Positions 1 to 64,000 are shown, counted from the stretch's first letter. The stretch is 64,000 nucleotides of DNA from a virus (IMGVR_UViG_3300033066_001528:59913-123912), one strand, 5' to 3'. The notes: generated by a model not told the origin, from the letters alone. Program-made: numbers and translations.

Positions 1-445
1 GAACATTCGCCGCCCTCACGTCGTAACCCCGTGTAAGGAACCAAAACTCTTCCGCTGTTTCCGTGTCCCATCGAAAGGCACTGGACATACCCAAGACTTC
101 CCCAAATAATTCGCTGAGAACATCAAAGACCGCTTGTCGAGCCATCTCCCTAACGGCTGGAAAGTCCCCCCGGTCGAAACTCACGTCGCCCACATAGGGA
201 ACCCAGTCCGGATCCAGACCAACCCCCCCCGCCATCAAAAACTCATAATTTGGGATAGTGTTTTCTAAAATGCTCTCAAATACCTTCCCGTCCACTTTTT
301 GGGAGTTGTACATCTTCCGATAAGCGGCCTTCATCTCCCGAAGATATTTGAGCATGTGGTCGCGCACAGCCCTGGAGACTTCAGGCTCTAGGGCGGCATC
401 AACAGATGCCATGTAGGAACGGGCCACGCGCTGAGATGGAGTCAT
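1..445 (-). CDS. Hypothetical protein, truncated at the window edge; starts with an RVAxxY motif
   Basis: Manually translated open frame from ATG at 445 (MTPSQRVARSYMASVDAALEPEV...) with no stop before position 1; absent from the ORF track because it has no stop. Confidence 0.7.
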   Translation of the reverse strand, partial: MTPSQRVARSYMASVDAALEPEVSRAVRDHMLKYLREMKAAYRKMYNSQKVDGKVFESILENTIPNYEFLMAGGVGLDPDWVPYVGDVSFDRGDFPAVREMARQAVFDVLSELFGEVLGMSSAFRWDTETAEEFWFLTRGYDVRAANV

Positions 446-453
446 GTCACACC

Positions 454-475
454 GGTAAGTTATCAATAACTTACC
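454..475. promoter_or_regulatory. Palindrome between divergent genes (bidirectional late-type promoter or operator)
   Basis: GGTAAGTTAT-CA-ATAACTTACC, perfect 10-bp arms, between ATG 445 (-) and ATG 488 (+). Confidence 0.5.
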
Positions 476-487
476 AGAGAGAGAACC

Positions 488-1129
488 ATGTTCACCCCTA
501 CGAAAAATGCCCCGTTCCAACTGGCAACGGACACCATCATGTACAAACCTGGGAAGGGTAGTGGGAATGGTGACATGGATGATATCGCCAACACCCTCGG
601 ACCTAAGTCCAGGAAGGTTCTATTTTCGCGCGGGACCACCGTCACATGGAACGGCGTTCGATCTGGTGGCCTTCTCGTTGTCATCGTGAAGCTACCCCAT
701 GGCGGATCCATCGGGTGGTATGGGGTCAATGAAAAAGACCTAGAACCGCCTGTTCGGTCTCTACGATCGTCCATCATTCGTCTGGCTCACGCCAACCCTA
801 AACTCAGGGGCGACCTACTGCCGCTACTCAAAGAGGCCGCAGTGAGAAAAACCATGACCAGGGAACAGATCGAGGGCATGGGAGCCGCCGTGATCAACAA
901 GGCTTTGGACACCCTCGACAAAGAGCAGAGCAAACTCAACGGCGCCCTCATCGAGGCGGGGTTCGGGCACGTTAGGCTCCAGGAGATCATGAGGATGGAC
1001 CACCCTGTGGCCCAGCAGTATGCCGTGGTGTCGGGTCAGATCGCCCTCCTCCACGAGGAGATCGAGCGCCGCTATGGTCCCGGTGCCCCCTCCAGACTCC
1101 CACGTGGGTTTGGCCCGATCAAGCGCTGA
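488..1129 (+). CDS. Hypothetical protein with an internal copy of the shared leader motif
   Basis: 213 aa; residues 91-118 SLRSSIIRLAHANPKLRGDLLPLLKEAA. Confidence 0.8.
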   Translation: MFTPTKNAPFQLATDTIMYKPGKGSGNGDMDDIANTLGPKSRKVLFSRGTTVTWNGVRSGGLLVVIVKLPHGGSIGWYGVNEKDLEPPVRSLRSSIIRLAHANPKLRGDLLPLLKEAAVRKTMTREQIEGMGAAVINKALDTLDKEQSKLNGALIEAGFGHVRLQEIMRMDHPVAQQYAVVSGQIALLHEEIERRYGPGAPSRLPRGFGPIKR

Positions 1130-2387
1130 GAAAAGCCCTTAGCCTCTCTCGAACGGCCTCCGGATCTCGTTTGAGTTCTCCCTCCCACACCACCAGACAC
1201 TGGATGCCAATATCTGCGTAGGCATCAATGAGCTCCTGCTCGTGGTCAAATGGTGCCCTGCCCGTGAACATACGGGAGTGCCAAAAATCCCCAAATGCCT
1301 CAACTACTTTGGTCACCCCCTTCTTGGGGTTCTCCGGGTCTGGACCTGGGAGAATGAAATCAGGGTTCTTGTGGTGGTTGAGTTTTGGGAGCCATTTCCA
1401 ATAGGAAAAATCGCCAGTATATGAAAGGATTGGAGCAAGAGCGTGCAACCGTTGCTCAAACTTGTTGGGTCCATTTTTTGTGCGACCAAGCTGAAATGGA
1501 TAGGAAAAATCGGGATGGTTGAGTCTAAAGGTTGTGAGAGCTTTTTTCCAGAAACCATCGATCTGGGAAGGGAACGCCACACCATATCGCTCCATCAAAA
1601 CTGCACGAACCTCCCGTTTCCCCTCATCACTGGCAAAATAGTATTCGTTCCCGTACCTAGCTAGAACCGTGTCCAACTGGCGACGCCTCACACCTGGGTC
1701 CTGGTTCGTCCAATCAACACCATATCGGGCAAGGTTGGTCTGGCGAATGCGTTCAACCACTTCAGGGGTGCGAGCGGGTTCCGTGGTGCCGTACCGGGCA
1801 AGATTGGTGTTGTTGACCTTCTCCCGAATAGTTGGGGAGCGCATGAGCTCTCCCCCATACCTATCCGTAGTAGTCTCCCGAGTGCGCTCTCGGATCTCTG
1901 GTACCTGTTGAGGGTTCTCCGCTCCGTACTTGGCAACCATGGACTGACGGACCTTCTCCTGGACTTCCGGGCGGGAGAATGGATTGTCGCTACCTTTGAG
2001 GATTGGACGCTTCCCTTCGAGGGAGTCTTGAACCTTCTGGAAAGTGCTAGCTCCCTTGGCAAACGGGTTCTCCGCCCCATAACGCTGAAGGTTGGTTGCC
2101 TTGCGACGTTCAACAACCTCGGGCGCATGGGTTGGGTCCTCAACCCCATATCGGACCAGTGAAGTGGCAGACCGCTTGGCCAGAGACTCTGCCTTAGCCG
2201 TTTCAGGGTCGCGAGATTGCCACAGGGAGCAATCTCGTTTGTGGCGTTTCATCTGAGTCCCAGAGGTGGAAATGTGACCACAAACACACGGATCGGGCGA
2301 TAGCGCCTTTGGCCACCCAGGACAGATGGCCTTGTGTCTGGAGGTGATGGAAGGGAGGGGTTTCTGGCAGTGTGGGCAGAGGATCAT
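1119..2387 (-). CDS. Putative free-standing homing endonuclease (Zn-finger N-terminus, RYG repeats, Vsr/DUF559-like nuclease C-terminus)
   Basis: CPHC...HKAIC and CVCG...HKRDC; repeated T(N)LxRYGxxxP units; C-terminal NPDF...VVEAFGDFWH...LVVWE. Confidence 0.75.
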   Translation of the reverse strand: MILCPHCQKPLPSITSRHKAICPGWPKALSPDPCVCGHISTSGTQMKRHKRDCSLWQSRDPETAKAESLAKRSATSLVRYGVEDPTHAPEVVERRKATNLQRYGAENPFAKGASTFQKVQDSLEGKRPILKGSDNPFSRPEVQEKVRQSMVAKYGAENPQQVPEIRERTRETTTDRYGGELMRSPTIREKVNNTNLARYGTTEPARTPEVVERIRQTNLARYGVDWTNQDPGVRRRQLDTVLARYGNEYYFASDEGKREVRAVLMERYGVAFPSQIDGFWKKALTTFRLNHPDFSYPFQLGRTKNGPNKFEQRLHALAPILSYTGDFSYWKWLPKLNHHKNPDFILPGPDPENPKKGVTKVVEAFGDFWHSRMFTGRAPFDHEQELIDAYADIGIQCLVVWEGELKRDPEAVRERLRAFLSA

Positions 2388-2407
2388 ATCCCCGTTACGC
2401 CAAAACC

Positions 2408-2440
2408 GTAGACAGAGGGGGATGTGACCCCTCTGCCTAC
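2408..2440 (-). terminator. Probable intrinsic terminator
   Basis: 13-bp stem (one G-U pair on the minus-strand RNA), 7-nt loop, followed by GGTTTT, just after the stop at 2448. Confidence 0.55.
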
Positions 2441-2447
2441 AGAGAGG

Positions 2448-3347
2448 TCAAACGAACCCCCTCGGGCTGGTCACACCCCGGCCCACAGCGGGACCGAAGG
2501 CTGAGCGAACACCCATTCCATAGCGGGACTGCTGAAGACCTCTTGTGAACTTCGTGGTAGCCAGCTTGGCCTCACCAGCTTTTTCCACTTGACTCTCGGC
2601 ACTTTGTCTGAGCTGCTCGTACTTGGATGATCGCTCAAGAGATAGAGATATCCCACCAATAGAGTAATCGAACTCATCCACCACCCAATTTGCGGACAGT
2701 GCGAAAGTAGCATGAACAATGGCCTGCCACAAGACAGCAGTTCTCCATTCGGGTTTCTCAATCACAAGCTGGTCGATTGTTCTCAAACCAGACGTGTTGG
2801 GTGGAAGCATGTTCCACCAGTTCAGAGCCATCTCCAGGTATTCGGCAAACTCGGCGTCTTCCCATACCTGACCAAACACCCGGTTATAGGCACCAATATT
2901 ACCCTCAGCCTCGGGGGGGCGAAAGTGGTAGAATTTATCAGGGCAATTTCCCAGAACCCACCCCGTACCCTGGCATTTGAATCGGTGCCAATCTTCAACC
3001 GTGATATCGTACATGAACTGCCGGTGCGGCAGTTCAACCACGGACAGAACGGGTATGTAGAGAACGGAGTCCCCAGCTACTGTGAGAATCATGTCCCCCG
3101 GTTTGAGGCTCTCAGCTTGTACCTTGTCACCTTGACCCAACCCAAAGTATACGGGGTGACCACCTGTGAGGACAACCGCCCCAACCGAGCTGGTTACGGA
3201 AAGAATTGTCTCCCATGGGACTTCGTTCCTGAAGGTCTTCAGAATTCGCTTCCACACCACATCCCCCGTGGGGGAGACAGACTGAACGGTCAAATTCCCT
3301 TTAAGGTAGGTGTTTCGGATTTTCTCTCGTTGTTCGCTAGTTAGCAT
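2448..3347 (-). CDS. C-terminal half of a split virion protein (putative head-completion/neck protein) preceded by the split-intein IntC
   Basis: Likely start MLTSEQ at 3347 overlaps the upstream stop; intein block B (LTGGHP), block F (MYDITVEDWHRF) and GN|C splice junction, then CPDKFYHFRPPE... Confidence 0.8.
   Translation of the reverse strand: MLTSEQREKIRNTYLKGNLTVQSVSPTGDVVWKRILKTFRNEVPWETILSVTSSVGAVVLTGGHPVYFGLGQGDKVQAESLKPGDMILTVAGDSVLYIPVLSVVELPHRQFMYDITVEDWHRFKCQGTGWVLGNCPDKFYHFRPPEAEGNIGAYNRVFGQVWEDAEFAEYLEMALNWWNMLPPNTSGLRTIDQLVIEKPEWRTAVLWQAIVHATFALSANWVVDEFDYSIGGISLSLERSSKYEQLRQSAESQVEKAGEAKLATTKFTRGLQQSRYGMGVRSAFGPAVGRGVTSPRGFV
2946..3347 (-). mobile_element. Split intein C-fragment (IntC, 134 aa)
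   Basis: TxxH block B, YDITV block F, terminal Asn followed by Cys+1; lacks block A. Confidence 0.85.
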
Positions 3348-4240
3348 TCCAGATCCTTTTCGGTCCACACTTCAAAGGACCATCCCTGAGAGGCAGAATA
3401 GTCTCTAGCTACACGGAGGCGGTTTTGTTCCTTGCTGTCCCCCGGCAACCCCAACACCCACGCGGATTTGACTTCCACCAGGGTCACTATCCCACCCTCT
3501 CTCAAAGCGATGAAATCGGGAAGCATCCATTTACCGTTGGGTAGGCAAATACGGCGTTCGTACTCATAGAGCAAAACGGTCGCGTCCGCCTCCAGTTTGG
3601 CAACTGCTTTCACCTCGTAGCTACTACGAACAAAAACGCGGCCCGTTGTGCCTTTGGGGGTGTCAACCCATTGAGATTTTCCGCGGGCGTACTTTTCAGG
3701 ATTGGCCCTCATTCGGAGCGTTTGCGACTCCGATCGCTTTTGTCTTTGCTCAGTGGATCGGTGGAAAGAAAGGAGTCTGTCCCGAACTGCAGTGTCAGAC
3801 CAGAGGTTCTTCGAATGTACACCAGCCCGCTGTCTGTGATCCTCCGTCCAGGACTCACGAAGGTGTTGTTTCTGGGCATCCGTCAATTTCCGGCCTTTGA
3901 AGAAATCAAACACACCGGACTCCCACTGGCGTTCAAGTTGACCCGGACGTTTTTTGCCTTTCCAGGAGGTGCCGACATTCTTTCCGACACGCCTCACGGT
4001 AAACCTGGATGCTGGGTTCCACATGGCGTCTGTAAGCCTTTGGATGCCCCCCTGGCTCAAACCCGTGATCGCAAGCATGTCGGCCCAGGACGTACCCCGT
4101 TCGTGGAGTTCGGTCACTATGGCCTTCCTCGCCTTCACGATGAACTCGGAAACCTCCTTTGGAAGACGCCCCCTCCGGGCGAAATCATTGGGTGTGATGT
4201 TGTGTTTTTCGAGAAGTGGGAGAAGGTCTGGGTGGATCAC
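3341..4240 (-). CDS. Free-standing endonuclease (HTH, basic NUMOD-like region, TnsA-like PD-(D/E)XK domain) between the split-intein halves
   Basis: RSSYE...YEYE...LPDF...LVEVK motif; N-terminal HTH (SWADMLAITGLSQGGIQRL). Confidence 0.8.
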   Translation of the reverse strand: MIHPDLLPLLEKHNITPNDFARRGRLPKEVSEFIVKARKAIVTELHERGTSWADMLAITGLSQGGIQRLTDAMWNPASRFTVRRVGKNVGTSWKGKKRPGQLERQWESGVFDFFKGRKLTDAQKQHLRESWTEDHRQRAGVHSKNLWSDTAVRDRLLSFHRSTEQRQKRSESQTLRMRANPEKYARGKSQWVDTPKGTTGRVFVRSSYEVKAVAKLEADATVLLYEYERRICLPNGKWMLPDFIALREGGIVTLVEVKSAWVLGLPGDSKEQNRLRVARDYSASQGWSFEVWTEKDLEC

Positions 4241-4246
4241 GGAAGG

Positions 4247-4747
4247 TCACTCCGTAGGACAATCTTTGAGGATGTCATGTAGCTCTTCCAGGCTTACCAC
4301 AATCCGCTCCCCACCAGCGTCTACCTCGATCGTCTCTTCCCCCCCAACACACTGATCCCTAAGTAGAACCCGAAGCTTGTTAATCATCCCCTGAACGTTA
4401 GGTGAGTAGACCACGGGAACAACACCTGGGGACCTAACGGACCACTCCTGTACCACAACCGAAACAGGAGCACCAGCAGTCTGGGTGATAGACCAACGAA
4501 TACGATAGGCCCCAACAGTAGCAGAAGGGGGTACTTGCAGAGAGGCGTAGTATTCCCCAATCTGAGGATTGACCGGAACACGAGCCGAAGGACCAATCAG
4601 AACTTCCGTCTCCGGTGGACCTGGATCCACGTAGTAAATAGCGTAGGTTACGGAATAAGCATTTGCGGCAAACCCCCCACCATCCACAAGGTAAAGGTCA
4701 AGGTCACCTTGACTGATAGTCTGCCCTGGTGTGAATGAAGTAGTCAT
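4247..4747 (-). CDS. N-terminal half of a split virion protein ending in the split-intein IntN
   Basis: Beta-rich Ig-like N-terminal region, then ...KLRVLLRDQ|CVGGEETIEV (intein block A) and a stop 34 aa later. Confidence 0.8.
   Translation of the reverse strand: MTTSFTPGQTISQGDLDLYLVDGGGFAANAYSVTYAIYYVDPGPPETEVLIGPSARVPVNPQIGEYYASLQVPPSATVGAYRIRWSITQTAGAPVSVVVQEWSVRSPGVVPVVYSPNVQGMINKLRVLLRDQCVGGEETIEVDAGGERIVVSLEELHDILKDCPTE
4250..4351 (-). mobile_element. Split intein N-fragment (IntN, 34 aa)
   Basis: CVGGEETIEVDAGGERIVVSLEELHDILKDCPTE: Cys1, block-A pattern and (S)LEEL motif; strongly acidic. Confidence 0.8.
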
Positions 4748-4835
4748 CTATAATCGTGAGGAATATAGGGCTAACCGTGCAAGAGAACCGAGAAGTCTTG
4801 CACCAAAGCCTTCAACTTCTCAGAGGGCGGTACCA

Positions 4836-5126
4836 CTAGTCTTTCTGCGTGACATATTTGAGAAGGTCCCTCAGCCGACCCTCAAGAGCCTCTGACTCCC
4901 CAATTGCTCTTTCTACCACGCTCGCCCCAACAATCCCACCTAAAAGTTTCTGGTCTTCCTTGAGGGATTTTGTGGTCTTTTCTTGATTGGATAGTGCCTT
5001 TTGTGCTGCTCCCTTTGCTTTAGCAAAGTCACTATCCACTGCTTCTTTAAGCAATGGGAGGAGATCCTTGCGGAGCTCAGGATTAGTGTGGGCCAGTTTG
5101 ATGATCGATGAGCGTAGGGATGACAT
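4836..5126 (-). CDS. Small helical protein with the shared N-terminal leader
   Basis: MSSLRSSIIKLAHTNPELRKDLLPLLKEA followed by a coiled-coil-like body. Confidence 0.8.
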   Translation of the reverse strand: MSSLRSSIIKLAHTNPELRKDLLPLLKEAVDSDFAKAKGAAQKALSNQEKTTKSLKEDQKLLGGIVGASVVERAIGESEALEGRLRDLLKYVTQKD

Positions 5127-5150
5127 ACCTACACTGAGAATAAAAAGTAT

Positions 5151-5387
5151 CTATCGAAGAAGGCCCTTCATTGACCTAACCTCTTTAGCATAAGGATAGG
5201 CCGGAACACGAGCTACCCCACCGTAGAAACCCTGCTTAAGGTCATGGATATTGGTTACGGGCTCGAAATTGAAAAAGCTCTTGCCCGTTGTGTCTTTGGT
5301 GACTCCCCGAAAGGGAACGTTGGCTACCGACAGGTAGGCCGCATAATAGGGGTCACTAGTGGTGTAGTAAGCACTCACAGTAACCAA
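5151..5387 (-). CDS. Small phage protein (DUF5659-like)
   Basis: YYTTSDPYYAAYL...FFNF...FY pattern recalled from the DUF5659 family. Confidence 0.5.
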   Translation of the reverse strand: MVTVSAYYTTSDPYYAAYLSVANVPFRGVTKDTTGKSFFNFEPVTNIHDLKQGFYGGVARVPAYPYAKEVRSMKGLLR

Positions 5388-5390
5388 CCT

Positions 5391-5711
5391 TTACAAATTC
5401 CCCCGCATAGCTCTTTTCAACTCAGATCGGAAGGCATCCCATATAGCCATGAGAGACTCGGAATCCCTGGTGCCCAAAGATGCATTTCGGGAGATGATTT
5501 TCGAAATCTTGTCATGTGCTTCTCGTACAGAGGATGCGGCGGCCAGGATCTCTACTGTGATCTGATGTGTGACATCCTCATGACCAACGTACAACAAGAA
5601 AGGGTTGTCATCTTCAAAACCACCAGTCTTTGTGAGCATTGGAAGAAGATGGGGTCTAAGAATTGGGCTGGTATGAGCCAATCGGATCAACTTTGAGCGC
5701 AAGGAGGACAT
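5391..5711 (-). CDS. Small protein with the shared N-terminal leader
   Basis: Start refined to ATG 5711: MSSLRSKLIRLAHTSPILRPHLLPMLTKTG. Confidence 0.8.
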   Translation of the reverse strand: MSSLRSKLIRLAHTSPILRPHLLPMLTKTGGFEDDNPFLLYVGHEDVTHQITVEILAAASSVREAHDKISKIISRNASLGTRDSESLMAIWDAFRSELKRAMRGNL

Positions 5712-5734
5712 ACCCAAAGGACACAAACAACAGG

Positions 5735-5950
5735 TTATCGAACGGAGTTGACTAGTGGGGGGATGCGATTAACAAAAGAAGAGAGGTCTTCCCCTTTTTT
5801 CTGCTGATAGGAGGAGGTAAGAATGTGGCAAAACATCCAACGGTTAAACTCCGGGTCCAAATCGCCATCCTCTTCAGTCACGGCATCCCCCAAAGCATCC
5901 CAAAATCTTTTAGCTGCTTTGAAGTCTTTGAAGATATGATCTCCGGGCAT
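5735..5950 (-). CDS. Hypothetical protein
   Basis: 71-aa ORF filling the gap, co-oriented with its neighbours. Confidence 0.5.
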   Translation of the reverse strand: MPGDHIFKDFKAAKRFWDALGDAVTEEDGDLDPEFNRWMFCHILTSSYQQKKGEDLSSFVNRIPPLVNSVR

Positions 5951-6066
5951 AGGATCCGATGGATCCGTAGATAGGCCGGATTTGGAGACTATGTCTCGTA
6001 GGTCAAGGGGTGATTCTAAGATGGAATTAGGGGAAGGGCGGAAGGTCGGAAGGGCGGAAACTTAAA

Positions 6067-6768
6067 TCAGAGAACGGAACCCGTATCGCTATAGACCACT
6101 AGGGCAGCACCCGTGGTATCCCGATAGGTAAAAGAGGATGAAGTGAACCCATTAAGCTGACCTTGGGCCAAACTAATGTAAAAGCTAGAGTCCATCGCCA
6201 ACACATCGGTAAAGGTGTTGAAGTTGAAGTTAGCAGCGTTCCAAGCAGCCGCGCTGCTTTGGGGAGTAAACACAGTGCTGGTGTTCTGAATCACGGATCC
6301 GGAAGGAACCGTGTAGGTAGCACCGGCAAGAATGCGAAGGACATCCGAAACGGCACCAGTCGAAGCGGATCCGCCAAGGGAATTAAGCTCGGTGCCCGCA
6401 CCCGCAGCGGCAACCAGAATTGTGTTGATATCCGCAAGGGTAAGGTCCGATCCGGCCCTCATTGCGGTGATAAGAGCGGCGGCGGCAGTGTCAGCCTGGG
6501 TAGGTGTCATCGCAGCACCACCGGCCCCATCCTGCTGAACGTTGGCAAGAAGATATGCGGCCAAACCAGAGTAAGCGGCAGCAAACTGCCGCTGGGCACC
6601 ACCCGTTGAGGTCAACACAACGGTTGACGTGTTAGGGGCGTTGCAGTACCTAGGGCCCTGAGGCTTGGGGTCTACAACGGCATTGGCCTGGGTTTTGTTG
6701 GGCCAAAAGTCCGTAACCTGAAGGGTTCCGTTAGGGATATCCGTACGTCGAAGACAAATAAATGGCAT
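6067..6768 (-). CDS. Putative virion structural protein
   Basis: Ala/Gly/Thr/Ser-rich, low charge; start refined to MPFICLRR (6768) after AGAAGG. Confidence 0.65.
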   Translation of the reverse strand: MPFICLRRTDIPNGTLQVTDFWPNKTQANAVVDPKPQGPRYCNAPNTSTVVLTSTGGAQRQFAAAYSGLAAYLLANVQQDGAGGAAMTPTQADTAAAALITAMRAGSDLTLADINTILVAAAGAGTELNSLGGSASTGAVSDVLRILAGATYTVPSGSVIQNTSTVFTPQSSAAAWNAANFNFNTFTDVLAMDSSFYISLAQGQLNGFTSSSFTYRDTTGAALVVYSDTGSVL

Positions 6769-6851
6769 GTTGAACCTTCTGTTCTTACAAGGACCAGGAC
6801 ATCCGGTCCCATCACACAAAAGGGCTGAGGGATAGAGAAGGTATTGAGCCG

Positions 6852-7601
6852 TCAGGCGCTATTGATTACGGAAGCTCGAACTGTAAACCATGGGTTCCCG
6901 TTAGGACAAGCCACAAACAACTCCGGGCTCCCACCACCATTCAAAGACATTTCCTGGTTAGGAAGAAGAACCGAGGGTGCCATCCCAGGATGAAGTGAAA
7001 AGAATAAAGGAAGAGTAGAGCTCAGGTTAACAATGGAGATTGTTGATAGATAGCCCGGCAAAAGGAAATTCATAACCTCCGGGGGCATGATATCCGGAAT
7101 GTTAGAGGGGAAAGCTCCTATTGCTAGGTTGGGGGCCTTCCCCGTAAGGGTGATAACGGGACCCCGAGTCGTGAAAAAGTCATAGGGTGGAAGCACCATT
7201 ATGGGACCTTCCGACAGGTATGCAGCGCCAGCATCGTTATACCGCTGGATCCTCAAAAACGCCACGTTGTCATCCGAAGGAAGATAGGATGCTACGGCCG
7301 AATTGGGAGTTGAATAATCATCGGGATCGTATACAACACGAGACAGATTGGTATTGCTCTCATCAACGGCTGGAAGCTTCCGGCTTAGGACGCTAGGAGA
7401 TCGGAAAGTAGCGCCGGACATTACTTCAAACATCGAAATAGTGCCAAAACCACCAACGCCCGCTACGTTCCCATAGGCATCGTTGATACGAGCGGCTCCA
7501 TTCACCCTGAATTTGGAGCTACCTGGAACCACAGGGAAAGTCATGTTCACCATATTTGGTGACCTATATTGAATGGAAGGGAAATCTCTCTGACGGGTCA
7601 T
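6852..7601 (-). CDS. Putative virion structural protein
   Basis: 249 aa, Pro-rich and beta-rich; start overlaps the upstream stop. Confidence 0.6.
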   Translation of the reverse strand: MTRQRDFPSIQYRSPNMVNMTFPVVPGSSKFRVNGAARINDAYGNVAGVGGFGTISMFEVMSGATFRSPSVLSRKLPAVDESNTNLSRVVYDPDDYSTPNSAVASYLPSDDNVAFLRIQRYNDAGAAYLSEGPIMVLPPYDFFTTRGPVITLTGKAPNLAIGAFPSNIPDIMPPEVMNFLLPGYLSTISIVNLSSTLPLFFSLHPGMAPSVLLPNQEMSLNGGGSPELFVACPNGNPWFTVRASVINSA

Positions 7602-7978
7602 GCTTTCTTCTCTTCTCTGATCTTAGCTTCGTAGCTAGTCGTGTCTTTGCCTTTGGAAGCGGCAAGTTTTTTTGCTTCAGACCAGGAGTCAACCCTTTCA
7701 CCATCCACATTCGGGGCAAGTCTCACACCCGGGGCTTCTCGCTTCAATTGATCCTGACGTATAGAAGCTTTCCTGTTTCTTTCCGCCATCTGGGATTTTA
7801 TGCGAAGATTTTTCCCAACCCAATCATCACCCTTAAGGATGAAGCTTGGCATGGATATGATCCGACCCGCCGGATGACCGCATAGTCCGCACTCTTGAGG
7901 GCTATGGGATTCCGACATAGGGAGCCTAAGTTCGAATTGGTTAGAGCACTTCTGGCACAAAAACTCATAGGTTGGCAT
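7598..7978 (-). CDS. FmdB-family zinc-ribbon protein
   Basis: MPTYEFLCQKC...FE...CGLCG...RIIS...F.LKG.DW is the FmdB signature. Confidence 0.85.
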   Translation of the reverse strand: MPTYEFLCQKCSNQFELRLPMSESHSPQECGLCGHPAGRIISMPSFILKGDDWVGKNLRIKSQMAERNRKASIRQDQLKREAPGVRLAPNVDGERVDSWSEAKKLAASKGKDTTSYEAKIREEKKA

Positions 7979-7990
7979 GGTTTATACCCC

Positions 7991-9661
7991 TCACCCTACC
8001 ACCCTAAGACAAGCGATGGCATGTTTACACAAACGATGGTGACCTAAGGGGTCACGCTTAGTGGGCTTTGTCGCGGATCCGATGGGGTCACCAAAAAGAT
8101 AACCTCCGGTCTTAGCCCAATATTCTGGACCCTGCCATCTCCAAAAGTTGCATGTGCAAGCGACTTTCAATCCAACCGTCAAATCAACGATCACGTCATA
8201 ATTCTGACCGTCACCCGATACGATGAATTTATGTAAGGACCCGTCTTTCTTGTGGCCCCTTGGGCGGATGTTCCTTGAGGAATGTAAAATTTCCTTGCTC
8301 ACCTTAGAAATAAGGTCGGAGATAGCAGAAGCCGTTTTAGGCTTCTTGGCGCTACCCGGAACCTCATTGACTTCATACGTGTCGTTTTGCACGGTCAACG
8401 GAGTTCTATCCGCATGATCATTTGGGTACTTAAGAGTAGGCGAAGTAGGTGCCGGGTGCCCCATATCTTGAGTACCCGGGCCTGGATCCATATTCCACCC
8501 CTTCGTAAAAACCTCGCGATAGAAACCCTGGACAACCCTTTGGGTAAGGGTAGCTTTCTTCTGATCTTTGCGATAATCCTTGGACCGTTCAGCTTGGCTT
8601 TTGTACCCGCCAGCGGGTAGCCGCCGGTAACGATCGGCGTACTTAGTATCTTGCCGAAGACTCCTAATCCTGCGGAATGAGGGTCTATCTTTCACTTTTC
8701 GATATCTTCGGTTCGCCCTAGACTTAATCTGGGATTTGTTGCGTCGATAATACCTACGGGTATACCTTTTGGCATCACCCTTCTGATCCCTCTGTCTCTC
8801 CTCGAAGGAGGGGTAAAGATTACCCCCGGTCCTTCTAGGATAGACGTTGTCTTTATAGGGATGACCATACTCATCCCCAGGAACACTCGTAGTCCTAACA
8901 GGGGTATCCGTTTTCGGTGTGGGTCCTGTATCTGTTGAGATACCGGGCACGTTGTAGGACCCGTTGCCAGGAGGGGTCCGGGTTAGGTTTTTTTTTGAAT
9001 CCGTTGGCTGGGGGGAGCTTCTTGCCCTGTCAGATTTATACCCCTCTCCCGGAGGGTGGTGAATACTATCCCCCGAGGGTCGGTTGATTCCCTTGGATGG
9101 TTTTTCGCTAACATAGGTTTTTGGAGAGGTATCACCCACGGGTGGACGATATCCAGCCGTATGCGAACATCCTTCTGGGGGTACCTTGGGGTCACTTCCA
9201 CCAACCCAATAGACGGTTACAACAATAGGGTCGCCGTTGTTGACTTTAAGCTTAATGAAAAGACCTTTTGAATCAACCCAACCTTCGGCTAGCCTCTTCC
9301 GAAGTTCAAATTGGAAGTCCCGATCGGACTTCCGACGAAGTGTCTGAAGGGTGGAGAAGAATTCCCCAATAGCTCTATTCAGGTCTTTGATAGATACCCG
9401 GCGCAAATCCATACGATATTGAGCATGAGATGTTATATCGTATGGAAGTATCGGGGAGACCGTAGTCCTCTCTCGCATGGGTTTGTAAACATCCGAGGCA
9501 CTAGGATTGTCTAGCGCCATATCGGACTCCACCTGACGAACAAGAGACTCCCTTGTTGCAGGGGTAACCCCCTTCAATCTAAGGATCCTATCCACAATTC
9601 TACACGGCCCACCACCCAAAGGCGGATATAAGTCTGCCTTTCTGATCCTCATAGAGCACAT
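7991..9661 (-). CDS. Multidomain protein: DUF4258/RelE-like region, Arg-rich tract, C-terminal SWIM zinc finger
   Basis: ITSHAQYRMDLRRVS...VVTVYW; RRYYRRNKSQIKSRANRRYRK; CTCNFW...LCKH. Confidence 0.6.
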   Translation of the reverse strand: MCSMRIRKADLYPPLGGGPCRIVDRILRLKGVTPATRESLVRQVESDMALDNPSASDVYKPMRERTTVSPILPYDITSHAQYRMDLRRVSIKDLNRAIGEFFSTLQTLRRKSDRDFQFELRKRLAEGWVDSKGLFIKLKVNNGDPIVVTVYWVGGSDPKVPPEGCSHTAGYRPPVGDTSPKTYVSEKPSKGINRPSGDSIHHPPGEGYKSDRARSSPQPTDSKKNLTRTPPGNGSYNVPGISTDTGPTPKTDTPVRTTSVPGDEYGHPYKDNVYPRRTGGNLYPSFEERQRDQKGDAKRYTRRYYRRNKSQIKSRANRRYRKVKDRPSFRRIRSLRQDTKYADRYRRLPAGGYKSQAERSKDYRKDQKKATLTQRVVQGFYREVFTKGWNMDPGPGTQDMGHPAPTSPTLKYPNDHADRTPLTVQNDTYEVNEVPGSAKKPKTASAISDLISKVSKEILHSSRNIRPRGHKKDGSLHKFIVSGDGQNYDVIVDLTVGLKVACTCNFWRWQGPEYWAKTGGYLFGDPIGSATKPTKRDPLGHHRLCKHAIACLRVVG

Positions 9662-10227
9662 CAGTACTTAAGGTCCAAACCAAGTTTAGGGTTGTCTAGA
9701 GTAGGAACAAAGGAGCACAACCCAACTAAAACCACAGAAGTGCCCCCGGTAGCGGCCAACAAATTAGCGTCCGGATCATTGCACAAAAGACCATTCTCGC
9801 TAACTTTTAAGGGGTCCTGAACATTGTAAACCGCCGGACCCCCAGCCCTAACACCAAAAGCATTCAGGGCTATGGTTTCAAAATAGCGGAAAAGAAACTT
9901 GCCCCCACCAGCAACCATGGTAACAACACTGGCACCTGAAGCAGCGGCTGAAAAGCTACCGGCATTCTGATAAGAGGTGTAGTTCCGATAGGTTGAGACA
10001 CGGGGATTTGAATAATTTTCACTTCCGTACAACAAAAACCCTGCGGATGTAATTCCTGTCGATTTCTCTACGGTGAATTGATTCACAGGAGGTTGCTGCG
10101 TGGAAGTGTACTGAACCCACTGACCAGCTACCCAACCCGTAGACCGAAGAGATGTACCCGCATTCACGGAGAACCGATCTGCATGTTTGAGCACATCGAG
10201 GTCATTATCTGTTGGCATCATCGTCAT
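9661..10227 (-). CDS. Paralog of the head decoration protein
   Basis: Aligns by eye with 18287..18961 (YFETIAL...Y...PLKVSENGLL vs LYETNTL...Y...RLIASRNGYL). Confidence 0.6.
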   Translation of the reverse strand: MTMMPTDNDLDVLKHADRFSVNAGTSLRSTGWVAGQWVQYTSTQQPPVNQFTVEKSTGITSAGFLLYGSENYSNPRVSTYRNYTSYQNAGSFSAAASGASVVTMVAGGGKFLFRYFETIALNAFGVRAGGPAVYNVQDPLKVSENGLLCNDPDANLLAATGGTSVVLVGLCSFVPTLDNPKLGLDLKY

Positions 10228-10913
10228 GAAATGATCCTCGGGTGCTTAGGGACATCTTCCCGACCCTGTGGTACCTTGGCCGAGGTTTTTTGCTCGGTTT
10301 CAATCAAATAACGATTCAAGGTAGAGAAGTCTTTACCCCCTGGCTTCTTTACTATCTCCGTAGGAGTTGGGGGAGCTTTTTTAGAATCCCTCTCAGCCTC
10401 CCTTGGAGTCAAAGTGGAATTATCCATATTTTTGACGGCTACATTGGAAGCTCCCGGAACGTTGCTGATTGCATTGGACTCAGCAAATTGCCGAACTTCC
10501 CTCTTCAAAGGCTGGTCCACAAAATAACCTTCGGCGCCGTGATTCAAGTACCTTGCGGCAACCCTAGTCGCTTGCGAGGACTTGTCTTCTCTGGGATGGG
10601 AAGTTACACCCAGATCCACAAGGAAACGATCATCCAAACTCAATCTCCCGCGAAGGAAATCTTCCCCCATGACAGTCAGGGCATAAGAAGTCCTATCCAG
10701 CACGTCCTCAATTTCACCCACACGTTCAGGAAAAGCCATCAATAGGTCTCCGGCCACTTGCCAGATGCGTTCTTTTTCTTGGGATTGTGATACAAGTTTG
10801 AGAACCCGATTCACCATGAGGTGTAATCGATGCACATCCACACGTGCACGTGTAACCCCTTCAGTGAGGAGAGCCCAAGAAACCTGACTTGATCCTGATT
10901 TGGGTACTCCCAT
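10224..10913 (-). CDS. Hypothetical virion-associated protein with an RVAARYL motif
   Basis: Start refined to MGVPKSG (10913) to remove overlap with the upstream gene. Confidence 0.65.
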   Translation of the reverse strand: MGVPKSGSSQVSWALLTEGVTRARVDVHRLHLMVNRVLKLVSQSQEKERIWQVAGDLLMAFPERVGEIEDVLDRTSYALTVMGEDFLRGRLSLDDRFLVDLGVTSHPREDKSSQATRVAARYLNHGAEGYFVDQPLKREVRQFAESNAISNVPGASNVAVKNMDNSTLTPREAERDSKKAPPTPTEIVKKPGGKDFSTLNRYLIETEQKTSAKVPQGREDVPKHPRIIS

Positions 10914-10953
10914 GTTATCGGAAATGGGAAGGGAAAGAGGATTTACCGTAAAC

Positions 10954-11265
10954 TCAGAAAGGACCCGAAAAATCCCTAGACCTAAACTTACGCTCGTATT
11001 CACCAACCGTAGATGAGGTGCTGAGAATAGACTTTCGTATCTCATCAAGAGCGGAATAAGCCACACCGTATCGAGACGCGGATCCCATTAAGGAATCAAC
11101 TTCTCTCATAAGGTCCAGCAAAGAGTCATGCATTGCATCCAAAGAATTAGCTAAATCATCTGGATTCTTAAAACGAGCAGTTTTTTTGAGTAGAGGAAGG
11201 ATATGTGGTCTAGCTTCACGGTTCTCATGGGCCAGACGGATAAGTTTGGTACGAAGGGTAGTCAT
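10954..11265 (-). CDS. Small helical protein with the shared N-terminal leader
   Basis: MTTLRTKLIRLAHENREARPHILPLLKKTA. Confidence 0.8.
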   Translation of the reverse strand: MTTLRTKLIRLAHENREARPHILPLLKKTARFKNPDDLANSLDAMHDSLLDLMREVDSLMGSASRYGVAYSALDEIRKSILSTSSTVGEYERKFRSRDFSGPF

Positions 11266-11287
11266 GTAGGTGGAATTCTATTGATCG

Positions 11288-11839
11288 TTAACCCATTCGA
11301 CCCGAACGCATCAATTGAATTTTCAAATCTTTGAATGCAGCATACATCCGTTCCCCTTCGGTAATGAATTTCCACAAAGGGGAGGCCACTTTCTCACTGC
11401 CCCATCCTTCATTGGATACGGCTAAGTCAACAGCCCTAGAGCTATCCAGAAAGGATCGAATACCCTTGTGGACAAGGTCATAGGATGACTGCATCCTCTC
11501 AGGATCAATCGGTGTTTGAGCCATTTTGGTTCCAAATTCAGGTTTAGTCCCCTTCATATATGTCCCACGAGGCCCCAAACCATCTTGGATGTCACTAACC
11601 GATGTACGGATAGCAGCCAACTGCCTAATTGCAACGGATAGGTCCCTTGTTAATTCTCTATCAATGGAATCCCTACCGACCTTCCCCAGAAGAACCGAGA
11701 CTTTTGACAAATAATCAAGAGCCTGAGTAAGAGTGTCAAAATTATCAGAGCTTGATTCCTTAAGTAAGGGCAAGAGATAATTTCTGATCTTGGGGTTGTG
11801 ATACGCCAGACGGATGACTTGAGATCGGAAAGGTACCAT
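11288..11839 (-). CDS. Helical protein with the shared N-terminal leader
   Basis: Start refined to ATG 11839 (AAGGA upstream): MVPFRSQVIRLAYHNPKIRNYLLPLLKES. Confidence 0.8.
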   Translation of the reverse strand: MVPFRSQVIRLAYHNPKIRNYLLPLLKESSSDNFDTLTQALDYLSKVSVLLGKVGRDSIDRELTRDLSVAIRQLAAIRTSVSDIQDGLGPRGTYMKGTKPEFGTKMAQTPIDPERMQSSYDLVHKGIRSFLDSSRAVDLAVSNEGWGSEKVASPLWKFITEGERMYAAFKDLKIQLMRSGRMG

Positions 11840-11863
11840 GGTCCTTGGGTACCTATCCAAAGA

Positions 11864-12949
11864 TTACTGAGCCGAGGAATCGCGACGAGTGAGTTGTTCA
11901 GCAATCAACTTAACTACGGATGGTTCTTCGTACGATCGGATGAGAGAGAGAGTTGATGGATCATCGGCATACTTCTCCACAGCTACTTTTGCTCTGGTTC
12001 TCCAATGGAGTTTCTTGTTCCAAGTAACCCCTGGAGCAATCTCCACATCATCCCCAGAAACAATGACTTCCTCCAAGGACGTTGGCACCTTAGGTTTCAC
12101 AACAACGGGTGCCTGGGGTGGTTCTGGTTCATCTTTCTTCGATGATTTTGCTTCACTACGGGCAATAGCTTCTTTCCGTTGTTTGGCAAGAAGAGCCGCT
12201 CTGGTTTCAGGGTCCAAAGCGGGAAGGATAGACTCCACAGTATCTCCTTCCGCCGCGTGAACCTCACCATCTGGTGTTGCAACTACAGCAACTTTTGATT
12301 GCTTCTTAGCTGCCTGAGTCTCCAACCGTCGGATTTCCTGCTCAACTTGGGAGGTATCAGTGACGGTCGTCTTCGAGGGTAAAATGGAAGCTATTTTCCC
12401 AACGGTTCTAGAATCATCCGATTCCGTACCGGAAGCCACCCTAGATGACGTTTTCTGGGCGGATACCTTTCCGTCTTCCCCAAGAACAAAACTTTGAGTA
12501 GCGGAGGGGAAGGTACCAACAACCTCTCCCTCTTCCGACCCACCAATATCTTTAGTGGAAGATTTTTTTGAGAATTCCCGCACGGTTACATGGTCCCCCT
12601 CGTCCACTTTAACTACTGAAGCCGTGAACGCTTTCGGGGCCACTGTATCCTTTTTAGGGTCGGCAACTTTAGAGACCATGTTCTCTTCACGGCTAAGAGC
12701 CATTTTGGTTTCCAGGGGGCCCCGAGCCTTACCTTGAACCAAAGCTTCTTGGGGTGATAAGTCTAACCACCCAGCCTTTACACTAGCCCGAAACTCTGGG
12801 TATTCAACAGATCGGCCATTGAACCGAAGTGTGACGCCGTCAAACTCTACGGTATCACCGGGTTTAATCTCCTGGGTTAATTTCCCCAAGTGGATATTCC
12901 GGTTAGGGTATAGGGGTTGAAATTGCCCGGCTACGAAATCTATTGTCAT
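11864..12949 (-). CDS. Hypothetical protein with a low-complexity central region
   Basis: Long ORF; likely start MTIDF after AGGA. Confidence 0.7.
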   Translation of the reverse strand: MTIDFVAGQFQPLYPNRNIHLGKLTQEIKPGDTVEFDGVTLRFNGRSVEYPEFRASVKAGWLDLSPQEALVQGKARGPLETKMALSREENMVSKVADPKKDTVAPKAFTASVVKVDEGDHVTVREFSKKSSTKDIGGSEEGEVVGTFPSATQSFVLGEDGKVSAQKTSSRVASGTESDDSRTVGKIASILPSKTTVTDTSQVEQEIRRLETQAAKKQSKVAVVATPDGEVHAAEGDTVESILPALDPETRAALLAKQRKEAIARSEAKSSKKDEPEPPQAPVVVKPKVPTSLEEVIVSGDDVEIAPGVTWNKKLHWRTRAKVAVEKYADDPSTLSLIRSYEEPSVVKLIAEQLTRRDSSAQ

Positions 12950-13000
12950 GATATCCTGTGGAGGGTGAAAGAATCTACCCCCCACAGGATACCCACAAAA

Positions 13001-13576
13001 TCAGTGTCCAGCGTTTGCCGGAGTCTGATAGGTGGAACCCCCGGAAAACGGATGAGCCCACATATAGCTCTTCAGAGAGCACCCACCGTGAACGACCTTT
13101 CGAGCGTGAATCTCGGATGAGACGAAACGGGTAGGATCCGGGGCCACACTGGAATCACCCGTAGACCGAGAGGCGATCTCGCGAAGGTGCACCATCTTCC
13201 CGGTAACCTTGACGACGACGTAGAAGTCCACGTTGGTCTGCTCGTAGCCCCAGGAACACGACCAGATGTCACCGACCTTGATGGTCGCCAGCAGGGCAGC
13301 AGCCTCAGTGGCCTCATTAGCCTTACGGTGGGCCTTATCGTGCGCCGCATTCAGAGCATTCTGCACAAGCTGATCCTTGGCTTCCTCCCGCTGGGTCTCC
13401 GTCCGGTAGTAGGTGTTCACGAACGGCTTGGTCTGCTTGCCCTGGAACGCGACCAGAGCATAGGTGCCCCGACCCGTAGTATAGGAGTGGAGCTCCAGGT
13501 TCGTACCCGCGGGGGTCTCGGTGACGACCTGGACGTTACTGGGGACGTAGAAACTACGGGGAAGTGCAAACTTCAT
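13001..13576 (-). CDS. Hypothetical phage protein (probably early class)
   Basis: VGDIWSCSWGYEQTNVDFYVVV motif; strong AAGGAG RBS; GC3-rich codons. Confidence 0.8.
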   Translation of the reverse strand: MKFALPRSFYVPSNVQVVTETPAGTNLELHSYTTGRGTYALVAFQGKQTKPFVNTYYRTETQREEAKDQLVQNALNAAHDKAHRKANEATEAAALLATIKVGDIWSCSWGYEQTNVDFYVVVKVTGKMVHLREIASRSTGDSSVAPDPTRFVSSEIHARKVVHGGCSLKSYMWAHPFSGGSTYQTPANAGH

Positions 13577-13596
13577 GGTCTGGGATCTCCTTCACC

Positions 13597-13626
13597 ACTA
13601 TATGGATTGAGGCAGGAAGAAAACAA
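13597..13626 (-). promoter_or_regulatory. Sigma70-like promoter
   Basis: TTGTTT-N18-TATAGT upstream of the AAGGAG RBS of 13001..13576. Confidence 0.45.
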
Positions 13627-13639
13627 CCAGAAAACCAAC

Positions 13640-15199
13640 TCACCACCGAAACATACGGTAAATTTCCTCCTCCACGTCGTCCTGGATATACTCCAATTGG
13701 AATACCCGCTCGATCTCCTTGAGCTCGTCTACCAACTTCTGATCCTTCGGAATGCGCCACCCCACGGACCCTGGGATGTTGTTGATCGACCAGTCATCTC
13801 CATCGTGGCCATTGTTCCGCACGAACCACAGGGCATCGGGTTCCGCTACAAACCAGTTCCCACCGCCATAGGGGATGAACTTCTCACCCGTCGTACACAG
13901 ATGGTCTCCCTTGGGGTGATGGCCGAGTTGCGGGGTTTCACCGTGCTGGCGGACGTATTTCTCGATATCATCCCTACGCTTGGATGCCTTGAGCTTGAGC
14001 TCCCGGAGCTTGCGCGCGGCCGTCTCCTTGGTCTCGAAAGTGGCAGCGTCCTGAGGTTGGGGTGGACCCGCGTAGATGGTGTGCATCCACCCACGGTCAT
14101 CACTCAACCCGAAAGACAAACCATCCTCAGGGTAGTACTGAGACTTGACATCCAGTACCGTCAGAACCTTCCCGGACTTTCGATCGCGGAAAACGTGACC
14201 GACCGGGAAATGGTCCCCACGAGCACGACCCTCCTGATAGATGATCACAATCCCCTTCCGCTCCCGTTCCAGACGAGCCTGCTCTGCTTTCTCTGCCCTC
14301 TCCCGCTCTTCTTTGATGTGACGCTCTGCAACCACCTTGGCAGCGGCTGCCTCCATCTCAGCTTTGAATTCTAGGATGGATCTCTTTGAGGTCTCATCGG
14401 GCATACACCACGCCCTAGCATCTGCATCCCACAGGCCACCGAGGTCTCTCGCCTTGTCCTTGAGCTCGAACGGGATAACCACACAGAGCTTTTCCTGTTT
14501 CCGACGAGCGATCTCCCGTTTGGCTACTGCCGCAGGCACGTTATCCGCCAGAACCTTCACTGCATCATAGGATGACTGATCCGGCATGCACCAAGTTTTG
14601 AACGTGTCATCCCAAAGGCCACCGAGGTCTCTCGCCTTGTCCTTGAGCTCAAAAGGAAGGGGGATACACCACCCTTTGGTCCGTCGGTTGAGCATCTCCT
14701 CTTTGATGAGGTCACCCTTGGAGCGAGTGTCCCCACCGCCACCCTCAATATAAGGCGCTACCAGTTTCTGGAGATTCTTTCGTTTGAGTGGGGTGAGATT
14801 CCGAGCAGGCGTAGACCACGTGCGACTGCTGGAGTCATACTCGAAACCCTGACTCTTCAGTCGCTTGTTGATGTGGTCAATCATGATGTGCGCCGGACCC
14901 GACACGTAGACAATCCCATTGGCTTCATCTACCTGAACATGCTTCGGGTTGGGCCGTGGGACAGGCTCATCTCTGGGGATGGAAGAACCGCTATTCAGGT
15001 TCTCTACCAGTTTCTCCAGCCACAGTTTTTCCGTGGGGGTAGCCTCGGCAAAAGCCCACTTGGACCCGTCAACGGTTCGATCAGAACGAATGTAACCCCC
15101 CATCCCTTTGAGAGTGAGCTTGAGCTGATCGATACGTCGAGAGGGATCCGTCAGGAAAAGACGACCCGTTCCAGCTTCTTCCAGTGTTGCCAATGCCAT
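13640..15199 (-). CDS. Protein with two tandem DUF5710-like domains
   Basis: PFELKDKARDLGGLWD....WCMPD occurs twice, 61 aa apart. Confidence 0.7.
   Translation of the reverse strand: MALATLEEAGTGRLFLTDPSRRIDQLKLTLKGMGGYIRSDRTVDGSKWAFAEATPTEKLWLEKLVENLNSGSSIPRDEPVPRPNPKHVQVDEANGIVYVSGPAHIMIDHINKRLKSQGFEYDSSSRTWSTPARNLTPLKRKNLQKLVAPYIEGGGGDTRSKGDLIKEEMLNRRTKGWCIPLPFELKDKARDLGGLWDDTFKTWCMPDQSSYDAVKVLADNVPAAVAKREIARRKQEKLCVVIPFELKDKARDLGGLWDADARAWCMPDETSKRSILEFKAEMEAAAAKVVAERHIKEERERAEKAEQARLERERKGIVIIYQEGRARGDHFPVGHVFRDRKSGKVLTVLDVKSQYYPEDGLSFGLSDDRGWMHTIYAGPPQPQDAATFETKETAARKLRELKLKASKRRDDIEKYVRQHGETPQLGHHPKGDHLCTTGEKFIPYGGGNWFVAEPDALWFVRNNGHDGDDWSINNIPGSVGWRIPKDQKLVDELKEIERVFQLEYIQDDVEEEIYRMFRW
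14433..14650. repeat. 35-bp perfect direct repeat, period 183 bp
   Basis: AGGCCACCGAGGTCTCTCGCCTTGTCCTTGAGCTC at 14433-14467 and 14616-14650. Confidence 0.9.
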
Positions 15200-15237
15200 G
15201 CAAGAGGTTACACGAAAGACTGACTATTTGGTTGCCA

Positions 15238-17190
15238 TCACGATTTTCGAAACACCAGAACAGGTTCAGTTGCATCCCCACGGTTGAGTTTCGCCAAGGG
15301 CATAAGAAGAGTAGTGTCTAGACGAAATCCCTCTTCACGGGCTACCCCCACTGTCATATCCACCAGAGGTACAACCTGACCCTTCCCGACAGTCAGGTCA
15401 GCGATGTTGAGTATGAGGGGACCCCCCAAAGGGAGAGATTTGTGGGATGACCTCACCACGGGCCGAAGAAACCCCTCAACCCACTGAGTCACGGTCGCAC
15501 CGTGCTTCAACCAGGATTGTCCTTGGCTACGGGAATATCTCTCTCGATCGAAATAGGGGGGGGAGGTGAACACAAGGTCTACAGGAGGAGGGTTGAAATC
15601 CTCCGCTGGCAGACAATGAAGTTCTGCTTCGTACCCAAGGGTAGCTGCCAATTTGCGGTTCCCATCTAGGGTGTCCGGCTCTACATCCGTCCCTACGTAT
15701 TTGACCCCAGCAAGATATGCTCCAAGGAGGCGACCCCCATAACCTGAACATGGATCCCACACAACTCCACCTTTAGGGCAGAAATGCTGGTAGATGAACT
15801 TGGCAACCGAAGGACGGAAGATAGAGGGTGTTCGGTGTTGCATAGTCACAGCGCGAAGCACTCGATGGGGAAGCACTGGATCCCCTACCTTGAACTGGAA
15901 TCGGATCGCATACTTGAGCTTTTCCGCTTTGTGCCAAGCCTCAAAAGCACTTTCTGCCCTACCCGCCGATGCCTTGAACCGATTGGGAAAGAAAGGGTTG
16001 CAAGCACCGCAACCAACAGGAGACCAGGGCTCAATCCTGTTCTCCTTGAGACCTATCACCAACGCAGAGAGTCTCCGAAGCTCATCCTCCCACCGTTGTT
16101 CGGAATGTTGAGGGAAAGGGAATTCAATATTGGAGAGGATCTTGTATACGTCCTCTACCCACTGCTTCTGCTCCAACTCGGGTAGGCCAGACCACCGTTT
16201 TGAGTCATAGTTAGCCAGGGCCACCTCGGCTGAGGTGCGAGAGAACAGTCGCCTGGGACGACCCATCTTCCTGGCTGCAACACCCACACTCTTCAATCGA
16301 CGGTGAACAGTGGACGAGCCAACGTCATAGATGTCTGCAATCTCATTGAAACTCATCCCTCCCTCGTAGAGATCCTTGACCTTGTCAGGGGTGAGCTCTT
16401 TGGCATTCCGGTCCCTATCCCTTCTAGCAGATTCTACAGGAAGCTTGTAGCTCATACATTCAGGGATGAGTGGTCCCACCATCTCGAAGAACTGGTCACT
16501 CTGCCCTGGGAACGCAATCACCGTATCGGAGGATGTAGTTCCGTGAACTTCTGGTCGGAATCCCAACTTGCGAAGAGCTTTGATTGCTCTCTTGAGGGTG
16601 ATGTCCCCCAGACCAAACGTGATCTGGGGGTGAAACCTGTGTGCTAACCGTCCATCATCCAGGTACCAGACAGCCAGAACCAATGGTGTCATCTCATCCG
16701 ACAGAGACACGGGAAACCTCTTCTTCCGATCAGGTGGTGGATAGAACAAATCATAGTAGGATCGAAGGGTTGGACAACTAACTGTAGTGAACCCCCTGCC
16801 GTGGAAGACCTTCCCTTCCCGGTCCGTCTTCGTGGTGTCAAAAACAGAAGACACGTAAGGACCGAGGATGTTGACCTTCCATTCCAGGTATTCAGCCTGA
16901 GCGATGCAATGACCTTCGTTATAGCGCGCTGATTCCTGACTGGTGGCATCCATGGATCCGTCCCCCAAAAGGCTCCCAATGAGAAGCTGGTGCTGCTCAG
17001 ATGTCAAAGGGGGGAGCTGGGAGGTGATCCTCTGGCCCTTTGTACGTGTGGGTATCCCCCACTTCTTGCGTAGCCTACCCACCCGCACCTGATTGATACC
17101 ATACTGAATCGCAATCTCGGTCTCCGTGAGATTGTCGACTTCGTAAAGCCGACGGAGAATCTCTGGTGTCAAATCGATAAGTGAGAGCAT
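15238..17190 (-). CDS. Fusion protein: HTH, LAGLIDADG endonuclease, HTH, amino-DNA methyltransferase
   Basis: LIGSLLGDG and LAVWYLDDG LAGLIDADG motifs; DPCSGYGG (SAM-binding motif I) and TSPPY (motif IV). Confidence 0.85.
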   Translation of the reverse strand: MLSLIDLTPEILRRLYEVDNLTETEIAIQYGINQVRVGRLRKKWGIPTRTKGQRITSQLPPLTSEQHQLLIGSLLGDGSMDATSQESARYNEGHCIAQAEYLEWKVNILGPYVSSVFDTTKTDREGKVFHGRGFTTVSCPTLRSYYDLFYPPPDRKKRFPVSLSDEMTPLVLAVWYLDDGRLAHRFHPQITFGLGDITLKRAIKALRKLGFRPEVHGTTSSDTVIAFPGQSDQFFEMVGPLIPECMSYKLPVESARRDRDRNAKELTPDKVKDLYEGGMSFNEIADIYDVGSSTVHRRLKSVGVAARKMGRPRRLFSRTSAEVALANYDSKRWSGLPELEQKQWVEDVYKILSNIEFPFPQHSEQRWEDELRRLSALVIGLKENRIEPWSPVGCGACNPFFPNRFKASAGRAESAFEAWHKAEKLKYAIRFQFKVGDPVLPHRVLRAVTMQHRTPSIFRPSVAKFIYQHFCPKGGVVWDPCSGYGGRLLGAYLAGVKYVGTDVEPDTLDGNRKLAATLGYEAELHCLPAEDFNPPPVDLVFTSPPYFDRERYSRSQGQSWLKHGATVTQWVEGFLRPVVRSSHKSLPLGGPLILNIADLTVGKGQVVPLVDMTVGVAREEGFRLDTTLLMPLAKLNRGDATEPVLVFRKS

Positions 17191-17305
17191 GTTTCACATT
17201 ACGATATTGACACCGAACATATACAGAACACTGAGATGCACAACTCTGTAAGTTGGTAGATGTATGGGATTGTTGAGAGGATAGATTGTGAAACACAAGA
17301 AAGAC

Positions 17306-17339
17306 GAAGATCGGGTAACCTTCCGATTACCCGATCTTC
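17306..17339 (-). terminator. Intrinsic terminator after the major capsid gene
   Basis: Perfect 13-bp stem GAAGATCGGGTAA/TTACCCGATCTTC, 8-nt loop, T-rich tail on the minus strand. Confidence 0.75.
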
Positions 17340-17361
17340 TAGCTAGGTAAAAACCTATGGT

Positions 17362-18243
17362 TCAGCGAGTGACGGTGAGGCGAACGAGACCCTTGGGGTT
17401 GTAGGCCCCAATACCGAGGTTCTCGAACATTGAGAAACCGATGGTGCGAGCCTTTGGATCGTCGGCACTCAGGACGGTCAGTTCGGTACGAACGGGGATA
17501 CGGCCAAACATCTCCGGTTCGCAACACACGTACACCGTTCCTGCGGGAACGAGACGCGAGGTGATAACCTGGGCTCCCCAGAGGGTAGCCTGAAGTCCGG
17601 TCTTGAGGAGAACAGCCTGCGATTCAATGTCGAGAATGTCCCGACCGAACTTACGGATGTCCGCGTAATCCCGTGCGTTCATAAAGACGCGCGCAACCCG
17701 GAGGTCATGCCGCTCAATGAGTGCCCAAGCGTCAGCGAGAACTGCACCGTTAAGCGGAGCTACAACGGGGAGGTCTGGGTTGGTTCCACCAGGAACGCTA
17801 TCAAATCCGTTAACGGCGATAGCGTCAAGGACACCGAAGACACGTATATCTTCAGCGGCCTGAATGGAAGCCCGACCCAAATCTTGAGCGCGCTCGATCA
17901 AATCGAATCGACGCTCACGGATCTGGGTTAGTGGGATCTCTGGGTTCGAGGCAAGCTCAAACAGAGGGAAGATCACACGTCGTGGCTTGGTGATGGCGAG
18001 GATGTTCTCCCCTTCCTCACCGACCACGTATGCGGTTACATCCGGATCCTTGTCGTAGATTGGCAGAGCCCCATCGGGGAGCTGTTCAACCAGGAAGGTC
18101 TTTCGACCAACGGACATATAGTCCCGACGAAGACGGAGTGGCTGAGTCATAGAAGCTGCCAGCTTCTGACGACCGGCTGCTGTCCGGATGAAGTCACCAA
18201 TCAAGGCTTGCTTGTTGGCGTTCTCAACATTAGGGTTAGTCAT
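17362..18243 (-). CDS. Major capsid protein (HK97 fold)
   Basis: 293 aa following protease, scaffold and decoration genes; LIERAQ...IQAAED, VFMNARDYADIR, LWGAQVITSRLVPAGTVYV, GAYNPKGLVRL; followed by a terminator. Confidence 0.85.
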   Translation of the reverse strand: MTNPNVENANKQALIGDFIRTAAGRQKLAASMTQPLRLRRDYMSVGRKTFLVEQLPDGALPIYDKDPDVTAYVVGEEGENILAITKPRRVIFPLFELASNPEIPLTQIRERRFDLIERAQDLGRASIQAAEDIRVFGVLDAIAVNGFDSVPGGTNPDLPVVAPLNGAVLADAWALIERHDLRVARVFMNARDYADIRKFGRDILDIESQAVLLKTGLQATLWGAQVITSRLVPAGTVYVCCEPEMFGRIPVRTELTVLSADDPKARTIGFSMFENLGIGAYNPKGLVRLTVTR

Positions 18244-18286
18244 TGTAGTGTTCCTTGGTCCTTTTTGTGTACCTGTACGAGTCCTA

Positions 18287-18961
18287 TCAGATCCTCTGAT
18301 CGTACACGATCTCGGTCTGTACCGAGTCCGGGGCCATCTTCAGGATGCCAATGACCGTGGAAGCGGTCGAACCACCCGCAACTTCTGCGGCGTTGTTTGC
18401 AACGTCAACCGTCACCCAAGCGCCACCGGAGAAAACTCTGGAAGGCATTAGGTAACCGTTGCGGCTTGCAATGAGACGGGAACCCGCCGTATAGGTAAAT
18501 GCCGTACCAGCCGCAACACCACCCGTGAGGGCTAGGGTGTTGGTCTCATACAGCTTGTTCCCATAAGTTCCGCGAGCGGAAACATATGGTCCTTTGCCGG
18601 AAGCGGCAGCGGGAAGATTCTCATAAGCGTTCCCGCTCGCGTTGTTAATGAAAACACCGAGGGGGTTGATGAGAGTTCCGTCTACAGGAAGAACGAGACC
18701 CGCTTCGCGGGGCCCGCCAACGAAGTTCGTCCCGGCATCGGGACGAGAGAAAGCCACGGATCCGGAGAGAACTCCGAAAACTTCCGTAAGCGCACCGGGA
18801 GATGTCGAAACAGTTCCGGCAGTAGTAACAATTGGCGGGTTGGTCTGCGTAAATGCATCAGCAGTCAGAATCCCTACGGAGTTGCGAACACCAACGTAGA
18901 GAATCCGAAGTGCCGAAGAACTTTCGGTCCAAGCACCGCTAGCCTGTCCAAGCAAAGGCAT
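18287..18961 (-). CDS. Head decoration/cement protein
   Basis: Lies between scaffold and MCP; Gly/Ala/Thr-rich with PLGVFINNA...ASGKGPYV...YET. Confidence 0.7.
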   Translation of the reverse strand: MPLLGQASGAWTESSSALRILYVGVRNSVGILTADAFTQTNPPIVTTAGTVSTSPGALTEVFGVLSGSVAFSRPDAGTNFVGGPREAGLVLPVDGTLINPLGVFINNASGNAYENLPAAASGKGPYVSARGTYGNKLYETNTLALTGGVAAGTAFTYTAGSRLIASRNGYLMPSRVFSGGAWVTVDVANNAAEVAGGSTASTVIGILKMAPDSVQTEIVYDQRI

Positions 18962-19080
18962 AATTTCTGTCCTAACCTTGTGCTCCCTGTTTTCAGGGTT
19001 AGCGTGTTTGTTCCCATCCTAATGCACCATTGCCAGGAGGGGGTTCAGCCGATAGGTGTGTGCTATTGGAACTCAAACGG

Positions 19081-19123
19081 AAAAAAGCTGAAGGGGGATG
19101 ATATTTTCTATCATCCCCCTTCA
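19081..19123 (-). terminator. Intrinsic terminator after the scaffold gene
   Basis: Perfect 15-bp stem TGAAGGGGGATGATA/TATCATCCCCCTTCA, then GCTTTTTT on the minus strand. Confidence 0.8.
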
Positions 19124-19158
19124 CGTCCAATTAGAGGATTGAATCCTCTAAGCTAAAA

Positions 19159-20595
19159 TCACTTGAAGATTTCGCTGATGTTGGGAGCGGACTCCCAAAG
19201 CTTCGAGAGATTTTCCACGTCACGATCCGCGACAGCCGTTGGGACCGAACCAATGGCGCGAACACCATTGCTAGCCTTACGTGGCTGTGGCCTTACGGCA
19301 GCGGTCTTGTTGGAGCGGGCTTCTTTAGGTGTCTTCTCCTCTGCCTTCTCTTCCTTTACGTCGGATTTGGCAGCAGCATCTTCCTTCTTCTCGTCATCTC
19401 CGGCAAACTTGCTGCCGTAGAGGGAGTTGAGCTCCATGTCATCGAAACCACCATCATCAACGAGACCCATTGGGTCCTCATCAATTACCACGTCCTCATC
19501 CACAACGGGAACACCATCGAGTACCGCATCATCAGCTAGCATGTCATCGAGCATCGCCTGCTCGTCGTCGCCCAGCATAGCTTCCTTGGCATCCTCCTTA
19601 GGGGCATCTTCCTTCAGCATTTCTGCCAGGAGAGCTTCGTCCTCGTCATCCTCATCCGAAGCCGTCATACCCTCATCAAGCATGGCCGCCAAAAGAGCCT
19701 CATCCTCATCATCTTCGGACGCACCCTTAGTCTCTTCGTCCAACATCGCAGCCAAAAGGGCTTCGTCCTCATCCCCAGCCAGATCCGCTAGTTTCCCCTG
19801 TTGACGGTAATTATAGTGCTTGGGGTCATTCTGGTCCCCGGGCATATCGGATGCCTTGCGTGAACGGGACCGTGCTTCCTTCTTGGTTTCGGACTTGTCC
19901 TCATCCTTGCTATCGGACTTGTCCTCATCCTTATCCCATTGCTTCTTAAAAGCCTCGGGAACCTCCCCGGCGGCTTTCGCAACACGAGTCCAATACTTAG
20001 CAAGACGTTGGAAGCGAGCTGCCTTCTTACCAGCAGTTTCCTCACCGGCTTCATCCTCATCGTCAGTATCTTCGTCTTCGTCAGCCTTTTTAGAAGAGGT
20101 CTTATCCTCGTCCTCTTCCACCATAAGGTCATCGGCTTCCTTGCCCTCTTCCTCGTCTTCGGCAAGGCGCTGAAGAGTGGCCTGGATCTGACGATCTGGG
20201 AGACTCATGAGATCAACGGCCTGATCTTCAATGGCAAGTTGAGGGGCACCCTGACCCAGCATGGCGCTAGCAATTCGAATGCACTTTGCAGCCTTCTTCT
20301 CCATCGCCTTAACGAGGCTAGCGGAAACACCACGTGGGAAATAGTGCTTTGGATCGGTGGCCGGATGGCCTTGAGGCTCATCGGTGCCAGGAAGAGCAGG
20401 GTGAGCGCTGTTCGGGTAAGGACCTTTGGTTGGGTCCTCCGCCCAGGAGGACGTGTCACCGTTCTCGTAATCATGAGGGCCGGGATCCTCATAAGCTGCA
20501 GGATGGTCTAACGTCTCCGGCTCATTATAGCCAGGAGTTGCTGGACCGGGGGAAGCTTTGCGATTGGTCTTGGCCCAGGTAAGTCTGGTTCTCAT
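19159..20595 (-). CDS. Capsid scaffolding protein
   Basis: Highly acidic, repeated DEDEALLAAML units, many K-x-A sites; ATG at 20595 overlaps the protease stop (ATGA). Confidence 0.75.
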   Translation of the reverse strand: MRTRLTWAKTNRKASPGPATPGYNEPETLDHPAAYEDPGPHDYENGDTSSWAEDPTKGPYPNSAHPALPGTDEPQGHPATDPKHYFPRGVSASLVKAMEKKAAKCIRIASAMLGQGAPQLAIEDQAVDLMSLPDRQIQATLQRLAEDEEEGKEADDLMVEEDEDKTSSKKADEDEDTDDEDEAGEETAGKKAARFQRLAKYWTRVAKAAGEVPEAFKKQWDKDEDKSDSKDEDKSETKKEARSRSRKASDMPGDQNDPKHYNYRQQGKLADLAGDEDEALLAAMLDEETKGASEDDEDEALLAAMLDEGMTASDEDDEDEALLAEMLKEDAPKEDAKEAMLGDDEQAMLDDMLADDAVLDGVPVVDEDVVIDEDPMGLVDDGGFDDMELNSLYGSKFAGDDEKKEDAAAKSDVKEEKAEEKTPKEARSNKTAAVRPQPRKASNGVRAIGSVPTAVADRDVENLSKLWESAPNISEIFK

Positions 20596-22043
20596 TTGAT
20601 TTCCTTCTGTTTCCCGTCGGCAAGCCGACTTTGATGTGCTGACATGACGGCTCCAATACGAATGATAGATTTGATTTCCGGTGATGTGGGTGCCCTGTTT
20701 AGGGCTTTGCCGCAAGCATCCAGAAATTGTTGGAAGCTACCATATCGATTAGAGGGTCCAACCCGTAGGGCGGCCGAATAGACAGTTTGTGGAACTGAAA
20801 TACCAAAAACGGTATTAAGACCCTCTACCCGCCTCACAACATCGGCTGTTGTTTTAGCCGTAGCTACAATCATCCTAAGAGAAGACCGATAGAGCCCACC
20901 CTGTTTGATGATAGTGTCATTGGGTGAATCTGAAGAAGGTATAGAAGGTACTGGACCCTGTAATTGGTCCCGCACCCGCTTCTTAACTCTATCCACAAGA
21001 GCGTTAGTTAGCTCCGTCTCCGCGTCATCAAGGATCCCCTTGGATGGCTTAGGTGATTCCTTTTTCTCACCATCCAAATTGGCGGGCTCCCCAAATGGGT
21101 TCTCGTCCGGCTGGTACCCCTCATCCTCGGACCCAATCTTCAAATCCCGAGCTACTTTCTGAAAAGCCGTATGGACCACTTCGGGAGGGGCGGTGGTAAA
21201 AATCTTCTCCAAAAGGGCAGCGGTACGAGCCGAGTCTTTAGAGCTTATTGAAATAACATTCCGTGCCACAGCCCCTTTGAAGGCCGGGACTTCCACCCAG
21301 GAAGCCTCAATAAATTTAACCCCTCCGGTGGGCTCAATTCCCTCATAGCCGCAGAGCTCTGCAATTCTGTGCTTCCGACCCGACTCATCAAAAAAAGTAT
21401 TGCCCTTCTCGTGAAGAACATGTGTACACATTTCGGTTTCATCGGCCGCCCAATTACCGCATTTTGTGCATATGGAGCCGTCAATCGAGCAACCCATTGA
21501 AAGAGTGCTAATTCTCCCGCTCTCTATGTCTTCAATGAGTTGAGTATGCTTTCTGTCATTCGCGACGAGAATGTCAACATATAGGCTGTCACCTATATCT
21601 CTAGCAACGGCATCAAGGATTCTCCCCTTGGAGAGCTCCTCAATCTGGACATGCTCAAGAAACGAATGGCCACCGATGAAAGTTGGATAAGACTTGAGGA
21701 GGACAGGACGGGAGAAAGCATCAAGGTTGTTGTTGATGTAAATATCACACTCTGGCTTCACCCGATAGGAAGCGGTTTTACGAACAACCTTTTTTCCCCC
21801 AACAACAATAGACCCAATCTTCTCTCCCGGCACGGCTACTGTGTCTACGCTTGCGACAATAGTAGCGTGTGTCAGAAGGTACTTCGAGGGGTCAAATTCG
21901 GAGCCGAGAATTTTAGAGGCTTGGGTGACAAGATTGCGATCGGCTCTAACTTTTCCGCTAGCCACTCGAATATTGTCCCAACCCCCGTTGTTGAGATTGG
22001 TGGTTTTGACAACTCTTGCATTTGCATATCGCAGAAAAGGCAT
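20592..22043 (-). CDS. Prohead (maturation) protease with a Zn-binding insertion
   Basis: SFLEHVQ...SKGRILDA...LSMGC (His/Ser catalytic pattern), CTKCGN...CTH, FIEASWVEVPAF; directly upstream of the scaffold. Confidence 0.8.
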   Translation of the reverse strand: MPFLRYANARVVKTTNLNNGGWDNIRVASGKVRADRNLVTQASKILGSEFDPSKYLLTHATIVASVDTVAVPGEKIGSIVVGGKKVVRKTASYRVKPECDIYINNNLDAFSRPVLLKSYPTFIGGHSFLEHVQIEELSKGRILDAVARDIGDSLYVDILVANDRKHTQLIEDIESGRISTLSMGCSIDGSICTKCGNWAADETEMCTHVLHEKGNTFFDESGRKHRIAELCGYEGIEPTGGVKFIEASWVEVPAFKGAVARNVISISSKDSARTAALLEKIFTTAPPEVVHTAFQKVARDLKIGSEDEGYQPDENPFGEPANLDGEKKESPKPSKGILDDAETELTNALVDRVKKRVRDQLQGPVPSIPSSDSPNDTIIKQGGLYRSSLRMIVATAKTTADVVRRVEGLNTVFGISVPQTVYSAALRVGPSNRYGSFQQFLDACGKALNRAPTSPEIKSIIRIGAVMSAHQSRLADGKQKEIK

Positions 22044-22050
22044 GTAGAAC

Positions 22051-22572
22051 CTACTCCCCTAAACCCATGATGTCATCCCGGCGAACCAAAAACAGACATT
22101 CGGGACAACAGAACAACTTAACGGATTTACCGTCTTCTTTTTTGTAGACAACGTTGCGAAGAAGTGCCTCTTCGCAACGAGGGCAGCAATACTCTCCGCT
22201 AGCAGTTTCCTGCTTTGTTGGTCGATATTGCCTGTTCTTTCCTGCCCAGTAGACGGCTTGCTTAAGAAATTTCGAGGCCACCCGTTGAGGACATGGCCCA
22301 CCAGAAACGGATACGGTTGCTCCACCAGGAACGGGATCGTGGAGAGGGATTCTCTCCGGGCTATCCTTACCGATGAAAAGCTCTTCCACCGGATATCTTG
22401 TAGCACCGTAGGGAAAAGCTACATCCACCATGCCGATAGCAGGCCAGACGGCAACAACCGTCCCCGCATAATGCGGATTGCCGGTTAAAACCGGATAAAC
22501 CGTGTCGCCCACTTTGAAGTCACATGCGCGCTCCTGATAATGGACATCGGCTCTTCGATTGCTGCCGCCCAT
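22051..22572 (-). CDS. SH3-like plus Zn-ribbon protein
   Basis: FKVGDTVYP...GTVVAVW...VDVAF; CPRC...CPEC; contains QRVASKFLKQA. Confidence 0.7.
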   Translation of the reverse strand: MGGSNRRADVHYQERACDFKVGDTVYPVLTGNPHYAGTVVAVWPAIGMVDVAFPYGATRYPVEELFIGKDSPERIPLHDPVPGGATVSVSGGPCPQRVASKFLKQAVYWAGKNRQYRPTKQETASGEYCCPRCEEALLRNVVYKKEDGKSVKLFCCPECLFLVRRDDIMGLGE

Positions 22573-22586
22573 ATAGCCCCCAGCCC

Positions 22587-25500
22587 TTATAGATAAAGAC
22601 TAAAAAGGGAAGCTACCTTTTCCGCTTCATCGGACTCATCCGCTTCAGCAGCCTTCTCGTCTTCCTCTTTCTTCTCATCTTCCGCAGCCCTCCTGGACTT
22701 GGAAGCCTTCTTCTCTTCCTTTTTGTCCTCGGGCTTCTCTTCCGCTGCGTCAGACTTGTCACTCTCTTTTTCGCCCTCTTCCATTTCGGCAAGAACACGA
22801 AGAGTGGCTTCTTTCACAGCCTTGTTAAGAAGAGCCGCAAGCTTAGGATCCGCCTTATGTGCCGCCGCATTAGAGGCAAGCGACCCTGATTCTTGTTTGG
22901 CGTCGAGTTGCTCGAAGTTGGCTTGGGTGAAATGACCTGCCATAAACTTCTGGGAAGGATCGTTTACGAGGGGGCCAGGAACCTTCTTCCCAATCGTAGA
23001 AGCATCAAATTGACCCTTCTTCTGGAGGAAATCGGAAACCCTGTCACAACGTTCCGCCATATCCATGGCGACCTTTGGGTGAATGCCAAGAGCTTCGTGA
23101 TGCTCCTGGAAGAGAGTGGCCACGTTATCAAGTGTAGCAACAACGCGCCGAATACCTTCTGCTGATGCCTTTTTCTTCATGATTTGGTTCCTTGAGATAG
23201 GGAGTACCATCCGATAGCTTGGACGAATAGTCGAATGATTGAAAGCCATAATTTTCTTGCCGCGCATCTTCATGAGTTGAAGAAGCCACCACGGAGTTTT
23301 CCCCTTGCTGGATCCTGGACCATTAGGGGTTTTTCCCCCTTTAGACCCTGGTACCTCGTCTCCCGGCTCACCCTCGGCATCGGCATCATTCAGGATAGCA
23401 TTAACCACACTTTGCCGTAAAAAAGCTGCCTGTTCATTAGAGAGGGCCGAACGACCACCCTTAGCCGGATCCTCATAGACCCCCGATTTCAGGGGCCCTA
23501 ACATATCTTTCACTCTGTCCGGAGCATAGTCCTCTAAAGTGGCAACAAAATCATCGTCACTCATTGCCGCCATAGCATTATGAACTGCCTTCCGATATTT
23601 AGGAGACTCGGGACCCTCGGCCAGATCAAATATATAGTTGGACCCAGGGTCCACTTTACGAAGAGCCTTCACTAACCCCGTAGTCAACCCTTTTTCTCCC
23701 CGTAGATGTTTGGAGACTTTCAGAGCCGACAACTCATCCGCCAAATCCTGACGTTGAGACTTCAAGTCATCGGATACCTCATCCCCGGCTTCCTGGATCT
23801 GCTTGTCTAAAGCAGCCAGATCGGATTCCAGTTTACCGCCAAGGGTATCTACAATATCTGGAGGAAGATATTCAAACTTATCCAAAGCCCTATGGCGAAA
23901 CCCATCCCCCTCGTCCTTTTTTCGAGTCAAAGGGGATGTCATTTTTGCAAGCACTGACAAAGCGGCATGGTGCCTTGCAACACTTGCGATAATATCCTCA
24001 TTAGCCTTATCCAGCTCTTTACGGGCATCGTCCAAACCATCGTAAGTCTCCTGGGCTTTTGCCAAGTCGTCTTGAGCTTCCTGCAAGTCCTCTTCAGAAG
24101 ACTCATATTTGGATTGCATGTCCTGAACCAACTTCTGAAGCTTCTTCAACCGTCCTTTCACGGCATCGGTGTTTTTACTTTCCTCATCCAGGAGGTCGTC
24201 TACCTCCTTCTGAGTTGTTTTCAGCACATCCTCGGCTTCTTTCAAGTCATTAAGAGCTTTGTCCCGACGTTGCTGAGAGGACTGAAATGCCTTCTTAGAC
24301 TTTTTGAGTTGGGATTTAGCCCCCTCGATCTCTTTGTGGAGACTATCCCTATCCCGGATGGCGGTTTCAATCTCCTTCTTTGATTTTTCGGGGGAGAAAC
24401 CCTCTTTCCCCAACCATTTTACAACGGAACGAAAGTCCCCAGTGTCCAAGGCTCTTGCAACGTCGTCTTGGGCTCTTTGGCTTTCTTCTTTGATGGCATC
24501 AACCACCCTACGCCCAAGATCGGGATCCCCATCCGATACTTGACCGTGAAGCTTCTGCAAATCTCTGGCATCCTCTACGGATAGTCCTTTTTTAAGGTCA
24601 CCAAGGTCCCGAGACCCATCGTCTCCCTTTGGTTTGGGAGCATCCTTTTTAGGTGAGTCCCCGTTACCGGAATCCTTTTTGTCACCAGATGAGTCACTAT
24701 CCTTAGGGGGGGAACCATCCGGGGTTTTGTCCCCCTTTCCTTTGGTGTCACCATCGTCAGACTCACCGTCATCCTTTTTAGGATTTTTCACGGAGTGGTT
24801 TTTTGGGTCAGCGTCTGGATGGTCCTTAAGGTAGGCATCCAAATCCTCCTGCGTTGGAAACTCCAATGCTCGAAGATATCGTGAAGCAACCCTTTTATAG
24901 TTGAGACTTAGATCCCTATCCTCGCTAGATGTGTCCGGGTCACTATCTACAATTTGATGTTTTTGAAGGTCCTTACGGGGTGGCTTTTTCTTCGGAGCAG
25001 AGTTGACCATATCCGCGACTTGGTCATCCTCTTTCTCAGCCTGAGTCTTTGTCCCGTAAACAAGAACTGATCCCTTCTTATTCAGTTCCTTAAGGATGGT
25101 ACCATCGTGGACGTAGGACTCTTCTAAGTTGGGAACAAGATACTGGCTCTTAAGGGTTGATGCCCCGTGCCCAACAATCTCAGCCACGGTCTCCAAAGCC
25201 TTTTTGAACTCGGCCTTGAGAATCTTATCTTTCTCTTTTCGATCACGTGGTAGGTTCTTGGGGCCATTTTTCCGCACTTCGGTCAGAGCCTTACACATTT
25301 CCTGGTTTGCCCTGAAACCGCGGATATCCTTAGCCGTGATGTCAAACTCTTTAAGGTAAGCGTTGACATCCTCTGGATCAACACCCACATCACCATCCTC
25401 CAAGAGACGATCCGTACCTTTCTTTCCCTTAAGGGCCTTTTTGAGAGCCGTTAAAGTTGGGCCGGATTCAACAACTTTCTCGTGATCTACGCCTGATTTC

Positions 25501-25880
25501 CCAACATACGTGATCGTGGCTTTGTCGCCTCTAACTTTAATATGATCCGCGGTCCACCCTGTCACCCCATAATGACCATCCTCTGCACTATCATGGTTAC
25601 CAACGCGCTCCATTGTGCAGTCCATAAGGGCAACGGCCAAAGCCGTAAGTCTCTTGTGTGGGTCTTCACAAGTCAAATCCTTTTTGACTTTTGCCCGTAA
25701 GTCAGAAATACTCTTACGGAGACCCTCCACTCTGTCAGCCTTTTCTCGATTCCTATTGGAAACCTGACGGTCGGAATAGACATAGACAATTGTCTCTCCC
25801 CCGTCCTGGGACTTGACCTTCTTCTTTTCTTTGTACTGGGCGTACCGAAGGGCCACCACTGCTGATAGGGGAATACCCAT
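22587..25880 (-). CDS. Type IB DNA topoisomerase domain fused to a long coiled-coil and an acidic C-terminal module
   Basis: Catalytic set ERVGN (R), YVGKSG (K), KDIRG (R), VGH (H), SQYL (Y) in the first ~260 aa. Confidence 0.85.
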   Translation of the reverse strand: MGIPLSAVVALRYAQYKEKKKVKSQDGGETIVYVYSDRQVSNRNREKADRVEGLRKSISDLRAKVKKDLTCEDPHKRLTALAVALMDCTMERVGNHDSAEDGHYGVTGWTADHIKVRGDKATITYVGKSGVDHEKVVESGPTLTALKKALKGKKGTDRLLEDGDVGVDPEDVNAYLKEFDITAKDIRGFRANQEMCKALTEVRKNGPKNLPRDRKEKDKILKAEFKKALETVAEIVGHGASTLKSQYLVPNLEESYVHDGTILKELNKKGSVLVYGTKTQAEKEDDQVADMVNSAPKKKPPRKDLQKHQIVDSDPDTSSEDRDLSLNYKRVASRYLRALEFPTQEDLDAYLKDHPDADPKNHSVKNPKKDDGESDDGDTKGKGDKTPDGSPPKDSDSSGDKKDSGNGDSPKKDAPKPKGDDGSRDLGDLKKGLSVEDARDLQKLHGQVSDGDPDLGRRVVDAIKEESQRAQDDVARALDTGDFRSVVKWLGKEGFSPEKSKKEIETAIRDRDSLHKEIEGAKSQLKKSKKAFQSSQQRRDKALNDLKEAEDVLKTTQKEVDDLLDEESKNTDAVKGRLKKLQKLVQDMQSKYESSEEDLQEAQDDLAKAQETYDGLDDARKELDKANEDIIASVARHHAALSVLAKMTSPLTRKKDEGDGFRHRALDKFEYLPPDIVDTLGGKLESDLAALDKQIQEAGDEVSDDLKSQRQDLADELSALKVSKHLRGEKGLTTGLVKALRKVDPGSNYIFDLAEGPESPKYRKAVHNAMAAMSDDDFVATLEDYAPDRVKDMLGPLKSGVYEDPAKGGRSALSNEQAAFLRQSVVNAILNDADAEGEPGDEVPGSKGGKTPNGPGSSKGKTPWWLLQLMKMRGKKIMAFNHSTIRPSYRMVLPISRNQIMKKKASAEGIRRVVATLDNVATLFQEHHEALGIHPKVAMDMAERCDRVSDFLQKKGQFDASTIGKKVPGPLVNDPSQKFMAGHFTQANFEQLDAKQESGSLASNAAAHKADPKLAALLNKAVKEATLRVLAEMEEGEKESDKSDAAEEKPEDKKEEKKASKSRRAAEDEKKEEDEKAAEADESDEAEKVASLFSLYL

Positions 25881-25910
25881 GTCGGAGTGGGGTTTATGGG
25901 GGGAATACCG

Positions 25911-26258
25911 CTAGAGACTGAGATCAATTCGGTATCTAAACAAAGCGTCCGGACGCTTTGCAAAAGTAATGGACCCACCTTCGCCCATATCATAAACAAT
26001 CACCGATCCACCATTGGCGACATTTGAGGACACCTGTTTGAACCCCAAAGCCTTCACCGTTTGAAGGACACGAACGAAAGAAGCGGTGACATTCCCCTCC
26101 CAATGAGCTTGGTTCGATTCCACAATAGTCCCCACGGGGAATTCTAGTGTTTTCAAGAACTCATGGGTGAGGGAGGAGGTTTTGAGTAGGGGTAAAAGGT
26201 GTGGCCTAAGGGAAGGTTTTTGGTAAGCCAATCGAATAAGGTTAGATCGGAGAGTCAT
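25911..26258 (-). CDS. Small protein with the shared N-terminal leader
   Basis: MTLRSNLIRLAYQKPSLRPHLLPLLKTS. Confidence 0.8.
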   Translation of the reverse strand: MTLRSNLIRLAYQKPSLRPHLLPLLKTSSLTHEFLKTLEFPVGTIVESNQAHWEGNVTASFVRVLQTVKALGFKQVSSNVANGGSVIVYDMGEGGSITFAKRPDALFRYRIDLSL

Positions 26259-26284
26259 GAGGGGCTACCAACTAGGTACTTGAA

Positions 26285-27376
26285 TCAGGGGCGGGTTTTA
26301 ATGTAGAACTTACCCTGGTACTTCTCGATGGCGGAAACAGGAGCACCCATAGTTGTTAGGTGTTCAAAAGCCTTTATATAACTATCCAGGGGCTCGTAAT
26401 GAGTAACGAAAGACCAGCGAGACACCCCCTTTGGGACGGCGAAGTCTCTTTTTCGGACCATTGATGGGGTCACAGGGGGGGTGGATAACTCTGGAACCTT
26501 GGATTCATACTCCATCAAGTGATCAAAAGCCCGATCTTTAGCTTTCTCCAAAGCATCAGCATAACGGTAAACATTGGTCTCGGACCCCATCAGCAATTTT
26601 GACTGAAAAAAGACGAAACGTCGAAGGTCAGACGGATCCATAATGCGGGATAAAAACTTAAGCCTTGGCTCCTCATTTGCTTTCTGCAAATTCCAATCAA
26701 GAAAGCAACGCCACTTCTGACCGTAGATATCCGGCATATTATCGGAGAGTGTTTTTGAGGATCGAGCTAAAGCCACGTAAGCAACGTCAGGACCATATTT
26801 GTCCAGATCACCCCAAGAGACAAGAATGATGTTTTCCTGTCCTCTAGACCGATTGATTCTAGTCTTTACTTTGCGGGGTAGCCATTGCCTGGAAACACAT
26901 TCCTTGAGAAACCCAACGGCATCGAACCAAACAGCCCCATCTTTTTGCGTTACAAACTCATCACCCAAAGTCTTTGAGGCAACATGATTTGAATGGCCAA
27001 ACATGACCCTACATGCAATTTTTGAAGCAAGCCTAGATTCGGCTGTCATGTCTCTTAGGTCAAAACATTTGTCAATAAGTTTTTTTCTCAGGGCTCGTAA
27101 TTCCTGGGCTACCGATCTCGGATCATCGCCATCAATCCAACGAATCTGCAACTGACGAAGCTCATCATCCTTACCATCCATGAGGGAGAACCACTTACCC
27201 TTGTTGTCAAGAGAAACACCCTCTTCAAACAGCGCCTCAATTGTGAGAAAATGCTTACGAATACAATCCTCGCATCTTTTTCGAGGATTATTCAAATGGT
27301 CCTCTAGAAGAGCCAACTGCTTGCAAACCTCTCTCATATTATAGAGAGGGTGCATGACGGGTAAAAGGTCAGCCAT
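26285..27376 (-). CDS. Hypothetical protein with an N-terminal His/CxxC helical domain
   Basis: NMREVCKQLALLEDHL...RCEDCIRKHFLTIEAL. Confidence 0.7.
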   Translation of the reverse strand: MADLLPVMHPLYNMREVCKQLALLEDHLNNPRKRCEDCIRKHFLTIEALFEEGVSLDNKGKWFSLMDGKDDELRQLQIRWIDGDDPRSVAQELRALRKKLIDKCFDLRDMTAESRLASKIACRVMFGHSNHVASKTLGDEFVTQKDGAVWFDAVGFLKECVSRQWLPRKVKTRINRSRGQENIILVSWGDLDKYGPDVAYVALARSSKTLSDNMPDIYGQKWRCFLDWNLQKANEEPRLKFLSRIMDPSDLRRFVFFQSKLLMGSETNVYRYADALEKAKDRAFDHLMEYESKVPELSTPPVTPSMVRKRDFAVPKGVSRWSFVTHYEPLDSYIKAFEHLTTMGAPVSAIEKYQGKFYIKTRP

Positions 27377-28003
27377 TCATCGTCTCGTATTGCGTGTCAC
27401 ATAATTGCCAACAGCATAAGACAGGTCTTCGAAAGCAGACCTCAATTTCTCCCGAGCATCTTCTACCTGTTCGATCTCCTTGAGTATTTTTGGATCCATG
27501 GTTCCGCGAACATCCTGTAAGTATTGAAAAGTGGCTCCGGAGAAACTCTGGTACAGCCTCTTAAACCGAGATTCGGAAGAAATCAAATCAGCAAGGGACC
27601 CGGCGAATTTTTCCATGAATACATTGATCTGCCTTCTCATGGACACAAGGCTAGCGTTATAGGCCGTAGGCACCCGACCCCCGGTCTGATCAACGTTACG
27701 TTTGAAGATTTCTAGGACTTTATCAAGGTCACTGTTTGCCTGGATCAAAAGCTTCCTGACATCTTGAAGATTATCCTCATCAATGTCGGCAAGCCCCACT
27801 AGCCCATCCAGCCCTTTACGGAACCCTGACCCATAGGCATCCACGTATTCCAAAATACCGGAGGATGAAAGGGACAACATCCGAACGGAATGTACGAGAT
27901 CATCTTCGGCATCCGAAGACTTTTTCAAAATCGGTAGTAGATGGGGCCGAAGCTCCGGATTAGAACGGGCTAGTTTGATAAGCTTAGAGCGGAGAGAAGG
28001 CAT
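27377..28003 (-). CDS. Helical protein with the shared N-terminal leader
   Basis: MPSLRSKLIKLARSNPELRPHLLPILKKS (start 28003). Confidence 0.8.
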   Translation of the reverse strand: MPSLRSKLIKLARSNPELRPHLLPILKKSSDAEDDLVHSVRMLSLSSSGILEYVDAYGSGFRKGLDGLVGLADIDEDNLQDVRKLLIQANSDLDKVLEIFKRNVDQTGGRVPTAYNASLVSMRRQINVFMEKFAGSLADLISSESRFKRLYQSFSGATFQYLQDVRGTMDPKILKEIEQVEDAREKLRSAFEDLSYAVGNYVTRNTRR

Positions 28004-28207
28004 ACCCCCCACAGGCTATTGCAAAAAAAACGTCAGGAGTTGGAGGCCAACAAACCGATAACCAACCTCGGTGCCTATCCGTGGTAGGGGTCGATTTAAA
28101 TACCCCTATATCCGAATTCGCTAAACCAATTCTCAAACTTGGTTGGATGTTCTCCAACCGAATTAAGTTGGACCGGAGGGAAGACCTAACGTCGTCCCGG
28201 TATCAAC

Positions 28208-31200
28208 TCAAAACCTACCTTCCGGCTCCTCTTCCTTGGGCTTATATTTGAGCCCGAGATACCCGGCAATTTTCCCAACCACATCAGTATTTTCAGCTAG
28301 GGCTCGACCAACCTCACTGTAAAGACCCCTGAGAACCTCGTTGAAAGACGAATCTTGAAGAGTGAGAACGTCGCGCTTGAGCTTCTCGGATGTAGTGAGA
28401 GGATCTATGTTGAGCAACTCAAGAATGACATCCACGTCCAGAGAGCCTTTCTGGTAAAGGTTGAAAAGGGCATCGAAAGTGTCACTGTTGTCCCGCAGGG
28501 CAAGGCGGGTGAAAGACAACGTAGGGGTGATGACTTCCTCGTTACCATCCTCATCAACCTCAATAAAACCCATTCGGCGACACATGGGTTCAAGCAACTT
28601 GTTCTGAACCATATCTTGGAGCTCCTCCCGAAGAAGCATGTATCTGGTGTTGATGACCTCCAGATTGATCCTGTCACCAGAATAAGAGGATTCACCAGAG
28701 AGAAGTGACTCTGTCACACCCAACCCTGCGTAAAGCTGCCTGTCGGTGATTTCGTACTCGGTCGAAAGTTCAAGGAGCCTCTGCTGGGAACCCATCTCTT
28801 CCCATCGAAGTTCAAAGTTTACAATGATAGAGTAATCAGGATCCTGGAGAGCATAGTCCACCTGTTCCCGAACCTCGTCCAGTTGGTCTGCGGAAGCCCC
28901 CTCCGCCATCACAATACGAATGGGAGTCATGTGTCTAGATGCAATGGAAGTTTGGGATTGCCTTAGCTTGTCGCGGTACACCAGAGTGTGAAGACAGTTC
29001 TTTATCATCACTTTGGAGGTAACAAGAGAGTGATCCCCTTTCACATCGAAGGAATAGACATCACCTGTATACGGAACTGAATCGATTTTTTCAACTTTCC
29101 GGGTTAAAAAACCGCTCCTAAACCTGGATTTCCATCCATTCACTTCTCGCCATTGGATCCGAGAACCTTTGATCGAACCCCTCTCGGCCCACTTGCGCAC
29201 TCCCTCATAACGAGTGCACTCCAACACGGGGAAGGATTTATCGGGGTACTCGTAAGTCTTCTCAACCCAATCGTTCTTGACCTTGGACCACCAGCGACGG
29301 GTCCAGCTATGTGCCTTCTTGTGGGTCCAACGTGTATGGGTAGGAATACCCACCCGATTACAAAGGAGATGTAGCTGGTGGATGAGGTTATGGTTGTCCA
29401 GGGTGACGGAGATGACGGATTGTCTACCGTGGGAGAGGTACCCATCCGTATCCAAAACCCCACGAAGGAGTGCTAGGATGTGACCCTCTGGCAGATCGAA
29501 TACCCACCGTGGAATCCTCTTCGTCGTGCAGTCCCCCCCCATGGTATCCAGGAACCACCGAGCTAGCAATTGGTCTTTGAACCGAACTGACAGGTTGGAT
29601 TGTTTCGTCCCCGTCCCATAGGGGGGCTCTATGATGGCCGCTCCAAAGTAGAGGGTAGCCAGTTTCAGGACCAGGGCATGGAGTTGGGGGTCTCCCTTCC
29701 CGAAGGTCCACCCAATGGATGCGACGTTCAGTCCATCGGTCGTTGTCCACACGTCCCCGTCTCCCAACCACGTACCAAGGAGGTAACAGAAAGCTTCATC
29801 CAGGGGGATGGTGTTCACGGGTGAGGTATAGGTCACCGTCTTAGGGGATGGTGGAGTGAGAGCATCCCCCATGGGATACCAACGGGTAGATTTACCCTTG
29901 CCTCTGGGGGAATCTTGGAGGATGATCTCCTCGGTCCTCAGTCCGTGGGTCTCCCTAAGCTGGTTGGCATATAGGATGACCGTTGATCGGGTCAGACCTG
30001 TCTGATTTGCAACTTCCTGGTAGGTAGCCACCGTTGATTCCGTGAGGTTGGTGAGCCATGTGGCCAGAGATTGCTTTTTACGCTTCGCTTTCCCAATGGA
30101 CTTGTGGTCATTGGGGTAGGAGAAAGTGACACTCAGTCCGTTGTCCGTACTCACACTTTGAACCGTGAGGGTCCGGATTGGGGACCGTCGGGGTTGTGTG
30201 GTGAGGGTTCTTCCCTGCCACCAATGAGATAGATTGATCTCCGTGGGTGGTGGACCCTCTGGAATCACATGAGACTCCAACATGGTATCCCCTGGTTGTA
30301 GTTTACCGGACTCTAACCAGACATCCTGGTCGCCCCGAACGCACAGGACTTTATGATCAGATGTCAACCGCAGTGGTGTCTCCTCCCCTTCCAGGTAGAG
30401 GTGGGTGACTGTCTCATCAACGGGCCGGGATCCTTTGGTAGCAGGTTGGAACCTACCCTTGTGGGTGAGCAGTAGATCCGTGGCCGTATCGACCCCCTCC
30501 ACAGGAACCTCCTGGATGACCCCATCTCTCTCAATCGTTACCGGGGTACCAGGGAGAAGGCACCTTTCCAGGATGGAGTGCCCATGTGGCTCATACTGGC
30601 TTTTTTTACGAGCCATACAATAGACAAAAGATCCGGCGTCCGGATCCGTATTTAGAGGAATGTTTCCCCCTTCCACGATGGCACCAACGACATCTTGGGG
30701 CATGGAACGAACGATTCTCTCAGCATTTTCGTCTCCAGCAATGGCCCTGTTGACAATGTCTTTAGTTTTCGAGTCCGGGATAAGCTGAACTAAAACCTCA
30801 TCGGTAAAAGGGAATGCCTCCATGTGAATCTGCTCAGGAGGCATAACCCGGAGAGCCGTCCACCCCTTGTAATTCCTCCGCAACCATTTTTCAGCCCGTT
30901 CATCAGCGTCCGGATAAGGGACCTTTTTTTCAGTTGGGTCCCCGTTAGCGTCCAACTCTTGAATGGTCTCATGAGTAACGGATTCTGGCATATCCGGAGA
31001 AGTGTCCTCGGCAAAAACCCACACTTCACCTAAAAGATGGTAGTCATGTACAATCTCAATCAACCGATGTAGAAGACCTACTTTTTTCGCCCATTTTGTG
31101 CAGAAGTCAAGGGACTTGAGTGCAATGTCACGATTTTTCGCTTTGGGCATCCCAAGACGGATTTTGGAGAGTGGTAGTTCTGTATGTAAGTCCACCGCCT

Positions 31201-31495
31201 GACCAACAAAAGGATCGTAGGTATAAAAGTGGCGGAAAAAATTCCGCTTCTCATCAATAGATTGAGGGAGCTCTAAAAAGTCGGTGCTTAATTGAGGACT
31301 ATAGAAGTTGCCACCCATACCCCCAACGGTGTTTCCCGTGGAGGGGTACGCAACTTTAGAGCGAAGCTTGTCTGTGGCCACCCTACGGGGCCTACCATTC
31401 TGAACGTGCTTCTTTGGAGGTATCTTCGCTACCTCCACTGCCTCTTCGGATGGCTTTGGTCTCCCGTTATGGATTATTTTCTTGGGGGTAGTCAT
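28208..31495 (-). CDS. Portal protein with an intein
   Basis: Downstream of TerL; DPFVGQAVDLHTELPLSK, HGHSILER|CL, LYAGLGVTESLLSGE; about 573 aa after splicing. Confidence 0.85.
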   Translation of the reverse strand: MTTPKKIIHNGRPKPSEEAVEVAKIPPKKHVQNGRPRRVATDKLRSKVAYPSTGNTVGGMGGNFYSPQLSTDFLELPQSIDEKRNFFRHFYTYDPFVGQAVDLHTELPLSKIRLGMPKAKNRDIALKSLDFCTKWAKKVGLLHRLIEIVHDYHLLGEVWVFAEDTSPDMPESVTHETIQELDANGDPTEKKVPYPDADERAEKWLRRNYKGWTALRVMPPEQIHMEAFPFTDEVLVQLIPDSKTKDIVNRAIAGDENAERIVRSMPQDVVGAIVEGGNIPLNTDPDAGSFVYCMARKKSQYEPHGHSILERCLLPGTPVTIERDGVIQEVPVEGVDTATDLLLTHKGRFQPATKGSRPVDETVTHLYLEGEETPLRLTSDHKVLCVRGDQDVWLESGKLQPGDTMLESHVIPEGPPPTEINLSHWWQGRTLTTQPRRSPIRTLTVQSVSTDNGLSVTFSYPNDHKSIGKAKRKKQSLATWLTNLTESTVATYQEVANQTGLTRSTVILYANQLRETHGLRTEEIILQDSPRGKGKSTRWYPMGDALTPPSPKTVTYTSPVNTIPLDEAFCYLLGTWLGDGDVWTTTDGLNVASIGWTFGKGDPQLHALVLKLATLYFGAAIIEPPYGTGTKQSNLSVRFKDQLLARWFLDTMGGDCTTKRIPRWVFDLPEGHILALLRGVLDTDGYLSHGRQSVISVTLDNHNLIHQLHLLCNRVGIPTHTRWTHKKAHSWTRRWWSKVKNDWVEKTYEYPDKSFPVLECTRYEGVRKWAERGSIKGSRIQWREVNGWKSRFRSGFLTRKVEKIDSVPYTGDVYSFDVKGDHSLVTSKVMIKNCLHTLVYRDKLRQSQTSIASRHMTPIRIVMAEGASADQLDEVREQVDYALQDPDYSIIVNFELRWEEMGSQQRLLELSTEYEITDRQLYAGLGVTESLLSGESSYSGDRINLEVINTRYMLLREELQDMVQNKLLEPMCRRMGFIEVDEDGNEEVITPTLSFTRLALRDNSDTFDALFNLYQKGSLDVDVILELLNIDPLTTSEKLKRDVLTLQDSSFNEVLRGLYSEVGRALAENTDVVGKIAGYLGLKYKPKEEEPEGRF
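28997..30562 (-). mobile_element. Intein (522 aa) with LAGLIDADG endonuclease and an HTH insert
   Basis: CLLPGTPV...LTSDHKV...YLLGTWLGDG...LRGVLDTDG...VYSFDVKGDHSL...IKN|C. Confidence 0.9.
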
Positions 31496-31791
31496 TCGGA
31501 TTCAGCCTCGGGTACTAGCGGTGTATCTTGCACTTTTGGCTTCCTTTCTTTAAGGACAGGCTTTTCTTCCTCTATAATCGATTGAATCCTTCGAACTCGA
31601 TCCATGGAATAGAGAGTACGGGTTAAGTCATCCCTTGTGGACCTTGAAGAACGAGCTAGAAGAGGTTCTTTTCTCGCAACCTCGTCACACAACCGTAAGG
31701 CATCAATAAGAATCCTTCTGGCATCATCAACCTTCCGTTGAATGAGCTTATCCATAGGGTGGGTTGAAAGGGTGGACCTAAGTCTACTCAT
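31492..31791 (-). CDS. Hypothetical protein
   Basis: 99-aa ORF overlapping both neighbours. Confidence 0.6.
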   Translation of the reverse strand: MSRLRSTLSTHPMDKLIQRKVDDARRILIDALRLCDEVARKEPLLARSSRSTRDDLTRTLYSMDRVRRIQSIIEEEKPVLKERKPKVQDTPLVPEAESE

Positions 31792-32029
31792 TGGATTTAG
31801 TCAGATGACCCGTCTTATAGGCTACACGGAGGACCCTCTTCAAGAGCCCCAAATCCTTAGCGGACCCCAAAAAAAGCTTCTCCCAAGATCCACCAGCTTT
31901 AGCAAATACCGAAGCCACCTTCAAATATTCGTCCCCTTTGGGGGTCACGTCACCACCATAGGTAGCCGTAAGAAGTCGTCTGATAACTCTGTGGTCGGCT
32001 CGGATAGGACTTTCCACTGTAACCTTCAT
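31784..32029 (-). CDS. Hypothetical protein
   Basis: 81-aa ORF with an ATGA overlap with the TerL stop. Confidence 0.65.
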   Translation of the reverse strand: MKVTVESPIRADHRVIRRLLTATYGGDVTPKGDEYLKVASVFAKAGGSWEKLFLGSAKDLGLLKRVLRVAYKTGHLTKSNE

Positions 32030-35000
32030 CGGAACCTCCCCCGAGTGAACCCTCCCGGCCTACGGGGAATCATTCTTGATTCATGAGATCCGGAGCGAAG
32101 AAGTTTCTGACGAAGAGATAATGCAGGGGCAATCATCGGAAGGTGAGCCCCATGACCTTGGGCTTTACCAAAGGCTACCAGTCTAGACATTTTGTTGCTG
32201 GCCAACCACACCATACGGACCAAAGCATCGGATCTGTCATCATGCTTCCCTTCCATATTAGGAGCTTCAACTACTGTCACATATTTGCTCACGTATTGGG
32301 CTTGAAGCTCAGTGAGCTCTTTGAGGTAATCACAGAAGTCCTCCCCTTGAGGGATAGGCCAGTTATACAGAGCAAGCCTCTTATCCCACATCATATCCTT
32401 GAAATTCTGATACATTTGAGAAGCAAGAATCTTTGTCATGGGAGTGGCCTTCATTTGATTCAAGCCACGTTTCATTAGAGCCTGTTCAAATGGAATGCCC
32501 GCCCACTGGTCAAAAATACCTTCCTGGATATAGAATTTCTTAGACAGATCCAGAACCCAATCAGCCACCTCGTCAAATTCAAGGCGCTCTCTATCCGAGT
32601 ACTTGCCCTCACCAGCCTTCATCTGTTCCACCATATCAAGGTGGATAACACCGTCACTATCATTGTGTCCTATTGCAACCGCGGTCCCGTCGCCTACCAG
32701 ACCCAAGTCTAAGCCAAGGAAATGGGGGTATCGGGGAGCACCGCGAACAACGGGTCTGGCATCTAACCTAACACATGCTTTCAAATCATCCTTGCGCTCA
32801 ATCCAGCCTCGTGTACGGTCGCTGAACTCTGCCCCGAACTCAGTAGCAAATACAGTAGCCCCTTTGGCATAGCTTGATTCGAGGAAGGAAGCCTCGATTG
32901 AAGAGTTGACCTCCCAGGTTGGTGCCTGGATGCATAACATATCTTCGGCGGGTTTGCCCCCGGACATTCCAATCTGGAACATCTTGTAGAAAAACCCCTG
33001 ACATCCCATGGGGCTGCTAATAAGAATCATCCGGGCCTCTACGGGCCCTAAAGCCTTGGTCTTATCTTTAGGGTCCTTTGGGGAGTAGGCGGCTTGAGAT
33101 GGGTACACCGCGTCGTACACGGATTCAGCCGAAGACTGTCCGTTATCCGTAAAGTGCGCAACCTCATCTAAAACAACAACAATGTTACCTGCACCACGCA
33201 AACCTTTAGCAACGCAAGATCGGAAAGTGACCTTCAAAGTAGCTTTGGCGCCCGGGTTGTCGGCATAACTGCCATACTTAGCAATGTCCGAAGGTGTTTG
33301 AAATCTAGCGTAAGATTGTGTGTTGTTAGCTGTATAGGGAGCAAAAAAATTGCAGGATCGAAAGTGACCGCTAGCCTCTTGATAAAGAAGACCCGCCTGA
33401 TCTTTGTCCGTAGCAACCGCAATTAACTGGATGTTGTTAATTGCAGGCAGACCATAATATTTCTGAGGATCCCCTTTTAGGATGAGCTTGTAAACCTCAT
33501 ACCCGAAAATACAAGCACTAATCGTAGTGTTGTGATTTGTCAACCCATTAGCTACAAAGCTTTCCCCCTCCGGAACATTCAAATCATATACCCTTGCTTC
33601 TCCAGAGGATACATTGACCACGGGGTCAAAGAAATAATCTGACTCCAAAATCTTCCAGAAATGAGATACAACGGAAGAGTCTAGACCCCAAACCTTAGCA
33701 AGTGGAAGGATCTTTTGGATTCTATTGTAAGTAGCTTCTTCGGAGCTCCCTGGCTTGATGATATTGCCAAAAGCCTTTCGAAACATACCAACAGTTCCCT
33801 TTGGACTATCCTCTGGTATAGACTTCAATAATCGAAGAAACCATTCACGTTGATAAGGAACGGATTCGGTATCCCCCCCCTCCCTATCTACGTCCAATAA
33901 ACCTATGTGTAAAGGAACACTCTTTTTGGCAGAGCGGAATCCAATCTCCCGAGCGAAGGTTTTTCGAGATCGGAGGCCCAGCAAAATAAGTTCGTAGTAT
34001 GTCCGGTTATATTTTTTGACATATTTGTGACGAATTCTGGAAATAACCCCAAAATTCAATAAGAGAACCTGAGTCTCTTTCGCAAGAGTTTCGGAAGCTG
34101 TGCAGAATGAGACGGTTTTTCCATTTTTGGTGACAGATCCATCAGTCTCAAACAACCCTTGAAGGTAAGCCTTAACCACATCCCTAGGAGACCGTAAAAT
34201 AACCCAAGGAGTCTTTTTTGTGTCGGCCTTAGAACCCCAATCAAATCCAAGATTATGGAGAAATTCCCTCATTGCCTTATCATGGGTGCGAAGGGAACCC
34301 GTCTGCTTCGTTCTCTTATCCGGCTGGAAAGAAACTTTGCCAAAAAGATCCTGAAAAAGACCGCTAACTTCTTGACGAGTTTCTGGATGCTCGACAGTAA
34401 CGGCCATGCCACTGCGCGCAGTCCAAGACCCATCCCCAACCAAATACCCCATAAGCAAACCCCACTTGGCACCAAACATTTCTGGCTGGGGGCAAAATTT
34501 ATTCCTCACCGACCCTACCATATAAGGTCGGGTGTCAACGTAATTAGAGGCCCAAAAATCAGTATTCCGGTGGACGGCTAAAAAGTCACCAACCTGAATT
34601 TGGTCTAATCTTTTCCAATCAACCACACCATTGGGTCCAAGAACCCTGACTCGGTGATTCCCCGTCCCCTCTACCCCCATTCCACAATAGGAACCAATTT
34701 TAATTGTTGGACGAACTCCGCCATTATAGAAGTAAGCCGACCGAGACCTGGAAGACCCCTCTTGGGAAACCCCTATGGACAAAGGCTGCACTTCAGGTCC
34801 CAAGGGGTCACCTAGAGAAGCAAGGGGGAAGATACCGGAATCCGTAAGGACCAGGGTATCACCCACCACACATTTCCCGGACCTCCTACCCAAACTCAGA
34901 CACATCTTTGGTAGTTGCTTGCCCGGGATGACCTCCTTGATATTGGAACGGCTCTCACTATAAAGGTACTCAAGGTATTGCTTTTCAGTCATCTGTCTTG

Positions 35001-35208
35001 GGTTCTGTCGTCTCCAATCAGTGACGGTAAAAGTATCCTTGTCATCTAGGGGTATGCCGTAGTGAGCTTTGATAATGATTCGCTGGACGGGGAAGAGTTT
35101 CATCTTCAACCCCCAGTCACTCTCCATGAATTCCAATGGGCCAACCGGAACATTGCTCATAGGCGTTGCCGCCCGAGCTCCGGCTAATATTGCGCTCCCA
35201 AGAGTCAT
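32026..35208 (-). CDS. terL: Terminase large subunit with an intein in Walker A
   Basis: GRRSGK|TT Walker A, VVVLDEVAHF Walker B, ISSP motif III, LGLDLG and HDDRSDA nuclease motifs. Confidence 0.92.
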   Translation of the reverse strand: MTLGSAILAGARAATPMSNVPVGPLEFMESDWGLKMKLFPVQRIIIKAHYGIPLDDKDTFTVTDWRRQNPRQMTEKQYLEYLYSESRSNIKEVIPGKQLPKMCLSLGRRSGKCVVGDTLVLTDSGIFPLASLGDPLGPEVQPLSIGVSQEGSSRSRSAYFYNGGVRPTIKIGSYCGMGVEGTGNHRVRVLGPNGVVDWKRLDQIQVGDFLAVHRNTDFWASNYVDTRPYMVGSVRNKFCPQPEMFGAKWGLLMGYLVGDGSWTARSGMAVTVEHPETRQEVSGLFQDLFGKVSFQPDKRTKQTGSLRTHDKAMREFLHNLGFDWGSKADTKKTPWVILRSPRDVVKAYLQGLFETDGSVTKNGKTVSFCTASETLAKETQVLLLNFGVISRIRHKYVKKYNRTYYELILLGLRSRKTFAREIGFRSAKKSVPLHIGLLDVDREGGDTESVPYQREWFLRLLKSIPEDSPKGTVGMFRKAFGNIIKPGSSEEATYNRIQKILPLAKVWGLDSSVVSHFWKILESDYFFDPVVNVSSGEARVYDLNVPEGESFVANGLTNHNTTISACIFGYEVYKLILKGDPQKYYGLPAINNIQLIAVATDKDQAGLLYQEASGHFRSCNFFAPYTANNTQSYARFQTPSDIAKYGSYADNPGAKATLKVTFRSCVAKGLRGAGNIVVVLDEVAHFTDNGQSSAESVYDAVYPSQAAYSPKDPKDKTKALGPVEARMILISSPMGCQGFFYKMFQIGMSGGKPAEDMLCIQAPTWEVNSSIEASFLESSYAKGATVFATEFGAEFSDRTRGWIERKDDLKACVRLDARPVVRGAPRYPHFLGLDLGLVGDGTAVAIGHNDSDGVIHLDMVEQMKAGEGKYSDRERLEFDEVADWVLDLSKKFYIQEGIFDQWAGIPFEQALMKRGLNQMKATPMTKILASQMYQNFKDMMWDKRLALYNWPIPQGEDFCDYLKELTELQAQYVSKYVTVVEAPNMEGKHDDRSDALVRMVWLASNKMSRLVAFGKAQGHGAHLPMIAPALSLRQKLLRSGSHESRMIPRRPGGFTRGRFR
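33529..34872 (-). mobile_element. Intein (448 aa) with LAGLIDADG endonuclease
   Basis: CVVGDTLV...GTGNHRV...LMGYLVGDG...LQGLFETDG...VYDLNVPEGESFVANGLTNHN|T. Confidence 0.95.
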
Positions 35209-35209
35209 A

Positions 35210-35932
35210 TCAGCTTTCCTTCATTCTGGACTTGAGCTCATTTTTCCAGGAAGGGTCATCCATTGCCTTCACCAGATGATTGAAAACAGAGTTAATCATC
35301 GCCTCATGAAGCCCGGCAGATTGCATAGCCCCGGAAAAAGTCTCCGACATAAATCTCAAAACAGCTTCAAAAACCGGAGATTCAATATCGATGGATCTGC
35401 TTTGAAGTTGCTCTTTCCGCTTGATCCAAGAGTCCCCAAGGGCTTTGAGCACCTGAGCTCGCCTCATAGATAGAGTGCTTGTATCCTGCCCCTGACGTTC
35501 GGCTTCCATTCGTTCAAACCTCATGGAAGCCTGCTCCTCGGCCAAACCCATAATAACCTGATGCAGAACATCAGTTGATTCAGGAGTATCCTGGGCTACC
35601 TGTACGATAGCATCCGAGCGGATTGTGGCGGCTTTGACCTTAATCAGGTCCCCAACTGCCGGAGTGGCTGGTGGTAGAACATCAGACAACTCCACTTTAG
35701 GTGGGCGACCAATTTTGGAAATGAAAGTTGGCTTACCAGACCTGTCTAGGTCTGGTGTATCGGTAGTGAAAATCTCATCGAGTTTTCTCCAGCGAACAGC
35801 CCCCTTTTCGTCAATGACTTTAATTCGAGTGCTGCCCGGTGGGACAAGAAACCCGAACACTTTTTGAGTTGGGGTCTCTAGCGGCTCAAGATCCTCAATA
35901 GGAAGAAGTCCGGGATCTTTCTGTGAACTCAT
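35210..35932 (-). CDS. Probable terminase small subunit
   Basis: Directly upstream of TerL; helical C-terminal half; positional inference. Confidence 0.5.
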   Translation of the reverse strand: MSSQKDPGLLPIEDLEPLETPTQKVFGFLVPPGSTRIKVIDEKGAVRWRKLDEIFTTDTPDLDRSGKPTFISKIGRPPKVELSDVLPPATPAVGDLIKVKAATIRSDAIVQVAQDTPESTDVLHQVIMGLAEEQASMRFERMEAERQGQDTSTLSMRRAQVLKALGDSWIKRKEQLQSRSIDIESPVFEAVLRFMSETFSGAMQSAGLHEAMINSVFNHLVKAMDDPSWKNELKSRMKES

Positions 35933-35968
35933 ACCCCACCCATTTTATAGGTGGGGTAATGGGGGATT

Positions 35969-36589
35969 TTAGAACGAAATGGGTGGGGACTGGGTTTTCA
36001 CTGGTTTCACAACGAAGTAGGTTCTTCGTTGTATTGGGGCGGTTGTTAGTGTTATAGCCCCAGGGGCTATAACACTAAAGTCATACCCCCCAAGCAAAAC
36101 AGCGGTATCATTACTAGCTTTGATAGGTAAAATAGGGCTCATCAAAGAGCTAGTTATATAAACAGTGTCGGTTACTGCCACAGCCCGAACCCCATCCATA
36201 GTATCAATAGCTGCGGCAAGGCTAGAGGCCACATCGTTCACCGTTCCGGCACCCGATCCAAGACCGGCTCCAAATTCTTCGGAAGCTAGAAAATACTGTT
36301 CACCTACTTGAACTTCTTCCTTGGGATAAAAGGGACCGGGAGGGGCAACAGATGGATCCCAATAATCGGGTCGAAGAACTTGAATAGCTACGGTGTAGGA
36401 GCCAGCACTTGGCACAGGAATGGTGTTAGTGGGTCCGGCAACTCTTAGATGACCATTTGTAGTATTAGCCAATTGCTGTAATTCAACACCATATCGGGTT
36501 ATAGTAGGGTTGACTCCCCTACTAGGATCCCCAGGGTTAGACATATTAGCAACCAGGATCTTAAACTTGGGCGGGGCACAAACTGGCAT
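35969..36589 (-). CDS. Putative virion structural protein
   Basis: Ala/Gly/Pro/Thr-rich; VASSLAAAID...AVAVTDTVYIT resembles sheath-insert or spike-type domains. Confidence 0.55.
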   Translation of the reverse strand: MPVCAPPKFKILVANMSNPGDPSRGVNPTITRYGVELQQLANTTNGHLRVAGPTNTIPVPSAGSYTVAIQVLRPDYWDPSVAPPGPFYPKEEVQVGEQYFLASEEFGAGLGSGAGTVNDVASSLAAAIDTMDGVRAVAVTDTVYITSSLMSPILPIKASNDTAVLLGGYDFSVIAPGAITLTTAPIQRRTYFVVKPVKTQSPPISF

Positions 36590-36591
36590 GG

Positions 36592-38964
36592 TCAGACTCC
36601 CATATCCTGGTTGTCACCAAAAAGGATATCACTCAACACCCTAGTCTCAGGGAATTGTTCGATGGAATCCAAAACATCGTTCTGAAGTCCGTATTCAGAG
36701 CCGTAGGTGGTTGGTGCGAACAGAGAGGCCGTAGAATCTTCCTCTCCATTTGCAAGCTTGATGGTCTCCTTTTGGTAAGACACGGGATCCGAAGTTGGGG
36801 CCGAAGATACAAGAGGTTTGTTATACTTCTGGCAATTCCCATCCACGTTAAACACACAAGACCCGCACCTTGGCATTTGCAATACCGAAGGGATGGCATT
36901 TGCCCTATGGACAAGAGCTCCCTTCTCACATCCCGTCGTACCCGTGGAGGAAGCATAGGCACTAGCATCCACGTATAAGTGACCCGAAAGTCCCTCGTGC
37001 TTTCTGCGAAGTTGAACCAACTGCGGTTCGGCTGTTTTCACAAGCTCTTTTGAGAAACGAGCATTGATAAAGTCATCAAAGGGCTTGCCCGCTGCTCCTT
37101 CGGTCATCTTCACCGAAGCCCATCGAAGAAGCGCGCGAACTTCCAAGGGGTTCTCCCCTTCCTTTGAAACGGATTGCGGGACATGCTGGGTATAAGCCAC
37201 GTCCTGATACTGAGCTGTCTTGCTAGCCTTTATCTCCTCTTTTGGAGGAGACATTATCCTGGCCTCGGCCAAACGCATCATCTCTTTTGGTGACAAGGAG
37301 GATCCAAGGATTCTATTTGCGTCCTTCTCGGAAAGAGATCCAGACTTGACCATTTTATGGATAGATGCCGTCACCCTATCTTTGAGCGACTTAGCGGCAC
37401 GAAGCTCCTGAGTTTCCTTAGCTTGAGCGTCTGGAAGAGCAACCTTGACATTTGGAGTGTAGATGACACCCTGATATGGAGCTCGGTCTACAACGGGTAG
37501 GTCTACCTTACGGGTTGGGTCCTGGGCCCTCACAGCCGCAACCCGCAACATTTCTCTTGGTGATAGGCCGGAAGATGCTATCTTCTCTCTTTCCTCTTGA
37601 GTCAACAAACCGCGGGATACGTAGTGATCCAGGCCACTAAGAACTTTAGCCCGTAGGGACCTAAGAGCATCCTTGGTACCTTTAGCACCCCACTCTGCTC
37701 CCTTTGCGGAAACCGTCCTGTGGGTGTCGGCACCAAACCCAGACCCCACATAAACGGGAGTTTTCCCGGAAGCAATGATTTTCTGAGCTGCCGACTTCAC
37801 CATTTCTTCGGCACTAAGATTTGATTTAAGGATGCGTACCCCATCATCCTTAGTGAGTAGCCCGGAAGAAACCCAACGAGTTATCTGAGCTTGAGCCAAC
37901 TTAGGTCTTTGATCGACCCTCGAAACCACCTCCCTCTTAGGGAACGGAGTCTCAAGAAGAATTCGTTTGGCCTCATCCAGGCTGACCGAAGCTGTCTTTG
38001 GTACAGAAATAGGTAAGCGCCCGGTAGGAACGACTGCCAATTCCTGCTTGGACCTAAGGGCAGAGATCAAAGCCTCCTTGTCCGTCCCCCCTGATGCAAC
38101 CCTACCCGTAGCCTGAAATAAAGGTTGGAAATGTGCCAGAGCATCTGACCACGGAATCTCCGTAACCACTTTCTTACCAAGGTAGTTATCGTAAGCGGCT
38201 AGCTTAGATCCGGGAGAGGTAAGCCAATAAGGAACAGAGGCACAATGCCTCTTAATCTCCTGATGCCATTTTCCGCTTAACAGACCTGGAAAGGCCCCAT
38301 CCCGTAAATACACCTGACCATGAACACCATGTTCTTGTCGAATCATACGAACGGCGGATGCAAGCCGTTGCAAAGAAGGGCTGTTGGGGAACCCCTGAAT
38401 TTTGTCCCCTAATGCCCCTGCCACGGACGCAATAATCTCGTCCATACTCTGACCAAATGCAGACCGTCTCATAGCGGATGCCACAATTGATCTTAACTGA
38501 TCCCCCGGGAGAGCCGAGGTAGGTGAAGGTGTGGGTGGGGGTGGGCGAACATGAGGTGCCATCTTTCGCCCATCGGTGCGACGGTGAACCCCCCATGCCT
38601 CAACCAACCCATTCAATACTGCATCATTGGGAGACTTGGGTAACCGATCGGGATCCTGTTCTGCCTCTTCGAGCCAGGACAAATCCGTAAGCATTGGAGT
38701 CCCTGGGTGACTCAGACCACCAAGGTCACCCAAACCACCCTCATCTCCAACCTCGGCTAGATTCTCTGGAAGCGAAGCCGACTTCCCCGTCAATAAACCA
38801 TCGGGCAAAGCGGAAAGATGACCCTGACTTGTAGGAAGTGAGGGATCCTTACGAGCTACATTAGGGCCTTCTCCATACTCGGAATCAAAATCGAACCCAT
38901 CCAAAAGAAGACCACTTGCGTAAGTTGGTACGTATTCCCCGTCGGGTGTAGAACTAGCCATCAT
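36592..38964 (-). CDS. Large protein with three internal helical repeats and a Cys-rich C-terminal domain
   Basis: Three copies of xSGLLTxxxxxxIxxSxLSxxEM; CGSCVFN...CQKY. Confidence 0.75.
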   Translation of the reverse strand: MMASSTPDGEYVPTYASGLLLDGFDFDSEYGEGPNVARKDPSLPTSQGHLSALPDGLLTGKSASLPENLAEVGDEGGLGDLGGLSHPGTPMLTDLSWLEEAEQDPDRLPKSPNDAVLNGLVEAWGVHRRTDGRKMAPHVRPPPPTPSPTSALPGDQLRSIVASAMRRSAFGQSMDEIIASVAGALGDKIQGFPNSPSLQRLASAVRMIRQEHGVHGQVYLRDGAFPGLLSGKWHQEIKRHCASVPYWLTSPGSKLAAYDNYLGKKVVTEIPWSDALAHFQPLFQATGRVASGGTDKEALISALRSKQELAVVPTGRLPISVPKTASVSLDEAKRILLETPFPKREVVSRVDQRPKLAQAQITRWVSSGLLTKDDGVRILKSNLSAEEMVKSAAQKIIASGKTPVYVGSGFGADTHRTVSAKGAEWGAKGTKDALRSLRAKVLSGLDHYVSRGLLTQEEREKIASSGLSPREMLRVAAVRAQDPTRKVDLPVVDRAPYQGVIYTPNVKVALPDAQAKETQELRAAKSLKDRVTASIHKMVKSGSLSEKDANRILGSSLSPKEMMRLAEARIMSPPKEEIKASKTAQYQDVAYTQHVPQSVSKEGENPLEVRALLRWASVKMTEGAAGKPFDDFINARFSKELVKTAEPQLVQLRRKHEGLSGHLYVDASAYASSTGTTGCEKGALVHRANAIPSVLQMPRCGSCVFNVDGNCQKYNKPLVSSAPTSDPVSYQKETIKLANGEEDSTASLFAPTTYGSEYGLQNDVLDSIEQFPETRVLSDILFGDNQDMGV

Positions 38965-39539
38965 TCCTCCTCGGCATGAGAAGGATTATCGGAGTCCATC
39001 TCCTCTTCCTGATCCTCAGCCCAACCCTCCGGGTCATTTTTAATCTCCAAAGCGTCTTCTACAATCTCTTCAACCTCTCGACGATCGTCAGGATCCTCCT
39101 GGCGGGATACGGCCGCCCAATGGGGAGCTCGGATCTCATCATAAAGAGTATCAGAAAGAGAGCTCAAAGCCTCCACTACATTCATGTAGGCTCTCCTCAT
39201 TTCCGTAATTTTCTGAATGTACCCTTTGCCACCCAGAGAGCCATCGGGGGAGACATCGGCTGATTTGATCTTAGTAAAAATCTGGTAGGCCCCTACGGCA
39301 TGACCCATTGCGGCGTTTGTTGCCCTGAGAACTCGGGCTAAAGGTTTTGTATTTTTAGGGTCGAAAGCAAAGTCAGGTGTTATTTTCCGCTCTCTTGGAC
39401 CAGAGTCATTCCAAGCCCATCCGGTCGCGTCATTAGTCTTATCCTTAATGAAACGAACCTCTCCCGCTATCCGTACCTTAGAGGTAGGGATACCAAGATA
39501 TCTACAAGCTACTCTAGTGGGGTTAGGCTTCACGATCAC
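38961..39539 (-). CDS. Hypothetical virion-associated protein with an RVACRYL N-terminus
   Basis: 192 aa with an acidic tail; overlaps both neighbours. Confidence 0.7.
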   Translation of the reverse strand: MIVKPNPTRVACRYLGIPTSKVRIAGEVRFIKDKTNDATGWAWNDSGPRERKITPDFAFDPKNTKPLARVLRATNAAMGHAVGAYQIFTKIKSADVSPDGSLGGKGYIQKITEMRRAYMNVVEALSSLSDTLYDEIRAPHWAAVSRQEDPDDRREVEEIVEDALEIKNDPEGWAEDQEEEMDSDNPSHAEEE

Positions 39540-40060
39540 ACTTTCAAAGGGCTGCCGTTATCGTCGAAAAGACGCTCAATAGCATACTCATCTCCATTTT
39601 TCTTCAGAGTCCACAAATCCTTGGTTGCCTTATGAACCAAGTCAGATCCTGTGGATGCCGTTCGGAGAAAATCATCCAAGTCATTTGAAGCTGAGACAAC
39701 TCGGCGATAATCCCCGGCGGAAATTCTCCCCCTTGACGAAGCTGGGAGAAGGTCCCTTGGGTAGTAGCTTCCGAAGTCCCCGCTATCCCATTTCACGAAT
39801 ACCTGTCCATCATGATGGGTTGTAGTCCCCATGGCCGTCCGAACTGTAACAATCGTTCCAAGCGACCCGCCTTTAGGTGGATTTGGGTAGGTCAAAAGAG
39901 AGCTAACGGAATCCTTGAAAGCAACCCTAGATCCCGATTTAGATTCAATAGAGACGGATGGTACGGGGGAGACCAAATCACGCACTGCTGTTTTGGGGTT
40001 TGGCCTGGGACTTAGATACTCGTCCAAGGATCCAGAGCGCCACTGAATATCATTGCTCAT
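39536..40060 (-). CDS. Hypothetical protein with an SH3-like region
   Basis: GTIVTV...VFVKWDSG; LVHKATKDLW...IERLFD. Confidence 0.7.
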   Translation of the reverse strand: MSNDIQWRSGSLDEYLSPRPNPKTAVRDLVSPVPSVSIESKSGSRVAFKDSVSSLLTYPNPPKGGSLGTIVTVRTAMGTTTHHDGQVFVKWDSGDFGSYYPRDLLPASSRGRISAGDYRRVVSASNDLDDFLRTASTGSDLVHKATKDLWTLKKNGDEYAIERLFDDNGSPLKV

Positions 40061-40076
40061 GCCATGTGGTTAAATA

Positions 40077-41255
40077 TCAACTCTGAACCGACCAAAGAAC
40101 AGAAGCAGAAGTAGGGGTGGAGAATCTAATAGTGAAACCGGAACCTGTTTTGGAATCAACCCATGGGGTTGCCGATATCCCGGAGTCTAAACTAACCATG
40201 TAGCTCCCTGATGGTCTAGGGACAGGAAAGGTCACATCCACGTGATCAACCGACACAAAAGTAGCTAAACCACGGGTGGTGGTTTCCACCAAAGTACCCG
40301 TCCCGGAAATGGAACCCCTCACTGTATAGGTAAAAGTTGCGGCCGTTGTACCACCCAAGACAACTAACCCCAACGTTGAATTCGCAACTGTAAGAGTTCT
40401 GTTTCCGTTGACCGTAAGAGATCCAACAGCACACCCGTCCACCAAGACACTGGTACCGCCTTGGAGAGACACAAGAGTCGCCCCCATGGTTGTATAAGAG
40501 AAGGAGTAGGAAGTCGCCGAAGTGGAGGGTAAGACCCCTGCTGAACTATAATCAATCTGCACCAGGGGGTGCGTACCTTCGGTCACCCTAAGAGAAGCAC
40601 ATTGATTACACCGAAGCGTTGCGGTAGGGGATGCCCCATCCGAGCGACACCCAGAAAGAATAATAGAATTTACAGTGTCGGCATAAACGGTATAGGATCC
40701 AGTACCAGAGGGGGCTAGAATACACCCCTCCAAGGTGATCCCCAAAGAACCAACCGTAGACCCAGAGCCACCCGTGATTGCAACACAGGATCGTCCATCA
40801 TTTGGTTGCAGTATGGTCAACCCACGGATATTGCACCGCAAAGGAGTGGTTGAAACGGATGCCCTAATAAGGACGGTATCCGTTGCGGAGGAGGGCTGTA
40901 AAACAGCCCTCCCCACAGTTCTAATGGACACCCCATCCTTCTCGATAGTCAGGTTCTCGGTATAAACCCCAGGAAATACCAGAATGACGTGAGGGTTAGT
41001 CGAACTAGAAGACGAGGGGACAGCATTGAGGGCAGACTGAATAGTTGTGTACTTTGCTCCGGATCCAGACTTACCCACTATAAGAACCCCCGAAACCGTC
41101 CCGAGGTTAGCTAAATCGGATAGGGATATTCCACTTTGGATCACATTGTCCGTGAAAAGCAAGGACCCACTTACTGGGTCCCTCTTAATTTCCAAAATTT
41201 GACCCGAGGATGGCTCAATCTGAAAAACGTCAGCTTTGAAAGATGGTTGAGTCAC
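40077..41255 (-). CDS. Putative fibre/spike protein with a parallel beta-helix (pectin-lyase-like) domain
   Basis: GSGAKYTTIQSALNA...ILVFPGVYTENLTI followed by Ser/Thr/Gly-rich beta repeats. Confidence 0.7.
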   Translation of the reverse strand: MTQPSFKADVFQIEPSSGQILEIKRDPVSGSLLFTDNVIQSGISLSDLANLGTVSGVLIVGKSGSGAKYTTIQSALNAVPSSSSSTNPHVILVFPGVYTENLTIEKDGVSIRTVGRAVLQPSSATDTVLIRASVSTTPLRCNIRGLTILQPNDGRSCVAITGGSGSTVGSLGITLEGCILAPSGTGSYTVYADTVNSIILSGCRSDGASPTATLRCNQCASLRVTEGTHPLVQIDYSSAGVLPSTSATSYSFSYTTMGATLVSLQGGTSVLVDGCAVGSLTVNGNRTLTVANSTLGLVVLGGTTAATFTYTVRGSISGTGTLVETTTRGLATFVSVDHVDVTFPVPRPSGSYMVSLDSGISATPWVDSKTGSGFTIRFSTPTSASVLWSVQS

Positions 41256-41268
41256 TTATCGCTCCGGT

Positions 41269-41697
41269 TTACACAAACACATCGTAGCCTATCGTTCCGG
41301 TATAGGTGATCCCGGTCTGAACGGTAAACCCCGTTGTCAATTTGTTAATGACACGAATGGGAAGAAAGTCTTGCGGACTGAAAACAACCCGATAATTAGT
41401 ACCGGCGAACGGAGTAGCAAATGTAACTGTTTTGCTGGTTTCACCAGCAAAAACAAGCTGACCGTTGACTGCACTTGTTTGAGCCACAAAATTCTCCACT
41501 TGCTCTAAAGCCGATTGGATATCATCCATCACCAACTGGGGCACCTGGGTATTAGAATCAACGATTCTACCATTTGGGCTTTGAATATTCTTAACGGCTA
41601 GGTTGCCCGATTGGTCCAAGGAAATCGTGAAATAATAATAGGCTCCGGGCACCCCAGAGCGATACGTGAAGTCAAACTGGGTACGGGAAAAAGCCAT
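41269..41697 (-). CDS. Putative structural protein sharing a C-terminal beta domain with 40077..41255
   Basis: TVTFATPFAGTNYRV...KLTTGFTV vs DVTFPVPRPSGSYMV...KTGSGFTI. Confidence 0.65.
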   Translation of the reverse strand: MAFSRTQFDFTYRSGVPGAYYYFTISLDQSGNLAVKNIQSPNGRIVDSNTQVPQLVMDDIQSALEQVENFVAQTSAVNGQLVFAGETSKTVTFATPFAGTNYRVVFSPQDFLPIRVINKLTTGFTVQTGITYTGTIGYDVFV

Positions 41698-41703
41698 GGA
41701 ACG

Positions 41704-42045
41704 TCACCAAATGAACGTGGTTTCAAGGCCCCGAGCATCCGCCCATTTAGCCAGACGAGACATTGCGGCATGGTCCGAAGACCACACTTCTACCCCATCC
41801 TCAAACTCCCTCACCCCAAGATCGGGAATAGAAGGAACGTTTCCCCCAACCCCTGAAACCCTAATCTTACCATCCCGCCAGGATCGGAGAACCGAGGCAA
41901 AACGCTTTGCCCCCCCAAGAGCACCAAGACCGTAAATGGAGAACCGATACTCCACATGACCCGCCTTCTGCAACCATCGAAGGGCAACGTCACGGGCCAT
42001 CACTATTCTTTCTCTCATCGGTTCAGTCACATCAATTCCCTCCAA
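41704..42045 (-). CDS. Hypothetical protein
   Basis: 113-aa ORF, start uncertain; contains ARDVALRWLQKA. Confidence 0.6.
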   Translation of the reverse strand: MEGIDVTEPMRERIVMARDVALRWLQKAGHVEYRFSIYGLGALGGAKRFASVLRSWRDGKIRVSGVGGNVPSIPDLGVREFEDGVEVWSSDHAAMSRLAKWADARGLETTFIW

Positions 42046-42063
42046 TAAGACATATATCGCAAT

Positions 42064-42642
42064 TCAGGAATCCAAAAAGAAATCAGTCCTAGCACTTGGA
42101 ATTGGACGCTTCACCTCGCGAAGAATGTTCAAGTTCCTGGAAACCAGGGTAAAAACTTCGGAGTAAAAATGCATGGTGTCGTCTTTAGACATCGCTGAGA
42201 TTGTGCGTAGGAACCGATGACGAACGAGACCCTGACTAACGTTCAACCGTTTTGCTGTCTCGGATTGGCATGTGGTTTCATACATATAGACCATGATATC
42301 AACGTCCATTGGATCCTTAAGGAAGGAAGCCATATCCGACCTCAATTGAGAAAGGTCCACGGTAGGAACCTCCAGCAAATACTTGATCCGTTGGATAGCT
42401 CGCTGAAGCCGATAACAAACGGTGGGTTGACTAACCCCAAAGATACCAGCAATGTCCGTTTGTTTGACATGGCGAAAAAAGTAAAGGTCTATGAAATCCG
42501 CCTCAACAGGGGGGAGGCACTCCAAAATGGACCGAACACGGTCTAAGATCCTCAAGTCATTTTCATCCGGGTCGGTGAAAATCGACCCGAAAGCGGCAAT
42601 GCCATCCTCTTCCGTAAGTCTAGCTAACCAATCTTCAGTCAC
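42064..42642 (-). CDS. Sigma-70 region-4-like tandem HTH protein (putative phage sigma factor or regulator)
   Basis: LPPVEADFIDLYF...KQTDIAGIFGVSQPTVCYRLQRA and CQSETAKRLNVSQGLVRHRF. Confidence 0.7.
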   Translation of the reverse strand: MTEDWLARLTEEDGIAAFGSIFTDPDENDLRILDRVRSILECLPPVEADFIDLYFFRHVKQTDIAGIFGVSQPTVCYRLQRAIQRIKYLLEVPTVDLSQLRSDMASFLKDPMDVDIMVYMYETTCQSETAKRLNVSQGLVRHRFLRTISAMSKDDTMHFYSEVFTLVSRNLNILREVKRPIPSARTDFFLDS

Positions 42643-43261
42643 GGAAACTATTCCTTTCTAACAGATCGTCAAAGCTGTCAAATTTAGAGGGTCCAAAGTC
42701 AGGCAAAGGATCCTTGGGACAAACCTCCGTCAGATCAGAGCTTAAATGCTCTTTTTTCACGAGGTGAATAACATTCAGCGAACGAAGATGGAATTGAACG
42801 GCTACAGTTTCCGGAAATACATCCACAACGGTTCCTTCCAACCCAGTATAAAACCCGGCTAAGACGCGAACCGCCATACCTATCTCGACATCGGCATTAG
42901 CAAGCAGTCTAAGCTGCTTGCGCATAGTTTCTATACGGTCTCCGGGAATTGTATGGAGGACTCTCATCCCATGGGGACCCTTCGCGGACAAAACCTGCTG
43001 CACAATGGGCCCCCCCTCTAATCGGAAGTACCTTGTCTCGGGTAACCCGGAACCTACGAAAGCGTATCCCTCCATGAGAATAGAAAGGGACTTTCCGTGG
43101 TTTCCTCCAATAACGTAGGGGATAAATATAGGGAAGTCTTCCTGGGCCCCAAGGTCCTTCAGAAGATGTTGTGCTAAACTGCCATCCTGAGCCTTTTTCT
43201 CACCCGTTCGGGTCAGCTCCAGGGTCACCCATGTTTGTTCGTCGCGTTTGTCCATGGTCAT
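42635..43261 (-). CDS. NusG-like transcription factor (NGN and KOW domains)
   Basis: IFIPY...LMEGYAFV; KOW motif IGMAVRVLAGFYTGLEGTVVDV. Confidence 0.8.
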   Translation of the reverse strand: MTMDKRDEQTWVTLELTRTGEKKAQDGSLAQHLLKDLGAQEDFPIFIPYVIGGNHGKSLSILMEGYAFVGSGLPETRYFRLEGGPIVQQVLSAKGPHGMRVLHTIPGDRIETMRKQLRLLANADVEIGMAVRVLAGFYTGLEGTVVDVFPETVAVQFHLRSLNVIHLVKKEHLSSDLTEVCPKDPLPDFGPSKFDSFDDLLERNSFRD

Positions 43262-44537
43262 CCATTTCGTCTACGCGCATTTTCACGAGACGAAGAAACT
43301 CTTTTGAAGTAAGGTCACGGGGAAGCACGGGTGACTGCTTTGGGGCCACCTCATTTCTATTATTGACAGCTCTTGGGTGTACGTGAACACCGTCAACAAT
43401 CTGAGGCTTCTCCTCGACCTTACCAAGGGTTTCAGATTTTTTCGGGATGGATACAACAGGAACCGAAAAATTCTGCAATGGGCCATGCTGTAATCTTGCC
43501 AAGTCACACAGGAGCATTGCTCCCGTTGGTCTGCCCGGTCTGCTGGAAAATCTCTCGGCGTAGGTCAAAAGATCGGATCCGAGAGCCGCACCCACCTTTT
43601 TGACGATGGACCCATCAAGATAGGTGGGTGCCGTTGTGGCACCCAGGGACACCCGATAAGATAGCATAGCCATATCTGCTAACTTTTCATACAGGGTCAA
43701 AGGAGACATAGTCCCTAAAATGTCACTGGCCAGTTTAAGTGCCTTGGGGGGATCCGAACGAATGCTTGTAAGAATATCGAGAACAACTCTAGACCTGTCC
43801 AAATGGAGATACTTGGAGACGTTGTCCATATTCACGTCTCCCAGCATTGACACCCCCTCCACCGCTTTAAGAGCGTCCCGAATATGGCACTCCGTAAGCT
43901 CCGCAATAAGGACAAGAGCATCTAGACTAGCCGTGATTCCCTCCGACTGGCAAATCATCATAAGCCGCTCTGCAATTGCCTTTGGGGGAACAGGTTGGAT
44001 AACAAAAGCCGGAGCACATCGGCTTAAGATTGTTGCCCGCATCTTTTCCGGCTCGGTGGTACAGAAAAGGCACACAAGAACTTTGTCTTGACCCCCGGGA
44101 ACACATTCTTCCAGGGGCTTCAATAAAGCATCCAAGGCATCAGTGGACAGCCTGTGGCACTCGTCGAAGAGACGAATCCTCCTCTTCCCGCTGAATGTTG
44201 AGTACTGAGTGTCCTCAACGATCCTTTTCACATTATCTTTGCCGCTGTTGGTGGCAGCGTCGATTTCAAAAAAATCTTCTGAAGACCCATTCTCTAGGAT
44301 GGACTTACAAGAGTTACATTTGTCACACGGGTTACCACCAACCGGATTGGAGCATAACAGCGCTCTTGCTAGAATCCGTGCTAGGGTTGTTTTGCCAGAT
44401 CCAAAAGGTCCGGAGAAAAGGTATGACTGGTGGAAACCGGCCCCGGAGCTAACGTATTGGCGGAGGATACGGATTGTGCCCTCCTGACCCAAAACATCAT
44501 TAAATTTGGTTGGCCTGTAGAGTGTATCGAGTCCCAT
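43200..44537 (-). CDS. dnaX: DNA polymerase III gamma/tau clamp-loader subunit
   Basis: YRPTKFNDVLGQ, GPFGSGKTT, C-x8-CxxC-x2-C Zn module, EIDAA, DECH, SRC. Confidence 0.92.
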   Translation of the reverse strand: MGLDTLYRPTKFNDVLGQEGTIRILRQYVSSGAGFHQSYLFSGPFGSGKTTLARILARALLCSNPVGGNPCDKCNSCKSILENGSSEDFFEIDAATNSGKDNVKRIVEDTQYSTFSGKRRIRLFDECHRLSTDALDALLKPLEECVPGGQDKVLVCLFCTTEPEKMRATILSRCAPAFVIQPVPPKAIAERLMMICQSEGITASLDALVLIAELTECHIRDALKAVEGVSMLGDVNMDNVSKYLHLDRSRVVLDILTSIRSDPPKALKLASDILGTMSPLTLYEKLADMAMLSYRVSLGATTAPTYLDGSIVKKVGAALGSDLLTYAERFSSRPGRPTGAMLLCDLARLQHGPLQNFSVPVVSIPKKSETLGKVEEKPQIVDGVHVHPRAVNNRNEVAPKQSPVLPRDLTSKEFLRLVKMRVDEMDDHGQTRRTNMGDPGADPNG

Positions 44538-44566
44538 GGGATAAGGATTACCCCATGGTGAGGTGT

Positions 44567-44854
44567 CTAAGAGGCAATCGGGATGTCTGTCTTTTGAGAT
44601 GAATCAGAAATAAAACGAAACCGAAGGACTCTAGAAGACCCATCTTGGGTCAATACAAGAGCATGGAAATCACTATAAAGTCTTGAAAACCAAACACCGG
44701 CATCAACAGACTGATACCTAACCCTCCAACGAAGAGTGTCGGAATCAAGCTCCAGAGAATTTTCGGGAACAAAATATTGACCCCCCTTGAAATGCTCATA
44801 AACCCCGGGCTTAGGAGCCAGCGGTGGATTCATAAGTAGGTGGTGCAAATTCAT
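44567..44854 (-). CDS. DUF1653-family protein
   Basis: PGVYEHFKGGQY...VRYQS...WFSR...F...RFRF. Confidence 0.7.
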   Translation of the reverse strand: MNLHHLLMNPPLAPKPGVYEHFKGGQYFVPENSLELDSDTLRWRVRYQSVDAGVWFSRLYSDFHALVLTQDGSSRVLRFRFISDSSQKTDIPIAS

Positions 44855-45351
44855 TCTGCCCCGTCAGCCGCAGTAGCGGACGATACATCGTCCCCCAAAA
44901 TACGAGCCTCTACGTCAATAGAGGGGCCCTCCTCTTCCTGGCGGCGTGGGCGCCAATCACCGTGGCGCTTGAGCTCGTCGTAGAAAAAGAACACATCGGG
45001 TTTGGTGATTGAGCACTTGACTTCACCCGTACCCTCCTCTTCCTCCACCTTACAGGAGCAAAGAAGGTGATCCATTAGAGCCTCTCGCTGGTCATTTGAT
45101 AGGGTTTGCCATTCATCCGCTGCAATCTCAAGCACAAACTCGTAGTCACCATCGGTGAGAACGGACAGAATAGGGGGTGCTTTCCTGGCCGTGCCAAGAA
45201 CTGGGAAACCACCCGATTTAGCAGCTTTCGCCCTCATCACAACAGCAATCTGCTTGTCGACCAAAGCAAGTGAAGGATGCCACTTTGCAATGCAATTCTG
45301 CATAAGGAGAATGGTGTCTTGATCGGCTTTCCAGGAATCGTTGTTCTTCAT
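44851..45351 (-). CDS. Putative phage metallopeptidase-like protein with a degenerate HExxH
   Basis: FVLEIAADEWQTLSNDQREALMDHLLCSC...KPDV..F.DELKRHGDW; start refined to MKNND. Confidence 0.65.
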   Translation of the reverse strand: MKNNDSWKADQDTILLMQNCIAKWHPSLALVDKQIAVVMRAKAAKSGGFPVLGTARKAPPILSVLTDGDYEFVLEIAADEWQTLSNDQREALMDHLLCSCKVEEEEGTGEVKCSITKPDVFFFYDELKRHGDWRPRRQEEEGPSIDVEARILGDDVSSATAADGAE

Positions 45352-45568
45352 GTTCGTCCTATGGGGTTGGTCTTGAGTAAGACCAGGGTTCAAGCTATTG
45401 TTACCCCAACCGTTGAAAGACCTATGATTCCACAAAGTCCGCTTAGACAAAACAGGAATGAAGCCAAAAAGCAACTCAAAGAATCCATGGAAAGATTGAG
45501 GGAAAAAGGAGTGGACGTAGACGCACTCCTCCCTATCGCTACGAAACTACTGTGGGAATGGAGAGAGT

Positions 45569-46618
45569 CTATTGGGAAGATGAACCCTTTAACTCAGCAT
45601 CTTCATAAACCTGAGCAAGAGTGACATCCTGAGAATATATCCTGCTATCTTTTCCATTTGTCAGACGACTATAAACAGCAGACGCGCGAGACGGCTTCAG
45701 TGGGCATACAGAAAGGCGTTTGATGAGCCTACCGGGGCGAAGGATAGCTCTATCAATAGAAGCCAATTCTTGGTTTGTACTGACAATCACCCTTAGGTCA
45801 AGGGTGGCACCCATAATCCCATCGGACATATTTAGAAGGGAAGCAAGACTAGCCTTAGCCGCTTTATTTTTCTCCCTGGCAATCAAACAATCGTCGGCGT
45901 CCTCCAAAATAAGAACAATGTGCTTCCCCTCTTCCCTCTGATTGATGAGGGTGAGAGCGAAATCAGGACCCGAAAGATCAGTTAGAAGATGAGGTGGAAC
46001 TAGGATACAAGTTGAAGTACCCATCAAGTCACCAATCATCGATCTAACAAGTCGGGTTTTTCCGGTGCCAGGAACTCCCTCCAATAAAACCAGACGACCT
46101 TTAGGGTCCTCTTTTGAGAGCTCAGAAACAATGTATTTGTAGCCCTCTACAACATCCCCGTTGTAATTATCGGGTATCATTTTGTCCGTGAGAGAGCCAA
46201 GTTCCCGAATGAAATAACGTCCATTTTCACGGCAGAAGATATGAACTCTGGGATCAGTCTCTTCCTTCTCCGGAGTGACAAATCGTTGAGTGATGTCATG
46301 AAGAGTAGAAGAACGGGTGTCCGAAGCAGTGGACCAGAACCCACGTATTGTCTTGTCTTCATAAATCTCCAAGGAAAAATGGCAGGTAGCATCTGCAAAC
46401 ACCCTCGTTGTGGCAGTGGTCCATCGAAGACGGATACCTACTTTATCCATCTCTGACTCCAACTCCTCCAAAGGGTGAGTGAGGGTGCCAGAAAACTGGC
46501 AGGAGGTACCAAGAGACCCATTCACCAGAGCTTGATGGAGAAAGGGTGAATCCTCCGTTCGGACAGCGTGATGGGAAAAAGAATGAAACAGCTCAGGATT
46601 TGACCACCAGGGTTGCAT
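45569..46618 (-). CDS. AAA+ ATPase
   Basis: GVPGTGKT, LILEDAD, LLNMSDG, STN, DRAILRPGRL. Confidence 0.9.
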   Translation of the reverse strand: MQPWWSNPELFHSFSHHAVRTEDSPFLHQALVNGSLGTSCQFSGTLTHPLEELESEMDKVGIRLRWTTATTRVFADATCHFSLEIYEDKTIRGFWSTASDTRSSTLHDITQRFVTPEKEETDPRVHIFCRENGRYFIRELGSLTDKMIPDNYNGDVVEGYKYIVSELSKEDPKGRLVLLEGVPGTGKTRLVRSMIGDLMGTSTCILVPPHLLTDLSGPDFALTLINQREEGKHIVLILEDADDCLIAREKNKAAKASLASLLNMSDGIMGATLDLRVIVSTNQELASIDRAILRPGRLIKRLSVCPLKPSRASAVYSRLTNGKDSRIYSQDVTLAQVYEDAELKGSSSQ

Positions 46619-46626
46619 AAGGGAAG

Positions 46627-47373
46627 TTACCCGTAGATGGGGAATGTTGACATCAAAAGATTTTGGCCACCACTAGACCACACCTCTCCGGGATCCTTTC
46701 CTCTGTAGCGGAAGTCCACCGCCACCAACCCAGCCTTCTTCAGAAGACCCAAAGCTCCCGGGCGATACCTACCCTTTTCTGCATCATAAAAGCCATTCGT
46801 TGCCTGTCGTCCGGTCTCATCATTGTCATAGACCATGTAAACCTGACCCTGGCAAAATCTGGATAGAAACTGGATGTGGCTCTTGGCTAGACCCGCTTTA
46901 AGGGTTGCCACAAGGGCATCCTTAGGGGGAATGACCCTAGCCAATGCAAAAAGGTCATACACCCCTTCGCATATCCAAATGGACCCCCCTGACCATAATT
47001 TCTCCGCCGCTTGAGGGGTATTGATGAGGAAGGGGTTCCAGGATGCTTCCGGTAATCGGAACTCACTGATTCGTTTCTCCGAGGGGTCTCGGCTAGGGGT
47101 CCTAGCCTCCATTCCGATCAACATTCCCGTAGGCGAGAGAATAGGGAAGACAATCATCCCCTTCAATCTTTCTCCATGATTCCCGTACCGTTGCCTAAAA
47201 ACTGCACTGGGGCTTATGTCGGTGCTAGGTACCCATTCTTTCACCCCAAGGGTATGCAGAATAGCATCTGTAGCCCCACGGCCATATAAATACCCTTCCG
47301 TATCTTCCCCAAGGGTAAGGCCGGACAAATGGTCATGCAGCCACACCCCCACATCGGAGGTAGGGGTCACCAT
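46627..47373 (-). CDS. DnaG-like primase, TOPRIM core only
   Basis: YLYGRG, IVFPI, EAR, WICEGVYD, YDNDETG, KDPGE; no N-terminal Zn-binding domain. Confidence 0.8.
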   Translation of the reverse strand: MVTPTSDVGVWLHDHLSGLTLGEDTEGYLYGRGATDAILHTLGVKEWVPSTDISPSAVFRQRYGNHGERLKGMIVFPILSPTGMLIGMEARTPSRDPSEKRISEFRLPEASWNPFLINTPQAAEKLWSGGSIWICEGVYDLFALARVIPPKDALVATLKAGLAKSHIQFLSRFCQGQVYMVYDNDETGRQATNGFYDAEKGRYRPGALGLLKKAGLVAVDFRYRGKDPGEVWSSGGQNLLMSTFPIYG

Positions 47374-47897
47374 GTTCCGAGGACAACCATACCCCGAGAT
47401 GGATTATGAAGAACAGCGGTATAACTGTTCTTCAATAGACCCACAAAACCAAGGTAGCCCCTACATCTCGGGACCAGAACGGAGCAACCATCCTGAACCC
47501 AATCAGTCTCTACCACTCTGGTAGCTGCAGAAGCTTGAAAGGAGATGGCCGGGTCTCCTTTACGAATAAGAAAATCCAACTCAAGAATACCATAAGAAAA
47601 AAGATAGTCCTCGGCATCCATAAGACCAACTGATGAGTGGGGAAACACGTTTCCCCACTCATGTTGGGTACCAAAGGAGGCTACTTCTCGAACCACGTCG
47701 GCATAGAGATTGGCCGGAGGGGACCCGGAACGCACCCCGGAGCGAATTAATCCCTCCGATGACTCGTCAACCCAAAGAAGATCCTTTGTGCCGGTAACAA
47801 GAAAAGGTCCGGTACCGGGCTCAACAGGGACGGTTATGAAAAGCCCAGTAACGCCAAGCCCCAGGACTAAGTCATGAATTAGGTCCGAATCAGCCAT
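47367..47897 (-). CDS. Hypothetical protein, possible degenerate capsid-fold homolog
   Basis: C-terminal ~55 aa resemble the MCP C-terminus (see findings). Confidence 0.55.
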   Translation of the reverse strand: MADSDLIHDLVLGLGVTGLFITVPVEPGTGPFLVTGTKDLLWVDESSEGLIRSGVRSGSPPANLYADVVREVASFGTQHEWGNVFPHSSVGLMDAEDYLFSYGILELDFLIRKGDPAISFQASAATRVVETDWVQDGCSVLVPRCRGYLGFVGLLKNSYTAVLHNPSRGMVVLGTW

Positions 47898-48388
47898 ATC
47901 CCATCACCATCCTGAGAGAGCCCCCATTCAAACCCTCGCTTTGGAGGATTATCTGAAGCCATAAGAGAAGGCCCGGGTAGCCACATCTGATAACGATAGG
48001 TGCTAAGAGTGGGTGGGTCTGAAAACGACGTTGTATCCAATACCCACAATAGAGCAGCCATATCCGGATATCGTGAAGCTATCTCCGCCCGAGAAGATGA
48101 CTCAAGAAAAGAGTCAAAGTCTTTCCGGATAGATTCTTTTGTATTGACACATTGAAAAAAGGGACATTTTGCCGCTCGCTCCAGTCCACCTTTAGTGGAA
48201 TCACAAACGGTATACTGACATCCATCTTCGGGGAGAACACACAACCTCACCCGAATTGAGTCGTCTTCAACTGAAACGTTATGGGAACAGTTTTCGGGTT
48301 TGCGAGACAAACCAGTACGGAGCTCTCGTTTCAGATGACGAAACCTAACCTGACTCAACTGGTGATGAATCTGACCTTCTGTTCTCAC
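47879..48388 (-). CDS. Cys-rich hypothetical protein
   Basis: PENCSHN...LC...C...VCD...CPFF. Confidence 0.7.
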   Translation of the reverse strand: MRTEGQIHHQLSQVRFRHLKRELRTGLSRKPENCSHNVSVEDDSIRVRLCVLPEDGCQYTVCDSTKGGLERAAKCPFFQCVNTKESIRKDFDSFLESSSRAEIASRYPDMAALLWVLDTTSFSDPPTLSTYRYQMWLPGPSLMASDNPPKRGFEWGLSQDGDGIWLIRT

Positions 48389-48413
48389 GAAAGAACCTTA
48401 CACCACCGGAGAG

Positions 48414-48623
48414 TCACCAAGCCTCATACTCCGTTACATCCTCTGACACACCGCACCTAGAGCAAGTAACAGTGTAAGCACATCCTAAAGAAGTAGGGGT
48501 TATGAGGTAGGATATATGGCCACCTATTGCCGTGTGGCCCATATCCCTATGCATATGGTTGGAAATAAAATTGGAGACCCGATCAGTTTCCAGCGGTGTC
48601 AGGATGAAAGACAGGGTATCCAT
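48414..48623 (-). CDS. Small Zn-ribbon protein
   Basis: Start refined to MDTLSF; PTSLG...VTCSRCG...DVTEYEAW. Confidence 0.6.
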   Translation of the reverse strand: MDTLSFILTPLETDRVSNFISNHMHRDMGHTAIGGHISYLITPTSLGCAYTVTCSRCGVSEDVTEYEAW

Positions 48624-48636
48624 ACCCTGAGTTACC

Positions 48637-49275
48637 CTAGGAATGAACCTTTCGAACAACCGTATGTCCACGATCAACGCGCAGAACATAAGCATGGTCC
48701 GCAGCGTCTACCAGAGCCTGATTGTGCGTCACCAGCAAGATATCCACCCCTAGACGTTGGCACAAAACCTTAAGGAAGGTTGCCATATTGTGGACATATC
48801 TGTCGTCGAATGCGGGCAAAGTCTCGTCCAAAAACAGCACGGGGCGAAGCCCCCTACGGAAAATAAGGGCTAAACGGAGAAGGATGGATTGAACGGTGCT
48901 AACGGCGCCACCAAAACCGTCCAGGCTGGAACCTTCTATCACATCTCCATTTTCCTTCTGCTGTTTTGTAACTAGATTGACATTTACCTTCCCGCGGCTT
49001 ACTTCTATTTCTCCGCGAACTGTAATGTCCTGATCCTGGAAAACAGCTTTGACACCCTCCGTCTGGAGAGCCTCCAAAGAATGGACACCCTCCGTAATTT
49101 CCAAGTCAATGAGGGTCCGAAGAAACTCATTGACCTGAACTAAAATATCGATCTCGTCGGAGAGGTGGCGAACGCTAGTTCGAGCCTCACTTAAGGAGCG
49201 GCGAACCTCTTGCCTCCGCCCCTTAAGAAGACCAACCCGATTACGAAGGTCTATTAGGATGCTTTCTTGAGCCAT
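48637..49275 (-). CDS. SbcC/Rad50 C-terminal ATPase half
   Basis: Coiled coil, degenerate signature GFGG, Walker B LFLDE, H-loop LVTH; no Walker A. Confidence 0.8.
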   Translation of the reverse strand: MAQESILIDLRNRVGLLKGRRQEVRRSLSEARTSVRHLSDEIDILVQVNEFLRTLIDLEITEGVHSLEALQTEGVKAVFQDQDITVRGEIEVSRGKVNVNLVTKQQKENGDVIEGSSLDGFGGAVSTVQSILLRLALIFRRGLRPVLFLDETLPAFDDRYVHNMATFLKVLCQRLGVDILLVTHNQALVDAADHAYVLRVDRGHTVVRKVHS

Positions 49276-50384
49276 GCGATTGTGGTGAGGTAGATATCTG
49301 TCCCCCGAGTATCCTGAATCCTTACCCAACCACCCTTCTTAGGAATTACGGAGACACCAACCCTAACTAGATTAGAGCTATGGCCACCAAGAGTGGTAGT
49401 GAGGTGTGTGTGTGAAACCATGAAACCGTCTTCTGGTAGATCCCCCACATCTTTTTTTGACTCGACCTTCTGAGGAAGAAGGTCGACGGTCATGAGTTTC
49501 CCACTCACCGCGGTCATACCCATAACCAGCTTTCCGTCACGGAACGCAATGGACAGCTTAGTATCCCCACGCTGTGCCCCGGATACGAGGAGGTCTACAT
49601 TTGAATCGAACTCTTCACGGAAAATATCCCAGGTGTAGTCATCGGACTGATTCCAGTCCACACCATTTAAGGTGGGGAACTTAGAAGCAAACAAAGTTTC
49701 ACCGAACACCGCACCATCCGAGCGTTGAACGAAGAAAGCTCTGTCGTGTTCCAAAATAGTCACATCGGACCCCTTGGCACTATCCAGGAACGTAGTAAGA
49801 GCCCCAATATCCTTCCCATGAACCCGAAGGGAGGACTTCTCCATCCCCTCCACCTTAATGCACGAAACGGCTATTTTGTCCGTGCTATAAAGCACCCCAT
49901 CACGAAACTCAGCCACACACAACTGTGGAGCCTGTTGCTCATCCGAGCTGACGAACATCTTGGCATGAGACAGAGCTGACTTGAGCCGATCCGAAGCAAT
50001 AACGGCGGTAACTTTAGCCGCACTTAAAATATCGTCCCAGAATGGGAATTTCGATGGGTCCAAACTTGAAAGATCAATTTTGCCCCGATCCGTAACAACA
50101 CGAACCTCTCCGTTCTTGGGCTCAAAGGACAAAACAGAGTTGTTGGGGGTGGCACCCACAACATTGGAAATTCTCCAAGCCTCTACGGTAAAAGTAACGT
50201 CCTCATCCGCGGTAGAGATTATGGGACAGGATGAGAATATTCGATTGTTCTGACTTAGAACAGTCAGCTTTCCGCCTACCACGCGAAAAAGGTAATGACC
50301 GGCCAAATCGGTATTACCAACGGTGTTACCTACAACTTTGAGTGCTGCTTCAAGATCTGACTTTGCGATTTTGATTGTCGTCAT
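49254..50384 (-). CDS. dnaN: DNA polymerase III beta sliding clamp
   Basis: 376 aa; LSSLDPSKFP, YSTDKIAV and SKFP match the clamp patterns. Confidence 0.75.
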   Translation of the reverse strand: MTTIKIAKSDLEAALKVVGNTVGNTDLAGHYLFRVVGGKLTVLSQNNRIFSSCPIISTADEDVTFTVEAWRISNVVGATPNNSVLSFEPKNGEVRVVTDRGKIDLSSLDPSKFPFWDDILSAAKVTAVIASDRLKSALSHAKMFVSSDEQQAPQLCVAEFRDGVLYSTDKIAVSCIKVEGMEKSSLRVHGKDIGALTTFLDSAKGSDVTILEHDRAFFVQRSDGAVFGETLFASKFPTLNGVDWNQSDDYTWDIFREEFDSNVDLLVSGAQRGDTKLSIAFRDGKLVMGMTAVSGKLMTVDLLPQKVESKKDVGDLPEDGFMVSHTHLTTTLGGHSSNLVRVGVSVIPKKGGWVRIQDTRGTDIYLTTIAWLKKAS

Positions 50385-50390
50385 TGTTCC

Positions 50391-50684
50391 CTACTTGTTG
50401 TCAATCGATTTCTGGAGGTTGTTTAAGTCCATCTCCACACGGAGAATGGACTCTTCATATGTTTTCATGGAATCTTCTAAAGCCCGCTGAATCTTCTCAA
50501 TGGAAATGTCAAGTTGATTTGGATCCAACCCTTTGGCTCGACACTGAGCCTCTAGCTCGGAGACAACCCGCTCTGACTCCTCTAAGCGACCACTGACCCG
50601 CTCTACTTTTTGAGCTGCGTCATCCCGGCGTTTCTGGAGTAAAGATAATTGACGTTTGATATCTTCAGGGGAAAGCTGAACCAT
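50391..50684 (-). CDS. Small coiled-coil protein
   Basis: Heptad pattern throughout 97 aa. Confidence 0.7.
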   Translation of the reverse strand: MVQLSPEDIKRQLSLLQKRRDDAAQKVERVSGRLEESERVVSELEAQCRAKGLDPNQLDISIEKIQRALEDSMKTYEESILRVEMDLNNLQKSIDNK

Positions 50685-50692
50685 GAAAATGA

Positions 50693-51685
50693 TTACGATT
50701 TCTTACGAGTGAGAGCGGTCTGAGGCACAAACCCAAGCTCCATAACACCACCCTGCCCGACAAGATCATCCTCCGGTTCTGAAGGCTTGCGCTTCCTAGA
50801 GTTTTGAGCCTTTTGTTCCTGACGAGCATCACATACGGATTCGTACTCGCAAAACTTGCACGTTTTGGGGGAAGGGGTTGGATCAAACATTTGATCCTGA
50901 ATAGACCGATAGGTCTCTTTTCCCCTGTGCCTAATAGACTTCAAATCCTCTACCGTAAAAGGAACGTCTACCAATCCGGTCCACGGTTCCCCTTCAGGGT
51001 GACCCGGAGGGGGATTCCCTGCGGGGTATCGAAAGTAGCAAAAAACAAGACGGTTTGGTAGCGTTCTGTAAGACAGGTAAAAACACATTGCGTACCAACG
51101 CAACTGATCCGGATCGGTGTACTTACCAGGAGAAAGAGAGTTTTTCCCATCAAGGATGGTAACGCCACTATCATCCCGGCGTACAATCAAATCTGGCCTA
51201 CCCGCAACCGGAGTGTATTGGTCAATCCAAGTTGTCAAATCAACCTCGGATTTAGCATAAGGTCCCAGCAACTTGTTATCCTTCATCGTACGAAGGTATC
51301 CAAGAATGCCGGTGGTGCAAATCCTCTCTAACTCTTCCTTGGGAGGAGACTTCCCCCAATCAATGTATGTTTTCGGGTCTTTCAGACAAGAATCTAATTC
51401 TTGTCTGACAATTTCCACGAGACGATCGGAAAGGGTTGCCGGGGTACGCCACAGTTCATCATTGTAGAGGTGTTCGATTGCCTTGGAGAGTACATTACCC
51501 ATCACGGCATGGTGCTTACTATCCCGTACAGGTTTCTCTTTCGATCGACCAGGACCCCTACCTAAATCAATGTCACCGTGGCCGTGGCCCCAAAGATATT
51601 TCCGTGGGCAAGATTCATAATCTTCCACGGAGCTCCAATAGAGATATGACTGACGCACATCGTCATCATACCCTGGTGTAGTCAT
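50693..51685 (-). CDS. PD-(D/E)XK exonuclease, RecB/Cas4-like with Fe-S Cys ligands
   Basis: CPRKY, GRPDL...ILDGKN, QLRWY, CKFCEYESVC. Confidence 0.85.
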   Translation of the reverse strand: MTTPGYDDDVRQSYLYWSSVEDYESCPRKYLWGHGHGDIDLGRGPGRSKEKPVRDSKHHAVMGNVLSKAIEHLYNDELWRTPATLSDRLVEIVRQELDSCLKDPKTYIDWGKSPPKEELERICTTGILGYLRTMKDNKLLGPYAKSEVDLTTWIDQYTPVAGRPDLIVRRDDSGVTILDGKNSLSPGKYTDPDQLRWYAMCFYLSYRTLPNRLVFCYFRYPAGNPPPGHPEGEPWTGLVDVPFTVEDLKSIRHRGKETYRSIQDQMFDPTPSPKTCKFCEYESVCDARQEQKAQNSRKRKPSEPEDDLVGQGGVMELGFVPQTALTRKKS

Positions 51686-51693
51686 GGAAAAGG

Positions 51694-52668
51694 TTACGCT
51701 CCAGCTTTCTCAAGATAGAGAATGGTTTTCTCTTTAACCTTTTCCGAAATACCCGTAGCTAGTCTGACTTTATCAATCGCAGTTCCCTCTTTTCTAACAG
51801 AAAGAATGGACGCCAGGGAGTTGGAAAAAGACTCCATCATCTGCGATCTGAGTATCCCAACCTCATGCTTTTGTAAGTCAAAAATCTCGGAGGAGGGTTT
51901 ATGATTAACAGGTATTACCTCCACACTGGGGGGCAATCCCTTTTCGAATCTCAAAACACCAACCGAAGGAACCCTATCCAAATCATCTTGAGAGAGAGCC
52001 CCTCTGGACAAGCTTCCAATATTGACAATGGTTTTCCCTCCAGGGGTTTTTGATACGCCCTGATTCTTATGCCAGTGGCCGAAAGCAAATAGGTCACCAT
52101 CATAGGCATCTAGCACGTCATACCTAATAACGTCCTCATTCTCGAACATTGTTGTTTTCGTTGGTGAGGCCAGCAGATGAGCAACCACCACCAAAAAATC
52201 TTCAGTGCCCTTTTTGATCCTGGAAAACCTATCCATATCATAAGTCGTACCGTGATAAGGAATACCCACAACACGAACCGAAACACCATCCCGGGTGAAG
52301 GTAGCCTCGTGCTCATCATAAAGGCGACGAAAGACCCCCGCCTCGTAGAGAACCCCTAAGGGTTGTTGAGGTAGGTAACTGTAATCCCCATACACACAGT
52401 CATGGTTACCGACATTTGCATAAACCGGACAAGGATAATTCTGGTGGGCCTTAAAAATACGCTGAATAAGAGAATGAGTCGTTCTTCCAGGAGATTTGAT
52501 ATCAAAAAAGTCACCTCCATCTAGAACGGCAGAAGCATCAACCTCTTTTGCGATTCTCCCAACATCTACCACTTTCCCCAAAATCACATCGGACCAAATG
52601 TCAACCCGGGACCGTGGTGTGTGATCGGAAAGGTGAACATCAGTGCGCCATACAAGTGTGAGACCCAT
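51694..52668 (-). CDS. SbcD/Mre11-like metallophosphoesterase nuclease
   Basis: TDVH, GGDFFD, GNHD, AH, FGHWH, NIGSLSR. Confidence 0.85.
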   Translation of the reverse strand: MGLTLVWRTDVHLSDHTPRSRVDIWSDVILGKVVDVGRIAKEVDASAVLDGGDFFDIKSPGRTTHSLIQRIFKAHQNYPCPVYANVGNHDCVYGDYSYLPQQPLGVLYEAGVFRRLYDEHEATFTRDGVSVRVVGIPYHGTTYDMDRFSRIKKGTEDFLVVVAHLLASPTKTTMFENEDVIRYDVLDAYDGDLFAFGHWHKNQGVSKTPGGKTIVNIGSLSRGALSQDDLDRVPSVGVLRFEKGLPPSVEVIPVNHKPSSEIFDLQKHEVGILRSQMMESFSNSLASILSVRKEGTAIDKVRLATGISEKVKEKTILYLEKAGA

Positions 52669-52762
52669 AAGTAACCTTACACCGCCTCGGGTTTTGGCCT
52701 ATGGTCTATGATAGGTGGGATCCCAAAGGATCCCATAACCCTCCACCCCACGAGGTATTTGC

Positions 52763-54061
52763 TTGGAAAACAAGGCACGGCTTCACGTTCTTGACACTTC
52801 TGTTCTCGTACACGACCCAGAGGCCCTCAACAACTATCCGGGGGGACACGTAGCCATCCCCCTATTCGTTGTGATGGAACTGGATGACCTCAAAACTTCA
52901 CCTAGGCATGAGGTAGCCACCCCGGCTAGAATTGCCAGCCGGAAGATTGTAGAGCTTCAACAGTATGGCAGTCTAAACAACCCTAAGGGAGTCACAAACC
53001 CGCACAACGGCACAACCGTTTACATCATCGGAGGGGAGAGTTTTTCCAGCCTGAAAGACAGCGCATCATCCCGAAAAATGGATCTCTTGATTCTGGGTTC
53101 AGCCCTGGAGCTTCAAAAGAGGTTCGAGAACTTTCGGGTTGTCATGGTATCCCGAGACGTGAACTTGAGAATTTTAGCCGATAGTCAGGGTCTTGGGACT
53201 GATGCATACGAACTAGACAGAGTGCAGGAAAGCGACATCCCTAAAGGATGGGCCATGTATGAGGGAGACCCTTCGGATCTTTTGATGGAGGGGTTCACTT
53301 TTAAGGATAAAATCCTTGCACCTAACGAATTTCTAAGATGTGAGGATCACATCGTTCGAATGAAAAAGGACAAGCTATCTCCGGTATCAAAAGTGTTTCG
53401 CAACACCGGAATAACCCCCCGGAATGCGGAGCAACGAATGGCGATGGATCTACTCATGGACCCATCAGTGAGTTTGGTGACGCTCCTGGGAATCAGTGGT
53501 ACGGGAAAAACTATCAGTGCCCTGGGTGCTGCCTTGGCTCAATTGGATAAAACCTATGATCGAATCATTCTGTCGAAACCAGTCGTTGCGATGGGAAAAG
53601 ATCTGGGATATCTACCCGGAGACCAGGGAGAGAAGCTCGCCCCGTGGATGCTTTCCTTTCAAGACAACCTGGACCAACTTATCAGTACGGACAATGACAA
53701 TCAGGGTCGCAAAGGGTCCAAAGAAAAAACCTGGGAACAGCTTTTCCATGCCAAAAAAATGGAGATGCAACCCCTTCATTCCATTCGTGGACGGAGCATC
53801 TCCAGAGCATTCATCATCGTAGATGAGGTACAGAATATATCCCCACACGAAGTGAAAACGGTCGTCTCCAGGGCCGCAATGGGAACGAAAGTAGTCTTGT
53901 GCGGGGACCCCGACCAGATTGATGACTCCTATTTGGACAAATTCACTAACGGGCTAGTCCATGCGGCAACCGCAAGCTATGGTAGCCCCATTGCCGGAAC
54001 TGTTACTTTAATAGAGGGGGTAAGAAGCCCTCTAGCCGAACTCGCAGCTACACGCTTCTAA
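52763..54061 (+). CDS. phoH: PIN-PhoH (PhoH2-type) protein
   Basis: VLDTSVL and SRDVNLR PIN motifs; GISGTGKT, LGYLPG, IRGRSI, DEVQN, GDPDQID. Confidence 0.92.
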   Translation: MENKARLHVLDTSVLVHDPEALNNYPGGHVAIPLFVVMELDDLKTSPRHEVATPARIASRKIVELQQYGSLNNPKGVTNPHNGTTVYIIGGESFSSLKDSASSRKMDLLILGSALELQKRFENFRVVMVSRDVNLRILADSQGLGTDAYELDRVQESDIPKGWAMYEGDPSDLLMEGFTFKDKILAPNEFLRCEDHIVRMKKDKLSPVSKVFRNTGITPRNAEQRMAMDLLMDPSVSLVTLLGISGTGKTISALGAALAQLDKTYDRIILSKPVVAMGKDLGYLPGDQGEKLAPWMLSFQDNLDQLISTDNDNQGRKGSKEKTWEQLFHAKKMEMQPLHSIRGRSISRAFIIVDEVQNISPHEVKTVVSRAAMGTKVVLCGDPDQIDDSYLDKFTNGLVHAATASYGSPIAGTVTLIEGVRSPLAELAATRF

Positions 54062-54096
54062 GCGTGTGATCCAATCGGGTTAGAATCCCATCCAAA

Positions 54097-55185
54097 CTAC
54101 GGTATATGATGCTTTGTGGAAATTGATCCGCAAGTTGGGCATGTCTCTATACGGCCAAGGGAATCAGAGAGTTCCGTAGAAACTTGTTCCAAATCTGAGT
54201 TTGCTTTCGCAAGTTCCCCGCGAAGAGAACTTGATGAACTTCTCGCGGAGAGAAGGGCATCTTTTATTTGATTGATTTGAGAAAGGTCATTCAAAAGGGA
54301 TGTGATATTAGGGGGTGAGGGTGGTGCCGAAGGTGGCAATCTCTCAACTTTTCCCTTCCATACCGCAACCTGTTCTCTTGACTCTAGGAGTCGGTATCTC
54401 ATATCAAGAGCCCACTCATAAGCAGCCTGTAACTTAGACAACCTTGGATCCGATGGGGGAACTTCTATGGATCGAATGGGGGAAAGAACTGCACACACAC
54501 GCAAAGCAGAATCTCTGTGATCTCTCAAAGCCCTCACATCAACAAGTTGAGCACGGTGCTTCGATACCTCGGACTCCAAAAAGACCAAATTCGTCAAAGC
54601 ACTATCCACATCATCCAGACCTTGGAATTTACTCTCATGAGCTTCCAACCTATCAACGTCATTTTGCCGAACTTTTAATTCCATGACAGAGGATCTATGA
54701 TCGGATTGAGATTGTCTCAGAGCTTCATTGAGGACACCAACCCTATCAACATCGGCAATAGCCTCGGCTAGAACGGAACCTGGAGAATCAAGCAAAAATA
54801 CCTGACCATTGAATTGATGTGCAAATTGAGGCCAAAGAGGATCTCTTCCGGACAGGTTCACCGGAACAACCCCAAGACCAGTAATCTCGTCCGGTACTTT
54901 CTGACTTACCTTGTTGAGCCATTTACCGTTGATGCGATAACGGTTTACCCCAGATCCCTTTTCCCAGGTAACGGTCTGTCCATCGTGAAAATCCAGGGTA
55001 ACAGAGCAATACTCTTTACCGTTTCGAACGAAAAGGTTCCCACGGGTGTTTGTAAAGACCCCGTGGATCGCTCGGAAAATAGCACTTTTACCGCTGTTAT
55101 TGGAGCCTGTTAAAACAGTGAGGCCGCTAACCTCAAGATCAGCGGCCTCAATGCTTTGATAATTTCGGATGCGAACTGTAATCAT
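54097..55185 (-). CDS. SbcC/Rad50 N-terminal ATPase half ending at the zinc hook
   Basis: IRNYQS, GSNNSGKS Walker A, Q-loop FAHQF, coiled coil, C-terminal CPTCG. Confidence 0.85.
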   Translation of the reverse strand: MITVRIRNYQSIEAADLEVSGLTVLTGSNNSGKSAIFRAIHGVFTNTRGNLFVRNGKEYCSVTLDFHDGQTVTWEKGSGVNRYRINGKWLNKVSQKVPDEITGLGVVPVNLSGRDPLWPQFAHQFNGQVFLLDSPGSVLAEAIADVDRVGVLNEALRQSQSDHRSSVMELKVRQNDVDRLEAHESKFQGLDDVDSALTNLVFLESEVSKHRAQLVDVRALRDHRDSALRVCAVLSPIRSIEVPPSDPRLSKLQAAYEWALDMRYRLLESREQVAVWKGKVERLPPSAPPSPPNITSLLNDLSQINQIKDALLSARSSSSSLRGELAKANSDLEQVSTELSDSLGRIETCPTCGSISTKHHIP

Positions 55186-55199
55186 TGGTGGTGAGGGGA

Positions 55200-56462
55200 T
55201 TACGCCCCTTCAGCATCAGCCTCCTCGGCTGGTGGCGCCACGCTCTTTTCGGATCCAGGAACAATGTCGAACAGGTCATCGTCCAACACATCTTCTTCCA
55301 CCTGAACCTCAGCCGTTGGAGGCACGGACCCAAGTTTGGGAGATAGCTGATTAAACAGCAGGGTTAGATAGGTTGGATCCGCCTTGAGGGCTTTCTTCAT
55401 GGCATCCGCACCCTGACCCCTCAAAGATCCCTTGGGGCATCCAGGCCATTCATACCAAGCACCACCCTTGGAGATAACACCGTAGGTCACAGCAAGATCC
55501 AGAACCGACCTTGCGTTATCCACTCCGGTGCCGCTTTCAAGATAGAATTTCTGCTCGTGATGTACAGAGTCCGATACCTTGCACTTGTCAAGTTTCGCGA
55601 TGACAATGGTTCCTGTTACCATCTCCTCGGACTTGTTTGTAATGGCATTAAACCTCTTCGATTTCTCCTTTTGGAAAACACGAAGCATCATCCGAACGGA
55701 GGAATTGAACTTCCACCCTTCTCCACCTTGGGGAGCCGAATCCGGACCTCCACCGGACATGGAGCTCATAGTCTTGCGAAGCTGGGCAATCCCAATAACG
55801 CAGGTGCCGGATTTGGCAATAATACTCTTGAACTTAGGTAGAAACTGACCCCATTTCTGAGCAATGAGGCCAGGGCGAATAGCGTCCCCCTCTTCCTTCT
55901 GATCACGGTCGTAAACGTCTTGAGGCACGCCCGCACCAACGGAGTCAAGAACAATCAGGTCGACGCCATTTGCGGCCATCTGAACCATAATTTTCATACC
56001 CTGTTCTAGAGTGTTGGGTTGCTCTAGGATGAAGCGATCTGGGTCCCCAATGGGTACACCAAGAGCCTTTGCATATCTTGGGTCCACTTCGTTTTCCCAG
56101 TCAATGTAACAAACAGTCCCCCCAGCGGCACAAACATGAGCTGCAGCCGTTAGGGCTAACGTTGTCTTACCGGATCCTGCGTTCCCATACAACTGACTAA
56201 TCTTCCCCCGTGGCCATCCCGGGCACGGGCGAATACCCTGTTGGTTAGGACGACCACCAATAAGGTAATCCAGGTTCAGAGAACCCGTAGTAATGTGGGG
56301 AAGAGAGGCCAAAAGCATCTCATCATTGAGTGGAACCGTGGTGTCATCTTGAAGAATTTTAGAGAGAGCCCCGCGAGCGAGAGCTAAGGCGCTCACACCC
56401 TTTTTGGTAGAAGTGGGGCTAGTGGTAGCTGCGGTTGTTGTCTTCCTTGGTGGCATTGTCAT
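55200..56462 (-). CDS. recA: RecA-family recombinase
   Basis: TTGSLNLD, GNAGSGKTT, YIDWE, IVLDSVGA, IAQLR, GGEGWKFNSSVR, GAWY. Confidence 0.92.
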   Translation of the reverse strand: MTMPPRKTTTAATTSPTSTKKGVSALALARGALSKILQDDTTVPLNDEMLLASLPHITTGSLNLDYLIGGRPNQQGIRPCPGWPRGKISQLYGNAGSGKTTLALTAAAHVCAAGGTVCYIDWENEVDPRYAKALGVPIGDPDRFILEQPNTLEQGMKIMVQMAANGVDLIVLDSVGAGVPQDVYDRDQKEEGDAIRPGLIAQKWGQFLPKFKSIIAKSGTCVIGIAQLRKTMSSMSGGGPDSAPQGGEGWKFNSSVRMMLRVFQKEKSKRFNAITNKSEEMVTGTIVIAKLDKCKVSDSVHHEQKFYLESGTGVDNARSVLDLAVTYGVISKGGAWYEWPGCPKGSLRGQGADAMKKALKADPTYLTLLFNQLSPKLGSVPPTAEVQVEEDVLDDDLFDIVPGSEKSVAPPAEEADAEGA

Positions 56463-57112
56463 TCCGTGGTTAGTTGGTTGGACCAGAGAAAAAATCTATC
56501 ATCTTCGCGAAACAGAAGTCCGCTTCGCACAGTCTTACCTGCTCTCTTACCCCGAACGAAGGTGTGTTCCTTTGTGAAGAGGGGAACCTCAGTTTTCGTG
56601 AGCGAAGATTGATCTAAGTTGCCGGAATAGAAGTCCCAAAAACGTCCGGCTAATCGGGCAACAAGGTAAGCATCTGCCTCGTTGTGGTTCCAGGTCGTTT
56701 TGGTCTCCGTATCTTTCTTAGAAGCCTCCACCATATCAGGCTTATCCATTTTCCAACCCGGGGGTCTCTTCAGAGACTCTCTGGCGTGAAGTTTTACCTG
56801 AAGAGGTGAGAACAGAATAATATCCTTCTTGGAGTCTCGGACGGCTTCCATGGTGTAGAGATAAAGACCATAGAGGCCCTCCGAATAAAGCTCCCCAAAC
56901 ACCGGGCTTTCCTGACCACAACGATCTGGATTAACACGTCGAATCAGGTTCGATACACATTCCCTAAGGTAAGTGTATCTGTCAACAAACACCATTTTTG
57001 CGCCAGTTTTGAAGCGCCCTCTATCAACGCATCTTTTAGGCCCCTTAGCCATAGTGTCATGAACAGCCCACCCGAAATTTGTCAGAGAAGGATCGAAACC
57101 TAATACAATCAT
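56459..57112 (-). CDS. RuvC-like Holliday junction resolvase
   Basis: MIVLGFDPSLTNFG, QESP, NEADA; start refined to 57112. Confidence 0.8.
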   Translation of the reverse strand: MIVLGFDPSLTNFGWAVHDTMAKGPKRCVDRGRFKTGAKMVFVDRYTYLRECVSNLIRRVNPDRCGQESPVFGELYSEGLYGLYLYTMEAVRDSKKDIILFSPLQVKLHARESLKRPPGWKMDKPDMVEASKKDTETKTTWNHNEADAYLVARLAGRFWDFYSGNLDQSSLTKTEVPLFTKEHTFVRGKRAGKTVRSGLLFREDDRFFLWSNQLTTE

Positions 57113-57127
57113 GAGATTCTCCAAATT

Positions 57128-57167
57128 GGGTGGGGGGAAGCAGAAAACCCTCTGCTTCCCCCCACCC
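57128..57167. terminator. Strong hairpin after the SSB gene (terminator or RNA-processing stem)
   Basis: Perfect 17-bp stem GGGTGGGGGGAAGCAGA/TCTGCTTCCCCCCACCC, 6-nt loop; weak U-tract. Confidence 0.6.
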
Positions 57168-57185
57168 ACTCCCTATTTCAAGCTA

Positions 57186-57893
57186 TCATTTCAAGATATC
57201 ATCCAACATACCATCGATATCCGAGTTGGAAGCTACGGGGGCAGACCGACCCGCACCGATAATAGGAGACCCGCCTTTACCGGACATCTTTTCTCGGATT
57301 TGATCCAATGTAAGATCCTGTGCAATATCGTTTGGCAAGGTGGCTGCTGCACGGGCTACCCGATCAAACAGATCGGTAGCTTTGCCAGCATCCAGTAGTT
57401 TACGAAGCAAGGAGTCAGTGCAAGGCATCATAGAAATCTTCTGGTAAGTTGCATCGGTACAAGTAATCTTCAAATCGGACTTACCAAGGGGGAATTCACT
57501 GTGAATTTGACCAATGTTCTTGTACTTATCAGCGGAGAATACCCATGATGTGACTTGAAAGTCACCGTTCTGGAATGCCGCCTTATCGAGGTTGCCCTTG
57601 GGGTCTAAGGGCCATCGAACAAGAATAGTCCCAACCGTCTGCTTGGATTGAGAACCAGCCAGCTTCACATATTCCGGGCCCTTGTCAACAACATAACCAA
57701 CATTCTGAATGTAAAGGCGACGGACTCCAATGAACCGAGGGGTTGGGGCGTCCATAGACGGTTTTCCTTCCTCCACCCCTGGCCACCAAGCGAAGGAAAC
57801 TCGAACGGTCTCGTTATCCTTAAGCTTGAGTCGGCTACCCTTGGATCCAATGTTGTCGTCACCAGCCCCAAAACCAAATTCCTGCATACCCAT
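57186..57893 (-). CDS. Putative single-stranded DNA-binding protein (gp32-like)
   Basis: Next to RecA and RuvC; beta-rich core; acidic C-terminus DIDGMLDDILK. Confidence 0.6.
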   Translation of the reverse strand: MGMQEFGFGAGDDNIGSKGSRLKLKDNETVRVSFAWWPGVEEGKPSMDAPTPRFIGVRRLYIQNVGYVVDKGPEYVKLAGSQSKQTVGTILVRWPLDPKGNLDKAAFQNGDFQVTSWVFSADKYKNIGQIHSEFPLGKSDLKITCTDATYQKISMMPCTDSLLRKLLDAGKATDLFDRVARAAATLPNDIAQDLTLDQIREKMSGKGGSPIIGAGRSAPVASNSDIDGMLDDILK

Positions 57894-57983
57894 TTGTTGT
57901 GTCCTTTTAGAGAAGGGCTTGTCACTATTGACGTACCCGAATATCTCTTACGACATTGATAAAGGACACCCGGATAAAGCGGC

Positions 57984-58844
57984 TTATGAGAACAGAGAAC
58001 TGAAGTCGTCTGCGGAAGCTTTGATATTTGACTTAGAATTAGGCTTTGCAGTGGAGGGTTCCACTACCACCAAATCATTCAGAAAAGAATCAGCGGACTC
58101 ATCAGATCCTGAAGAACCTTCGGAGGACAGAACCTTAACCGGAATCTCCACTTCAAAGTCATCTTCGCCTGCGGGGGAAGATGACTCCTCCGCTTCGGAT
58201 TCTTTTTTGGCTAACAAAGGAGACCTCTCTACGGCCACCAGAGCTTCGTCCATCAAAGAATCTAACTCCCTTGACGCCATATCACTTTTTGTAGGGGCGG
58301 AGGGTCTGGAAGACATGCGGGTGCGGGTACCCCAACGGGCACCCAAAGCTATCTCTTCCTGGCAAACTTTTAGCTGATCACGCAAACGCCCCTGGATGTC
58401 CCTAAGGTCATCTCGTTTTGTAGTGATAACAGATTTGACGGATTCTAAGTCTTCCAAAGCGTTACGGAGGAAGTCAATGACCTCCTTATCCGCTCTTAGT
58501 TTGATGTTAGCTACGGCTTCTCTGTCCGTAACATTCCTACCAGCTCTGACTTCAGGGTCATTTGCCAGAAGTTCTTGAACCTTGAGCGCGTGAGTAGCCG
58601 TAGCAAGACGATGCCGTCTTTTATACCAGTGAAGGTCCTGAGATACTTCTAGGTACACCCTTTCGCACTTTGATAGATGACCCCGACAGGTAGCTATCTT
58701 CTCATTGATACGCTTTGGGCCAAGTTCTAGAGGATCCGGATCCAATTCTACATGGAGAGTGGAAAGGAGGCGATAGAACCCCTCCAGCCTAGTAGCATCC
58801 ACAACTGGAGCATCGGGACCCAGATTAGGTGATTGGTTTGCCAT
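57984..58844 (-). CDS. Coiled-coil protein, possibly a UvsY-like recombination mediator
   Basis: Long helical region and acidic tail ending DDFSSLFS; family call is positional. Confidence 0.5.
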   Translation of the reverse strand: MANQSPNLGPDAPVVDATRLEGFYRLLSTLHVELDPDPLELGPKRINEKIATCRGHLSKCERVYLEVSQDLHWYKRRHRLATATHALKVQELLANDPEVRAGRNVTDREAVANIKLRADKEVIDFLRNALEDLESVKSVITTKRDDLRDIQGRLRDQLKVCQEEIALGARWGTRTRMSSRPSAPTKSDMASRELDSLMDEALVAVERSPLLAKKESEAEESSSPAGEDDFEVEIPVKVLSSEGSSGSDESADSFLNDLVVVEPSTAKPNSKSNIKASADDFSSLFS

Positions 58845-59253
58845 TTTCTTCCTTGGGTTTGTTGTCTTCCTTAGGGTCTGTTACCAACCCCATCATCAAC
58901 CGATGGTAATTGGCTTTGATAGCAGCAATGGCCACACGATGGTCCGCATTTGAAATGTTGCCACCAGCCAGAGCATTGTTGTGGGCCGAAAGATCGGCCT
59001 CCCGACCAAGAATAATGGAAGCTACCATAGCTTCCTCAAAAGACATAGCCCCAACAGCATTCGAGCTATCTCCTTCTTCCATTACCTCATCCAAACCCCG
59101 GGCCCCATCCTCCTGAACGGAATTGTAGGCCGCACTGAATCCAGCAAAAGTATCACCATTCCTACCTTTTACGGATCGGGTGCAAACCACTTTTGTTATT
59201 CTTAAATTACCCTTGACTTTTTTCGCCAGAGCCACCAGTTCGTCCTTGGTCAT
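58825..59253 (-). CDS. Hypothetical protein
   Basis: 142-aa ORF with a GGAAGG RBS. Confidence 0.7.
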   Translation of the reverse strand: MTKDELVALAKKVKGNLRITKVVCTRSVKGRNGDTFAGFSAAYNSVQEDGARGLDEVMEEGDSSNAVGAMSFEEAMVASIILGREADLSAHNNALAGGNISNADHRVAIAAIKANYHRLMMGLVTDPKEDNKPKEENGKPIT

Positions 59254-59276
59254 GATTCAACCTTCCCGAACTAGTA

Positions 59277-61631
59277 TTACGAAATCGTGGAGTCTGACGT
59301 GGTATTTGAAGAGAGCCGTAGGAGCCGGTGAAGAAACAGGGTATTTCGGTCTCCCTCTTTATCATTGGCAATTGCCATTGCCATGGCATCTCGGGTGCCT
59401 ACTAGGATCACCTTTTTACGGGCTCTGGTAATGGCGGTGTAGAAAAGATTTCTCTGTAGTTGAAGGCCAAAAGATGGAAGTATAGGAAGAAGAATAACAT
59501 CATACTCTTGACCCTGAGACCTATGAGCCGTGATTGCATAAGCCAGCCTCAGCAATGTACCGGCTGATTTGAAGGGAATCCTCACATGGAGGACAGGAGG
59601 ACCGTGAATTTTGATTTCGATCTCTTTTGCTTTGCGATCAATAGAAGCTACTTTTCCTACATCCCCATTATAGATACCAAGGTTGTAATCATTCTTGACA
59701 ACCATCACCCGATCATCTTCCCTGAGAATCTCTGATCCAAGTTTGATCTCCTGGAGGGTTGGTTGCTTAGGGTTAATAGCTTCACGCAACCGGGTATTAA
59801 GGGATGTGACCCCTATCGTTCCGGAGTGCCGTGGAGATAGAACCTGAAAGTTAGACCTTTTCTCAAATAGCTTCGTGGCCATAGTGACAATTGTCGAAGC
59901 TACGGCGGATTCGTCCATGAGAGTCATTAGGGAAAAATCGGTACCAAGAGGTGCCTCGGGAACCCTCCCTGCATGAACGTCATGGGCGGCTCGAATGATG
60001 GGACTGGTTTCGGCTTGGCGAAAAACTTCAGTCAATGTGACGGTAGGAAAAAGTTTGGAAGCCAGAAGATCGCGGAGAACATTTCCAGGACCAACGCTGG
60101 GAAGCTGGGCGGCATCACCTACAAACACCAACCTAGCATCCGGACGGGTGCATTGGAGAATCCTGAAAAGAAGATGCTGGTCCACCATAGAGCTTTCATC
60201 AATGATGATGACTTCAGCAGGGTGGGGGTCCCCTGGACCGAATCCCCATATCTCATCTGATCCATCGGACCCGGATAGCGTCTGGCTTTCACCAACAACG
60301 CCCGAATAGGTTGCCTCGCGGCCCTCGTCTCTCACGCCCTTTGACCGGAAAGCCCTGTGAATTGTAGAAGCGTTTAGGCCCGTAACAGAGGCAAGTCTTT
60401 TGGCTGCAATACCCGTAGGGGCTACAAGCAAAAGAGACATGCCTGCCTCCTGCATAATTGCCACCGCGGTTCGAAGGCTGCTTGTTTTACCGCTACCAGG
60501 AAGACCCGTAATAACACTTACGGGTTCCAGGACAGCATTGAGAACCCCCTCGGTCTGTTTGGATGAGAGAGTCATCCCCCCTGCTGCTGAATTTCTGGCA
60601 AGTGTTTGATGCACGGCTTCTTTGAGGCTGCAAGGGCTTTCCGGAACTAGAGCTTTTGCATAACGGATAGATACATCCGGTTGAATGATAGCTTTTTTCA
60701 TCCGGTCAACCAGCATGGTAGCCGCTTCCGACTCCACTTTGTGGAGCCACGGATCATATACGGCTGTAATGCCACACGAGGGTTCTCTCTCCACAATAAG
60801 AGATTTCTGGGCGACCAATGCTTTGATGGCTTGAGCAAGATCCTTTTCGGTGACAAAAGGATCGATGTCCCTAACAGCTTGGAGCAATTCTCCAGTACGA
60901 CTGTAGAGGTGGCCGAACCCCCTACCTTCACGAGCAGCGTAGAGAACGGCACCCTCAACGCGAAGAGGGTTATTGTGGGAGCATTCCAACCCTAAGCGAT
61001 TTGCGACGGTATCGGCATCGTTAAAAGTAACACCGCCAATCTGTACTAGAGCCCAAGGATTTTTGGAGAGGATATCCCTTGACTCGTCCCCAAAGACAGA
61101 CCAAACCTGACGAATTTTCCCCTGAGGAAGACCAAGGTCACTAAGAAATCCAAGGGTCAAATAATGAGCTCTAGCCGCGGCCCATTTGTCTCTGATATGA
61201 CTGGCCAAAAAGTCGGTCATACCAGGAACTTTAGAAACCTCATCCAAGTCAAGAAGAGCGTTCCCCATCCTCTCCCCGAAATACTCTTTAATCGAAGCAA
61301 CAATTGTAGGACCAATCCCGTGGGACAGGAGAATTTTTGCGCAGGTATCCTGGTCCCACCCATCCTTTAGGATGGGTGCACGAACAACTTTCACCTGACG
61401 GCCATGGCTTGGATGTTCTTCCCATGTGCCCTCAAATCCAAACCATAACCCCACGGATATCTGTAGACCAGGAATCTCCCCCCGAAGGGTTATGGTACCA
61501 GAAGACATATCTGAGGTGACACACTCCTGGTCTAAAACAATTCGGAGGATGTAAAAAGCCTCGGACTCATTCTCAAACACAATGCTGTGAACACGCCCGG
61601 AGAAATAGAGGGGAACAGATTTGGAAGGCAT
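59277..61631 (-). CDS. recD2: RecD2-like SF1B helicase
   Basis: N-terminal OB and HhH regions (HGIGP, VPGM, NPW), GLPGSGKT, IIDESSM, GDAAQLPSVG, AYAITAHRSQGQE, YTAITRA. Confidence 0.92.
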   Translation of the reverse strand: MPSKSVPLYFSGRVHSIVFENESEAFYILRIVLDQECVTSDMSSGTITLRGEIPGLQISVGLWFGFEGTWEEHPSHGRQVKVVRAPILKDGWDQDTCAKILLSHGIGPTIVASIKEYFGERMGNALLDLDEVSKVPGMTDFLASHIRDKWAAARAHYLTLGFLSDLGLPQGKIRQVWSVFGDESRDILSKNPWALVQIGGVTFNDADTVANRLGLECSHNNPLRVEGAVLYAAREGRGFGHLYSRTGELLQAVRDIDPFVTEKDLAQAIKALVAQKSLIVEREPSCGITAVYDPWLHKVESEAATMLVDRMKKAIIQPDVSIRYAKALVPESPCSLKEAVHQTLARNSAAGGMTLSSKQTEGVLNAVLEPVSVITGLPGSGKTSSLRTAVAIMQEAGMSLLLVAPTGIAAKRLASVTGLNASTIHRAFRSKGVRDEGREATYSGVVGESQTLSGSDGSDEIWGFGPGDPHPAEVIIIDESSMVDQHLLFRILQCTRPDARLVFVGDAAQLPSVGPGNVLRDLLASKLFPTVTLTEVFRQAETSPIIRAAHDVHAGRVPEAPLGTDFSLMTLMDESAVASTIVTMATKLFEKRSNFQVLSPRHSGTIGVTSLNTRLREAINPKQPTLQEIKLGSEILREDDRVMVVKNDYNLGIYNGDVGKVASIDRKAKEIEIKIHGPPVLHVRIPFKSAGTLLRLAYAITAHRSQGQEYDVILLPILPSFGLQLQRNLFYTAITRARKKVILVGTRDAMAMAIANDKEGDRNTLFLHRLLRLSSNTTSDSTIS

Positions 61632-61653
61632 TGGCAATATTTACGCCCGTGAG

Positions 61654-62310
61654 TCAACGAGACCGGATTGCCATGCGTACCACAAATCGAAGGGCATCAA
61701 CATCCTTCATGTATTCCTTCAACCTAGCTTTAATTTTAGCTTTAGAGGCTGATCGAACACCTTTAGCAACCCCCAACTGCTCACAAGCAACTAGGGCCTC
61801 TTCTCTCCATAAGAACTTGAAAACATTCACCCATCGCAGATCAGGGTTTCGTTTTGCTTCCCGATAAACTTTTATGTTGACGGCCCCATCCGTTTGCCCC
61901 TCGACCAGAAGAACACCCCACCAATCAGGAATCTTTTGGAGGGACTCTTCCAAAAGATTCCGCCCCACTACCAAGGTCACCTTATCCCCCATCGCACTGT
62001 AAGCAGTCACCTGTCCTTTTCGGTTCCAGGTCTTCTTCCACCGCTTGGAGAAATGTGTACGGTCCCCTAATCTAAGGGTGGTGTCAACGTCAGACTTGAT
62101 TTCGTAGATGTGTAGTTCTGTATCGGTGATTGTCAGTAAATCGGCGATACATCCATTGACACCCATCTCGTGACGAATCCAAATTCGCTGGTGGTTAGAA
62201 CGAATGTAGGAATCAAGAGCTGGGCGAATGTCTCGGTCGCGGAGGATCAAAGGCACGAGATTTCTCTGGCAACAATTAGTTCTCCGCAAGACGCTGGAGA
62301 AGAAACTCAA
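61654..62310 (-). CDS. sce7726/MmcB-like PD-(D/E)XK protein (start uncertain)
   Basis: RHEM...IADLL...YEIKSDVDT..RL...QV.AYS...IPDWWGV. Confidence 0.7.
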   Translation of the reverse strand: MSFFSSVLRRTNCCQRNLVPLILRDRDIRPALDSYIRSNHQRIWIRHEMGVNGCIADLLTITDTELHIYEIKSDVDTTLRLGDRTHFSKRWKKTWNRKGQVTAYSAMGDKVTLVVGRNLLEESLQKIPDWWGVLLVEGQTDGAVNIKVYREAKRNPDLRWVNVFKFLWREEALVACEQLGVAKGVRSASKAKIKARLKEYMKDVDALRFVVRMAIRSR

Positions 62311-62587
62311 TCTGCTTGGCCTGGGATTTCATTTTGGAAAGAATATCTACGTATAGAGCCGCCCGATTCCTTTCACTCTCATCTTTTGGAGACGCCACAA
62401 CGCTTTTATATTCCCCAAGAGCCACGGAAATAGAATCATCAAAAAAACCAAATGAGGAAGCAACCTCAGATTTGTAAGCCGGATCAGCGTATCTACCCGA
62501 AGCCCTCTTAAGCAGTGGGAGGAGATCCTTTCGAAGTTCCGGGTTCTGATGGGCCAATTTGATTATCTTTGATCGTAGATTGGACAT
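62276..62587 (-). CDS. Small helical protein with the shared N-terminal leader
   Basis: Start refined to 62587: MSNLRSKIIKLAHQNPELRKDLLPLLKRAS. Confidence 0.8.
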   Translation of the reverse strand: MSNLRSKIIKLAHQNPELRKDLLPLLKRASGRYADPAYKSEVASSFGFFDDSISVALGEYKSVVASPKDESERNRAALYVDILSKMKSQAKQIEFLLQRLAEN

Positions 62588-62642
62588 AGCAAAAGTTGTA
62601 TATAGCCAACCTAATTGGGGTTGGAAGCAAGTAAGAAGCACC

Positions 62643-62999
62643 GTGAAATCAGGAACCATTGTTTCAGTTGCTCGAAACCTGCACAAAAATCAATGGTCTT
62701 TGAGAGTGAAGGGAAAAGTAGTGGAGTACAAAGATACTCTGTGCTTAGAGAAAGTCACGTTCAAAGTTTCCGAAGCCGGAAGGCAACGAGCCATCCGAGA
62801 AAAAAAGAAAAATGTCCATGCCTATGTGGTTGGATCTATGATGAGAACCCATAGGTGCGATAACCCCGGGCCAGAATGGACCAGGATATCCTACAACCCA
62901 TACAAAGCCGGTTTCTTCTACGATGTGGAAAGTGGTAAGGAAGTCAAGGAAGCAAAACAAGCAATTTTTGGTGAACGGTACGTTTGGGCTTTGCTTTAG
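62643..62999 (+). CDS. Hypothetical phage protein
   Basis: RNLHKNQWSLR...FKVSEAGRQRAIREKKKNVHAYV...SYNPYK; GTG start 8 nt after GTAA. Confidence 0.7.
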   Translation: MKSGTIVSVARNLHKNQWSLRVKGKVVEYKDTLCLEKVTFKVSEAGRQRAIREKKKNVHAYVVGSMMRTHRCDNPGPEWTRISYNPYKAGFFYDVESGKEVKEAKQAIFGERYVWALL

Positions 63000-64000
63000 A
63001 AGTCAGAATCGAAAGATAGGGATCCCTCTACCCCAACTTGATAAGCCGAAGCTCTCCGTTCGAAAAAGTTAGTAAGCTCTTGGACATCTTGAAGATCCAT
63101 GAACACAAGTGGATTCTTGGTCCCATAAACAACGGGTAGGCCAAGGGTCTTGAATCTCTGATCCGCACAATATTCAAGGTAACCCCTCACGTCCTTGACG
63201 GAGAGTCCCACCACCCCCCCCTCAAGAAGATCAGCCGCAAACTGAGTCTCACATTCGACCGCTTCCTCAATCATAGTCCGGATAGAAGAAGCAAATGAGG
63301 AGTCGAAAAGAGATGGGTCCTCTTTCCTCACCGTCTCTACTACCTCAAAAGCAAAAGCCATGTGGCAGCTTTCATCTCGAAAGACCCAGTTAGTACCGGA
63401 AGCCAACCCGTGCAAAAGACCCCTAGACCTAAGGAAATAGACATAAGCAAAAGCACCGAAAAAGAAAAGACCCTCAATACAAGCTGCGAAACAGATTAAA
63501 TTGAGGAGAAACTTTTGTCTGTCCTCACGGGTTTCGAGGCGGTCAAGTTGGTTGATGGAGTCAATCCAACGAAGGCAGAATTCAGCCTTCTTACGAATGG
63601 ATGGAATTGTCTCAACAGCCGCGAAGGCTTTATGCCTCTCTTCCGGGTCGGGAACATAGTTGTCCAAAAGAGTCAAGTAAAACTGAACGTGTAAAGCCTC
63701 TTCATAAAGCTGACGGGAAAGATACATCCGGGCTTCCGGAGAGTTAACATGCTTGTAAAGATTCAAGACAAGGTTATTGGAAACAATGGAGTCTCCGGTG
63801 GCAAAGAAAGCCACAAGACGCTGAATAAGATGCGTTTCAGCAGGCGACATCTTTTTATGGAGATCCATGATGTCGGAGGAAAAGTCGATCTCCTCCACAG
63901 TCCAGGTGTTTTTGATTGCGGACTTGTACATCTCGAAAAACTTCGGGTACACCATTGGCCGCAAAGTCAAGCATAAACCTGGATCTAGAATATGGTCTGG
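62996..64000 (-). CDS. nrdB: Ribonucleotide reductase class Ia beta subunit (N-terminus beyond the window)
   Basis: FFATGD, EEALHVQFY, EGLFF, RDESCH, NFFE; frame stays open to 64000 (PDHILDPGLCLTLRPM). Confidence 0.95.
   Translation of the reverse strand, partial: PDHILDPGLCLTLRPMVYPKFFEMYKSAIKNTWTVEEIDFSSDIMDLHKKMSPAETHLIQRLVAFFATGDSIVSNNLVLNLYKHVNSPEARMYLSRQLYEEALHVQFYLTLLDNYVPDPEERHKAFAAVETIPSIRKKAEFCLRWIDSINQLDRLETREDRQKFLLNLICFAACIEGLFFFGAFAYVYFLRSRGLLHGLASGTNWVFRDESCHMAFAFEVVETVRKEDPSLFDSSFASSIRTMIEEAVECETQFAADLLEGGVVGLSVKDVRGYLEYCADQRFKTLGLPVVYGTKNPLVFMDLQDVQELTNFFERRASAYQVGVEGSLSFDSDF

Follow-up and report, generated by a model that had tools for sequence, protein, structure and literature searches.

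Why should unrelated proteins of a single virus carry the same short peptide? The question is raised by a 64,000-nucleotide stretch (here called the window) of a 123,912-bp viral contig, in which an initial annotation had recognized eight copies of a leader-like motif. All eight were found again and all are in frame: the residue preceding L-R-S lies at position 758 on the forward strand and at 5120, 5705, 11259, 11833, 26255, 27997 and 62581 on the reverse strand. In seven of the eight copies an ATG stands 1–3 residues ahead of the motif. The copy at 758 is internal, as had been reported: it begins at residue 91 of a 213-aa ORF (488-1129, +) and has no in-frame start codon close upstream.

The peptide, henceforth the tag, is about 25 residues long and has the consensus x-LRSKLIRLAH-x-NP-x-LR-x-HLLPLLK. 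About five of its residues are basic and about 11 hydrophobic, giving a net charge of about +4; an N-P turn and a second proline are invariant, and a Ser/Thr and a His/Tyr are almost so. The features of the window on which the following sections draw are given below (bit scores are those of the profile described in the next section; G001 and G002 are two related phages).

758..835, +: tag copy A, internal, residues 91-116 of ORF 488-1129 (+); HMM 59 bits
4836..5126, -: tagged gene B, 96 aa; tag 5043-5120; 63.5 bits
5391..5711, -: tagged gene C, 106 aa from the ATG at 5711; tag 5628-5705; 61 bits
10954..11265, -: tagged gene D, 103 aa; tag 11182-11259; 60 bits
11288..11839, -: tagged gene E, 183 aa; tag 11756-11833; 62 bits; directly 3′ of p373 (synteny)
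13001..13576, -: p191, untagged here; homologues tagged in other phages
13640..15199, -: p519, two DUF5710 domains, untagged here; a 44%-identical homologue (L046) begins with the tag
17362..18243, -: HK97-type major capsid protein, 85–89% identical to the G001 and G002 proteins; candidate receptor
18287..18961, -: decoration-like protein; synteny with phage G gp26
19159..20595, -: scaffold-like protein, acidic, low-complexity, untagged; between the protease and the decoration and capsid genes
20592..22043, -: head maturation protease (phrog_18299, 6e-11); syntenic
22587..25880, -: 1097-aa head-module protein with an N-terminal topoisomerase-IB-like domain
25911..26258, -: tagged gene F, 115 aa; tag 26178-26255; 57 bits; portal-protease interval
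27377..28003, -: tagged gene G, 208 aa; tag 27920-27997; 58 bits; first gene after the portal gene
about 28131..28181, -: decayed tag, first half, in the spacer between portal gene and gene G; 14 bits, i-E 0.004, HMM positions 1-17
28208..31495, -: portal protein, split by a LAGLIDADG intein-like insert
62276..62587, -: tagged gene H, 103 aa; tag 62504-62581; 63 bits

Conservation of the peptide

An HMM built from the eight window copies was run on the six-frame translation of the whole contig. This search beyond the window, which the initial annotation had proposed, returned 13 copies scoring 36–64 bits (E 1e-10 to 1e-18), a number far above chance expectation, as well as the decayed remnant immediately 3′ of the portal gene. 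Among the 13 copies identity at the first, second and third codon positions is 0.61, 0.82 and 0.33, the 60-nt flanks are only 0.27–0.29 identical, that is, random, and 69% of codon pairs specifying the same residue use different codons. Together these values show that it is the peptide that is conserved and not a DNA repeat, in agreement with the selection on the peptide that had been claimed. A repeat acting at the DNA level (a promoter or 5′ cassette, a recombination site or the end of a mobile element) that happens to be translated might have been suspected from the frequent arrangement of tagged genes in tandem arrays and variable slots, and from the presence of a decayed copy. Such an origin is, however, refuted by the codon analysis, and copies also occur inside ORFs and at ORF 3′ ends; we give it practically no chance of being correct.

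The bodies that follow the tag are unrelated to one another, as previously stated (best pairwise BLASTP E = 0.8). The reported K-x-[AGS] ending holds for the window copies, and in 234 further instances it appears as a tendency, 109 of them having K at +0 and 141 having A or S at +2. Composition also tends towards K-x-A ahead of internal tags and K-[KE]-A-A behind tags. No conserved Glu cleavage motif was found at the tag. The flanking K-x-A/S may or may not mark a protease site, and the Ser/Thr/Asn before L-R-S is equally explicable as a helix cap. Upstream of tagged genes the motif [AG]ATA[GA] is weakly enriched (6 of 12, versus 13% of other genes); a promoter search in the same regions gave no clear common late-promoter motif.

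A discrete, position-independent module

The tag had been described as an N-terminal leader. This description is too narrow: in the 150 best database matches, every one of them a multi-copy protein, 182 instances are internal, 116 N-terminal and 54 C-terminal. Where the tag is C-terminal, the protein stops 0–8 residues past its end. Multi-tag proteins carry 2–6 tags joined by K/E/D-rich low-complexity linkers; G001 contains no such ORF, G002 contains one and the present contig none. Presence of the tag also varies among related proteins. One tagged enzyme-like protein is 56% identical to an untagged paralogue in the same genome, the tag being a clean 29-residue N-terminal addition, and homologues of p191 in other phages are tagged, including at the C-terminal end of multi-tag proteins. 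The clean addition, the tagged homologues of p191 and p519, and the C-terminal copies that finish where the tag finishes define, at the level of sequence, a discrete module with sharp boundaries that is independent of position and that has been both gained and lost on orthologous cargo.

Removal of the tag by the prohead protease, also part of the original proposal, fares less well. As a general mechanism it does not fit C-terminal or repeated tags, since a C-terminal tag has nothing downstream to release, and head-protease cleavage of the tag in general is unsupported.

AlphaFold2 predicts two helices for the tag, which would form a two-helix hairpin, in keeping with the helix-turn-helix suggested earlier. 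In a tagged 245-aa protein, for which Pfam and PDB searches returned nothing, the tag helices are H4-14 and H16-27 (pLDDT 75–84) and the body is not folded (pLDDT 33). A natural protein of 63 aa that consists of two tags is modeled as four helices (pLDDT 85, pTM 0.63).

The tag is without a described family, as the initial annotation had supposed: there is no match in Pfam, the PDB or the literature. Pfam returned nothing over the tag at E ≤ 1 and, on 126 proteins, a sub-threshold DUF6193 in two only; the best E in a PDB profile search with the tag was 6.5; Foldseek found nothing in the PDB at E ≤ 0.001 for the two-tag model; the ESM Atlas gave no usable match for the tag; and the tagged proteins received no family from PHROGs or Pfam. 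When the tag region of gene G was used in a word-index search, it matched the gene G protein itself and nothing else. LRV repeats were considered and rejected: their spacing is different and that Pfam family occurs in just one of the 126 proteins. A known DNA-binding or oligomerization domain had been named as the kind of match that would tell against capsid targeting; no DNA-binding or membrane family was matched.

Phages, cargo and gene neighborhoods

The tag profile retrieved 3,546 representative protein clusters at E ≤ 1e-3, and all ten of those whose source was looked up are metagenomic. IMG/VR contains 128 distinct tag instances in 78 loci. The relatives G001 (485 kb) and G002 (497 kb), which are 92–94% complete, carry 11 and 23 copies, respectively; no tag was found in the cultured relatives Bacillus phage G and Tunturi_5. 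As far as sampled the tag is phage-restricted, and in the sequences examined it belongs to one clade of uncultured huge phages with 10–23 tagged genes per genome. Several tag-bearing contigs encode the same capsid-protein lineage (a putative match). The tag itself is extremely conserved among phages whose other proteins are 44–70% identical, and the capsid protein is 85–89% identical between phages with replication proteins that are 44–64% identical.

Few of the 91 single-tag ORFs have any Pfam match. The domains present are ART-PolyVal (three), RelA_SpoT, DUF5710, DUF2958, WGR and pentapeptide repeats. One ART-PolyVal cargo reaches 47.6 bits, where the cut-off is 31.2, and a tagged 425-aa protein of the present genome is homologous (E 2e-66) to a protein, P0120, that passes the RelA_SpoT cut-off (30.5 against 27). 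Pfam gave no polymerase, terminase or ribosomal-enzyme family above chance on 217 tagged proteins, and PHROGs no tail family on the 91 single-tag ORFs except for one weak tail-fibre match. No MuF or portal fusion was seen, and most tagged proteins consist of the tag and one small body. ART and RelA/SpoT domains are described as those of early-phase effectors that are packaged in the head and injected, as in T4 Alt and the MuF fusions (PMC5512222). The few nameable domains are thus of the types found in packaged, injected phage proteins (PMC5512222), which favors the diverse effectors originally envisaged as cargo. This effector picture would cover a small minority: it rests on about a dozen domain matches, and most cargo has no assigned function.

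The statement that most tagged genes sit among head genes holds for part of the window only. Two copies (27997 and 26255) lie between portal and protease genes and two (11833 and 11259) beside p373, which in relatives occurs together with the capsid gene; the remaining four of the eight are not among recognized head genes. Certain slots are tagged recurrently, namely those directly after the portal gene, in the scaffold-decoration interval and around p373 downstream of the capsid gene. The post-portal slot occupied by gene G is also tagged in three other loci (L021, L022 and L075). In or adjoining the head module are 4 of the 13 tagged genes here, about 2 of the 11 in G001 and none of the 23 in G002; with the three genomes combined, placement there does not clearly exceed chance. 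Across the 78 loci, bona fide head genes occur within 3 kb of a tag in 15. No protein family is found within that distance in more than 15% of loci, the commonest neighbor being a PolyA_pol-type nucleotidyltransferase (12 of 78), and some tag clusters have kinase- and phosphatase-like genes nearby.

Two disordered proteins of the head module share short motifs with tagged proteins. The 1097-aa protein has a different short tag, R-V-A-x-R-Y-L, followed by Y-L-x-x-H-P-x-A-D, a motif that stands behind the main tag in other phages; it also contains F-M-x-G-x-F-T. The scaffold-like protein has 4–5 acidic amphipathic repeats and a motif, E-V-P-E-A-F, also found in multi-tag proteins. Elsewhere such short motifs occur at a fixed distance behind the tag; here they occur in these two proteins only. 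Among 120 homologues of the scaffold-like protein, none carries the tag.

A proposed destination for tagged proteins

Capsid loading is most plausibly the role of an address or docking tag of this kind. We assign a probability of roughly 0.4 to the reading that the tag is a position-independent docking module recruiting proteins into the prohead interior; in this reading, binding to a partner, the location of that partner in the prohead and injection of the cargo are inferred. Phages of the clade would append a basic amphipathic helix-turn-helix to any protein bound for one common site, the interior or core of the assembling prohead, and the tagged proteins would be enclosed with the DNA and released in the next host. 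Cargo so delivered would include ADP-ribosyltransferase-like and RelA/SpoT-like enzymes together with many small proteins of no assigned function, and the proteins that join 2–6 tags by charged low-complexity linkers may be multivalent bridges or an auxiliary scaffold. In favor of prohead docking we count the discreteness of the module, selection on the peptide, its distribution, the predicted fold, the type of cargo, the head-module slots and the precedent of T4. Against it we count the position of most tagged genes outside the head module, the unassigned state of most cargo, the absence of a clear late-promoter motif, the cultured phages G and Tunturi_5, which are without the tag, and the internal and C-terminal tags, which are unlike every characterized capsid-targeting leader.

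[quoted passage not shown] Like the CTS of IPI-III and Alt, the tag is a short common peptide on unrelated proteins of one phage, with ART-type cargo. The T4 sequence is, however, 10–20 residues long, strictly N-terminal and cut at L/I-x-E by gp21, whereas the present tag is about 25 residues, is a predicted hairpin, occurs also internally, C-terminally and in multiple copies, and has no conserved Glu motif. The CTS bears no resemblance to the tag consensus, and tagged genes number 10–23 per genome as against about five in T4.

Similar in predicted architecture is the C-terminal coat-binding helix-turn-helix of the P22 scaffold, a basic domain of ~30 residues that suffices to bring fusions into an HK97-fold capsid. 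The AlphaFold2 model of the tag is likewise a small basic helix-turn-helix of comparable size; the two have no sequence relation, and the P22 module lies inside the scaffold, whereas the scaffold homologues here are untagged. Encapsulin cargo-loading peptides and the C-terminal tail of the HK97 maturation protease are also short and portable, and dock cargo on the inner face of an HK97-fold shell, but these are shorter, mostly extended and present once per cargo, in contrast to a helical hairpin with many cargoes and multi-copy forms. A different comparison is with polyvalent proteins and MuF fusions, whose ART-PolyVal, RelA/SpoT, DUF5710 and large-polyvalent-protein-associated domains phages deploy, probably by packaging and injection (Iyer et al. 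2017, PMC5512222). That repertoire of effector domains is common to a small minority of the present cargoes. Polyvalent proteins are one giant polypeptide or a MuF fusion, whereas here separate small genes bear a common tag; by analogy, the tag system would be a ‘distributed’ version of the polyvalent-protein idea.

The multi-tag proteins allow another explanation, in which the capsid is uninvolved. Were hairpin to pair with hairpin in a four-helix bundle, the tag would be a self-associating sticker and the disordered multi-tag proteins would build a condensate or network, such as an assembly or replication factory in the cytoplasm, with single-tag proteins as clients. The many proteins in which several tags are strung on charged linkers would suit this, as would the compact four-helix unit predicted for the 63-aa protein, but an amphipathic bundle predicted from a single sequence is weak evidence. 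With a single multi-tag protein among G001, G002 and the present contig, moreover, there would be clients without a scaffold, and the types of cargo fit delivery to a host better than residence in a factory. We therefore regard self-association as unlikely; it would be compatible with prohead docking if the condensate were the prohead core. The idea that multi-tag proteins are the scaffold in other phages was also rejected: two of them (P0004 and P0011) lie in tagged-gene arrays by NUDIX/kinase-like genes and not between protease and capsid genes, and 0 of 120 scaffold homologues are tagged. Because G001 lacks multi-tag ORFs and G002 has one, and because the scaffold homologues are untagged, pairing of tags with one another is, on its own, less likely than a distinct receptor.

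Amphipathic helices at protein termini often serve as anchors to membranes or DNA. The hairpin might attach to the inner membrane, to the nucleoid or DNA, or to a single abundant host protein, and many phage proteins would then gather there. The tag's basic and hydrophobic composition and the location of most tagged genes outside head modules are what such targeting has in its favor. The N-P turn and the second invariant proline, however, would break the continuous helix usual in surface-binding amphipathic anchors, the family searches returned no DNA-binding or membrane match, and the extreme conservation of the tag fits a conserved partner encoded by the phage no less well than one from the host; we rate a host structure lower still than self-association. 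Lower again, and in our judgment improbable, is recognition of the tag by one phage enzyme or chaperone (a kinase, a protease of timed degradation or a modifying enzyme), comparable to leader-dependent RiPP systems. The almost invariant Ser/Thr and His/Tyr and the kinase- and phosphatase-like genes by some clusters point in this direction. Yet no single family is found beside the tag in over 15% of loci, a count made within 3 kb when the enzyme may be anywhere in a 400–500-kb genome, and docking explains better than substrate recognition why tags recur in proteins that are otherwise disordered.

Prohead docking can be stated more fully, and then more tentatively: the tag may dock on an exceptionally conserved head component and in this way bring into each giant capsid 10–25 different proteins destined for injection, toxin-like enzymes and multivalent disordered ‘glue’ proteins among them. 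We consider this version possible although doubtful. A complex prediction for the capsid protein and the tag, run without control pairs, scored 0.00 against a mark of 0.32, a value that carries no weight for or against docking on the capsid protein.

Huge phages have capsid room for much protein, yet its contents and their selection are almost unknown, and nearly all of these phages are uncultured. If prohead docking is true, the injected proteome of thousands of huge phages would be readable directly from metagenomes and would be a rich source of anti-defense and host-takeover proteins. The tag would also be a portable means of loading foreign proteins into capsid-like particles, and the phages would employ a plug-and-play polyvalent strategy. 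Even without a capsid destination, a module of 25 residues that marks over 3,500 protein clusters, has no database family and implies a common partner would be a large piece of phage cell biology.

The tag and the genome that carries it

The window covers the right-hand 64 kb of a viral contig of 123,912 bp. This contig is part of the genome of an uncultured huge phage: its closest database record is the 485-kb uncultured phage LR745208.1, followed at greater distance by Tunturiibacter phage Tunturi_5 and Bacillus phage G. Nearly all genes of the window lie on the minus strand; they include terminase, portal, head maturation protease and an HK97-type major capsid protein, together with clamp, clamp-loader, UvsX-like and Dda-like genes of replication and recombination.

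All eight motif sites listed in the initial annotation were recovered, in frame. Seven begin 1-3 residues past an ATG; the eighth, at 758, lies inside the ORF at 488-1129 (+) and has no alternative start of its own. An HMM built from these eight returned 13 strong copies from the whole contig (36-64 bits, E down to 1e-18). Identity among the 13 is 0.61, 0.82 and 0.33 at codon positions 1, 2 and 3, the flanks are random (0.27-0.29), and 69% of the codon pairs that encode a shared residue differ. It is thus the peptide rather than the DNA that is conserved, as had been proposed, and the same observations exclude a DNA repeat. The bodies, that is, the remainder of each tagged protein, are as dissimilar as was first supposed (best E = 0.8 by BLASTP among them). 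The existence of the tag as a shared peptide module is firm.

Of 12 tagged genes, 6 (window 5126, 5711, 11265, 11839 and 28003; genome 50403) have the element [AG]ATA[GA] 12-45 nt upstream, compared with 16 of 119 other genes and 10% for random windows. The element also precedes the capsid gene and p519, an untagged gene of the window, and may be a shared promoter element. A separate hexamer, GCGTAA, is found 7-42 nt before nine gene starts in the contig, mostly of replication or endonuclease genes (examples in the window are 1119-2387, 50693-51685, 54097-55185 and 59277-61637), at ∼14 times expectation, and may serve in regulation or in the initiation of translation.

Distribution, position and predicted fold

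A scan of IMG/VR returned 78 loci with 128 distinct tag instances; the longest of the contigs concerned measures 497 kb. The tag occurs 11 and 23 times in two relatives of 92-94% completeness and is absent from phage G and Tunturi_5. Against 1.84 billion representative proteins the tag profile gave 3,546 matches at E <= 1e-3, of which 369 reached E <= 1e-10, and all ten of the clusters looked up came from metagenomes. Several tag-bearing contigs, as matched by their length, appear to encode the same capsid-protein lineage. No counterpart was found in Pfam, PDB, Foldseek or ESM Atlas and no description in a literature search, in keeping with the original view that the tag lies outside described families.

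The N-terminal position proposed at first holds for most IMG/VR instances, 96 of 128 being four residues or fewer from an ATG, but not for all: clear C-terminal tags occur, with the ORF stopping 0-6 residues past the tag, and some ORFs have two or three copies. The best 150 database matches are all multi-copy (2-6 tags each), with 116 N-terminal, 182 internal and 54 C-terminal instances. In such multi-tag proteins the tags are joined by low-complexity linkers rich in K, E and D, which hold further short conserved motifs; Y-L-x-x-H-P-x-A-D at +14 and C-E-K-L-P at +4 follow the tag at fixed spacing. One tagged protein is 56% identical to an untagged paralogue in the same genome, the tag being a clean 29-residue N-terminal addition, and p519 and its neighbour p191, untagged in the window, have tagged homologues in other phages. 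Since the tag is found at either end or internally, and is cleanly added to or missing from related proteins, it is a portable module whose boundaries are sharp, which orthologous bodies gain and lose, and which can work in any position.

AlphaFold2 predicts that the tag folds as a two-helix hairpin, in line with the helix-turn-helix first suggested: in a protein whose body was left unfolded by the model the tag forms helices at 4-14 and 16-27 (pLDDT 75-84), and a natural two-tag mini-protein gives four helices (pLDDT 85, pTM 0.63).

Tagged genes and the head module

Features of the window relevant to the head module:
32026-35208 (-), large terminase gene, with an insert matching LAGLIDADG_3 (8e-22) and Intein_splicing (1e-8)
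28208-31495 (-), portal gene, with a LAGLIDADG intein-like insert at ∼residues 313-703
28131-28181 (-), decayed half-copy of the tag (first half; by HMM), in the spacer between the portal gene and tagged gene G
27377-28003 (-), tagged gene G
25911-26258 (-), tagged gene F
22587-25880 (-), 1097-aa protein with an N-terminal match to a eukaryote/poxvirus-type topoisomerase IB catalytic core (PF01028, 4.8e-24)
24863-24893, 39515 and 10565 (-), and outside the window, second short motif R-V-A-x-R-Y/F-L/M, at N-termini and domain borders of other proteins
19159-20595 (-), acidic scaffold-like protein with 4-5 acidic amphipathic repeats of the type D-E-A-L-L-A-A-M-L
17362-18243 (-), major capsid protein, HK97 type (PF25209)
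13640-15199 (-), p519
13001-13576 (-), p191
11288-11839 (-), tagged gene E
10954-11265 (-), tagged gene D

On the minus strand the order is portal, G, p363, F, the topoisomerase-IB-like gene, p173, protease, scaffold-like, decoration-like and capsid genes, and beyond these p519, p191, p373 (which accompanies the capsid gene in relatives), E and D. G001, a near-complete relative, has the same head-gene backbone with tagged genes in other slots, one separating scaffold from decoration genes and one ahead of p373. The slot of the decayed half-tag holds an intact tagged gene in related phages, a sign that tagged genes turn over at this position. The portal insert is missing in the G001 homologue. 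Other intein- or endonuclease-like sequences were noted: within 2448-4747 (-), ORFs 2448-3368 and 3341-4240 have sub-threshold matches to PT-HINT (Hint/intein-like; 24.5 bits, cut-off 27.7) and to a TnsA-like endonuclease N-terminus (22.6 bits, cut-off 26.5), and a 650-aa ORF adjoining the capsid gene (15238-17190, -) has HNH, LAGLIDADG, HTH and DNA-methyltransferase-like matches, with homologous pieces flanking the capsid gene in relatives.

That most tagged genes sit among head genes was borne out only in part. Three slots recur across the 78 loci: one follows the portal gene, one separates scaffold from decoration genes, and one lies around p373. Bona fide head genes are within 3 kb of a tag in 15 loci; the majority of tagged genes, however, are located outside the head module, often in arrays, and enrichment near head genes, pooled over three long genomes, is not convincing.

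A second, indirect link to the head may come from the post-tag motifs of other phages, which in the contig's genome occur only in the topoisomerase-like and scaffold-like proteins. The former, which has a long disordered, coiled region after its catalytic core and keeps its position in G001 and in G002, a second near-complete relative, may be a virion-borne topoisomerase. Its post-tag motifs stand behind a different short tag: R-V-A-x-R-Y/F-L/M directly precedes E-F-P-T...H-P-x-A-D, where other phages have the main tag, which suggests that the two are interchangeable. Repeats of the scaffold type, 1-4 each, recur in 58 of 120 homologues of the scaffold-like protein and are a possible acidic counterpart of the basic tag.

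Conservation of the capsid protein is unusually strong: identity is 89% to the counterpart in G001 and 85% to that in G002, whereas it is 44-74% for UvsX, helicase, clamp loader, portal and protease. Identity is 85-99% in the best 120 of ∼2,000 matching clusters, and replication proteins of phages with this capsid lineage are 44-64% identical. The difference would fit constraint by many partners.

Cargo and proposed destination

Most bodies belong to no family. Pfam matches among 91 single-tag ORFs comprise ART-PolyVal (three, one above the curated cut-off), pentapeptide repeats, DUF2958, DUF5710, WGR and RelA_SpoT. A tagged 425-aa protein of the contig's genome is homologous to P0120 (E 2e-66), which exceeds the RelA_SpoT cut-off, and to P0030 (8e-57); its best PDB match, a weak one (E 0.04), is the secreted (p)ppApp synthetase toxin Tas1. 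Iyer et al. 2017 (PMC5512222) count ART and RelA/SpoT domains among early-phase effectors that are packaged in the phage head and injected, examples being T4 Alt and MuF fusions. Pfam returned no replication, transcription or translation enzyme families among 217 tagged proteins, and PHROGs no tail families among the 91 single-tag ORFs except one weak tail-fibre match.

We propose that the tag is a docking module that would bring its carriers to a common partner, with the prohead interior or core as the most likely destination (probability about 0.4). The tag could instead be a self-associating sticker, but multi-tag proteins are almost absent from near-complete genomes; because of this, and because none of 120 scaffold homologues bears the tag, a receptor distinct from the tag is more probable than pairing between tags alone. 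A targeting signal to a host structure is a further rival. Recognition by an enzyme is weakened as an explanation, since none of the gene families encoded nearby goes with the tag in more than 15% of loci. The commonest neighbour, in 12 of 78 loci (e.g., L035:20-2944), is a protein of 975 aa whose head domain is a nucleotidyltransferase of the PolyA_pol/CCA-adding type, and probably reflects synteny rather than a functional link. Removal by the prohead protease, also suggested initially, is unsupported, because the flanks on both sides show only a loose K-x-A tendency and C-terminal tags have no downstream part to release.

The tag may act like the T4 capsid targeting sequence, although the two have no common sequence and the tag departs from the defining N-terminal position and length. 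In predicted shape and charge it resembles the coat-binding helix-turn-helix of P22 scaffold, but that element belongs to the scaffold and the tag does not. Its cargo domains overlap the polyvalent-protein repertoire; in contrast to polyvalent proteins, the tag system spreads these domains across many tagged genes.
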